A stretch of 62,947 bases of DNA, filler included, from Choristocarpus tenellus KU-1152 (lineage: Eukaryota; Protista; Phaeophyceae): the NCBI GenBank assembly GCA_964200185.2. It is 6 parts of 6 records of this genome, joined end to end, with 100 filler letters (N's around TTAATTAATTAA, not from the genome) between each part and the next. Parts side by side here need not be neighbours in the genome. Positions count along the whole stretch, not along the records: positions 1 to 31,345 come from CAXNAD020000083.1; 5 more parts are not named here. One strand, written 5' to 3'. The translations under genes and the position numbers were made by a program. Under the pieces are notes generated by a model that made no database searches, was not told the origin of the DNA, and saw only the letters and a list, made by a program, of their open reading frames with translations. Below, piece after piece: positions 1 to 62,947 of the stretch (the first letter of the stretch is position 1; every line of letters begins with the position of its first letter).

Positions 1-50
1 AAATTGACCCCAAATGGACAGCCGCCACCCCCTCCCGGTTACTTTGAGCC
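1..50. mobile_element. MITE family B, partial (window edge)
   Basis: AAATTGACCCCAAATGGACAGCCGCCACCCCCTCCC...ACTTTGAGCC matches one end of the full copies. Confidence 0.8.
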
Positions 51-605
51 TCAAATTATACTGGTTGAGCGATTGGACATGATTGTGTCCATGAGGAATT
101 TGTTTTCTTCATCTTAGCGCGTTTTCTGTGGTGGTTCTGACATTAATCTTGCCCGTTATGAGACTGCACACCTTCTTTGTGGGTGTTTAGAGTGGGAAGG
201 GCAATTGCTTCTTCCCCATGTTGCCTTGAAACCGCGACCCATTTCATTAAAGAACCCCCTTGGCAGACCATGATATGACTCAAATTCCTCCCCCTAAGAG
301 TAGCAACAGAAGAGGGGACTTCGTCTGGAACATTCTCCCATTACCCACGTCTATTACTGAAGCTGTTGGTGGAATTCAGTCCTAGGTATTGAGTGGGAAT
401 GCCCTGCAACTCTCACCCAAAATTAGAGATAACTCGTCTCCAAAAAGAAGCTACATGGCCATTTGGACACACTTTGACCCACAGATCTCCCTCCCTCACA
501 GTCCAGTCTGGCATTTCTACCTCTCTTTAATGGTGATTGTAGAATGTCCCTCCAACAGTTAAAGTTACTATAAAACTTCTTCGTTTACAAAACCAATATT
601 GTAAA

Positions 606-865
606 GAGTGAAAGTATCGTAGAGGGTACGAGATATTCCTATTTTTGTCCATTTGGGGCTTGGCTTCCCAAGGGTTATAGAATGACATTTTACCTACTCA
701 AGAACATTTTGGAGTAGGTAAAATGTATACGTTATGAAAAGATTTGTTCAGGACAAGGACAGTGGCACTTGTAACAAACACAACAGTCAAACTTACATCA
801 AAATTGCAACATTGAATTTTGGTGCCCAAACGGACACGGCTCTATCCTCTAAGATGCTTTGACTC
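606..865 (+). mobile_element. MITE family A copy (extra duplicated right end to ~893)
   Basis: Termini GAGTGAAAGTATCGTAGAGGGTA ... TATCCTCTAAGATGCTTTGACTC; internal hairpin CCTACTC...GAGTAGG. Confidence 0.85.
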
Positions 866-1463
866 TATATACCTTCTAAGATACGTTTGACTCTTACTGC
901 ACTGTTCAGATCAATCAAATTGGGACGGTTGATTTCTCTATTGTTTGTAACTTTGCAACACAATTTGACATATATCCTTAAGGTATTTCCAAAAAATGCG
1001 GAATATGCGCATTATGCAGGCATTCTTACAATGAAACTATAGATGCCTCTAGTTTACACTGACTCGCTTCCCTCAGAAAAAATAAAACAGATTCGGTGGG
1101 GACTTACAAGCGGAAGTGTTCATTTACACAACAATTTCGCCTCAATTGAAACAATGATATGGTTGGAATTTTGGAACTAATTTTTATAAATTGTGAGTCA
1201 AAACTTTAGAAATAATTTCTGATATATGCCATTCCCTTTATGTCTCAACTGTCAAGCTGTTTCTTAATTAATCGTCTCAATATTTTCAGCTTCAGACAAG
1301 TTCGATCTATTTCAGGATATTTGCCCAAACATAATTAACATGTGGAACTTCACCTGTTCCTTACCCTTCTCCGCATTCTAGCCAAACAGTGTATGATTTA
1401 TTTCCTAAGAGATCAAATTTAATATTTGATTACACTCCTACAATACCTCAATACAATTTGCAG

Positions 1464-4400
1464 ACGGAGATGGGGGAGCAATATATGCTGAGGCGTCAAC
1501 AACTCTAGACTTTGGAGGCACTTCCACCTTTCATGGTAACAGTGCTGGTAAGTTATGTCCTTCATCAATCAATATTCTTGCCCCGGAGACAGTGAAATTA
1601 GCGTCAGTTCCATGTATCTTGTCTGTTCTCAATATTGATGGAATAGGAGACTGTATTAATGTTAAGTTGTGAGCCAGGTGGACTAATGGCATACATATTC
1701 AGCACAATAAGTTCAAAAATCAACAATTCAATGTTCAATGCTGTAAGTCAAATGTTGCATAACAAAATAACCACAATATAGTAAGAGAACAGTGCTCAAC
1801 AAGTTCAAGAGCGAAATGGTTGATCCTTTGCTTAGTTCTTCTGTATACTCCAACTCATTACACCAGGCACCACAGTGACATGCAGGTGCGCATCCTCAAA
1901 ATTCATCCTCAATGCTGACAACCACTTCTGTGCACATCTGTCACCAGTTGCTAATTCGATATGATGCATTGTGAGCAGATCCTAAATATAACCACAATGT
2001 AGATTTGTTGTAATTGCTGTACTGTATAATAGCTGAGGAATTTTCTGCAGATGGTGGCAGTATCTTTCCCACACCGTATGGCATTTATTTTCTCTTGTTT
2101 GTGCATACGATGCTCTAGAGAAAATATTATGCTACTGGAAACATTTCTACACTATTAATGATTTGGGTCTTACCAAATTTGACAGGTTTAAGTGGAGGAG
2201 CTATTCAAATATATGGCTCGAGCAATCTGAGGATGCCAGGGGTATTGTACTTTGAAAGTAACACAGCGGGTAAGTGGAAGGATAGCGTAGGGGTTGATTT
2301 AGTATAGCACAATAAATTTATTGAAGAACTAAAGTATGTGGGATAATTTGTTGTAGTTGTTGTGATCCATGTTGCATTTTATTGATCTACTTTCAATTGT
2401 GTGAAATCCCCAAGGAGTTGTATCTGCAGTATTCATTGAAGCTTGACTCAAAATTTCCCACTACGACGTTTCGAAAATGCTCACAGAGAGAGATGGAGGA
2501 GCTATAGCAGCAGAGAGTGTTTCAACAATTGTCTCCGAAGGCAGTGCTCACTTTGTAAGAAATGTTGCAAGTAAGTGCAAGGTCGATGTGGTTTCACACA
2601 ACGGATGCTCGATCCAGTATAGAAGATGTTGATCCCAATCATAACATCTCTTCTGTACACCTATGCACTAGCGTAATGCCTAACATAGACATAATTGACA
2701 GTTATCATCTGATCAACAGCATGAGATTCATCATATTTGTATCCTTTTTTTTTAATTACTCTCTACATCTTCCTTTCTACTACTGACATTACTATTGCCA
2801 ATATATTTGCACGACTTAGCATGATTTGAAATCAGTTTGGGTATACTATGTTGATATTGTCTCTAAACTACAAAAATGCTGGTCACTGTTCTGCTTAAAA
2901 TTTAACTCCACCGTTGTAATCCCACACCCACTTTTTGGTTGCCCTCTAGTCTTACTTTTTAATCTTCTCCAAAAACCCAATACAGTTGAGATCATTATTG
3001 GTCACATTCATCTTGAATCAGTTCAGACTTTCTTTCAGCACCAATTGAAACCAATGACATAAACAAAATATTTAAAATACATTTTATTGCTGCAATTTGT
3101 AGTGTGAAACACTTATTGGTGTATTCATATTCCTTTGGTACGTTCAAGTCTCATGCTCTTTCTGAAGTGACCTGAATACCTTGAGATTTATTCACTGCGT
3201 CCATATTGATAAACTTGTTTTTTCATGTGAATACACTCTACACAAGAATATCTGACGGCAACAGTCCAACGTAACACTCAAGTGCACACCTTTTACTCGA
3301 AAACGTTTCACATAATTACAGATGATGACGGAGGAGCTCTAAGTGCACATGAAAATTGTACCTTCTCCTTTGGAGGCAATACCACCTTTGTCAGCAATTT
3401 TGCTGGTGAGTGCGAGGACCATGTATGTCCACCAGAGATGACTGTTTTAAAAATAATCTTCTAGAGGCTTTCTATTGCATGTATTGAAATCTGATGTCCT
3501 CCATGCAGTTAACCTTAGAATGAGGGAGGAGAGAATATACCACATTATTGCTCGTTGGCAGTGGGTATTCTAGATTATCTTGTCCAACTGTAGTACATCT
3601 TCGATACTGCAATGTACTGTCTACTTCTTCTAGGATATAGTTACGGACAACATCAATCCACTAAATCGCAAGAGATACCTCAAACGATCCCTTGATTTGA
3701 ACTATCCTCTGCTTACGTATTCTGACCAATGCCACTACTACTGCCAATGTCTTTGTAGAGCTATGCAATGTCTTTGTAGAGCTATGGATGAACTGAAATG
3801 AGTGCAGTAGACTATATTGATGCCATCTGTGAAATGCGGAGTTTGCAATAAGAAATCTGCTAGATTTTCACAACTCAGCCATGTGACCTTTCACACAACT
3901 CAGATGAAGCCCTCCAGTTCTACTCTTTAACTTCATTTCTCGAAACATATGTAGAGATTGGGCCTGAAATGATTTGTATATCGGCTAGATCATTTGATAC
4001 AAGCGTTGCTTCTGCACCAACTTGAAGAAATGGCATGTTCTTCGTTGCAAGAGTTGCTGGTATATGAATTTCTATGTGAGGAACTTAAGTCTCATACTTT
4101 TTTGGAGTGTCCTGTATACACTAAAGTTCATTCATCACCTCAATGCCGGTGAACTTGGCACATCTGGACTATTAGGACTAGCTGAATGAACCTAGAGCTC
4201 AAGAGGAACATATTGTCCTATCCTGTACCCATCTCCACATTCTTGTCCCATAGTATGGGTTCTATTTACTAAGAGGTAGAATTGAACTTCGAATCTCATT
4301 TGTGTATCACCTCACAGTGAAATATCTTAGAGGGTAGGAGTTTTGCCCTGTTTGTTTGAGCTTGGCTTCCCACGTTTTTCATTACATGTTTCGGAGTTGG

Positions 4401-7400
4401 TAAAATGTGTAACGTTATGAAAAGGTGTGCCTGGAACAAGGATATTGCCAGTTCTTAACAAACACAATAGTCAAAATTACATCCAGATCGCCACATTGGA
4501 TTTTGATGTCCAAATGGACGCGACCCTACCCTCTAAGATACTTTGGCTCTCAAAACAATTCCAGACGATACTGGAGGGGCTATAAACGCTCGGGAACTAT
4601 CCATGCTCAACTTTGAAGGAAATTCCACTTTTTATAATAATAGTGCAGGTAAGTCCATGCGTTCTCTCTTTTATTTAATGAGAAAGGTTGTTGTGTCAAT
4701 CTTCGTACAGTTCAGCCTGGAGTGGAACAAGTGTTGGGTGAACTGTGATTTGATTTAATTTGGAATAAGGAATTAGTTACTAGATATCTCTTAGACATCC
4801 ACAACTTAACCATTGTTACACCACGCCAAACTCAAATGATAGCCTCCTGTGCAGCTATTCTTCTCTCCTCCTCAAACGTATACTCTCAGATTTGGTTAGG
4901 ATTGCCCAATATTGAGGTTGAATCAGAAAATTTAAACTTTGTTTCCAGAACCAATCAAAAGAAATGATACAGTTAGAATCTTCGGAATATTGTTAAGATT
5001 GCGATTCAACGTGTCAAGAAGGGTAGCTGTTTGACGCATTTCCCTTTTACACTTTCAAGTTTTGGCTGCTTCCTCGGTGACGAATGCACCTTCTATTTCA
5101 TCTATTGCCTCAATATTGAAAAGGTTTGGACACATCTGTACCGTTAAGGATGTGTACATGAAACTAATCCCCACAAGGAATTTCCTTCATCACCTCCCCA
5201 TTCTAGATACTTAGTTTGAGTTCTATTATTGAGATGTAGATATTAATTTTGAATCCTCTCCTGTAGCTCGTTGACGCATTTACAGATAATATAGGAGGAG
5301 CTGTTCATGCTTCCACATCGTGCATTCTCAACTTCAATGGCGGTTCCAACTATCATACTAAGAGTGCTGGGAAGGCCATGCGTTTTTGTTTTTTAACTGA
5401 GCAAAATTTATATACCAATGTTGATGTATAAATAAGGATGGAGTGGAACTGGGGCTAGTTTATTTATGGCTATTACAACCTGTCAATACGGAATTGATGT
5501 TTACAACTCTTTCATACACTACTAACATGCATCTTATCACAATCCTACACCCACCTCAACTGATGCTCTACAGTGCAATTATTCTATTCTCCTGAAAACT
5601 TGTGTATGTAGATGCATTCAAGACTGATAAATATTGAAGTCTGAACATAGTTTTTTGAAAATCTGTTTCCAGCACTATCTAAAAGCAATTCATAAGAAAT
5701 GTTTGCAATAAGAATTCAGTATTTTGTTGAGAAGAGTTTAAAAAGTCGTTGGTGTATGATTTTTTTTGTAGTTGATAACCTAGCCTGTTTCGACATTGAC
5801 TTAGCTGGATTGAGCTTCAATTTTTTCTCATTGTTTTCTCCATCTGAACAGATTGAACTATTATTGGATAGGTGCATAAACCTGATTCCCACAAGGAAAT
5901 CCTTACTAATACTTCACTTATCTTCTTGTTCGTTAAATACAGAATCATGTCTCTCTTGGAAAAAAAATTTTTAGACGTAAAATATCAGTCTCCATGAGTC
6001 GAGTCAACATGATGAAACCACCAATATCCGAATTATTTCTTATCCCTAACATTGAAATAATTTCAGGAACGAATGGAGGTGCTATATATTTTCGAGACTC
6101 AACCACTCTTACTCTCAAAGACCATTCTATGTTTTTCGGCAACAGTGGTGAGTCCATGCGTTTCTTGTTGGAATGGCGACGCCTTTTCGAAGTTTTTTTC
6201 TTTCTGTTCAGAACACCAGTCAAGTTGAAAATTCTTCAATTTTTTGTAGCGAGCAAGTTAGACTAGTGTTGTTTATGTGGCAACAGTTTAGTGACTACCT
6301 TCAACAAGGTTACGCACCAAGAAAATCTGTTTAGTGCTGCAAGTCATACTTTGTAACCCAACCTGTGTTGATAGAGATGGAAGTACCTGTTGAAGATCAA
6401 TTCTAAAATGGTCAATTCTTTCCTCAAGTATATTCCGTGCAGTGGAATTTAATGCAGCCGTAAGACATCAACATGCAGGTTCACACTCTTATTATTTAAT
6501 TTGTGTGGGAAACCACTTTGGTAAACTCTTTGCACTTCCAGGAGTTAGGAGAAAAGGTACTGAAAATATTTCGACGTTGTGCAATGCGAACGGATCATGA
6601 AAAAGATGTGCTTTTCAATTTGTTGAAAATGCTACACTGTGTAATATGCTGATAACTGTTCTATACATAATCGCATTTTCTCTTTTATAGATATCACAAT
6701 ATTGGTCTCTATTTTGAGCATTAAATGTTTTGAAAAAAACATCATATCAAATAGCAAAGTTTCCTCCGTCTGTCATAATAAAGTACACATGTTCAAATTT
6801 TACAGGCATAGAAAAAAATGGAGGAGCAATTCGAATCTTTGAGTCAAGCAATCTGACCATGCTAGGAGTTATCTCCTTTGAAAACAACGCAGCGGGTAAG
6901 TGGAAGTATAGCGTATTGGTTGATGTTGTAGAATGCAATACATTTATTACAGCACTGAAGGATATTAAATATATCGATTTATAGGAAAATGTATCTGAAA
7001 ATCATTTCTCATCTGCTTCGTTTGTTTCCATAATGTGAATACCCTCGGTGTTCATCTAAAATTATGCCTCGAGCTTGAATCTTTACTCTCCACTTAAATA
7101 GTCCCCATCCCATTTCTTCCCACATATGTGCAGGAAATGATGGAGGAGCCATAGCTGTGAGTAAAGCTTCGACAGTCTTCTCTGAAGGCACTTCCACATT
7201 TGCAAGAAATTCTGCACGTATGTCAGAGGACCATGTGACCATGTACCCGATATTCTTGGTCTGATAGAGAAGATCTACCAGTTGTGCTTTCATATCAATA
7301 ATGAAAATATTATTTTTGCATTTGAGGTCAGCACTTCAAAAGTATCTGTGGGGGGGGTGGGGTCTACACCAGGGTGTCCATTCGGGCCCTGACCAATAGA

Positions 7401-10400
7401 AGTGGACTTGAATTATCCATACAACACATGCAACCAAATTTAACCAAGAATCGTGACATGGAAAAATGGGACCCAACTGGACGGCCACCACCACCCCCCC
7501 GATACATTGAGTCAGCCTGAGAAATAAGATATTTTTTTTCGACATCGGCAAGACAAATTCATAGTTCAATTCGATCTGCATAATAATGTTTCTCTATGCT
7601 GATGCACTAGTGTAATGCGTAACAGACATAATCAACAGTTACCATCTGATCAACAGTGTGAGATACCTCATTTATGTCCTTTTTGAAATACTCTGTATCT
7701 TCCTTTGCAATACTTACATTACTTTTATCAACGCCTTTACATGGCTCAGCATAATTTGGAATCAATTTGGGTAAACTATGTTGATACTGTCTCTAAAATA
7801 CAAAAATGCTAGCCATTGTTCTGCTCAAAATTCACAAGTCCACAGTTGTAACCCCACACCCACTTTTTTGTTGCTCCTCAAGTCTTACTTTTTAATCTGC
7901 TCCAAAAAAATCAACAAACTTTCTTTCAGCACCAATTGAAACCAATTCATCACAGAATATTTGAAATATTTTTTTTGCTGCAGTTTGTAGTGTTGAAACG
8001 CTTATTGGTGTATGCATATTCCTTTGGCACGTTCAAGTCTCATGCTGTTTCTGAAGTGTGACCTGATACCTTGAAATTTATTCACTGTGTCCATATTGAT
8101 AAACTTGTTATATCATGTGAATACACTCTACACAAGAATATCTGATGGCAACAGTCCAACGTATCACTCGAGTGCACACCTTTCACTCGAAAACACTTCA
8201 CATAATTACAGATGATGACGGAGGAGCTCTAACTGCGAATGAAAATTGTACCTTCTTCTTTAGAGGCAATACCACCTTTGTCAGCAACTTTGCTGGTGAG
8301 TGCGAGGACCATATATGTCCACCAGAGATGGCTGTTTTTTAAAGAAAAATCTTCTAGAGGCTTCATATGCAGTCAAATTATCTTAGAGGGTAGAGCCATG
8401 TCCTTTTGGGGCCTAATAACCAATGTTGCAATTTTGATGTCAACATCCTTGTTCGGAACTCAACCTTTCATAACGTATACATTTATCTACTCCGAAACTT
8501 TCAGAGTAGGTAAATTGCCGTAAAAACCCTGTGGGATGTCAGACCCCAAACAAACAAACAGGGCAAAATTCGTACCCTCTAAGATGCTTTGACTCTATTG
8601 CACGTATAGAAATCTGGCATCCTTCTTGCATGATGAGAGAATATGCCACGTTATTGCTCATTGGCAGTGGGTATTCTAGATGATCTTGACCAAATGTAGG
8701 ACATCTTCCATACTGCATGTACTGTCTACTTCCTCTAGGATATATTTAGAGACTATCAATCCACTTAAGAGCAAGTTTATCTATTCTTGCCATTGCCATT
8801 GCTACTGCCACTGTCTGTGTAGAGTTATGAATGAACTGAATTGAGTGCAGTAGACTATATTGATGCCATCTGTGAAATGCAGTGTTTGTGATAAGAAATT
8901 TGCTAGATTTTCTCAACTCAGATGAAGCCCTCAAATCCTACTCTTAAACCCCCTTTCTCGAAACATATGTAGAGATTGGGTCTAGAAAGATTTGGGCTAG
9001 ATCATTTTATGAAAGCTTTGCTTCTGCACCAACTTGAAGAATTGGCATTAGGTGAATGAATCTAGAGCTCTATATGATATATTATTCTATCCTGCGAGCC
9101 AAAGTATCATAGAGGGTAGAGCCGCGTCCATTTGGGGTTCAAAGTCCAATGTTGCGATTTGATTTAATTTTGGCTATCGTATTTGTTAGGAAGTGTCTAT
9201 AACTACGTTTCGGACAAACCTTTTCGTAACGTATACATTTTACCTACTCCTAAACATTTTGGAATAGGGAAATGACATAAAACCCCACGAGAAGTAGCCC
9301 CAAATGGACGAACAGGGCAAAACTCGTACCCTCTAAATCACTTTCACTATGTACCTATCTTGACATTCTTGTCCCACAGTATGGGTTCTATTTACTAAGA
9401 AGTGGAACTAAACTTCGAACCCCATTTGTGTACCACCTAAAAAAAAATTCCAGACGATAATGGAGGGGCTATATACGCTTGGGAACTATCGAAGCTCAAC
9501 TTTGAAGGAAATTCCACTTTTTATAATAATAGTGCAGGTAAGTCCATGTGTTCTGTCTTTTATTTAATGAGAATGGTCGGTGTGTCAATGTCTTTTTAAA
9601 GTTCAGCCTGGAGTGGAACAAGTGTTGGGTGAACTGTGATTTTGTTTACTTAAGGTTAGTGTTAGGGTTAGGGTTATTGTAACACCACGCCAAACTCAAA
9701 TGATAGCCTCCAGTGCAGCTATTCTTCTCTCCTCCTCAAACGTATACTCTCAGATTTGGTTAGGATTGCCCAATATTGAGGTTGAATCAGAAAATTTAAA
9801 CTTTGTTTCCAGAACTAATCAAAAGAATGATACAGTTAGAATCTTCGGAATATTGTTAAGATTGCGATTCAACGTGTCAAGAAGGGTAGCTGTTTGACGC
9901 ATTTCCCTTTTACACTTTCAAGTTTTGGCTGCTTCCTCGGTGACGAATGCACCTTCTATTTCATCTATTGCCTCAATATTGAAAAGGTTTGGACACATCT
10001 GTACCGTTAAGGATGTGTACATGAAACTAATCCCCACAAGGAATTTCCTTCATCACCTCCCCATTCTAGATACTTAGTTTGAGTTCTATTATTGAGATGT
10101 AGATATTAATTTTGAATCCTCTCCTGTAGCTCGTTGACGCATTTACAGATAATATAGGAGGAGCTGTTCATGCTTCCACATCGTGCATTCTCAACTTCAA
10201 TGGCGGTTCCAACTATCATACTAAGAGTGCTGGGAAGGCCATGCGTTTTTGTTTTTTAACTGAGCAAAATTTATATACCAATGTTGATGTATAAATAAGG
10301 ATGGAGTGGAACTGGGGCTAGTTTATTTATGGCTATTACAACCTGTCAATACGGAATTGATGTTTACAACTCTTTCATACACTACTAACATGCATCTTAT

Positions 10401-13400
10401 CACAATCCTACACCCACCTCAACTGATGCTCTACAGTGCAATTATTCTATTCTCCTGAAAACTTGTGTATGTAGATGCATTCAAGACTGATAAATATTGA
10501 AGTCTGAACATAGTTTTTTGAAAATCTGTTTCCAGCACTATCTAAAAGCAATTTCATAAGAAGAATGCTTGGAAGAAACCTTTATGGTTGTAATTTACTG
10601 TTGAAAAATGTTGCTGGTAGATACAGTTCCTGTTCATGTTGTAAACACATAGGTAGCTTCTTCATGGACTATTGTAACTTCAAGTTTAATGGATTGCCTT
10701 AAAATTGACCAACTTGAGACAAACCGTAATAAATTCAACGTGTGTTTAAGTCCAATTACACCTAGGAACTTGTTCAACTATACTTCACCCATCTCCCTTG
10801 TTAAAGATTTGTAGGTCATGGTGTCTACTCTGGTACGAACTACTATGGTGATCTCCCCTTGTAATACCCTTTTACAATTGCAGAAAGACATGGAGGAGCT
10901 CTATATTCCGGAGAATCAAGCGTTTTCAGCTTTGGAGGCTATTCCACTCTCTATAGTAACAGAGCTGGTAAGTCCTTTGTTTCTGTTCTTGTTTGACACG
11001 TTTAATTGTTTTCAGGAGGGAAACTTGAGTTGAGCCACGTCCATTGTTCTTCTATAGCATAGGCGATATGTTCTGTTTTTATTTTGACTGATGGGGGAGT
11101 GAAGCTCGTGTGATGCATGTTAACTAATCAAGAGGCATCTTATACATTGATTAATCTACTACACTTTGTTCTTCATAAATGCAGGTTTAATATTGCATAT
11201 TCTGACAGTAACGATAGTAGCCAATAGTTGAGCTACAATGATCTGTAAAGGATTGATATTTTGCTTCGCTCTCCTATTTACTTCAACTCTACTTTTCAAC
11301 ATACTAAGGATTGCATTCTATTGAAAGAGTGAAAGTAGGGTACAAAATGTAGAGACGAGGGATCACCAAGTACATGCCCCTGTTGGATTTAGCTTGTGAT
11401 TTTGGTTCAAAGTGAGACCGCGCTAAACGAAAAATATTTTGTTTTAAAATATTTTTCCTGATTGTCATTGTTGCGCTGAGTTTACTTTTATGTTAAGTAT
11501 TGTTTGTTCTTGGCAGGTAAGTGTCCCCGCGTGCACAATGTTTTGTGATGATGACACATAAAGTGCAAATCTTGTGGAGTATATATTTTTCAGATTATAT
11601 AGAAATTGTTTGTAGGGAATACTGGGGACAGTATATAGTTTGCATTCATGTATAGTAAGATATCGCTAACCCTATCCCTTCTTCAATATATTACAAGCCT
11701 TGCCTGTTTCTGTTTCTTTATAACAGTCATGCTTGGAGGAGGCATTCGAGTCTACATTGGTGGCACACTGAGTATCACTGGGATCTTGTCCGTAGCAAGC
11801 AACATTGCAGGTACTATTCCAAATTTTCTGAAACTGTTGTTCTTGCAGAGATAAATAGTACCTAGTGACATTTTTCGTATAGGATTGAATACTTTAATAT
11901 GGAAAGGGTTTCTAAAGAGACAGCATCAGCATAGGTCTTGCATTCCTCAGTCATTTGAACCTTAAAGGTCAGGGTTAGGGTTAGAGTATATTTAGAATAA
12001 CAGAAAAGATAACCAGAAAATGATGATGAGTTCATGTATAGCATTCTTTTGCTTAATAGTTCCTTTTGCCTCTTAGAAAGCCTCTGCTAGTTCTCAGAGA
12101 GTAGATTAGCTGCGGTTACTACTGGCCATAAAAAAATATTGTGGCAGTATTCATTTACATTAGTCTTCTTCAGTTTTGTGCTGGTGTATATTTTAGAGGA
12201 AAATTACCCCTCATACTTAAAATATGTATATTAGAGGAAAATATGTTTAATCTATTCTTATGTTGTGCAGTTTTGAGAAGAGGGGTTAGGATCAATGTTG
12301 CACGTCAACATGAATTAAGGATAGGGTTAGGCTTTTGAGAAGGCGTTCTCAACCATTAACTGAAACTTCAAGTCGTGAAATATCATGTATATTGAGGAAT
12401 AATCAATGATTCCAGGAAGTTTGCTATAGCTGTTTGAATATCATTGGAAAGAATGTTCAGTGGAGTCAGATTCCTTAGACATCCACATCCTTCAAATAGC
12501 ATTGAGAAGGCATTGTACTTCGGAGATAGTGATGTATTTGTCTCTATCACTTCTAAGTTGTTACCTTGGTTCCATGCAATTATCTTGGCGATGGTTGGTA
12601 TATAAGATGGTGCGACGGTGAGAATGCTCCCAACTCTTGGTACTTTGAGTTGATGATAAGGTACAAATGTCCCATCAACGGACATCTTGTAAGCTGGGTT
12701 GAATTTTTTTGACAATATTTTTTGGACCGTTTACAGGCCTTACAAATGTTTGCTGTCCCATTCGCTGCACAAACCAGTCTTCCTACCCTCCGAGAATTCC
12801 TGGTCCATATTCAGTAGGTGTTGACCTCGTTCATGTGCACTGGCAAAACCAGTTCTAGCATTCTCTAGCGTTGCTGGACCATGTCTATTGAGTATGGTAC
12901 CGATTGGTGTTCGCTGGTCGGCCAGTCTAACATTATTCTGGCATGTCCAAAATGTGTACTACGTGTTACACCAGGTGGAATATCAATTCGTTTGGTCACT
13001 TAGTGCAAACCGTGAAAAATGTGTGGAACATGCCAAAGGCCAAGCCACCCTTCAGTATGTCAACTATTCATTTTGCTTTGTTTTTTGATACGATACATCA
13101 TGACCAGTTCATACTGAATGTTGATTTGTCTTTTGTACTGGTGATTATTTCCGTTCACATCACTAACTCATCAAAATAATGTCATCAATCCCTTCTAGAA
13201 CATCACAGTACATACGAAGCATAATGACAGTCGCTACCTATCACACATAGATGCATAGGATGTGTCACATGAGTTCTGTCAGATATTGATTCAAGTTTCT
13301 CTCCTTGTTCTTTGTTTTTTTCGTTTCTTCACATTAGAAGTCTTCAGTTGTATATCATGTGTTGATTATTTTTCTTGGCTGGCATTGCCCGCTCATACTA

Positions 13401-16400
13401 CATGAAGCCCACTCTGCACTAAATGTACCCGATCCAGACCTGGATGCAGCATAATCCGAGTTAGACACCCTCAGAAACCCTTCTCCGTCAAGGTGACAAG
13501 TCTCTTCCCAGATCACACATGTCTTCATTTGAATGCCTCAATGAATTACCACACTTTCACGTCAACCATCATCTTATTAAGCAAAGCATGTAATTAGATT
13601 TACCAGAAGAAATTCACAGATGCTTTATTGCACTATGATACCTCTTTGCCACAACCTAGCCACAGGACAAGAAGGCACGGTCAATTCGAATTCAGGTTTC
13701 AACATGCTCGACCTCGAAATTGTTATGCCCCAGCGCCCTTAAAACCTGGCTGTACCTCTTAAACTGACCCTGCCACACCCTCTTGGGTGTGTCAACATCG
13801 TACGCGTAGAAGATGCTTGAAACCCCCTCTACAAGTTCATCAACAGAGTGAAAGTATCTTAGAGAGTACGAATTTTGCCATGTTTTCCCGTTTGGGGCTT
13901 GACTTCCCAAGGGTTTGTTATGACATTTTCCTACTCCAAAATGTTTTGAAGTACATAAAATGTATACACCGTGATAGATTTGTCTAGAACAAGGATATCG
14001 ACACTTCCTAACAAACACGATAGCCTAGATTACATCAAAATTGCGACATTGGATTTTGGCCCCCAAACGGACGTGGCTCTACCCTCTAAAGATACTTTGA
14101 GTCATAGGGTCGCATTTCTACAACTAAACTCTGCTCTTCAAAGATGCAAAAAAATACCAAATCATTGATGTTGAGATCTGGCGACTGTGCTGACTGTGTC
14201 ATGAGCCTAGTCCTTACCATCCCCCTTCCATCTCGGCTGTATTCTGCTTCTACACCATGCCCCTGCCGGGGGTTTGTGCCTTCCTGCTGTACGGAGGCCC
14301 CCCCTGATTCAGTCATGGTATTTTTAACTTTTATCCCTAGCAACAGCAGCCCCGTGTACCACTCCAGGTACCACTCAGTGTTGAGGGTGATGTCAACTTC
14401 ATACCCTTCGTCCTTTGTGTGCTGCACTGTAGTCTAATGCACCTCCTTTGTGATGCAAATCCGCCAAATCCCACACTCCCTGTCAAAATCATGGAAAGAT
14501 CTGGGCGCGATAGGCCTAGATGAATATTACTTTGGGAAAGATATTCTGCACTTTTGTCGAGCCCACCTTTCTTCCACGGAAACACGTGCAATACGTCTCA
14601 TTTACATGAGGTAGAACTACTAACCCTAACCCTTACTGCTGAGCAAAAGGTTTCCTTAGGTCTAGATGCCCCATACAACTATTTCGTCAATGCGAGTGCG
14701 GCACTCAACCACACAAAAGCTGGTTATGCTGAGTTGAAACATGCAAAATAGCCTTGGTATCCGAACATGCAAAAGTACTTTCTGCTCATATACATAGGAG
14801 TAAGGGCAGTGCGAACATATCATCGGGGCATGATACAAAATTATCACTCTTCAGAGTCATGTAAAAGGATAGATTTGTCCATCTAGCCGGTTTTGGACAT
14901 TGCTATCAGAGTTTACACCACTGCAAAACAGGAACATTCCTATTTCTATCTCCATTACCAAAACTATTGCTGCTGGCAGGATCACCACCACTGCTCATTG
15001 CAAGTACTATATTTGTTTGATGTCTTTTCTGTTAGGGTTGAAGGTGTGTTAACTGAACTTGCCATGGCTAACAACAGAATTCAAAAGTGGGGTGGCACTA
15101 AGTAAATAGTCATCAAGGCATTGCTGAACATTGTCCACACAATGATACACTCATATTTAACATTTCCAGTTAGAATATGTACTCCTTCTCGCCTCTAAGT
15201 CTGTCCGGCTGAGTTGTAGACCTTGGAGATGACATCAGATTACATATTTGATTTTTGTGTCGGATCCCTTGGAATATTTTTCATCAACCCTAGACGTAAA
15301 AAAATTCTAGAATGGGTTCTGAAATGATGGAGCACTAGCTGGGGAATATTTGGTTCATTATTTGGGTAGTTTCCTGATAGAGATGTGAAGGACTACAGAG
15401 CGGAGCATAAAGGGTGAGGAACATGAGGCCAACCTCACTGTCGACTCTGAGCAATACCAGGGGTGGTACCTAGAGCAGCCGTTATGAAAGATAACCCTGA
15501 CTGGAATCGGCGAAGGGGGTCCAACAGCAGCAGGTTGGCGCGACCCCGCATACAGCACTCAGGGACGGAAAAAAGCAGTAGTATGGTGGATTGTCTAGAG
15601 CAGTTAAAGTAGACCAAGTCGCCTACAATGTGGTGCTGGATTTGTTGATTGATAGTGTCGAGTAAAGGCGAGACACACTCATTTGATGTAGAATAGTCTA
15701 AGGGTTAGGGTTTGGATTCTATACTAGTCGGAGGCCATCCCGAGGAGCTAAAACTAAACAGTCCAGAGTTATTGAGCAGGGGGAGCAAGATGCATGTAGG
15801 ATGAATTGTGAATAGGGAGGTGTGGCCTTGACGCAACAAGCCTGGTGAAAAAGAAACATGTTCAGCCAAAGATTGAAGTTCTGAGATGATGGAGTTCGTG
15901 ATCTTCACTACTGGGGCTACTGGGTGGCCAAGAAGAGCTATCTTGGAGACCAGGACCGTCACTTCTCAACATTACCAGGATACTGCAAAACTACTAACAA
16001 CTGAGTTAAAAAAATAACCAAATTCGTGATTATCAAATGCTCTATGATATGTCTGGTCTATGGGCCAGTACACAGTGAAATGACCTGCACTGAAGATTCA
16101 AGCTGCCTGGCCTGGCAAAACCATTCATGTTTTTCTTAAATTGAATGTGATATGTGTTGTTAGTATAGTAAATTAAAATCTTGTCAACAGCGGTCGGCTG
16201 ATGCTTTCGGTCCTCCTCTTCACTGTTGAAGTCCTACTTGCTCTAGGTCTGCATTTTTTCTCTGAAGCACTATTTCTTTTGCCGATATTCCATAGCCCAA
16301 GACAGTAGTGGGTTGATATTATTGAAACATTTGTTTGTAAGCTCCAATCCGTTCACTTTCTGGATGTCCACTACAGAAAGTGAAGACCTTAAGGATTAAT

Positions 16401-19400
16401 TGGTGAGCATACAAATCGATTTCCAGACTTGACAGGTGCCTCTTTCACATTCTTGCTTAGGCAGTTGTTCTCCACTGTTTCCCAATATTCTTATCTTTTA
16501 TTAAATCAGACTTGACTCACTTGATAAATATTGAATTGGCAAGAACTAAAGTTGAACAAATACTTGAAAATTGTGAACCGAAATATTTCTCAGAAAATGG
16601 AGGAGGTCTGGCCTTGTCCGAAGCAATTCTTGGAGTGGGAATGAACAGTGAATTCCATTGTTCTAACAACACCGCGGGTGAGAATTGGTTATGATATATA
16701 TGCAAGATATACCACGATTTTGTTGGAAATGGTCAAATGAAGCATAGTGTTTAATCAAACGATGCTATTAAGATATCCCAGCAATACCTTGATTGAACAT
16801 GAACATATTCTTCCAATTCCTTCTGAGACTTATCCTCCTTGCACTTCATTCTATCCAACAAGTCCAAAACATGCTTGTGCTGTGCACTCTCTGATTAATG
16901 CTTTTAAGCAGAGGGGATGAAGGGGGTCCTTAGAGTCTAAGCCAAATGTCACACATATGATGTAATAATAACTGTGTACATCTGTGAAGAGCAGTACACA
17001 CTTTTTAGAGAGGGACATAAGACCTTTTTTTGATATTTTCTTTACCTCTTCTCTCTCATCATACCGTTGTATCGCCCCTACTTGACAACCTTTCAACACA
17101 ACTATCTGATATTTGTACACAAAAATGTTAAGTGTACTCATTGGTTGTTGCCGCAATTTTGTATAGAAGCTTCGAAAAGGGAGCATACAGTAATGCGGGA
17201 TGTTTTGTTATTTCAATTGCCTTTACGAGTGTATATTTTAGGATACGAGGTTTGCCCTACTTGTCTGTTTGGGGCTTGGCTTCCCATGGGTTTCTTACTT
17301 TTTCCTACTCCGAAATGTTTCGGAGTAAGTAAATTGTATACGTTATAAAAAGCTGTCCGGAACAGGGATATTGACACTTCCTGACAAACACAACAGCCAA
17401 ACTTTTATCAAAATCGCAGCATTGAATTTAAGTCCCCAAATGGACACCGCTCTACCTTTGAAGATGCTTTTAACTCTTATTGCACTGTTAAGATCGACCA
17501 AATACTGTAAAAGATCAGTAGTTATGTGTAGGGAAAATTTCACACTTCAGGCACTCATTTGTGGCTCACCAAATAATGCAATGAACCCAATTTTTGGGAT
17601 AAGAAGGTTGAAGAAGTGGTGATGATGTATAAGTTATGTCCACCCAAATATCATGTATAGAGTACAACTCAAAATTTTGAGGAACATGTACAAATAAATC
17701 CTGATTCGTCAATAGAGTAGTCTTGATTTAAAACATGATTTGTACGTATCACAAGATTTTATCAATATCGGAACAAAATTGTCCTTATCTTTCTAGACAA
17801 GATTATTTCGGTGATCTCTCCCTACCTCTTCTAGATGTCCAAACCCTACCTTGAGATTTTGTTGAAAAGAACAATTGTAAGGAAATCTTATATTGTTTTA
17901 ACTTATTTGAATAGAAAATATGCACACATCCCAATTTCTACACATGTTATTTAATACAGTACTTTTCCTTGTACAAATATACATGCATGAATCCATCTGT
18001 AATGAATTGCCCTTGTGGTCAGAAGTCGTAGAAATAAGTGAAAAATACAGTGATAATTTTAGACTACTACAAGGCAACATTAAAAATGCTTGTAATATCA
18101 CAAAACAAGAATGTAAAAAGGGGATTCTAAATTTGCAGTGATCATTTCTAGGATTTTCAAACCTGTTTATGTTCGCTTAGAAAGTGTTAAGAATTGGCCA
18201 ATATTGCTTTTTCTTGCAAGGTTTCTGGATTACCTGCATATTGCGTACTTTAATTTTGTCCTTGGAAAGAAATGCAATCTTTGACTGGTTTTTCTTTTTC
18301 TTTTGGTCATTGTCCTACATCCCCAAGCGAGTATGTTTTCCAGATTTTGCACAAGCGATGTACTATTTCGATCACAGGATAAATGTTTTACAACTCCAAA
18401 AGCTGTGTGTAAAATGAGAAAGCAGTTGGTCAGTTTGTTGCCTTAGGTTTGAACTATATTCACAATAGTATGTGCCTCGTCAACCTTGAACTTGATTGTA
18501 GTAGGTATCGACCTCTTTGTTCCACAAAGTATATCAGAGGAGGAAGTTGGGAGATTGCCCAGGATTTTGCATAACGTTTAATATATCTGGCAGTGTCTGA
18601 TTAGTATCGTAGTCGTGACTCAGGCTTTGAACGATACAGTTTGTGATCTTTTGACAGTAGAATTGAATTTTCCTATTCCATGATAGTTAGAACCAGGACT
18701 GACCGTTTGATTAGTGCTCCTTTCTTGTGCAAGGACCATTGGGCTTTGTGATGCACCCTTCCGTCTTCTCTCTTTGCAACAGGATTGTTCTTTACCATCA
18801 ATAACATATATTTATCCTCTTCCCTTTTTTGGCGTGGGAAAATAGTTCAACATAGCCCTCATCGAAACATATTTTCTTGGGATGACCAAAACATTTATGG
18901 GGAACCTTAATGATTCATTTTTAAATATCTGAACGAGAAAAAATTCTCATTTATTTTCTTTATATTGTCAAATCCTTACCAATTAAACTGCCAAACTTTG
19001 CTAATGTTTTTTCACACTTTTTTTTCTTCGAAATTCTGTTTGTGCTTCTCACTTTAGCTGTATGTGTTTGTGTCGATCTTGAAGATAAAGGTATGTTATG
19101 ATGTTCTCATTTGTTAGAAATTGGAAATATGTTGCATAATGCTCTTGAAAGAAGAGTTTAGATTTCACAGAGTAGACTGTTCACAAAAATAATATTTTTT
19201 GGAGCATATCTTTCTACGGATTTCTTCAGTTGATACCACTTTTTGTCCAAGGTTCACGTTAGAGATATTTGTGCTTTTATAGGGCTAGAGATGTGATGAG
19301 ATGCTAGGACCAAATTATCTTGTACATGGTCTAGTTCTAGTTCTACTTGCTTGTCACTCTGCAGTCAATGGAATGCCCCACGTTTTTTTTCCTGAGCGTA

Positions 19401-22400
19401 CGATTGCCAATTCTTTGGTTAATCTGAACAAATTCTCTTATCTCTATTTTTAATGCAGGCTTGAATGGTGGTGCGATTTTTGCGTTGGAATCAAAGCTGA
19501 TGGTTAGTGGCAACACATTGTTTTCTGGTAATAGAGCGAATAACACTGGGGGTGCTGTAGCAACATACTCTTCAGACCTTACCATGTCAGGAACAACATT
19601 CCATAGCAACACAGCATTGACTGGTGGAGGAATGTCATGCTCAGATGCAGATGTGTTTAATGTTGCAAACACAAGCTTCATCTCCAACATTGCAGAAACA
19701 GGAGGGGGTTTGGTGACATATTCTGTTGGAGCTTTCAGTGCCGACGATCTCTCTAATGGTATAACGCCAGGAATCTATTCAGGTTGCAATTTTACTGAGA
19801 ACACTGCTTTCTTAGACGGTGGAGGTCTGCTTACGTTGGGTGGATTTGCCTTAATCAAAGGATGCATATTCTCAGGCAATACTGCAGGTGAATGAGACTG
19901 TCTGCCCAGGTTAACTTATGAGACAGAAAACCCACATCAAGATAGAATGACTAGTTAGTTTTGTATTTGAATACGTAAACTCCCCCTCTACATTTGGGTT
20001 GTATGGCTGAAAAATACGCAATTTTACTAGTAGATGAAATATTGACAAGAGTGCGTCTAAGTTAAGCAGAAAACGTAACCATTAGATTTGCTAGTTATGA
20101 TGCATTGTTTCTTGCAACTCCTATTGAATTTTGTCGGTTGTTGCAACCCAAGGTCTCATTTTTGTTGTACTATGTATGAATCTCCAGGTGGAAGTGGCGG
20201 GGCAATTCTACAAGCAGGGCTTGTTGAAATGTTAGAACACTGTGTGTTTGAGGATAACATGGCCTCTTTGGGTCCTGCTATCTCTGATGTCGCATCATTG
20301 AAGAACATAAGGCTGAGCACATTCACTGGAAACTCCCTCTTTTGTGACGCGGGGATGTACGTCAAATTTGCTGACAGCTCGGATAGCCTAGACATCCAAC
20401 CACAGGTATTCAGTATTATGTTGGGTGCTGTTTAGGGCTTATTGAACCAAAGTGTTTCACAGTGACTACAACGAAATATGCTCTAACATTTGTTTTGAAA
20501 ATGATGTATTTATTTCGAAAAGGGATGATATATCTATAATTACTATTCTAACCCTAAACCTTGCACATTCCCATCAGGGTTTTGATGGTGTAAGAGCTAG
20601 ACACAACATATATGTAGATGAGCCAAACCGATTACGGGGTATGTAGCTTTGGATCTTTTTTTACTATAACATGTATTTGTCACCCTGTACGATACACATT
20701 TTTTCATTGCTTCATGTTCAAAATGGTGTACACAAGATTGATATTCCCCCATTCTACCAACAAAATGAAACCACAATTCAGCAATGGTTTTTCTGGAGTT
20801 GTGTAAGATGGATTACATTTTCCCTTTAAAGGAAGACGTCCAACCTTGCCTACCTCTCCATTGGCTTGACATAGATACCATGAGACAAGAAGAGGTGAAT
20901 ATTGATAGCTATCATCCTTAGAGTCTATCTTAGAGGGTGCGAGTTTTGCCCTGTTTGTCCATTTGGGGCTTGGCTTCCTATGTTTTTTTTTATGACATTT
21001 TCCTCACTCAATATTTTTCGGAGTAGGTAAAATGTATACGTTATGAAAAGGTGTGTCCGGAACAAGGATATTGACACTTCCTAACAAAGACGATAACCAA
21101 AATTACATCAATATCACAACATTGGATTTTGACCCCAAATGGACACGGCCATACCCTCCAAGATACTTTGACTCCATCAGCCGCACCACCTCTGTCGTCT
21201 CAAAAAGAAATGTATCAAGACAGTGTTGAACAGTACTATTGGCCCATAATTATTTTTGTTTCTATGATTTTTGACGGGGTTATACAAATACTTTTCTGAC
21301 AACATGAGTGGATGTTGAATATACAACGCAGCGTTTCTTGCAAAGAGTGAAAGTATCTTAGAGGGTACGAATTTTGCCCTGCTTGTCCATTTGGGGCTTG
21401 GCTTCACATGTGTCTTTTTATGACTCTTTCCTACTCCAAAATGTTTTGGAGGAGGAAAAAAGTATACGTTTTGAACTTTCGTGTCTGAAACATAGATATT
21501 GACACTCCTAACAAAAACGATAGCCAAAACTACATCAAAATCGTAACATTGGATTTTGGCCCCCAAATGGACGCGGTTCTACCCTCTAAGATATTCTGCC
21601 TCAAACCTTGTGTGGACAAGGCCTTATCATTATGGGCGGATTCAAATCAATGTATTTGTACAAGGGAATGATTTTTACACTTTTTGCATATAGAAAGGTT
21701 GTTGGTGCACATCTTTGTATATTTTCAAAAAGAGAGTGGTAGAATCATTATATAAAAGGCAAACACTGAAGACCGATAAAAACATTCCAAATATGTACAG
21801 ATATGTTTTAACTTGACAAGATTTAGGGACTCAGAGATGACACACTACAGACATCATTTTATCCACAACACTACAGAGTTCCTACAACATGTTAGGTTAT
21901 AGTGTGGAATGACCATCCTTTATACTTACATAAAAATAGGAAGTACTGTATCTAATTTGAGATGTAGGAATCTAGGGCTTGTACAAAATTGATAATTGGG
22001 TGAGATCACTCTTCTTACACAACAGCATTCATGATTCATCAATTTTTCCTCTCCTAGACAAAATTGTGTCCAGATGTGTTAGGTTCAGGCGTCTTCACAC
22101 CCAGTATGTCTAAGCAGACCGGAATAGAAGAAAATCGGTTGAAATAGAACGAAAAACAACAGGGCATTTGTCACACCTTGCAAATCGTTTTAATTTATGG
22201 AACGTTGGTAATTTCTCTTACCAGCTGCTGATTGTCCAATGTCTTACATAAATACATATGTGCGGTGCTAGCTTTCAGATACTAAGTAGGTTATAGAAGC
22301 TTATATCTCGCAAGACTTGTACATACATGTATATGGACTTTCGCGGGGCCAACAAATAAAAAAAATGTCCAGTGCATAGTGACTGGTCCGACAAATATTT

Positions 22401-25400
22401 GAAATGTACTGGTTCATGTCCACTAGGAACTCAGTCAGTTCATATCTGCGGGTGAGAACAGGCCAAACATCCTATGACATGACCTGAGCATCTCCACCGG
22501 ATATATATCAGTCGATGTCCGCCCGCCAGTCAGTCTAAACTTTTTCTTGCTTTTGCAAACCATGTTCACTACATGTTCTACAAGTACATCTGTCGATTTC
22601 GTTTGGCCTTTCCTTGCGAACAACAAAATTCTGTGCATATTTTTGCGTAAGTTGCCACACTGATCACAAATCACCTGTAGTCACTCAACAACCTCTGATA
22701 ATTAGATGGTAATATAGAAAATGGTACAGAAATACCACTGTGTAAAATATATTTTATGCTTAGATTACTTTCAGTAGTAGTATAGCTTGGAAGATTCAGG
22801 TAGAAAACCATCACCATGACGTGAGTGCAATATATATATATATATTACTTGACCAGCTACTGCTACAGATTCTAACATTACTGAGTCCATGGCCACGACA
22901 CAATTTAGATCCACCTATTGTACGGGGTTCACCAATTATCATTGCACCGCCACTGCTCTCCATCTGCCGTTCTTGTGGACCTTCACGCATAAGATACGTC
23001 TCACAAGTTCGCCTTTGAAGATTGAGTCTGGCTGCATGCCCTCTCCTAGTAACCTGTGCAACCTCGACAAAATACTCCTAAGGCAATTGCACGCTGAGCT
23101 AACTGGTTCTCAGTAGGCTCATTATCGGTTGACCTCATCTTCTTGGCTAGCTTGTCCAGCTGCAATATAACAAGATTTGTATCTTCCTCATAAGTAGATG
23201 AATAGAATCCAACTTAAACCAAGAAATTGATCCTTGCATAATTCAATTCCGAGCCAAATGAGTCCTAATTGCCTCAAATGCTTCTAAGGGACTATTGTTG
23301 TTGCCAACTCTTTGTTGTGAAGTCCACCTATGCCTGTCACTGAAGGCACCATAGACATGCTGACCTGCTGAACTTGCCTCTTATTTCATATCATTGCATC
23401 AAACTTGGCCCAGCTCGCTCTTGTAAGGTCCTCGATCAAAGTAATGCCCTTCCATCCACTCATAGAGAAACATTCTTAAGGAAGTATCTCTTGAAAGTTG
23501 GACATCCTTTCCCGTAATCATTGCCTTACACAGCACGAACTTTGCAGGGAGTGGGATGAGTCTTTGCAGGCGCTCTCCTGTATTCCTTGCTCTGCACACA
23601 GTTCTGGTATCCATCTCTTCATTTTCATCCTCAAGGTCCGACTTGACTGTTGTTGGTGTCCCTCTATACTCCAAACTTCTCATTGTACATCTGTTACCGA
23701 TGGTTGCCTCCATCAAGACTCGCATAATAAAGTCACACTTGCTTTGAAAACTTAACATCAACAAGTAATGCTAGTTAGCATGTTCTAGAAAGCTAATATT
23801 CACCAAGAATTACATATTGATGACATAATTCTTTCCTGGGTTGGACAGGTTGTAGATAAGGCAAGGGTGGTAAAAGTAGGAGTGAGCATTCAAGCCCAGG
23901 GGAATGGGGGTGGTTGCCACTAAATCAGGCTCAAAGTATCTGGGAGGGGGGTTTGGCTCTCCATTTGGGGTCAATTTTTTCATATCGTGATTTTTGGGTG
24001 ATTTGATTGCCATACGTCGGATGGATAATGCAAATGCACTTTTCCCGATTTTGGTCTAAATGGACACCCTCGAGTAGACACCCACCACCCCCCCAGATAC
24101 TTTAGGTCTCAATCCTATACTTTGTATCACTACTAGCAGACTAGTTACTTCAATACTTCATGTTCCTTAGAACATTTTTGTTCTAGTTCATAAACCCACA
24201 CTTACATCTCCTATTCGTCAGAACATAAACATGGTCTCTTCAGTCAATTGGTTGCTTCTTGTAAAATCTACTTCTGCCTACCTAAGAACAGAAAACATAT
24301 TTGTTGACAGAGTACTTAGAAATTAGGCATGGTGATGTGGGACATAACGTTCGACTAGTCCCCATTCAAATGGGGAATCAGGGTCCTCCGGTTCCATAAG
24401 AATAAAAAACTGAAAATATCAAATTAGCATCGAGCAGGTGACTCATAAGGTCTTAACTGCTGGAGGCAAGCTGATATAGAGGGACACCATACCACGCACA
24501 ATAGCTGAGACGACACCTACACTCCCACGGACCATTAATTTCTGCTTGAGCATATATACAATACACTCTATGGTTTTTCACACTTAATACAGGCCACAAG
24601 ACATTCCACATGCTTTTGAAGTCTACCAGAAAAATATGGTAATGAACCAACTTGGCACGAACTTGACCAAAAATGATCCCTATTTACATAGGTTTGGTGC
24701 GCTTGACACAAACGTTCCTGCATGTGCCAGATCTCCATGGTTTTGACAGCAAGGAATTCTGTACATCACAGCCCAAGAACCATGCAAACGAAATTTCAAA
24801 AGAATCGAAGATTTCACCAAGATCTCACTTCTTTACTCTGCCACACATTGCTCCCTATGTTATCAACATCTAGATCAAAAAGCACTATCTTTGCGTATAC
24901 CTTGGGGTAAAAGTAGACATGAGGTCTTAGATGCTTCCGTATTGATCATTTAATTTGAAGCAATATTTTCGATGAATGCCTGCACCTGAATTTCATTGCA
25001 AAGCTGTGTTTCAGCTATTTGTGAAGGAAATAGTAAAACCAGTACGGACAAATGATAGTTGTACCAACATTGGAGAAATGTTTCTATAAATTCTAACCCT
25101 ACAGGTTGATCAACCCTCCGCTAGGCCAGTGATATTCTGAGACACACAGTTGGGGTGATTTGCATGAACAGGGTTCTTCCACTCTAGCTCAATTCTGCTG
25201 AATGACACATATGATCAATCACATTAGATGTGAAGTATGTATGATCCCTTTTTATAACTTGTGTTAATGGGGCATTGGTTTTGCTTCTACGTACATATAA
25301 ATATGCCAAGAGATGCGCAGTTTTCCACGTGCATTTGGCCTAGGTAGACTGGAGGATTAATACAGTGTTAAGGGACTGGAAAATACGCTACACTCAAAGG

Positions 25401-28400
25401 GGTACTACACTTTGAGATGGGCTAGAACTCATGATTCCAATATTTGTGATACCTTGTGCGAGATTTGTTCCATCTTACATAAATAGAAATGGTGCAAGCG
25501 TCCTACATTAAAGAAATACAACACGAACGTGATACGAAAATGCCATAGGGTATGGAGAAAATTTCTGTATGATTGTCTGTATTCCTCCCAAGGTGCGCAA
25601 CCCAACTCCTCTATATTCTCTGATCTGGAATAAAAAGCCCTCAGAAATGGTAGGCACCTTTGCATCTCCAAGTAGATAAGCACAACTCGGACCCTAATCC
25701 CATGTTTTTTATAGGTATGAAGAATAAACTTGCTTGACTTTTTGGTGGATCACTGCCTTCATTGCACTTGACTACAAAATTCAGCAACCTATTTCCGTTC
25801 TTTATTCTACCTATTCTAAGCAGAGTATGGTTACAGTAGAGCTTTCGTCAAAGAAACCTTTCTACAATTTGTGTACCCTCACAATTTTAGAAGGTGTTAA
25901 TAATCATCGAGTTCATATTAATGACAATACAGAAATAATTAATTGTCAGTTTAAGGATCTTTCTGGTCAGTTTTACCATTATGATGAACATAATTTTATG
26001 GATATTATGTTTATTAAGCAGTTAAAACTTAATATGCAAAATATCCAGAACTCAGAGAGATTAATTAAATGGGGAGTTTTTGGATTTGTTTTAAGGATGT
26101 TAAATAGTGAATATAAAATTCCTCTACCGCACCGTAGGTAATTGTTGGCAAGAGGTTAGGTCTGAGGAATCTACTGAGAAGGAACTCTTCTATGCTGTAT
26201 CTTACTTACAGGCCAGGCTGTATGGAATCGTATGCAATGAGTGCCCTGTGTGTAACGACTGCTTTGCAGGAAATAGTACCAAATGGCCAGAATGCACTCC
26301 TGTACCAGAGCATTCAAGTAGCAATTTGCGCAATGATACAATTGAGACAATTGTGCTGGATAATGGATACTGGAGGGCAACAAATTCAACCAGCTTTATA
26401 CATGAGTGTTTTCTTGGTGAGGCATGCAGCAATAATGCTGAGACTGCCATCTGCACTGAGGGCTATAAAGGGGCATGTGAGTGCAGCTCCAATTTGTCCC
26501 CCTTATTTGTAAAGCATACCTTGTCATTGCAAGTACTTTTAAGTGGTAAGTTTGAAGGAGAGATAGAATTGAATTATAGAACGATGTAGCCTCATGCGTC
26601 TGTAGTTGTAGCATTCACTATATGTTGAGACCTCTTCCCCCACGGATGCAATGTCTAAGAAATTTGACACTCAGGTCGTTTTGCCGTGACACTTATCCTG
26701 CTCTGGATGCATCTCTTTTTGTAGAATCTCGAGTGTCATGTTTACATGGATATAACCTATTGTTTTCAAATAGAGCAGCCCCCCCACAGGTGCACACGTA
26801 TTTCTCCTAGGTCTGATGACTACAAAATGCTGCATCTGAAAGCACTTTATCTACCTCAGATTGTCTCGTTTCTGTTCTCCTATGAAACGCAGAACTCAAG
26901 AACCGCTGAGATATCCTGATATCTTCTGTGCTCACCTTTACTTTCCACTTCCTCTCTATTTCCAGACTGCACTGTTTGTGATGATGGCTTTGCTCCTGGT
27001 CTGTCATACTCCTGTAGCAAGTGTGACAACAGGAGGAGGTCGTTGTCACTTGGGATTGGTATTTTTATCTTGGCTCTCGTTGTTCTGGTTGCAGCTGGGG
27101 GCATCATGCTTCTTATGACATCATCAAGGAGGTGGAGAAAGGTTTCGGGTAGCTTCTCTGATCGCATGCAACGGGTGATATCTTTTCAAGGCCTCAAAAT
27201 TGTGGTGGTCGTATGGCAAATTACTACTCAGGCAAGTTATGTCACTCTGTCGATATATTTTCTCACTCCTCACTATCAGGTCACTTGAACAATGTAAGGT
27301 TGATGGAATAGTTATAATCCAAACTGAGCACCACTACAATTAACTGCATTGATGATATACCACAACTACTATGAGGTCAGGTCAGAAAGTGGATTTTGCG
27401 TCAAATATACATCGGCTGATGATGGGCGTTGATGGATCATTTTCAATTAGAAGGAACAACATTTTCTTATCATGGTTGAGTGTGCCATGTAGTCATACTT
27501 TCTTACATTTTATGAGGTATCACGCATGTGATACTTGCAAGTTTAAGATTTTATCTGACTGTCCAGAAGTTGCACATTTGCTACTGACAGGAGTCAATGC
27601 GTACCAGGTTGTACATTGAATTTGATGCTACATCCTCAAGCTGAATGCCAGATAAGGATAAGGGACGCAACTTGAAGAGAGAGAGATTCATAGAGATTTT
27701 GGTATATCATTGTCACTGTTCTGAAAAACGTGCTATAGGAAGAGGAAGACACCCAAAATTCTATTTTGATGAAGGTCTTAGACTTGACCTTATTTTATTA
27801 GGCCATCACATTTGAGAAACGAGGTTATGGATTGTGCCCTACACATTTTTTTTGCTCCATACCAGCTGTTGGTTGTAGTTTGCGGTTAGCATGTGAAGCA
27901 GAATCCCAAACACTCCAATAATTGTCCTCAGGAGGAATAGGAGGATCCGCCAATGGCTAGGGTCAGGATGTACCAGTCTTATTAATTACAAGAATTGGAT
28001 GTTGGCCACTGTGTTGATATTTTGTGCCTATATTATCTTATTTTCTCACCACAAGGCAAGAGGTCGCATAGTGGTGGTCATAGTTATACAGTCAAGGCCT
28101 ATGAACACTTTCAAGAGCTGCATTATGTAAGGAGCTCCCATGTGCTTCAGATGGCATGCTGGGAACAACATGAAAGAAGGAAATCAACGTATCAACCCAT
28201 AGAGTGGTGGGGGTTCATAATTCTGGAAAAAAATGGTGATCTGAAGTATATCTATTTAGTACTCTCGTATTCATAGTTTGATTTGAAGTGCCCCCCCGAA
28301 CCTTGTCCAACCTCCAGGATCCATCTCATACAACAGGTTGGTAGTCCAATACAATATTTTTCTTGCCCATCTGTGTTCTTACACTTCGGTGCCACATGCC

Positions 28401-29499
28401 GTTTGCCGCAACTCCTAACCATTACCATGATCTTCTCAACCGCTGCTTTTTTGCACCTCAGTTTTCCGAGGCTGCCAACGCTTCATACCCAGATCAATAT
28501 GAGACATTTCTCAACCTTATTGACATTGTCAACTTGGATGTTACGTGGTGGATGCGACTAATCTCTGCTGGATGTGTTGTTAGCATGAATTTCTACGATT
28601 ACCTGCTGATATCAACCCTTGGACCACTTACGATTCTCTTCGTGCTGGGGATAACTTACAAGTTTGCAATGATTAGAAACCGAGGTGGCCCAGAAGCAAC
28701 TCTGATGAGGATTAGGCGGAGACACATCTCAGTTGGATACGCGGTAACTTTCCTTGTTTTCTCATTTTCTTCATCCAAGATCTTTCAAACGTTTGCCTGC
28801 GAGGAGCTTGAGGATGGCAAGACATACTTACGAGCTGACTACAGCCTGGAGTGTACATCTGATAGGCATCAAGCCTTCCAGGCATACGCCGCAATTATGA
28901 TCTTCGTCTACCCTTTGGGTATTCCAATCCTGTATGGATATATTTTCTTCGCCAACCGAAAAGCCTTGATGAGCAAGAAATCAAGTGTGGGAAATCCAGA
29001 CCTGCAGCCCTTTGTGGAATTATGGCGGCAATACAAGCCAAAACGATTTTACTTCGAGTTGGTGGATCTCGGTCGCAGAGTAGTACTAACTGGGATAGTT
29101 GTGTTCATCTATCCTGGCACTGCTGCACAAATAGCTATAACATTCATGCTTGCTCTGTGCTTCCTGTGGCTCACTGAAATACTTAACCCCTACAAGAACG
29201 TTAAAGACATGTGGCTGTCAAGGGTAGGAAACTTCGTGATCTTGACTAGCATGTTTGTTGCCCTCGTTGTCAAAGTGGATGTAGAAGGTGAAAGCAGTTC
29301 TAGTCAGGAGATGTTCTCCAATATTATCATTTTCGCTCACGTTTGCATGGCTGCCACAGTGTTGCTGAATTCACTAGTGATCATTTTATCTTCTTTTGGA
29401 TGTTTATCTCTGCCAGAAGAGTCCATAGAACCACGTAAAAATCAGCACGGGGCTTTAGATGACGATGATGTAGGTTGTGAGGATATCCAGTCTCCATAG
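1464..29499 (+). CDS. 5'-truncated multi-exon gene: Pmp-like (GGA[I/L]...FxxNxA) beta-helix repeat protein with Cys-rich stalk and multi-pass transmembrane C-terminus (adhesin/receptor-like)
   Basis: Exons read by eye, all after AG: 1464-1547, 2186-2269, 2487-2570, 3322-3405, 4565-4648, [5286-5369], 6067-6147, 6806-6895, 7134-7217, 8212-8295, 9454-9537, [10149-10232], 10884-10967, 11727-11810, 16594-16677, 19459-19887, 20188-20405, 26212-26476, 26966-27231, 28462-29499 (TAG). Phases join into one stop-free frame (about 1100 codons without the bracketed GG-donor exons). No start codon or signal peptide in the window. Confidence 0.88.
4315..4549 (+). mobile_element. MITE family A copy, TSD TCA
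   Basis: TCA at 4312-4314 and 4550-4552; empty paralogous site at ~9438. Confidence 0.9.
5286..5369 (+). pseudogene. Repeat exon E6 with non-canonical donor (GGAAGG); probable silent or pseudo-exon
   Basis: CAG acceptor at 5283-5285; open frame xNIGGAVHASTSCILNFNGGSNYHTKSA; donor reads GGAAGGCCATGCG where sister exons read GTAAGTCCATGCG or GTGAGTCCATGCG. Confidence 0.6.
7333..7513. mobile_element. MITE family B copy, TSD AGC
   Basis: Termini ...CAAAAGTATCTGTGGGG and CCCCGATACATTGAGTC; AGC on both flanks; opposite orientation to the 23928 copy. Confidence 0.8.
8369..8595 (-). mobile_element. MITE family A copy, TSD TAT
   Basis: TAT at 8366-8368 and 8596-8598; empty paralogous site at 3473-3475. 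Confidence 0.9.
9096..9349 (-). mobile_element. MITE family A copy, TSD TGC/TGT
   Basis: Empty paralogous site with single TGT at 4224-4226. Confidence 0.9.
10149..10232 (+). pseudogene. Repeat exon E12, identical copy of E6 with the same GGAAGG donor
   Basis: Sequence and flanks identical by eye to 5286-5369. Confidence 0.6.
12400..13200 (-). mobile_element. Highly degenerate Copia-like integrase relic (intron)
   Basis: Frameshifted fragments resembling the (T)PEQNGxAERxNRT and VYxLKxKS integrase motifs; many stops. Confidence 0.35.
13690..14700 (-). mobile_element. Degenerate mariner-like transposase relic interrupted by MITE A
   Basis: Minus-strand fragments RIDE (~14680), FPKVIFI...DFDRECGIWRI, TQSAQSPDLNINDLVFF, then after the MITE VDELVEGV...RVWQGQFKRYSQVL...NNFEVEH. 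Confidence 0.75.
13846..14103 (+). mobile_element. MITE family A copy nested in a mariner relic
   Basis: TIR GAGTGAAAGTATCTTAGAGAGTA ... TACCCTCTAAAGATACTTTGAGTC; flanks ACA/ATA. Confidence 0.88.
17227..17476 (+). mobile_element. MITE family A copy (degenerate left end)
   Basis: Internal sequence and right TIR match the other copies. Confidence 0.8.
19459..20405 (+). CDS. Receptor gene: two larger exons with further GG(A/G)...FxxN repeats leading to the stalk
   Basis: Exon 19459-19887 (429 nt, phase 1-1; NGGAIFALES...FSGNTA) and exon 20188-20405 (GSGGAILQAG...FTGNSLFCDAGMY...QPQ|GTATTC). Confidence 0.85.
20921..21174 (+). mobile_element. MITE family A copy
   Basis: Matches family consensus; ends AGATACTTTGACTC. 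Confidence 0.85.
21345..21602 (+). mobile_element. MITE family A copy, TSD AAA
   Basis: Starts GAGTGAAAGTATCTTAGAGGGTA; AAA on both flanks. Confidence 0.88.
23928..24108. mobile_element. MITE family B copy, TSD TCA
   Basis: GGCTCAAAGTATCTGGG ... CCCAGATACTTTAGGTC; TCA on both flanks. Confidence 0.88.
24450..24950 (-). mobile_element. Highly degenerate Copia-like reverse transcriptase relic (intron)
   Basis: Fragments resembling YVDD (here LDVDNI) followed by DLGE...FLG; frameshifted. Confidence 0.3.
26212..27231 (+). CDS. Receptor gene: Cys-rich stalk and first TM exons
   Basis: Exon 26212-26476 (CNECPVCNDC...LDNGYWR...CFLGEAC...CTEGYKGA) joins exon 26966-27231 (YCTVCDDGFAPGLSYSCSKC, hydrophobic helix, GLKIVVVVWQITTQ), which ends at a GC donor (CAG|GCAAGT). 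Confidence 0.85.
28462..29499 (+). CDS. Receptor gene: terminal exon encoding the multi-pass transmembrane domain
   Basis: In frame within ORF 28363-29499 after CCTCAG; about 7 hydrophobic helices; motifs FQTFAC...YLRADYSLEC, VYPLGIP, YKPKRFYFELVDLGRR, LNPY; acidic tail. Confidence 0.9.
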   Translation, partial: FSEAANASYPDQYETFLNLIDIVNLDVTWWMRLISAGCVVSMNFYDYLLISTLGPLTILFVLGITYKFAMIRNRGGPEATLMRIRRRHISVGYAVTFLVFSFSSSKIFQTFACEELEDGKTYLRADYSLECTSDRHQAFQAYAAIMIFVYPLGIPILYGYIFFANRKALMSKKSSVGNPDLQPFVELWRQYKPKRFYFELVDLGRRVVLTGIVVFIYPGTAAQIAITFMLALCFLWLTEILNPYKNVKDMWLSRVGNFVILTSMFVALVVKVDVEGESSSSQEMFSNIIIFAHVCMAATVLLNSLVIILSSFGCLSLPEESIEPRKNQHGALDDDDVGCEDIQSP

Positions 29500-29900
29500 G
29501 TTGAAGTATGTTGGAGAGGTGGTGCGTATGCTTGCTACTGATGAGCAGGGCATAAGCAATTTTGTTTCATGCGTACATCCTGGAAGAGTGAGATCTCCCA
29601 TCACCTTAGGCAAGTTCGTACCTGGGTTCTTTTCCGTTTCTACAGTCATCCTCTTGTCTTTTATCTGCTGCTGTATCGTAAGGTTTGTTTAGTTCCCTTT
29701 TTTCCCAGTCTTTTTGTGTTGTGATCTTTGAAGATATGATTGTTGAAGTCTGTGAAGAGAGGCTCAGGTAGGGATATTCTGAGAGTCGATCTTACGTGAA
29801 GGTTCTATAAGTAGAGGCCTTGGGGAACAGGTGTTTTTTTAAGAGACTGTAGCCTAAGGTGAAGTTGAATCGGTGGAGTGAAGCATAAATAATTCCTGAT

Positions 29901-30155
29901 GAGTGAAAGTATTGTAAGGCGTACAATTTTTGCCCTGTTTGTTTGGGGCTTGACTTCCCATGCCAGTGTTTTTTACATTTTCTTACTCCGAAATGTTTCG
30001 GAGTAGGTAAAGTGTATACGTTATCAAAAGGGGTATCCAGAACAAGGATATTGACACTTACTAATGTACATGATAACCAAAATTACATCAACATCTCAAC
30101 ATTGGATTTCGGACCCCAAACTGACACAGTTCTACCCTCTAAGGTACTTTGAGTC
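29901..30155 (+). mobile_element. MITE family A copy
   Basis: Matches consensus; flanked by TGAT on both sides (4-bp match, unlike other copies). Confidence 0.85.
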
Positions 30156-31345
30156 TGATGTCACATGAAGTGAGGTGCTCTGAGGGGAGGGTTGTGTTCT
30201 TGTGGAAGTAAGGTTGTAGTTCTACTGAAACAAATGGAACCAATAAACTTACAGAAGGAAAACAAACACATGAAATGCACGTACTCTGTATCCGTACATG
30301 ACAAGGATTGTGTTACAGGCGCCCCTCTCAGAACTCACTTCAACAGGATGTACAACTCAAATCCAATTCACAGATTAACATACATCAGCTCAGCAGAACA
30401 GGAGTACTCTCAGGTGAATCAAGCAGCACAAGGAAAATAGGTTTATTGATATCAGTAAGAGAGAACTGAAAAGGTGGGGTCTCTGTGTCAGAAACACTGA
30501 GCCGTTTGGAGCCGTTTTTAGGATCTCTTATCATCATTTATCGTTGGGGCTTCTTTTGGTTTACGAACATTGGAATATATCTGAGAACCTTTGCGACCTT
30601 TCCATCTGGGACCCTTTGTGACATTCCCGAGTTAGAGATTTTATTCTACAACTTTTTAGTAAATCGGAGTTCCCCCTTCTGGGTTTCCTCACTCGCGTAC
30701 GCTGCTCGCGCCGGTTAAAGGGCGGGAAGAAATATTTGCGCTATTGGCCTGTAACATGCCCCCCAGCGTGTTACAGTAGATTACCCTATTTTGGGCCAAA
30801 TATTATGAACCAAATCGAAAATAATCAATTTTGTACCGTTTTTTTTCGACATGCTCAAAAATAGGATTTTGTACCGGAATTCTCGTATTCGGGAGATTTG
30901 GCACAAATCCCAGAGATATTCACGCAAGAGTGGCGCGTGCGCAAAAATTTCTTGCGAAAAGTGCCCTTCTTCTTGGGTCCTGCTACCATACAGCAGTACA
31001 GTATGTTACTGGTAGGGGAATAATGTGGAAGTCCGCCTTGTGCAGCGGGAAACCTTGGCAAGATGCCTTCAAACACACCAGGTCCGCCTTTCTACACAAT
31101 CCACAAGTGCCGTAAGTGCAGTAGGTACCTCCATGGTATAGGTGGTGTAAAGCATCCCAAACTCAACGATGACTGCAAACGTTTGTGCGAGGGGCAGTGC
31201 TTGGCACTGCAGCAAGTCGCAAGCACTGACTGCAAGGGCACATTGTTATCGGCTTCATCGCTCGGCTCACTGAACGGTAGCTCGTCTGGTGCTGCAGCTG
31301 GCAGCCGCGGGCAGAAATCTAGTGCCCCTTCCAGGAGGGGTCATG

Positions 31346-31445
31346 NNNNNNNNNNNNNNNNNNNNNNNNNNNNNNNNNNNNNNNNNNNNTTAATTAATTA
31401 ANNNNNNNNNNNNNNNNNNNNNNNNNNNNNNNNNNNNNNNNNNNN
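31346..31445. other. Artificial contig spacer (44 N + TTAATTAATTAA + 44 N)
   Basis: Six-frame-stop linker, repeated identically at 39906-40005, 49964-50063, 52582-52681 and 56509-56608. Confidence 0.97.
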
Positions 31446-31501
31446 ATGAAAAAATTGACCCCAAATGGACAGCCGCCACCCCCTCCCAGATACTTCGAGC
31501 C
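31446..31501. mobile_element. MITE family B, partial at contig start
   Basis: Same end sequence as 1-50. Confidence 0.8.
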
Positions 31502-33564
31502 TTAGACACTGCTCAAACTTCCTAATCCGTCAATGAAGATTTTATATTTTAGCATTTAACACATTATCTTGCAAACGGTATGATTTTCGAGCGCTGATTT
31601 GTCAGACATGAAAAATAGATATGCTCCTTAATGGTAGGAGACATTATTGCATTATTGTAGACCCACCAAAGTTGCCCTACAATTAGTCCATGGCGTAGCA
31701 ACTGCAGGCAAGAGTCTTTCAATGTAGAGCGGTTGTTGTCAGATATCTGTCATATGGAGGCATCATGGATCTTATGCAGCCACACAACAATGATGTAGGT
31801 TGATTTCTGTTGCTCTCCGAGGAGAGATATCAGATGCTCAACTCAAGCCTTGGCTTCAAATCGTGGATAGTCAGACTATTGTCCTTACCCGCACATCATC
31901 AGCCATGTAAATGAATGAAACAAACGAGAACCTCACGGGAAGATGATGGACTTTTGTTGTAACGCCTCTCAATTTGGTCTCACCTCAGAGGAAATGAATG
32001 CGCTGATAAGGAACAACAATAAATAAATAAAATAGGAAATAGATTTAACATGTTTCGCTTTTGTGTGGCGGCTTGTTATATTTCTCCAGGGATTTTTCAG
32101 GTATGTGAATAGGTTTTCATTAGTTGTTTCCTCTGGCACCTCTGGAAAATGTCTGAGGGCATAATAATGAAAATGTAAGGAACAACACAATTCAAACTGG
32201 ATTTCGGCTAAGTTGGAGGTATGATGTAACTAAGAGAATATTGTTGACGGAGTATTTGTGGAACCACTTGTACCACTCACAAAGTATATGCACAGCATCA
32301 TACCACTCTACCAAGTTTCCGGATCGGTCGGAAATTTCTAAATTGGAGATAAAACAGGAAGTTTCCCCAAGTGAGTCCTTCTGGCCTATATGTATGTTTC
32401 TATCTCTAACAACATTGATAAGGAATGACATAGTCGAGATTCAATTTTCCCTCTCACCTTGAATATTTTGCTCCCTAATTACTGCCCACTCAGGTGGAAC
32501 CACCAGATTCAAAGTTGGCAAAATCTGCCATCGCCAATAGTGCTGGTTTCAAGGAAATCCCTGGCTAAGTATCTGAAACAAGGGTGATTTGACAAGGGAA
32601 ATTCCTTTACCACTGGAGGAACCCCTTCTGACCCCTCACATAAATAAAAGTACTGGTTACCTGAGATTGTAGTTACGCTGGGAAAGATATTCCTGCTTAG
32701 ATGTGGCCTACAGTCTTTTGAATACCCCTACATAAAAACAATGTACTACTGGTATGTCAGGAGCAAAAGGTCTAGAAGCAAAAACAGAATGGCCTGCTGT
32801 GATGTGAAGGTCATCACCAAAGATCAAAATCTCAAAACTGAGGTAGCTCAATTGGTGTGGTCCCATTGGATGGAATCACATATCGGAGGAAAGTGAACAG
32901 GCGAAGACTGGCAGCAGTTGGCCGCAGATAGGCACATGCAATAGTATTATATATGATCTAGTGAGGTACTAGTAGAGTATCATGCATTTGATAGGGCAGT
33001 CTGCGCCTTACACTGCCGATATAGATGCATTGACCATAGGGATGCGAGACTGCCATTTATATAAAAACAATGCTTGCTGCATAATAGAAACATGCTGAGT
33101 TTCCCACCTATCATAATTCACCCTTCAAAACAACGTCCAAGGGCTTGTGCAATATAAGGTGAGCAAGGAGCAAAAACGGTTACCCCAAGCATACTTATCT
33201 CGCCAACTGCATTTACTCTCCCCAGCCACAGGCAGCATATGTGGAACTACCATGCTACAACAGAACTCCGGTAAGTATGTGGTCTACGGCATCCACATCT
33301 CTGGTACTGAGAGAATTAGGGGTTACAATGAGGTTGTCCAGTCAAGACAATACACTGTCCATCCCGTATCAGTGAAGCAGTAAAATTTGGGGGTACTGAG
33401 AGCTGCTCTTACCAGCAAGAATTGCTAAGCTTATTTGTTAAATTGTGTAACCTAAAATTCACACCTCTTTTTCAAACCTCTAAAGCACATTCTGAAATAT
33501 TTCAGAACGACATGATACCAAAACGATCGAAGAGGTGAGAACATGTTTCACCAACTAGAACAGT

Positions 33565-33583
33565 CCTAACCCTAACCCTAACC
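33565..33583. repeat. Short interstitial telomeric repeat (CCCTAA)n
   Basis: CCTAACCCTAACCCTAACC; similar short tracts near 9652, 11970, 14620, 15700, 42475 and 53620. Confidence 0.7.
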
Positions 33584-34993
33584 ACAGGTTACCTACTCAC
33601 ATGATAGACCAACACTATATGTATCATATTTCTACGCCTAACAAGATCTAGACAAAGCTCTAGGTTGTATCAACCCCATTACAATGATGCCCATCCCAGC
33701 ATGCTCCACACCCTGAGATCTATGTGTACACTCACTTGAGCTATATCCTCTTGTGTAGCAGACAAGACGTTTTTGTGCATGGATTAAAAAATGGTTGTAG
33801 TGGCGGAGAACATACAATCCACATGATTACCCATCCATTCTACGAACATAAGGGAAGAACTGAGTTGATTACCTTCCTCCCCTACACAATTTTGCTGCAT
33901 CTGGTTGTACAGTTCTTTATCCCTGAGGATTTTTTCGCATGGATCAACCATACACAAGTTCTAAAACATCATTATATGCCTAGCCCAACAAAATAGGATA
34001 CACTGACGATAGTAGGTGATTAAGAAGAGCGACTTATTTCTTACCATATGGTGCTTGCCCAAAGGCCTGTCGACCCTTGTTAGACTTCGGATTCTGCGAA
34101 GTAAAAAAGATGCTTGGATCTAGACAATGTTCAAAAAAGAGCAAAAAAACTGCCACAAAATAAATTGGGAGCAATTACATGTTATTTCATGAAGGCTCCA
34201 CGGAAGCAAAATCTTGAGGCAATCCCTGATGCAGGCCTAAGTCATACTATGTACTGATATGTACTGTGAGGTATACTAAATTTTAAGTACTTGATTCATC
34301 CTACCTACGAAACCTGTCCAGTAATTGAGGTCAGCAGCAAGTAAGGAGTAACTTCCCTCATGCCAAGGTCGTGACAAGTCATAGCGATGAGAAGCAGAGG
34401 CAAACAGACTTCATTCATCCCAGGTTCAAGTCAGGCTATTTGCAGAAGAGAAAGAATCGAATTGTAGATAAAGAATTCACACCAGAAGTTATCCAATTTA
34501 AGCTATAGATAGTGTAATATATATCCAGGGATTTACTGCAGGGGTTGAGATCGTGACTTCAACCAAGGGTACAGATATCTCTGGCTCCTCACTGAAAGCG
34601 AGCAGCCATCCATGCCTTCCTTGGCGCAAAATTTGAAGCTACAGGAATCAGTACATGATCAAAAACGAACAGAAGATGAAGCTAAAAAATATCTCTTGTC
34701 CCCCTCCTACCTATCACGCATTATTTCTGCACATACAAGTAAAGCACCTCCATAGAAAATGACTATTTGTGGAAGTGGAAGCAGCCCCCAAGCAGAAATT
34801 ACCATGCAACTCATCCAGTATGTGTACCTTCCTTAATCGCCAATATATTGGGCTCACAAATATGGGAAGGAAGGCCTTCTGGTCATATCCACCCTTCCAT
34901 TCTCAAACATCCCATAGAGGAGCCAGAAAATTACCACAGGAATAACTGACTTGTTACAGCCAAGTGTTCATAGTGGTGTTGCTTAGGGCTGCC

Positions 34994-37900
34994 CTACGAT
35001 AGTCCATTGGCATTTTGATCCACAAGAACCAAGCTTCGGCACTTCCAGCTCCAGGGGCTAAACTTTACACTTATACCTGCCCCTCCCCCGCCATTTCTGA
35101 CACTGCTGTTGAAAGATTGTCCATTCAAGTTTCCAGGTGATTCCTTCAGTATCTGTTCGAGGCTCTGGCGACTCTCTCTTCAGCAGTAGAAAGGTACATG
35201 TGTTAAGGTGGACAACGGTGAGGACGAATGAAAATTGAGAGAGTATACACACTTCTATGGGACGGGGTCATCATGAATTGCACAAGGTACAGAGTCAATA
35301 AAATAAAAATAATACACATATGGAGAGGATACGTTACAGGATGATACACGTCACACCTACGTCAATGACTGAAATGCACAAAGAAATAGACAATACCACT
35401 CCAATGGCCAAAAGGTGCTGCTCATGCAATGCCTCTTATTCCCCAACCTCAACAAAAACAAGAAAAACCTGGTGCAAAGAGAGAGATACCTTGAAAAATG
35501 CCCGGCGTTGGCACCCAATTTCACCTTGCCTTTTTGCTTTTCCTACTCCTGAGCAATCCAGGGCCAATACTACATCACAAATGGTCCGAGTACATTGCCC
35601 AGTTGAATAGTATCCTATGACCCTTCATTGCATCCCAGTGGAACAGTGAAAAACGCTAGTAGTAGCACACAAGTACCATCCCAAAATTCTTGACATCATG
35701 CAGTTCCTGCCTTGCTCGACTTCCTCCTGCAAACTACTTGAAAAACTTCCACAAGCTGTCTCCTGGCTCCTTCAATGTAAGCCCATCTTCCTCTAGTCTC
35801 TACCTTTGCCTAGCCCCACCAACATTCCACCTGCTTCACAGTACAACAACGTAGCAAGACCTTCCATCTGTCCCTTCGTCCACCAAAATAGAGAAACCAC
35901 AGCAAATGATTTTTTTTGTACTTTCTCCAATTGAAATTAAACGTAACCAAACATTTCGCAGCCACAATGAAGAAGCAAGATTTCTTTCACATGTTCATAT
36001 TTTATGGGTGTACTGTGGAGACACTATGAGGTTGCCCACCAAAATCTCAACCAAAATGGGGTAGCCTACACCTATCTATGATTCCGTCCCTGAAGCCCTC
36101 CACATCTCCATTCCAGCATGGTATTTCGCCACATTCACTAGGGCATTTGAGGGAAGCTTGCCCGCCTTCTCAGTCTTTTCCTTGCTAAAACGGGGATTTC
36201 GAAGACAGTGTCAACCTTGGACTCCAGCACTTCACTATAGACTGCGAAGAGGCTCTGCCAGATGCACTCTAGTGTCTCCTGGGGGTGCACATTAAACGCC
36301 TCCATTGTGGCTTCCACCAGCTCCTCTGTGTTGGTCACCCCCAAATCTTCCTTCAGTTGCTAGATGGAATGAAAGAATCCCAGGTCGGTGACATTGAGGT
36401 CAGGTGAGTTGACTGGCCGGGTCTCTATGACAATGCCATCCCCTGCCGCCTCCTGAATTGCTTCCTAGGGTGGGCCACAGCTGCAAGGAATATCACCTTC
36501 ATAATGTAATGCTTATACTGTGCATGTGGGGGTTTGGGGTGGTCCTCAGTGGGGTGCAGGTGCACACCTTGCCCATAATAGAGGATGTAAAACCACTTCT
36601 CGTCCACATGCACCCAGTCATACAGCATATCATCCACTAATACCGCACCTCCCCCCCTCCTGTGCGTGTGACTGATGACGGAACCCACCCTGTTGACTTT
36701 CTTCTGGTCTGAGAGGACTTACATAATCCACCACTTGATCTTCTTCATTCACATTCTCGCGCTTGCACAGATCCCAAAACGAGGTAAGGGAGATCCCACC
36801 TTTGGCGGTCCATTTGTGGAAGGATGTGCAGTCTTCCGATGGGACATCCAAAATGTCCAGGATTATTGTATGGCAGCCACATCTCCCATTGCGATGTCAT
36901 ACATCGTCCATGCATTCACCCTGTGCAATCTGGGTGTCAATACTCCTCCAGATCACGGAACACGGTAATTCAGGAAATTACGAAGCCCTCTGCGATGGCT
37001 GCCGCCGTCCCCCAAGGCATAAGAGGCTCACGCCCTCTTGCATCCAGGCAATACGCCACCACCCTGTCCCCCGTTGGGGTGCTTGAGTCTGGACCCCAGA
37101 CAGACTTCTGGGTCGAAGAATTGGAACGGCCGATGACGATGATTGAGCTGTTCGAACAACAGGGTACCTTCGTCCTAGGCATCCCAATAAACACCCGCTT
37201 TGACAGTTTCACGAGGTTTTTGAACCCGGTCAAACGCGACTCGGTGGACTCTGTACTGGTGATCCTCCACAGTCATGATAGCCCACCATCTCAAACTCTG
37301 CATGCCTCCCAACGTATATGAGAACTTGGCCTCGTCCAGGGGTTTTCATGACGTGCCATTTTGGGGTGAGAACGGAGCTTGCAAAATATACGTTACATTT
37401 AATTCCGAATGATAAAAGTAGCTAGTTCTTATCCATAGAGTATCTTGGAGTGTGGGAAACAGAGCTGGTGAGAAATTTGTGTTCATACCCCTATTCCCAA
37501 ATGACTACGGACTGATAAAAAATTACAATAATATCCGATCTTCTGGCATGGTAAAGGGCTGATGCAGGGGATGTAGGTTGAGCACAGAGGTGATTGCTGG
37601 ATTCAATGGTTCACCTTTTGTTCACATATGCTTGTGGCATCACCAAAACATGTGAGTGAAAGTATCTTGGAGGGTACGAATTTTGCTATTTTTGTTCAAT
37701 TGGGACTTGGCTTCTTGCAGCTTTTTCATGACATTTTCCTACTCCAACATGAAATGGAGTAGGTAAAATGTACACGTTATGAAAAGGTGTGTCCAGAACA
37801 TGGATATCGACACTTCCTAACAAAAACGATAGCCAAAATTACATCAAAATTGCAACATTGGAGCCCCAAAACAGAAGCGGCTCTACCCTCTAACATACAT

Positions 37901-39347
37901 TGACTTGTGTGCAAACGTGAACTCACACAACCCCTATGAAATAACATTGTGCTATTTCTGGAATTTTGTTGTCCAAACCAAGTTTCCATAATAAATAAGA
38001 CGATAGAGATTATACTACTAATATCAATACGATTATATTCCATGCAAAGACCAGGGCAAGGGGAACTCAATGAAGCCCCTCTCTACCAACAAGAACATCC
38101 ACCACAATATATATATATATATATATATACAAAAAAAAAAGGTTGGCAATCCGAGACAAATCATTTTCAAGGCTTCACAAACATCCTGCCTGAGCTACAG
38201 GTGAAATAGCCACCTCAATGAATCAATCGAGCTGTAGGTGTCAGGTTTGTGTTTTTAACGTGTGGAAACTTCAGAAAATGGCAGACAGAGCCCCAGCCTA
38301 CCCGGAAAAGAAGCGTACTACTCCATGCAGAGCCTCCACTGGAGAGCCTCGTCCAAAATCTGCAATGTACCAGTACATGATGCGGGGGAGCACCACTGAT
38401 CGCCTATGCGGAATGATCTTTAGGCATTGTCGCATGAGCAAGGGAAAGGGCGAGGAAAATAAATTGTGCATCTTAGCATTGCCCTCAGCATCTGCGATAA
38501 TGTATGGGACTGGAGTTGTTACAAACACCACTGGAGTGGAGCCTGTGTGAAACTATGCCATGTTTTTCAATACTATTCCAAAAGCGCAAACAATACTCGG
38601 GGAGAAACAAAAGGCAGGGCTGCGGGGGGGGGGGGGGAATACAGCCCCTGACACGCAGTATGCAGAAACCCTGCACCTTCAATGCCACACTTTGACTACA
38701 AAACGACTTCGAGGCAAGGCGTAAGAGGTTTGCTCCGTTGTGACCTGCAAGACAGAAGAGGAACATCGCAATGAGGTGGGTCGTAGGGATGGTATTGATG
38801 TTGCTGCCTGAACAAAATTCTACACCTATATATTATATATCTCTGTCAACTGTTTCAAAACGGCCCTACCTTACTCGAATGCTGAGAATCCGTAAGTAAA
38901 AACCTTGAAATCCCTTCTATTTCTTATTCTATTTCTTATGCGCAGAGGAGTGATACGCGAAACAACCATCCATCGGCCAATAATCCCATGCATCCACACC
39001 TCTCGGGTTGGATATGGTCCTTCCCTGACTTCAATCAATGCCAGGAACTCTGGAGTGTGTAGTATAAATTATATTAACAAGTAGTGCACATAGTATCCAC
39101 ATCAGTGTTGTATGGCGTGCAGCCCCGCTAACCTCTACCAAAAAAATTGAAGTTTGATTCCTCTTGTTGACCATGTTAGTCAAAATGAATGCAAGTGCAC
39201 TATGAGTATGGCACCACAGGAGCCTCAAAAACAGCCCAAGATATCATATCATTAGAAGTTCCAACTGCACTCTTCCTTGTCACCTCCACAGTGTTCTCCA
39301 GGTAGTAGGAGCTCATGTCGTCAAGCTGCATGTCCACATCTTCCGGC
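34994..39347 (-). CDS. 3' part of a DUF547-like protein gene (last three exons)
   Basis: Exons 39347-39284 (PEDVDMQLDDMSSYYLENTVE), 38417-38302 (IIPHRRSVVLPRIMYWYIADFGRGSPVEALHGVVRFFSG), 35177-34994 (ESRQSLEQIL...ISVKFSPWSWKCRSL...TAG). Phases 2-0-2 join in frame. The QL...V.LP.I..WY..DFG...KF..W pattern resembles the C-terminal region of DUF547-family proteins (from memory). Confidence 0.7.
35921..37418 (-). mobile_element. Mariner-like element with both TIRs and TA TSD; transposase internally deleted and pseudogenised
   Basis: TA at 35919-35920 and 37419-37420; 22/29 identity between ends including TA (TACTTTCTCCAATTGAAATTAAACGTAAC vs TACTTTTATCATTCGGAATTAAATGTAAC); motifs YDWVHVDEKWFY, KVIFLAAVAHPR, NSPDLNVTDLGFFHSI*, CIWQSLF. 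Confidence 0.88.
37654..37906 (+). mobile_element. MITE family A copy in the last intron of the DUF547-like gene
   Basis: GAGTGAAAGTATCTTGGAGGGTA ... TACCCTCTAACATACATTGACTT. Confidence 0.85.
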
Positions 39348-39413
39348 CTGGGATACAAAAGGCAAAAGAGATAAAATAATAGTTCACTATAATAATAAAA
39401 ACAAACTGTAATA

Positions 39414-39604
39414 GGCTCAAAGTATCTGGGGGAGGGGGGGAGGTGGCGGCTGTCCATTTGGGATCAATTTTTTCATTTTATGATTTTTGGGTGATTTGGT
39501 TTCATACGTTGGATGTATAATGTAAGTGCACTTTTCCTGATTTTGTACCAAATGAACACCCTGGTGTAAACACCCCCCCCCTCGCCCCCCAGATATTTTG
39601 GGTC
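39414..39604. mobile_element. MITE family B copy
   Basis: GGCTCAAAGTATCTGGGG ... CCCCAGATATTTTGGGTC; flanks ATA/ACA. Confidence 0.85.
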
Positions 39605-40040
39605 ACAATATGTAAATAATAATTGTGTGTCCACATGTACACATGCAAGGTCGATTGGTCCATGAAAGTGACACTACCAGTCAGTGAAGCTGGTCGCTAT
39701 TGCTAAGTCCTGAGAGGACGCTTCATGCAAAACCCAACAGACTGTGGACACATCGGTGATAGTGGTAACATCAAACAGGTGCGGGGTCATATGCACACAC
39801 ACACACAAACACACCTATTTACATGTTGAGTGTTAAAGAAATTGGTGTTCCCAAGACTTGTGTGTGTAAATAACTCGGTTATTTCCTCATTATGTAGAAC
39901 CGGTTNNNNNNNNNNNNNNNNNNNNNNNNNNNNNNNNNNNNNNNNNNNNTTAATTAATTAANNNNNNNNNNNNNNNNNNNNNNNNNNNNNNNNNNNNNNN
40001 NNNNNGGGGGGGGGGGGTGCCGGCGTCCGTTTTTGATGCT

Positions 40041-40214
40041 GGCTTAACGTATGTAGGGGGGGTGGCAGCTGTACATTTGGGGCCAATTTTTTCATGTCGC
40101 GATTTTTGGGTGATTTGGTTCCATAAGTTGGATAATGAAAGTGCACTTTTCCTGGTTTTGGTCCAAATGGACACTCTGGTGTAGACCCCCCCCCTCCCCC
40201 AGATACTTTGGGTC
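40041..40214. mobile_element. MITE family B copy
   Basis: Internal sequence matches; ends CCCCAGATACTTTGGGTC; left TIR degenerate. Confidence 0.8.
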
Positions 40215-40614
40215 CCACGACACAGAGAGATCAATAAATACGCCCACGTGAACTACTCTTGTGTGAGAAAACAAAACGCGGCGAGCTAAGTAATGAGGGA
40301 TATACCGCAGGACCATTCTCAGCACAGATCAAACGCAGATTTCATTTAAGCTGCATGCTGTACTGGGCGGAGAGATATTTGATTTAGAAGACAAGTCTAT
40401 CTATCAACGTGTTAAAGTATGCAGTGTCTACTGTGCCACACTGCAGATGAAAAAATACCCCTTCCAAGTATTGGTCACAAGGACAAGGAGTCAGCAAAAT
40501 TCAACAAGCAATGCGATGACTTACATGGTTATGATATTTCTCAAAAGTACGACAACCGGTTGGTGGGAGCAGTTAGGATCTGCACGAGAAAACACTGCCA
40601 CGCAACAAACTGTA

Positions 40615-40914
40615 GTAGACAAACTTTACCTCATTGGTAGGTATACAATTGTAGACAAACTTTACCTCATTGGTAGGTATACAATTGTAGACAAACTTGA
40701 CCTCATTGGTAGGTATACAATTGTAGACAAACTTGATCTCATTGGTAGGCATACAATTGTAGACAAACTTTACCTCATTGGTAGGCATACAATTGTAGAC
40801 AAACTTGACCTCATTGGTAGGCATACAATTGTAGACAAACTTGACCTCATTGGTAGGCATACAAACTGTAGACAAACTTGACCTCATTGGTAGGTATACA
40901 AACTGTAGACAAAC
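40615..40914. repeat. 36-bp minisatellite, 8 units plus a partial unit
   Basis: Unit GTAGACAAACTT(T/G)ACCTCATTGGTAGG(T/C)ATACAATT starting at 40615, 40651, 40687, 40723, 40759, 40795, 40831, 40868; partial at 40905. Confidence 0.95.
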
Positions 40915-41124
40915 CGTCCATCCAAAGTACCTGGAAACAAGAACCTCATATGTTTCCACTAGAGCTATGAAGCAGTATTTCACGCACATACTCCAAGTGC
41001 AAGTATCAACACACCACATGTTGAGCAGAGAGCAAGCTCACAAGTATGGTCTTCCACGCAAATGCACACACACACACATGCACACGCACGCGCCCTCTCC
41101 CTTCCCCAAAGCACTCCTGCATAC

Positions 41125-44100
41125 CTGAAGGCTCCAGGCGGGCGACCATTCCTTCTTGAGGATGTCCAGGCAGATTTCACCTGTCTGTTGTGGGGAAAAG
41201 AGTCGGATCAAGGGAACTGCTGAAGATTTGCCATTGAACAATAGATATCGAGGTTTTAGCAAGCTAAGAGGGAGTGCCAGCATGTTTGATGACGAAACAC
41301 GTCTTGCAGCAGTGCCTCTACACATATGACCATTGCTGGAAAATTTGACAGCCGAACCATGGACCTATCACAAGACAAGCCCTGCAATAGCTCCAAAGAG
41401 AGCCCAAGACCCCCGGGCCAAGATTCTCACATTGTTACTACATTCCTCGAAGTAGACACTGCCCTGATATCACAAGCAATCATGCACGAGATGTACGACA
41501 TAGAGACCACAAGACCTACATACTGTGTCAAGGCAAAGAAATGGCACTTCAATACACTTGAGTGCTCCTGGGTATCGATAAACATAACTTCACTCCCATC
41601 TAGTGGCACATAGTCAGCATTTGAAGCAGGTGCAGAAACAAGCAGTTTCATCGAATCTGGAGGATATTCGGTTCTGTAGCAAGGGCGCGCGCGGTGAGAA
41701 CAGAACGAGTACTCCATGCCACGGGAAAATTCTGGGAAATTTAACACAAGAGAAAGGACGGGACAAAAAGCGTTGAGTGAGCAACCCTGTCAGAAAAAAA
41801 AAAAAATGTTGATGTACTTACTCCATTCATGTCGCAAAAAAAATAAAAATAAAAATAAAAGAGACCACTGATGTACTCAACACAGGGACATCAGCGGTCG
41901 AAGCTGTCATGGCCAACCGTCATGGGAACAGACCTAAAGGATCCGCCGCACGCAGGCCAAGAAACATCTGCAGGGTTGGAGAGGCTGAGGTTTGACCAGG
42001 CGTGGAACAGATCAAACTGTTTCCGTTCACTAACCCTGAGAAATCAAAACAAAAACGTTCTTGTTCACTAGCCAGTCCACGCAAACTCAAACGATCTACA
42101 CCTTCCTTCCACGGACTGTGCGGCATGCTGGACTCAAAATTTCCCTTGCACGATTCAAGAAAAGGTACCATCACGGCGCAATGTGTCCATCATGGCGATG
42201 TTGCTCTCGCTGAGCAACACACCAAGAAAGGTATATTCAAAGTATCTTGGAGGGGTAGAGCCGCGTCCGTTTGGCGACCAAAATCCAATGTTGAATTTTT
42301 ATTGCAATATTGGATGTCGTGTTTTGTTAAGAAGTATCAATATCCCTTGTTCCAGACACACCTCTCATAAGGTATACCTTTTTAACTACCCCGAAACATT
42401 TCAGTGTAGGTAAAATGTCGTAAGGAACCTGTGGGAAGTCAAGCCCCAAACGGACAAACAGGGCAAAATTCGTACCCTAACCCTAAGATACTTACACTCG
42501 TACATTACACGTGTACCATAATACCCTCCCGTAGATTCAATTGCCTTTTGTTGCATTAGCCCTGCACCATCATCAAGAAAGAGCAAACAGCAGAATGTGT
42601 CCCTGCGACTGTAACCAACCATTGCAACAAACTCCGATGTCAAAGCTGTGCAGCGAATCTCATTTCTGAAACCCATAGCAAATAGGTAGAGAGGGCCTAC
42701 AGTGGATGCTAGGGCATCAAGCTGCTCACATCAAAGTGGATGTTGGGGTGAAAGATCTTGGTTACAAAGCGCATAGAGGGGGGCACCATCGGGTACTCCG
42801 GGCCGACATCGATTTTCAGCTCATACACCCCTGGAAAAGGAGGTGGGTTCGGTGGGTAAGGGGAGATGGGAGAGGGTTATGCAATTCCCTAGCTCTAACA
42901 TTATTCAACATCCAATTAGGGTGGTATCTAGATAAGAACGTATATCAAGAAAGAGGAGGACAAGGGGTAGAGTCATGCATTGACTTCCTTCGGTACGATA
43001 CTAACTCAACGCCTTTCCAACGGGAACACATTGTGTTGTCAGGCAGACAATTACCAACATTGCCCCAATCGAAATGAGTTCACCTCATCTCCCTGTAGTA
43101 GAAACTTGTTAGTTCAGGGTGTGCAATGGGCTCACATCGCAGTGCGGAAAAAGAACAGGGTGAAGATCGATGAGGTTGAGGTGGAAGGGGGGTCAAAATA
43201 TCCATCAAGGTTCTTCCCATACACAGGAACTTTCAGTACTCTCATGTGCGCAGGTAGATTTAAAAATAAAATGGATAGGAAGGAAGCGTATCGATTATTG
43301 GGATTTTAAATGACAACTCAATAACAGTAGCTTTGATGCTGTGCATAGGTTGTCCTATTACAGCTCTAGCAGAGGAGTGCCAAGCAATATTTCTTATATT
43401 TTGTAATGCTGTGATTTACCACTTGGCAGACTGGAAGGATTTCATTTTATTGTTCAGGCATTCTTCTGAGAAAATGAATTGTGGTCACATTATAACCGGT
43501 TTCATTATAGTAAGGCATCCAAGGCACGGGTTCTCTTCACAGGTACCAAGTTAGAGAAGTTTGTTGATTAGAAGGATTTGGCACATGCCCATCCTATATC
43601 ACAATGTATTTCATTCTACCAATGTCAGAGAAGCATGCCCCCGTTGCATCAATGACCTGCACTGAAATGGGGTTCAGCTTCCAGCGCATGCCATCCTGCT
43701 CCGTTGAGTGGGCTCACTGGACGAGGGTCATTCTTTGGCAACATAAGGGTCTGATGAAGGCATTGGAAATAAATTGAATCTCAAATACACTTTCATTTGC
43801 AGGACAAAAAGTCAAGAGTGACCAGAAAACATGTCTAATGAAGAACTGTAACCAGTGAGTGACCCAGTGTAAGCTGCACTCAGGTCCTAAGGGAGAATCT
43901 TCGTCAAGCATGTTCAAGACATGAGATAGGGTACACAGTGACTGAGACAAGGTGGTGTTGCCCATGGAATCACGCATCAGCCACAACTACACTGCTGGGA
44001 GATCAATGGTCTGCAAATTTGGCAATATTCAGCCGGATAAAGGACACATGAAATTCCGTGGTGGGAACATAACTCTGCAAGGCCAGACAGCAGAAGAACT

Positions 44101-45571
44101 AGTGCTCGATCAATGAGGTGCAATGTGGGCTGGCCTGAATGCTGCTTGGAGGAATGTGGGAAGATTCTCTGTCTCTCAAAGCAAACAAGCAGAACGAGGA
44201 GGAAAATCACCCCGGTAAGGAAACTGTACTATCCAGTTAGTGCAGCTCATTCGGACACAACAGATTCCTCGCTGACCATGGAAGCTGTCTGAATGACCAA
44301 CTCTTACTTGGCACTGACTATTCCTGACCAAGTAGATCCTTCGCCTGGTTCCACATGATAGCTCACTGCACAGAGTTTAATCCGTAACTGCAAGCAAGCA
44401 TTTAGACCAGGATCCCCTGCACAAAGGGTTGTGTAATTGATGTACGCTTGTTGCATTTTCTAGACCCGGATAATTTATCGCCTTTGAACACCACCTTTCT
44501 AACAGTATAGTCGTTGTTTAAGCACATTACCATGGCTAACTTCACCCAAACTTCTGGCAATATGTACCTCGCACCATGCTGCCCGGTGTCCTCCATGAGA
44601 ATTGAATGGTTCTTCCGTGGGACAACCCCTATATCTAGCTACGTCAGAGTAGTCTTCCACACCAGCCTTGTCATTTCGTTTTGCGAATAATCATTGAAGT
44701 GGGCATAAATGGCAATCCGATTGCTCGGTGATGAACTCAGGCCCAGCCACAGGTGTAGAGAAGCAGGGCTCGTATGTCCTTCATAGAGCACAATTAGGTT
44801 TGCACTGAGCCTAGTATCAGTCAAACTTTCAATCTCCAATAGTAGCATGTTCCTCTGACGTTCGCACGGTAGAGTCCGTAGGGATGTATGGACTCTGGAA
44901 GGCATTGCGTAGGACCAAATAACGACACCTGGTTCTAGGCAAAACACAATTTTCCTAGAAGGATAACAAATCCAGTACCACCAAACAAAAAATACACTTC
45001 GTAAAGTGAAACTCGGCACATCTTCACATTAGAATTTCTTACACCTTTGCAAATTCGCCCTGACTGTTCTTCATCGTGTCATACCTCACAGCAACTCAAT
45101 GCGTTCGACTCCTGGCTAATAGTATCCATATCCTAGTGTAGGTGTACATCGACAAGAACAACCTGCAGATGAATCACATACCAAACTAGTCGTTGGTAGT
45201 CTTTCTAGGAACTACCCCACCTATATTTCTCGCCATAGAGGAATGTCAAATTGATCACAGTTCAAGAAGGATGTCTCACTCTGGCGAGATATTGGGGGGT
45301 TTTCTCTGTTCCCTCTAGACAATGAGACGTCTCGATGGACTTTCTGATGAAACACACACAAAATATATGACGACGCTGACCTCTTTCACTTCCATTCCAC
45401 GCGCACCAACTTCTTACCTCCCTCGAAGGGTGACTCTTGTGGGCCCTTGAGATGTGCTTTCCATCGACGGATGTCGTCATCACAGGGCTCCAGAGCTATG
45501 TCAGGGTCAGGTTCAACCTTTGTCAGTGCATGGATCTCCTTTCGAAGTCGCTTCACGCACGATATCGACAT
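41125..45571 (-). CDS. PEX4: Ubiquitin-conjugating enzyme E2, peroxin-4 type (first three exons; 3' end not found before the contig edge)
   Basis: Exons 45571-45418 (MSISCVKRLRKE...DPDIAL...WKAHLKGPQESPFEG), 42830-42730 (GVYELKIDVGPEYPMVPPSMRFVTKIFHPNIHFD), 41184-41125 (TGEICLDILKKEWSPAWSLQ, catalytic Cys). DPDI.L and HF.TGEICLDILK..WSPAW.LQ match plant PEX4 as I recall it. Confidence 0.85.
42234..42499 (-). mobile_element. MITE family A copy in PEX4 intron 2, TSD GTA
   Basis: GTA at 42231-42233 and 42500-42502; CCCTAACCCTAA inside one TIR. Confidence 0.85.
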
Positions 45572-47402
45572 CCTCCCCAACCTTTTCACATCGATTGATG
45601 TTGTTGAGGTGGTTTCTCAGACGTAATGCATCCCTCCATATTGTATGGAAAACATCTCGACAGTCCTTTTTGACATTGAGCACAAGACTTGGACAAGAGC
45701 ATGTTGGATATTGGATTGTCTTCAGTTTCATGCAATCAAGTGGTAGCTGATTGCTAAGAATCTTTGTTTCATTCAGGTCTTGCGCTGGGTAAGAGAACTT
45801 TGGGTTTCTGAAGGCTGAGGTTATTAGTCCTCATTGGCACCATGAGACTCACACTTCCCCTGTCCGTTGGAGTTAGCATAGCCCATGGAGTTGGGGCGAG
45901 ACAGAGCTACTGCACTGGGTGGGTCTCCCTTTCAACGGGATCGGTTGTTGGTGAAAGAAAGATCTCTTGTGTCCCTCAACTTCTTACCTGCCGCATCCCT
46001 CAAGGGCTTGGTTGCAGCTCAGCCGTGGCATCTATGTTTCGCACAGAGCAACGTGAAAAATTGTCAAGAATAAGTGAGGTAATGGGATGGAGGCGGACCG
46101 AATTGACGCAAACTAGCGTCGGTGGAGGACAGGACAATGATGCCAAGGTTAGACCGTGTCGCATGTCCACTCCTGCACTGTTGTTCATAGTCTGACTGAA
46201 ATTGGGTGTGCACCAGCAAGACAAGAGACAGGAGGATGCTCGCCCTTGATGTGACTCTCCCATGTTCCTTCCACTATCGTTCTGGGTACAGGAAATAGAC
46301 TCAACTCAAGTCGAATCGCAGCGATCCCACTTGCCTCCTTCATTGCTTGGGACGTACGACGGAACCCATCAACAACAAAACACCCACTTCCCTTTTCCAT
46401 TGGTTATGAAAATTATCTCGAATGATTTCTGTGCCGTGTTGCTGACTGTTGCGATTGACTTCTACCTCTAGACATTCCTCCAGGTCAATGGATCAAAAAA
46501 TGTACCGCTACTGGCACCAGACAACAAGTGCTCTCAACCGACCACTCGATGAACTTCCAAACGTTCTGCAGCTCTACACTCTCTTGCCTCGATCTCCCCC
46601 AGCTTAACTCCATCCCCGTCCCACCTTCCCCTTTGCCTCCTCATTGATCTTCAGGATATAGATAAAACTGGGAACCCAAAGCCAGGGCAATGGGAACAGG
46701 GCAAGAAGGCAAGTTCTCCTGTGGAAAAACTGCAGACCTATGGAATGGCAGGTCAGTAGCAAGCAAAGACTCGTAGTGTGTTGCAGGAATGAAAAATAAT
46801 GTGACCTCAACTGGACAGTAGTGTTGCATTTTTCATCACCAATGAGGGGCTACGTGTGGCGGCACTCTGCTGAGTGCAATGTGTTGAGGTCATCCAAACC
46901 TGAAAGTTCATATCTATACTCTAGAGAGACATAGGATGTAAATTCTCTTTAGTATTGTTGACACAGTAATGCAGCATGCTAGCTTACACCAAGTTTCCTC
47001 ATGATCCCCCATTCTTTGCTGTGCTGGGAGTGTGACCAACTGTCATTCTAAGGTTTTTCCACTCCATTGCAACACTCTCTTTCCCTCTATGTTCCTGTCA
47101 TGCCCCACCCCTTGGTCTTTCTACTGCTTTTTCAATCTCTTTGCAGGTCTGCTGGCATATGGTATGCTCAATGCTCTGTACTATATTCTAGCATTCTGTG
47201 TTGTGTGGAGTGGAAGCTTGGGCACCGCCTCTCTAAGCACCAGTGCACAGTCATTGGGTATGTGGGGAAGGATCGGATTATCTTCAAAGCGATTTGTAAA
47301 GGTATATACTCCCCCTCCTTCATGACCTCAAAGCTTACTGTATATAGTACATGAATCGCCCAGTGCTCCTTTCCACACATACACGCACAAACACACTCTG
47401 GC

Positions 47403-49963
47403 ATGCCGAAGTATCACACGCACTCCACATCAAAATGGGAACAGGTAATTACGCTTGTGTGGGCGGGAAGTCAGGCTACAAAGCCACTACGAGGTGGGGG
47501 TGCTCTGTTGCTGGCTCCATGGGCAGAAAAAGTCCTTGACTCAACTGAGAAGCGTCTCCACCTCCCCTCACGCAAGCGGGCTTTGGCCATCCTCTGCTCC
47601 CTGCTCCTTTCAAGCACACTCTTCATATTTGCAGGTGCTATACTGTCGTCTGCCCTAGCCCTTGGCATGGTCGCTGTTCCCCCTCCTTCATCCGCTGGGT
47701 GCCTTCGGCCAGCATCCTCCCTGCTGCTGACAGGGCCTTTGATTGAAGTTGGGCTCAGCCATGTCGTCCCGAGGTTCAGACCTCGTAGTCTTGACAACTG
47801 TAAGCCCTGGGACCAACAAGAGCCTTCATACTATTCAAGAGAACGATTGAGTAAGATGGGAAGGAGGATGACTACTGTCGATCCTGAAGATGAACCCAAA
47901 GGAATTGTTCAAGATAATGTTGTTATCAGTGAAGACATTGCTGTTGCATTACTTAGAGCAGTGGGAGGTTCTCAAGGTGCTTCTCAAGTACTCACTGGTA
48001 GGGAGGAGACAGCTGTTCCGATGGAAGGATTAGGCGAGAGCCCAAGTGTGGTGCAGTCTGGGGTGAAGCAAGAACCTGTGAAGAAGAAGAAGCGGTCAAG
48101 CTGTATGAGCCCTCAGAAGTTTGCTGATATCAACCCTCCACCACAAAAGAACATACACGGGTGGAATGAACATCCTACATTCCTTCTGGGATTTTGGAAG
48201 GTTGGTGATGCTATACCTATTGTGGAAGAGAGTAATGTTGCATCAGCCAACCCGGCTGGTTTCCCTCTCAATAGTGATATTGTCCAAGATGGCCAAGCTG
48301 ACGCAATGGTGAAAGGCTCGAAACAACCTACAGCTGCTGCTATTGCACCTCAGGAGCCTACCCCTGTTGAGAGCTCTGATACTGCAGGGGTGGACTCACA
48401 CTGGAGGGGTCAAGAAATTGACCTGGGTTCAGATCTGGCGCATCACGTAGACTATGTGGTCTTGAAGCGGGATGGGACGATCAAGACTGGACCACCAGAG
48501 CTCGGTATTCTGCCAAGAGGGTGGCGGTTCACCCCTGCAAATAGAAGGATTGTGTTTGAGGTGGACGTGCCAGCAAGAGGTATCGCACTCAGGTAGGCTT
48601 TTCATGGCTGTGTGTGTGTGTATGTGTGTGTATTTTCCTTGCATGAATGTGCTTGTAGAATTTTGGAAGCACCAGCTGGACATGCAAACACAATGATCTT
48701 GCTAGTGCCTGTTTTTCCCACCCTTTTGTTCTACCCCACAAACAATACTCATGTTTATATTGGTCCTTTTTGGCCTTCAACTGCCGTAGTGTATTTTTGT
48801 TGGTTACATTAAGCCCTTGCGAATTGTCTGACTTGAATCACTAGCCTTAGCTCCATATGCTTCAAGGCCCCAAGGCCCAGATAATCTTTTCAGCAATGAA
48901 TGAAATCATGAGTGCAAGCAGCATATACATATATATATATATATATTTGGGAGCAGTCAGCGGAAGGGAAAGGGAGGGGGGGGGGAGGTGATGGTGTTCA
49001 TAATCCTATGAACAAAANNNNNNNNNNAAAAAAGAAAAAAATTAATATATATAAAAAGAAGGAGGGGGGGGGGGGGGGGAGGGGGGGGGGGGGGGGGGGG
49101 GGAGGTGATGGTGTTCATAATCCTATGAACAAAATTATGATGCACTGCCACGAAAAAATCAGAGAATGGCAGGATGTTGGAACGACAGATCTGCATAACA
49201 GGTACTTGATGTCCGTACATAGTGCACATCTTTGATACTTTCAGAGTAGTCACTAGCTCCTCTCCACCTCATACCACGCCCACGGACCAATCTCACTCTA
49301 ATTTTCCTACTCTGGTTGAACACCTTTGCAATTCTTCACACCGCCATTAGCCTCCCCCCTCACCTGTTGGTCACACTCATGTCAGGCAGGCATTATCATT
49401 AGTTGAGCCCCTGTCTGCTAAAGTTTGGACAGTAGCATGGCTGAAATCAGCACATCAAAACCCCAAAACTACTCCTCTCCACCACCCCCTTGCCTCCCCA
49501 CACGCACACCAAAACACCATCTCCTTAAGCCATGCCTTGTTGAGGCATATATACCATTCCTATCCAGATACCGCCCCCACACTTCACAATACACATTAGG
49601 ACTTACTTCTGACAGAATCATCTCCGCGTGGGTTTTGACTGATGACCTCAACGCACTCCTTTTCCCGTCAGGTACAGCTTCAAGTTGAAGCGTTTGGCGA
49701 GGAGATTCACTCGTGGTAGTGGAGTGGTACGGTCAAGGCCAATGACAGCAGTTGATGATGCAGGAGTGGGGGAGGGGCAGGGAAAGAAGGGATTGCGAAA
49801 GAGTATTCCATCTTCAGACTCAAGGTGGCCAAAACTGGCTGAGGTTACTATGGAGAAGAGCATGAGACAGAAGCACCTCCTCGAACCTAAGCAGGATGTT
49901 GTAGAGGTAGTCAGTCAAGAAGAGGGGGGGCTGGGAGAGACTGAGGAGGCAGGCCAGGGGGGG
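47403..49963 (+). CDS. Unknown protein, 3'-truncated; N-terminal hydrophobic segment
   Basis: Long ORF 47403-48592 ends at CTCAG|GTAGGC and joins in phase 2 to an exon at 49672 (after TTTCCCGTCAG) giving ...GIALRYSFKLKRLARRF...; runs to the contig end. Start codon uncertain. Confidence 0.65.
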
Positions 49964-50169
49964 NNNNNNNNNNNNNNNNNNNNNNNNNNNNNNNNNNNNN
50001 NNNNNNNTTAATTAATTAANNNNNNNNNNNNNNNNNNNNNNNNNNNNNNNNNNNNNNNNNNNNGAGGTCGTTGGATTTGAGTTGTACATCCTGGAAGGTG
50101 AGCATTGAGGGGCGCCTGTAACAAAAGTGCATGCTACTTTGCATTCTATGTTAGCAATATGTATCTCTG

Positions 50170-51180
50170 TTGCAGAGGATAACTAGGCATTGTTATGGCC
50201 TTTCGTACAGTTAGCCCACAACACAGCATTTAGTGCAAAGTTACATGAAAACCCGTTTTTCCTTCTATTTGGAAGACAAGCGCGTTTACCTGTTGATATT
50301 ATCCTTGATTCGTCTAATGCTGATTCAGTTGTAACTACTGAAGAGTTTTCTCAATAGACCAAAGATGATTTACAGCTTGTATTTGAGTTGGCACGTCGTA
50401 TTCTCCATGAACACGTTAAAAGTCAGGAGTGTGTCAACCAATGTCTCGTTTTCCCCGTTTTCATACCTGGATATCAAGTTCTAGTCCATCGGCCACATGA
50501 GAGTACTGATGGTCCGAATCCAAAGTTACTTCACCCTTGGAGGGGTCCGTAAAAATCAGGAGTGTGTCAACCAATGTCTCGTCTTCCCTGTTTTCATACC
50601 TGGATATCAAGTTCTAGTCCGTAAGCCACATGAGAGTACTGATGGTCCGAATCCGAAGTTACTTCGCCCTTGGAGGGGTCCGTAAAAATCAGGAGTGTAT
50701 CAACCAATGTCTCGTGTTCCCCGTTTTCATACCTGGACATCAAGTTCTAGTCTATAGGCCATATGAGAGTACTGATGGTCTGAATCCGAAGTTACTTCAA
50801 TCTTGGAGGGGTCCGTATGAAGTACATTCCAAGGTATCACCCACCATGTACAGGGTAGTATTACCTGGAAAGCGGCGTCCATTTTCCATTCATCTGGGTA
50901 TAGAATGAAGCGTTACTATCCTCAAGTCCAACCTCCCACACCAGACTTTAATGAACCGGATTATTTGCTTCTGGGAAAACCATTACCATTACCAGATTTA
51001 GATTATCAAACCTCTCAACCTGTTATGGGTCAATACAATACTGATGGCATTGTTGGACATAGACCTGGTCCTGGTCGTCGTTCGTCCACTAATGTTGTCT
51101 ATCGTCTTCGTCTTTGTGGCTATGGACCGTCTTGTGATCTTCACAAAAAGAATAGAATAGATCCTACAATGCTGTGAAAT
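50170..51180 (+). mobile_element. Ty3/Gypsy (chromovirus-like) integrase C-terminus and chromodomain relic
   Basis: LWPFVQLAHNTAF...NPFFLLFGRQARLPVDI; GPY/F motif PKLLQSWRGPYEV; chromodomain-like YNTDGIVGHR...YRLRLCGYGPSCD; stops and frameshifts. Confidence 0.8.
50417..50817 (+). repeat. 3 x 133-bp tandem repeat inside the Gypsy relic
   Basis: TCAGGAGTGT recurs at 50423, 50556 and 50689. Confidence 0.92.
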
Positions 51181-54100
51181 GAATGCAGCCTATCTATCGT
51201 GCAATAAATCGATTATATTGTATAATATATTTTGTCTAAGGGTATTGACAATTCTTTTTGTAGAGTTGGTTGATCTGATTTGTACTCACTGATTAATTAG
51301 ACCTTCTGAACAATCCCATATATATATATATATATATATAGTGATGTTTGTATTTTGTCTAGGGCACTGACGCATTGGATAACCAGTAAAATTCTCGTAC
51401 ACGCAATGTTGACTTGAGAATTCGTATTTACTGTTATCATACTCCTTTGGATAATCTATATATCATGCATTGCCGTAGTATTGTAACCTATCGTTTCAGC
51501 AAAGAGATTATTGTACATATGTGCAGTATAGATCCTTGCCAATAAATTTGTTGTTTAATTGTGCGTTTATGCTTTTATTTTTTATGACTTGTGTGTGTCT
51601 TGGCAGGATCTTCTGTAACCCACATAAAGCAATCCTGTACACAGGTTGACCATGTAGATACACATATCGTTCGTATGTCATTTTGTCATAGATGGGTATA
51701 GTCTATCGTTTTGTGAAGAGATGAGATAGCTGGTAACCGATGTCAGTTAACCTGTTCACGACCAGCTCTGACCTCACATCTCGTGTTTACGAGGTTTATC
51801 AATCCTTGCAAATAGACCATACATACATGGTCGTGGATTTAGATAAATCAATAATACAATTAATTCTATTTCTCAACTCTTCTAGGTCGCATGAGTGGAC
51901 AAATGGGGTGATGAAGAGACCGTATCACTGGGCGCATTACCACCTGTGAAAGGTGGCTATTCATTACATCATGTCACGTTTTTATGAAATGGATTTATTA
52001 ATCATCATGAAATGGCTAACTCCATTAAAAGTAAAAATTCAAGTAAGAGATGGAGACTTCAGGTGAGTCATACATTATATTCATCTTAATTTTTGAGTGG
52101 CATCACCCCCCCAACATGATGTAATGACCGTACATTCACCTCGTATCGTTTTAGGAAAGTTGAGCCACCAACATCGTACATCCGAGTTGTCCACTTAGAA
52201 TATTGTAGTTGTCTTGAGCAATATCCCAATCAATGTCAGAGTTGAGAAAGGGGAATGGGTGCACACATTTGATCTCGTCGTCTGCTGTGTTGATTTGGTC
52301 ATGTAACACGCAATGTTGTTTCCATGCATTGGAGTGGTGATCAAATAATCGTATAACACCCGTATAGCAATGTCAGATCACAAACGCTAGTTAAATTGTT
52401 TATTGACGTCGTATAGCGTTTGTTCCTTATATCCCCATTCTGAGTATCCTCTGTTTCATACTAGATATAGAGACCTATATGGGGTCAAAGTATCTGGGGG
52501 GGGGGGGGGGGGGGGGGGTGGCCAGGGGAAGCCGAAGGAGCAGCGGCCCCAATCCCCGCGACCCAGCAACCCCGTTTACCCNNNNNNNNNNNNNNNNNNN
52601 NNNNNNNNNNNNNNNNNNNNNNNNNTTAATTAATTAANNNNNNNNNNNNNNNNNNNNNNNNNNNNNNNNNNNNNNNNNNNNCCTCTTAAAGAGACCGTTT
52701 CTTTTGTGGTGGAAGGACAGTAGGGAGGGGGGGAGGGACAATGTAACGTAACATGGGCTGAAGTGAAGTGTAGATTATTTTCTAGGCCCAGGGGGGGAGG
52801 GGTTGGGGACTGTTGGAAGAGGATTTCATTATCTCATTTGGCTTTCTTCTTTTTCTGGGACTGGGACTACATGAGGAGGCCATGATAATACAAAGAGAGG
52901 TTGAGAAGGATGTGGAGATACGTTGCCCCCCATGTGTCCGTATGTCTTCTGATCTCCCCATTGTGACCTTGACTGAAGTTCCCCCCCCCCCCTCTATATT
53001 GTGGTCTATTATAGCTCTCCCTCTCTCTCTCTCTTGTTTTGGGGGGGAGGAGTGGGGCTGTTGTAGTACCATGGGAGGCGGTAAAGGTTCGCCTGTCTCT
53101 TACTAACCCCAGCGTACAGTGAAGTGGAGGTTTTTGCAGTGTATGTATGGCTTTTATGTACAGCGACAACACTGTTGAAAATGGGTCGATTTCAGTGTTT
53201 CACGTTTGGGGTGTTCAGTGGGCAGGCCTGCTGGGCCTACTTTCCTAGAATTTTCTGGCGTCTGCCCAAGTGAGAAACTGGGCGGTTGGCGGCGAGTGGT
53301 GTAACGCTGTGCAATTACCGTCAACGGTACAATAGATTCAACATATACCGTGTTGACAGTTACGTTCTGTGTCATACCATACTGGCGACTAAGCCAAAGA
53401 CCCCCCTGTTTTATAGAGAGGGGTCTGTTTTAGCTCATGCCCCTTTTGAGAAAATGGACCTCCGGAGTTGTCCTGTCTTCAGGGGGGGGTGGTGTAGTGT
53501 TTAAGTTGCTTGTGAGAGGGGGCGCCTGCCTTCTTGTTGATGGGGGTGATGTTGTGCTCTGCTTGTGAGAGAGGGTGCATTTTTTTCTTGTCTTTATTTC
53601 TGCAGTGTAGTCATAATCAGGGTTAGGGCAGTTGCGTTGCAGGCATGGGAAATGGTGTGTGAGGTGGAGAGTTTGTATGCCCGTGGGCTGTTGAAGTAGG
53701 GGAGGGCCTAAATAGACCCCTGTCTACGACAGAGCACCTTTTGGGAGGAGGGTGTGGTGGTTTTTTATATGGAAATGGTGTTGGTATGGTTTACGGTTTT
53801 GGTTGTTTGTTGGGTCCGTTCTTGACAATGAGGGAGGTGTGAAATTGCGTAGTGTGTGTGATGAGGACCTATTCATAATGTTGGGGGACTTTGAAAGTGT
53901 TTGTTGTCAAAATGGTTGGCGTAAGAGTGCCCCCCGAGAGTTGTCTGTTTAATTCTACGTTGTTTTGATGACAGCAATGAAGAACCGACCGATGAGAAGG
54001 GTTGTTTTTGATGTTAGAGTCCCCTTCCGATTGGCTAGGTCATTTCTTAAATTTAAAAGTCATGGGGGGGGGGGTCTTTTTTTTTTTTAAGGACCCAGTC

Positions 54101-54520
54101 TTTTGTTGCATACTGGGTTTTTTTTTTGCTGTGTACTGTACCACCATGTGGGATTTCCTTTTTTTATTTCCTGCAGCGGTTGGTTTTGATTGTGCATGAC
54201 TTCCGACAGTACGAACCGGGCTGGACGGGAGAGGATTCGCTGGCAACATATTTTAATTTATGCTCTCTTTTTTTTGTATGGCCTCTTGACCACAGGTGTG
54301 AAGAGGTTGAACTCCTACTGTAGTATACGTGAAAAGTGTGGTCATCTGAGAGGAGAGGAAAGCTTTTGAGAAATAGTCCCTTAAATAGTCTCTTTGGGAA
54401 AAACGCCACCGACCGTCTATTTCCTCCCCACACCAAAGTGGAGATTGCATCCGTCTGATACTGATTTTTTGTACTGAAAATGGGGTTATTGTATGGCTTA
54501 TATCTTCTGAGTTTTCCCCC

Positions 54521-54567
<47 letters not shown>

Positions 54568-54744
54568 CCCCCCCCCCCCCCCTTCCCTCTTTTTCCTCCC
54601 CTTTTTCTTTGTCTATCCATCTTNNNNNNNNNCCCGCCCCCCGGCCCCGACCCTCCCATTGGTACTCTGGATCCTCTTTTACATTGCATTTCACCCTTTT
54701 TTAACATTATGACAAACCTTTTTTTTTATGGTTTACATTCTCAG

Positions 54745-55881
54745 ACCCTCGTGTTATCAGCGGAACACTCTCCTGAGAGTGTGAGGGAGTTTAACCGCAT
54801 GAGGCGCACGCATCCAAGTTCTACCAACTCCCAAGTTCCTAGCCTGCTGGTGGTGTATGACTCTCCAACTAGCAACAAGGCGAAGTGTAACCCAGTGTTT
54901 GATGTGGATGTGGACGGGCAGCCTAAAGTAACGGGCAGGGGACGGTGAGTGGACGCATGCACGTGCGTCTGTCTTTTTGTGCCTTTCTTTTTTTTTGTTC
55001 TTGTTCTTGTTGTGAAATGAGAGGCATAAAAAAAAAAAAGTGGAGATGTGATTGGGCCCAGAAGTGGGGTAGTATGCGTCATCTCTAATGAGGGTTCATG
55101 AAATCAGGCACTCATACAAGAGCATTCCAATGAAGAGTAGGGTTTAGAAGTTGAAGTTGAAGGATCGGGGTTGTGGGCATTATTTTTTTTTCATATTGTT
55201 TTTGTTGTTGTATCGATGCATAGACACGCTTGTAGTGTGCCGATATGGTCCGCGGTGGTGTACCAGGTTCTGTCGAAGGGATGTGCATGGGTTCGAACCT
55301 GGGTGAAGTGATTTTTTTTTAGGGAAGTTGGGTTTGATGAATTGCATGGTGGGCGAAATGGAGAGGTGTACCTTTTCATGTGTACCCTTCCCATCTGTTG
55401 GCTAAAGCACACCAAGGGCATATATGGTGAACCAAAAAATGGCAGTGAGGCTTTGTTGCAGCCAGGTGATTATTGTCTGAGGTTTGAGAGGAGGTGGGGG
55501 GGTGGGGGGAGTGACAAGTTGTGGGATTGCTGAAGCCAACTCACGGGGAAAAATGGAAGGAGTGCGTGGTGTGCAGTGGTTTGTGTTGTTGTGCTAGAGC
55601 TGTTTTGTAGTTGATGAGAACTAGTGCAGTGTCTCTGACTACTGGCCAGGGATCACATAGGTAGCGTTGAGTGAGGTAGGCTCCTATCCTAGTCCCTCCA
55701 CAGTGTCCATGCATGAGTAACCCTCGCCCTACTCATCCGCCCACCCATGGCCTCGTTGTGTTCCCCAAGATACTACAAGAACGTGAGGAGAGAATGGGCA
55801 TCACTGGTGGCAACGCCTCCTAGGGCGAGGTTTCAAGATGCGTTGGCGTTTACTCGATCGATAGGCGACTTTCACCTGCAG
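54745..55881 (+). CDS. Internal exons of a PP2C/PPM-type protein phosphatase gene
   Basis: Exon 54745-54944 (TLVLSAEHSPESVREFNRMR...TGRG) joins in phase 2 to exon 55770-55881 (RYYKNVRREWASLVATP...DALAFTRSIGDFHLQ). These match the PP2C L(T/S)xDHxP...ExxR and LAxxRSxGD motifs. Confidence 0.75.
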
Positions 55882-56608
55882 GTACTAATTAGGGTTGGAG
55901 CAGGGGGGTGCGGCTTGCGCTGCCTGTGGGCTGTTGGTGCCATTGCCCCACACTATTTTTCTGTTTTCTATCGGTTGCTGTTTGGTATGGTATTGGAAGG
56001 CGAGTTTTTGGTTGTGTTAACTATGGGCGGAGGGGACAACTCGCTACATGGTTTAAAAAAAAAAAAAGAGTGTGCGTTTGAGTGTGTTGTTGTGTTAGGG
56101 TTCTTTCTGTAGTTGATTGAATTGTTATCTCCGCGGCTGTGTGCTTGCCCTCGGGGTAGACCTTTGTTGGATTGCAAAGAAGAATGTGTTTGAGATGGTT
56201 GATCGTGGTAGTGGCCAGGTAGTTAATCTTTTGATTAGGAGGGATGTATTAATTTCTTTGTACTTAGTTCTGCCATAGAATTTGATAATGGATTGAGTAT
56301 TCTAAATGGTTTGCGTTTGCATAGGCATTAGCTGATAGTTCTATAGCTGCAGATGGGCTATTGGCTAGTATTAGCTGCATAATTTTAGTAGATGGAAATG
56401 GATGTGGTGCTGTAGTAGGTGTGTTATTGTGTACGCTACTCCTTGCCCCCCCCCCCACCCCCCCCCCCCCCCCCCCCCCCCCCTTCTCCCCCCCCCCCCC
56501 CCCCTTTTNNNNNNNNNNNNNNNNNNNNNNNNNNNNNNNNNNNNNNNNNNNNTTAATTAATTAANNNNNNNNNNNNNNNNNNNNNNNNNNNNNNNNNNNN
56601 NNNNNNNN

Positions 56609-56677
56609 CAAAAATCGCGACATGAAAAAATTGACCCCAAATGGACAGCCGCCACCCCCTCCCAGATACTTTGAGAC
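56609..56677. mobile_element. MITE family B, partial at contig start
   Basis: Ends CCCCTCCCAGATACTTTGAGAC; another partial end at ~52482. Confidence 0.8.
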
Positions 56678-58801
56678 TACGTACTATATTGATACCAGTG
56701 AAAATGGAAAGCAAGGGGGGGGGATGACAGGTGCTGTTGAACCCTTGAAAATGAATTCATTTTAGGAGTTTCAAAGGGGTTATCTCCCATCTTCTGCCGA
56801 ATGTGTGGACTTATGTCCTCCAATACACGTGTACAAACTAGATAAGACATGTGGCCCCTAAAAACCCAGTGTCACTCCCTTTCTTAGTTTTATTGAATCT
56901 GTATTAGCGTACTAGGGAGTGTAACTGCAACTGTTGCGTTTTGAGGTTGGTAAAGAAAGGGTTCAAGGTGTGTGATGTTTGTACATTGTTACTTAGTCAG
57001 AACCCTCCCTCTACACTACCAACTCTTTTTTCTATAGCAACATATCGTATCACTACGCCCACCCCCTATGTCACTGCCCGTTTGTTACGAGTTGGACCAG
57101 GCAGGAGGGTGCTCATGGAAGAATGGCAAGGGGAGCAGGGGGGATACTCATTTCTTGTTTTGCCTTTCCGATACTTGCAAAACTACACAATTTTTCTTCA
57201 GCCACTACTCCTTTTCTCATCGTTTTATTTCACACACTCACATACATAACCCCCCCCCCCACTGTCTGAACCTTGGTCCCTCCTCTCACTGTTCTAGATC
57301 TGTCGGTCTACTATCAAAGTACAAGGAGCGTTTAACGTACAAAGAGCGTTTGGACCAGGACTCGTGCCGTATCGCCTTGCCACAAGAACCTCCATGGTCC
57401 CAAAGCGCCACCAACACGTTGGGTTCGCCTTGTTTCCGGCGGGCTAGTCGCAGGCAGTATGGGTTATCAACCCCCGTGAGGAGCAGTCACCGGAATGTCT
57501 GTTCGTCTCTATGTTCACCATGCTCACCATGTTCACCTCGGTGTTCAACTTGTTGTGCCTTACCAGTGGATGATAGCACAGGAGTGACATGATAGGTTTC
57601 TCCATTGTAATATTCAAGAAGAGATATTTTTTTATATGGCTTTTTTTTGTCTTGTTTAATCAAAGTTTCGTCCTCGGGCGATCAACCAATCAAATATTTT
57701 GCAAAAAAGGTGAACGGCAATTGTGAACAACAGAAGAAAAAAAACAAAAAGAAAAAAAATTGTGTCTACTTCACACACATGCGCACGCACACGCACACGC
57801 ACACAATACTCCGGGAAGTGTCAACTAAGTGCTCGTACATCACAACAAAAAAAATTAAGGTGAGGGGATGTCTGGCAGAGCTGGGTGACACGCTGGGGTA
57901 GACAAGCATCCAAAAAAGTATCTCTTCGTGACTATGAGCAGATGCAGACAAAAAACATGTGTTTGGAGTTGTACTAAGAGCATCAAATTGTTCCATTTAA
58001 TAGCAATCGACAAGCGTTAGATGGTAATACCAAAATGGAGGGTGTTTGGAAAGTCACATCAAGGAATGATTCCTTTTAACATCTCACACACGTGTAGAAG
58101 TAATACATACTCCCTGGAAGCATGCCTAGACTGTGTAGTGAGTGGTAAGATGTGTAACTGTTGTTAGACAATCCCCCCCCCCATGTCAACAAACTTTGAG
58201 CAGAATGTGGACATGCATATGCATGAGAGGGACACACCCTACTGAAATATTTATGCACAATTCTGATCAAATCACTTGGAGAAAAAAAGCATACACCAAC
58301 ACACATGCACATGCACATTAAAAATATATATTGCTGGTGCTCTTTTTCACATTTTGAAAATGGTAAATTTTTTTGTTTGGAATCGACTTCAACATTATTG
58401 ACTGGAGGGGAGGGGAGTGATGGATAAATAGTGTTGACGCTTTGCTTGGTAGGTAGTAGTAGCCGTCCAAGAGATCCACCAGATGAGGTGAATTACAAAC
58501 AAGAAACATAAATTACAACACATCGAATCGATGGAATTAGGTACATGCATCAAAAATACAGAAAAAATACGAAAAAATTATTACTACTCCTGTGCACAAG
58601 AGTCCTACCATCAAACTATAATGTCCTTATTAATACTAGTCGTAGTCAGAGGTCTAAAAATTGTACCAGTGGTAACAGAGTGGTGAGCAGTAGCAGCAGT
58701 ACTAGTAGTTGGTGCTAGTACTACCCCAATGTGTTGGTTTTGCCTGGTAATCCACTGGACTGTTCATTATGTTTCACCTATCTGTCACTATTTTTTGGAA
58801 A

Positions 58802-59078
58802 GAGTCCAAAGTAAGCTAGAGGTACCCAGGTTGGCATTTTAAGGATGATAAATTGGTGCAAAATTCGCCTTTTTTTCAAACACGTGTAGGAAATTGTCTT
58901 AATTCTGTCTACTAAGAGTCCCTAATAATAGAGAAATCAAAACACTCAAGTCAAACCTGGCACTCCATCCATAGAACAACCTATGAGTGAATAAAAAAAA
59001 TAATAATAATAAAATAAAAACTGACTTGAAATGCAAAACGGCCTAAGCCTGGGTTACCTCTTTTGCTTTCTCTTACTC
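58802..59078. mobile_element. Putative MITE family C (GAG...CTC termini, TSD AAA)
   Basis: Left GAGTCCAAAGTAAGCTAGAGGTACCCAGG; reverse complement of the right end GAGTAAGAGAAAGCAAAAGAGGTAACCCAGG; AAA on both flanks; single copy in the window. Confidence 0.55.
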
Positions 59079-61289
59079 AAAATTATCGATCACTCTCAAC
59101 ATATTTACCACTAATAGCATTTGTATCCATATTCGAGAGACAGTGACTGTCCAAGACCAAGTGTACCTGTAAACATGCACAGGTTGGTTACACGTTTGAT
59201 GAATAAAGAGAACAATTTCACCACATTCATATTTTCAGATGGCGTTTGTTTACAATGGGTTACAATAACACGGTACACAATATGAAGAAATATATATTTA
59301 TTTTAAACAATATATTCTATGGTATACGTATCATGAACACGTGGATGAGCCAAACCAATGGGGAGGTAGGTAGGCAGGTTTCGACCTTTTTTGCACTATA
59401 AGCCATCTTACATACCTTGTACAATACACTATATTTACTTCATTTATGTGCACATTAGTGTTACACAAAATTGATATTGTCACTTTCCACTTACAAAGTG
59501 AGACCACAACTCACCAAAGATTCTTCTAGCAACTGTAGAAAACTTTTACTTTTGCCCTTCCTAGGGGTCCTTAGAATGCAACCCTCCATGCCTCTCGGTT
59601 GGTTTGACTTGAGTGTATATATGAGTATAAACGTATGCTAATGCAGTATACAGGCATTCCACACACTGGGCAGTACTTCTCTCCATTTTTTATGTATTAT
59701 CATGTACAGCACTAGCATGACTTATGCAATGCCATGCATGTATGCATGTAGACGACATTCCACGTGCCAGACATTTTGAATGACAACCTCACTCTGTTGT
59801 CCATCCACTCCAAATGGCAGGAAGCAGGTCACAAAATAAGCGGTTTCCTTAGTACAATTGCCTACCAAACCACTTCCTGCTAAAATGGTGCATCGTGGAA
59901 GACCTCCTGGCAATGGAAACAATGACTGCCGACAGAGCAGCAAACAGTGCCAGATTGCTAATGAACCTTGGTCCCCAAGTGTACGAAATGCAAACCAAGC
60001 CCAATTTCCCAAGAAATAACCATCTGCCATTCAGCCTTCCCTCTGAGCAGCATTTTGGAAAAGTGAAGAGATCATGCAGATTACCGTCATGCAATATAAA
60101 CTGTGCGGAGACAACCACACATACCTACCTACTCATCATCCAACAGCCAGATATATTTCTCTTGGAGCTCTCTATGCTCACATGTCTATATTGTGCAAAC
60201 AAAAAACTCAACCAATTCTATAGCTTTGCTCTGCTCGGCAAGAAATATACCCTGTCTATGGAAGCAGAGTAGCAAATCGAGAATAGAATACAACAGAATG
60301 CAAATAGCAAAATGATCTGGAAAAGTTTCGAGCAGGACATCTTTTGTGTCCAATCATCAGACGCCCTGGGATGTTCGGACAAGCACCTTCCCAAGAATTA
60401 ATACATTATACTTTGGAGAACAATAGCTACCTCCTCCCCTTCCTTCGTAAGGGCTGAGATACGTTAAAAGCTTAACAGCATACACATTATAATATAAATA
60501 GCAACATTTTATTGTTAGTTTTAAAATAATAAATATTTTTTGAAGATATTTATCTTTTACATTAATGACAACTGTTATTTTTACGCCAGCTCTTGTTGTG
60601 TAGATATTGGTTTTTCCCTGACACATCAGCAAAACATCAGAGGGTATCAAAAATAAGAAAAAGAACAAAATGAATGCTGAAGAATTGATATGGCAGTATC
60701 CGCTTTTGAGATCATACCACACCAATTTTGGTATGTTGGTATATCATTTTACAAATACAATGTGAAAACAGCGCTAAACATCAAGAGAATACATATTTTT
60801 TTGCATCAACTCTTTAACAGGTATCCTTGTGATATTACCTGCAAAATGTCAAAGGGCATAATAATAAATAGCAAATACATCAAATACATCAATACATAAT
60901 AATAGACGTTTGCACGCACACATGCACCTGTGTCCTTCCCTCAGGTGGGGCTGGAGGACGATTGTCATTGGCAGATAGTATCCTCCTCCTTCCCTTTTGC
61001 TGCAGGCACAGACCAACAAAACAGTTTTCCCCTGTGAGTTTCACTCACCATTGTGATATTCCATTGTGATATTGCCGTCCTAATATGCTCTTCAGAGTGT
61101 GTAATTCTCAAGGCGGGTGGATGTCATTCTTTTCACAAGAAAAAAGTTCAGAACCTATTTGCAACTTGAGGTAGTAGGATCAAGCACACAAGAGGGTGTA
61201 ATTGAAAGGGGACACCCAGGAAAAAAAGAAAGAGCATCTTCACTTTACGTTAATCAAAGGTACAGATACAAACATAGCAACATGAATGG

Positions 61290-61900
61290 AAGGCAGGCAA
61301 CACTCCCACCTTGTTCCAGGACAGCCCAGCTCAGGAAGTACTGCAGATCAAGGCTGGAGGACAACAGTATCAGCAGAGTGCCAAGTTTGTCTGTATTGGA
61401 GTCTCACTCAGTGATAGTTCCCTTAATGCCACCAACATCCAACTTTGTATCCATAAGGCATCAGGGCACTTGACGAAGTACATTGAAGATTTGTGCTACC
61501 AAGCAGAGTACTAGGTGTACCACTTGAGCTGAAGATCCAGATGCTAAATGAAGTACTTGAGATTTCCGTCTGCTCTATGGATGCATGACATGAGCATTGT
61601 AAAAGGGACCCTAACTTTCAACTACGTGCTCAATAACAGAAATTCCTAGAGCATTACATTGGGTTCCCAAACAAATGGAAACGTAGCGAAACCTTTCTAA
61701 GAGGGGATCAGGTGAAGAGAACTATAGATGTGAGTGTATTGAACCCAGAATTCATCCACAAAAGAAGGCAATTATTTCCATATTTCATGCTGCAAAGGGA
61801 TGGACGATCAACTGCCCAGGAAGCTTACAGGTGGTCAAACTCCACACCCAAATAGAAAAAAAACAAGCGGGAGAAGAGAGGCCCAGAAAAAAATAGTTCC
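61290..61900 (+). mobile_element. Degenerate RTE-like LINE relic (region after the RT core)
   Basis: LQIKAGGQQYQQSAKFVCIG, LELKIQML and MDDQLPRKL.GG resemble the AAGQ.Y.Q...F.YLG, L.LK..ML and RM...RLPK motifs of RTE-clade LINEs. Confidence 0.6.
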
Positions 61901-62734
61901 GTCTCCACGAAGACGTGAAGGCATACACATCACATGCAGTTTAATAATGATCACTACATTTCTCTTAGCAACAACTCGAAACAGGTTGCACAGATGAATA
62001 GAGACTAGAGGCAAGTACTTGACTAGCGGGTGCATGGTCACGCAATCCTGCGAAGACGGCATCGACTACAAACATCCTAGATGGTATCACACGAGATAGG
62101 GTTCGTGGCGTGTCATATTCTTGATTGAGCGGGAATGGATACTCTACAAGAATTAAATGTACCTCCTGGTAGTGTAGTTACTTGAATTTACAGCAGTTCG
62201 ACGTCCACTTTTCAAGTAGTAGGATGGGGTTTAATTTAGGGTTGGTTTTAGCAACAAATCTTAATGATTTGTAAAAGTGTCAAAAAAATCGGTGTAGGCA
62301 CACTACACCTACAGTTGAAAATGTGTTTGCAACATATGACGACTTAAGTCATTCGAAGGTAGTCATGTGTAAGGTACTTTGCACAAAAAGATCGTAACAT
62401 CCTCCAAAAAAGTGGATTGAAATGCCAGGTGAAATAGGAAATGAGTTGGTATCACAGATTCGTTTGAATGACAAGTCTTAGCAAAAACTGTGTCAAGTAT
62501 CAGTTGATGTCCCAGGAAAAGATGTATTGCAGCTGTTGTTGAACTGTTCATTATGTGGCTGTTTATTACTGAAATCCCTGCCCGTCGACAGATGGCTCAA
62601 AAATGATGGAAGACTCACAAAAATCACACTCTCAACACTCCTCTAGTGTTCTACTACTACCGCTATGGACATGTCATGAGACGACCTTTCGGTCGTAGCT
62701 CACTCAAAACCGTAAAATGGCGTTTGATCTAAAT

Positions 62735-62947
62735 TTAGTTGAAGGAGTACGAGGCACCCACAAGGTCGTTGATGATGTAGGGCTGGTTGGAGAGCTCCTC
62801 GTGCACCATCATGGCAAGGATGCCCATCTGTGCTGCGCGGCCGTTGTTAAGCTCGATTGCGCGCTTGGAGGCCTGGGTCTCCTCGGACATGGCGTCCCAG
62901 GAAGAGGCGAAGGGGTTGCCGCCGATGGTGAAGTCTCCGGGGAAGGA
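62735..62947 (-). CDS. Lhcf: Fucoxanthin-chlorophyll a/c binding protein, C-terminal 70 aa
   Basis: SFPGDFTIGGNPFASSWDAMSEETQASKRAIELNNGRAAQMGILAMMVHEELSNQPYIINDLVGASYSFN*. ELNNGRAAQMG is the LHC helix-3 motif; codons are strongly C/G-ending. Confidence 0.95.
   Translation of the reverse strand, partial: SFPGDFTIGGNPFASSWDAMSEETQASKRAIELNNGRAAQMGILAMMVHEELSNQPYIINDLVGASYSFN

Follow-up and report, generated by a model that had tools for sequence, protein, structure and literature searches.

Gene structure at the locus

The window analysed is a stretch of 62,947 nucleotides from the genome of Choristocarpus tenellus KU-1152, an early-diverging brown alga of the Discosporangiales. It joins six parts of the assembly, the first of which (positions 1 to 31,345) is contig CAXNAD020000083.1, hereafter C83. 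An unbiased scan for AG..GT splice sites and repeat motifs recovered 15 consecutive exons on the plus strand of this contig, 13 of 84 nt, one of 81 nt and one of 90 nt, all in phase 1/1 and each encoding one Pmp-type repeat. The motif scan found 15 repeats on the plus strand, none on the minus strand and none in any of 20 shuffles. The array of phase-1/phase-1 one-repeat exons that had been proposed from the sequence alone was thus recovered independently, and since every cassette is phase 1/1, the repeat exons are indeed frame-neutral. Multi-repeat exons, a Cys-rich stalk and membrane helices (E16 to E20) follow the array, as had also been proposed, and the frame is open across E1 to E20 (1159 aa). 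The exons and the main duplication are as follows.

E1, 1464..1547, plus strand: type A single-repeat exon, first of the array; splice scan, RNA joint to E2
E2, 2186..2269, plus strand: type B; scan, RNA joints E1>E2 and E2>E3
E3, 2487..2570, plus strand: type C; scan and RNA
E4, 3322..3405, plus strand: type D; scan, RNA joint E4>E5
E5, 4565..4648, plus strand: type E; scan and RNA
E6, 5286..5369, plus strand: probable dead exon with GG donor and decayed motif
E7, 6067..6147, plus strand: type F, 81 nt; scan, RNA joint E7>E8
E8, 6806..6895, plus strand: type B duplicate, 90 nt, 74% to E2; acceptor at 6806 confirmed by RNA joint
E9, 7134..7217, plus strand: type C duplicate, 68% to E3; RNA joints E8>E9 and E9>E10
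E10, 8212..8295, plus strand: type D duplicate, 93% to E4; own alleles present in RNA
E11, 9454..9537, plus strand: type E duplicate, 94% to E5
E12, 10149..10232, plus strand: copy of the probable dead exon E6, 100% to E6
E13, 10884..10967, plus strand: A-like exon in the F position (A')
E14, 11727..11810, plus strand: type G, 80% to the C373 exon
E15, 16594..16677, plus strand: type H; scans
E16, 19459..19887, plus strand: about five repeats in a single exon; PF02415 30 bits (cut-off 20.6), Atlas Pmp clusters at 0.96
E17, 20188..20405, plus strand: final repeats and start of the stalk; 5' intron position common to Ectocarpus homologues
E18, 26212..26476, plus strand: Cys-rich stalk
E19, 26966..27231, plus strand: end of the stalk and membrane helices 1-2; GC donor (27231-27233)
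E20, 28462..29499, plus strand: membrane helices 3-9 (PF06011-like), short acidic tail, stop
Internal tandem duplication, 2186..10967, plus strand: six-exon block E2-E7 copied as E8-E13, about 4.7 kb in length; identity uneven along the block, ranging from about 60% to 100%

The start of the gene lies off the contig. At the corresponding position, the paralog on contig C373 has one large exon that encodes a hydrophobic N-terminus, by eye a signal peptide, and PF02415 repeats. An RNA contig extends 478 nt upstream of E1, which fits a large 5' exon as in C373, and the 5' exon with the signal peptide of the C83 gene sits beyond the contig edge.

The contig carries several further features. A MITE-like element of about 260 nt, bounded by imperfect terminal inverted repeats and containing an inner palindrome, is present in nine copies (606-866, 4313-4552, 8365-8602, 9093-9354, 13845-14103, 17225-17472, 20915-21177, 21345-21603 and 29901-30163). 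Its summed depth is 60,000-90,000, compared to ca. 24 for single-copy DNA, which points to a copy number in the thousands, and its insertion sites in C83 are not common to C373. Intron 17 contains an AT-rich insertion of about 280 nt (25844-26123) that is missing from C373 and C1520; for the 137-codon open frame spanning it, no Pfam match and no other copy in the genome were found, and intronic open frames had no Pfam match. A GC-richer open stretch at the contig end (31024-31345), with no Pfam match in the plus frame, is probably an exon of a neighbouring gene. At position 4585 in E5, the two sequencing runs with depth there (X1 and X3) carry T instead of the assembled A; the T changes Asn to Tyr, matching E11, and reflects either an assembly error or a strain allele.

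Transcription, splicing and probable dead exons

The C83 gene is transcribed and its exons are spliced in order. None of the runs is registered as RNA, but run X3 behaves as such and carries the GT..AG joints E1>E2, E2>E3, E4>E5, E7>E8 (in the 90-nt form), E8>E9 and E9>E10, the last detected as a back-jump to E4 carrying the alleles of E10. Expression, whose absence had been put forward as evidence against the sequence-only reading, is therefore present. All six joints link neighbouring exons, and no skipped isoform was seen in the RNA contigs, which come from this one run at a depth of 2-6, cover E1 to E9 and drop rare forms.

No RNA joint into or out of E6 was found at the low depth of run X3. 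E6 and E12 are identical, have a GG donor in place of GT, and have both lost the FxxN motif, while in their C373 counterpart a 1-nt deletion shifts the frame, the GG motif is broken and the donor reads GA. We therefore rejected the assumption that all 15 exons are functional; E6 and E12 are most likely dead exons, judged by their splice sites and motifs. DNA depth over the E6/E12 block is 43-45, compared to 22-27 elsewhere, and because of this doubling the two copies are real and an assembly artefact was ruled out. Of the 15 repeat exons originally counted, all are present in the sequence, but as two of them are most likely dead the live array would comprise about 13.

Predicted fold and membrane domain

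Pfam searches with the protein-coding exons returned only PF02415, above its cut-off in E16, and a weak match to PF06011 (E 6e-6, 25.8 bits) that stays under the curated cut-off of 28.5. The fold of the whole protein was taken from the homologue P0170 as a proxy for the product of the C83 gene. Its AlphaFold model (pLDDT 87.5) shows a regular beta-helix that is followed by a Cys-rich stalk and nine long helices, and together with the PF02415 match it is in agreement with the Pmp-type beta-helix repeats suggested before. E20 modelled alone has seven long helices (pLDDT 86); with two more in E19, the predicted number is nine, the upper of the eight to nine originally estimated. The predicted topology, with the N-terminus outside and the tail inside, fits nine helices. 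With a beta-helix geometry of ca. 0.48 nm per rung, each cassette would add one rung, and about 23 rungs would form a rod of roughly 11 nm.

Structure searches with the membrane domain found no matching solved structure. A GPCR fold was rejected, as the best Foldseek TM-score was about 0.2 with an E-value of 0.23, and the VIA matches represent generic bundles. Among predicted models, the domain matched a Megaviridae 'TRP' model with a TM-score of 0.56 and Atlas clusters, with TM-scores of 0.64-0.87 for a cluster with PF06011 and of 0.64-0.84 for clusters of diverse eukaryotes with varied partner domains. The fold occurs in haptophyte, chlorophyte and animal-labelled Atlas clusters, combined there with a domain of the Ephrin_rec_like, TIR_2, START, EF-hand or DUF7630 type. 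From these model comparisons, it appears to be a common receptor platform for which no structure has been solved.

Growth of the array and its paralogs

With x denoting the E6/E12 type, the exon types of C83 follow the order A B C D E x F B C D E x A' G H and those of C373 the order A B C D E x F G H. The two genes are colinear through their introns at 70-80% identity, with eight live and one dead exon in C373 versus 13 live and two dead exons in C83. The extra six-exon block of C83 is a mosaic: E8 and E9 are no nearer to E2 (74%) and E3 (68%), respectively, than to other paralogs, and ca. 750 nt around E6 and E12 are 100% identical between the block copies. In addition, introns that follow exons of types A, E and F begin with similar sequence. 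This pattern suggests an old duplication that was later overwritten by conversion or unequal crossing-over.

A profile search of the whole genome for GGA/FxxN cassette exons gave 54 matches at E < 0.02 on 14 contigs. E16 and E20 each have five close copies, and two remoter E20 copies, located on C20337 and C1745, are interrupted by stops within the match. By these matches, the clade that carries the cassette layout is specific to the species and comprises five to seven genes with about 54 such exons. The assembly (164 Mb in 27,310 contigs) is too fragmented to judge gene clustering. C18221 has the order B C D E A. For 14 further contigs the exon order was taken from match coordinates only, which indicate an F>B junction common to C5304 and C21153, the order B-A-G in C1520 and C-(D)-E-A-A-G in C4280. 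Exon order is hence colinear between paralogs, with block gains, losses and some new junctions, and the arrays appear to vary by gain or loss of multi-exon blocks together with patchy conversion. Antisense repeat exons were absent from the three array contigs examined (C83, C373 and C18221), and the large introns of C83 contain no hidden or antisense repeat exons. Of the shuffled, variable array that had been envisaged, the variation in exon number between paralogs stands, but the exon order is still traceable and no exon is antisense.

Related genes in brown algae

E20 has 8,666 relatives at an E-value of 0.001 or better, and in a quick tree the five close copies form the species-specific clade with 100% SH-aLRT support. 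Proteins of brown algae and Tribonema annotated as 'polymorphic outer membrane protein / adhesin-like' (Ectocarpus CAM9114240.1 and CAN0274558.1; Tribonema A0A836CF41) have the same domain order as the C83 protein, and such relatives share ca. 30-50% identity with it in the membrane exon. By this homology, the C83 protein belongs to a common and widespread brown-algal Pmp-repeat/PF06011-like family. The proposal of a new class of receptor is not supported at the level of the protein: the family is widespread, mostly without the cassette layout.

In most of these relatives, among them the closest Ectocarpus genes and one Pylaiella gene, the repeats are packed into one to three large exons. The downstream intron positions of the closest Ectocarpus genes are the same as in C83. 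Annotated models from Ascophyllum, Hapterophycus and Chrysoparadoxa mostly show multi-repeat or irregular exons, and in C15859, a paralog in the same genome, the repeats are uninterrupted. Three Ectocarpus genes share with C83 a phase-1 intron directly in front of the final repeat exon. Its register is that of the C83 cassettes, and it is a plausible seed for exon duplication.

The only relative with cassettes of 81-87 nt is CAM9183884.1 of Ectocarpus sp. 12 (L026:2089-7384), with six such phase-1 exons and one double exon of 168 nt. Its exons are cut within the second Gly of the Gly-Gly pair, i.e. in an offset register, and the gene is placed in another clade. These cassettes, known from an annotated gene model, likely represent a second origin of the layout.

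Intronless copies on giant-virus-like contigs

The best-scoring relative of E20 (48% identity) belongs to a group of 15 intronless genes, a cluster drawn from metagenome contigs in ENA, JGI and Logan assemblies, and falls within brown algal sequences in the quick tree. In this cluster, L021:5001-8657 is a full-length intronless Pmp-repeat/nine-helix gene on a gene-dense contig, with genes for a GIY-YIG nuclease and an ammonium transporter as neighbours. A further full-length intronless copy (L031:6919-10776) lies among DUF5832, DUF7197, AAA, exonuclease, kinase and ankyrin genes, a set which we take to be giant-virus-like. Both contigs appear giant-virus-like. A scan of IMG/VR with E20 yielded no confirmed locus.

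Selection on the repeats

Substitution rates were estimated with core and outward positions divided by the repeat pattern rather than by a structure model of the C83 protein. Against the paralog C373, the ratio omega was 0.67 (0.44-0.98) in the single-repeat exons, whereas E16-17 had a value of 0.44 and the membrane exons one of 0.57. Overall, omega in the membrane exons was ca. 0.4-0.6, and such a high value even in this part suggests relaxed selection across the clade. Residue differences from C373 amounted to 35% in the single-repeat exons versus 20% in E16-17 (Fisher p=0.001). Core positions had an omega of 0.3 (CI 0.16-0.54). For the outward positions (all non-core), the estimates were 1.04 (0.67-1.60) and 0.92 (0.65-1.32), thus not significantly above 1, and dN was 0.34 (0.26-0.45) compared to an intron distance of 0.24-0.30. 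The scaffold is conserved, with the surface changing at about the neutral rate. No conserved catalytic residues were found at outward positions.

Probable origin and possible function of the array

We consider it fairly probable that the locus encodes an expressed plasma-membrane Pmp-repeat protein with an array shaped by germline block duplication. The protein would consist of a signal peptide, a right-handed beta-helix rod, the Cys-rich stalk and a nine-helix PF06011 (Pkd2/Flc-like) domain at the plasma membrane. The rod may project into the wall or matrix and bind a polysaccharide or protein partner in adhesion or wall sensing, while the membrane domain may relay a signal or act as a channel. 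An old phase-1 intron at a repeat boundary would have let units of exon plus intron duplicate, resulting in one symmetric exon per rung. Germline unequal crossing-over and conversion could then have added, removed and homogenised blocks of exons, leaving dead exons behind, so that paralogs would differ in rod length and surface.

Two known protein types share parts of this architecture. Chlamydial Pmp autotransporters have the same GGA(I/L/V) and FxxN repeats (PF02415), a predicted beta-helix and a likely adhesive role, but the C83 protein combines the repeats with a eukaryotic Cys-rich stalk and an alpha-helical membrane domain; as its C-terminus is a helical bundle and not the autotransporter beta-barrel, we rejected an assignment to them. 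Fission yeast Pkd2 and fungal Flc proteins (PF06011) likewise have a nine-helix membrane domain behind an extracellular N-terminal domain, and the weak Pfam match and the predicted fold matches to PF06011-labelled models point to them, although the score is under the curated cut-off and the ectodomain differs. Pkd2 is reported to be stretch-activated and calcium-permeable (PMC9727806).

Alternatively, the layout may be a non-adaptive by-product, with symmetric exons duplicating and decaying freely in a redundant, relaxed clade and the rod being a mere spacer whose length and surface carry little weight. The about neutral rate at outward positions, an omega of 0.5-0.6 in the membrane exons, the dead exon copied along with its block and the stops in C20337 and C1745 are all consistent with it. 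We nevertheless regard this as unlikely, in view of purifying selection at the core positions, of the gene's expression and splicing, and of a layout that occurs in two registers in two lineages.

Slightly less probable is a variable immune or recognition receptor, in which combinatorial splicing of cassettes and diversifying selection would provide many binding surfaces per gene. The models for it are the LRR-ROCO genes and the NB-ARC-TPR genes of brown algae, which carry one repeat per exon (Zambounis 2012, PMC3341825; Teng 2024, PMC11378527); repeat-per-exon arrays in brown algae were reported to be overwhelmingly limited to genes of the LRR and TPR kinds, most of whose products are predicted to be oriented towards the cytoplasm. 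The C83 clade resembles these systems in having one repeat per frame-neutral exon, an exon number that varies between paralogs and a layout found in a single clade of its family. E6, E12 and the C373 counterpart are most likely inactivated repeat exons that lie within introns on the coding strand, as at NB-ARC-TPR loci, and the two offset registers of C83 and Ectocarpus sp. 12 recall type I and II LRR exons. The greater divergence of the single-repeat exons, an outward dN of 0.34 (0.26-0.45) compared to an intron distance of 0.24-0.30, the intronless copies on giant-virus-like contigs and the splice variants reported for ROCO (PMC11378527) also speak for such a receptor. However, the six RNA joints seen all connect neighbouring exons and omega at outward positions is not significantly above 1. 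ROCO loci contain intact repeat exons on the non-coding strand, but C83, C373 and C18221 have none, and the exon order, scrambled between recent LRR-ROCO and NB-ARC-TPR paralogs, is traceable in the C83 clade, as in brown-algal LRR-kinases. The family is also small, at five to seven genes. As for gene birth and death, two of these close paralogs have stops in the match. The scaffold differs as well, being a predicted extracellular beta-helix on a nine-helix membrane domain instead of a cytoplasmic protein with ROC-COR or NB-ARC. Membership of the C83 gene in either family was rejected, as Pfam detected no LRR/TPR, ROC-COR or NB-ARC domain.

A membrane-anchored enzyme that modifies wall polysaccharides, such as a beta-helix lyase or epimerase, is very improbable: the weak Foldseek neighbours of the homologue model do include tailspikes, PL6 lyases and alginate epimerases, but all at E-values of 0.01 or worse, catalytic residues are not conserved at outward positions, and a fixed active groove would not tolerate rung numbers and surfaces that vary freely.

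The searchable literature, which leaves many subscription papers outside, holds no description of a one-repeat-per-exon layout for Pmp repeats or of the C83 clade, in agreement with the earlier remark that no description of this organisation was known for Pmp-like brown algal proteins. A more far-reaching proposal, which we regard as unlikely, is that exon-cassette beta-helix receptors evolved at least twice, in different registers, that recombination and splicing diversify the recognition of microbes, viruses or partners, and that intronless copies captured by giant viruses serve them as decoys or attachment proteins. If true, these receptors would be an extracellular counterpart of the LRR-ROCO and NB-ARC-TPR systems.

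After LRR and TPR, the Pmp repeat is a third scaffold for brown-algal repeat-per-exon arrays, here on the predicted cell surface. Its route may be traced from intronless repeats through a boundary intron to cassette duplication, with block gains, conversion tracts and dead exons. The clade may therefore offer a clean case for asking whether repeat-per-exon arrays are adaptive or arise merely where symmetric exons can duplicate.
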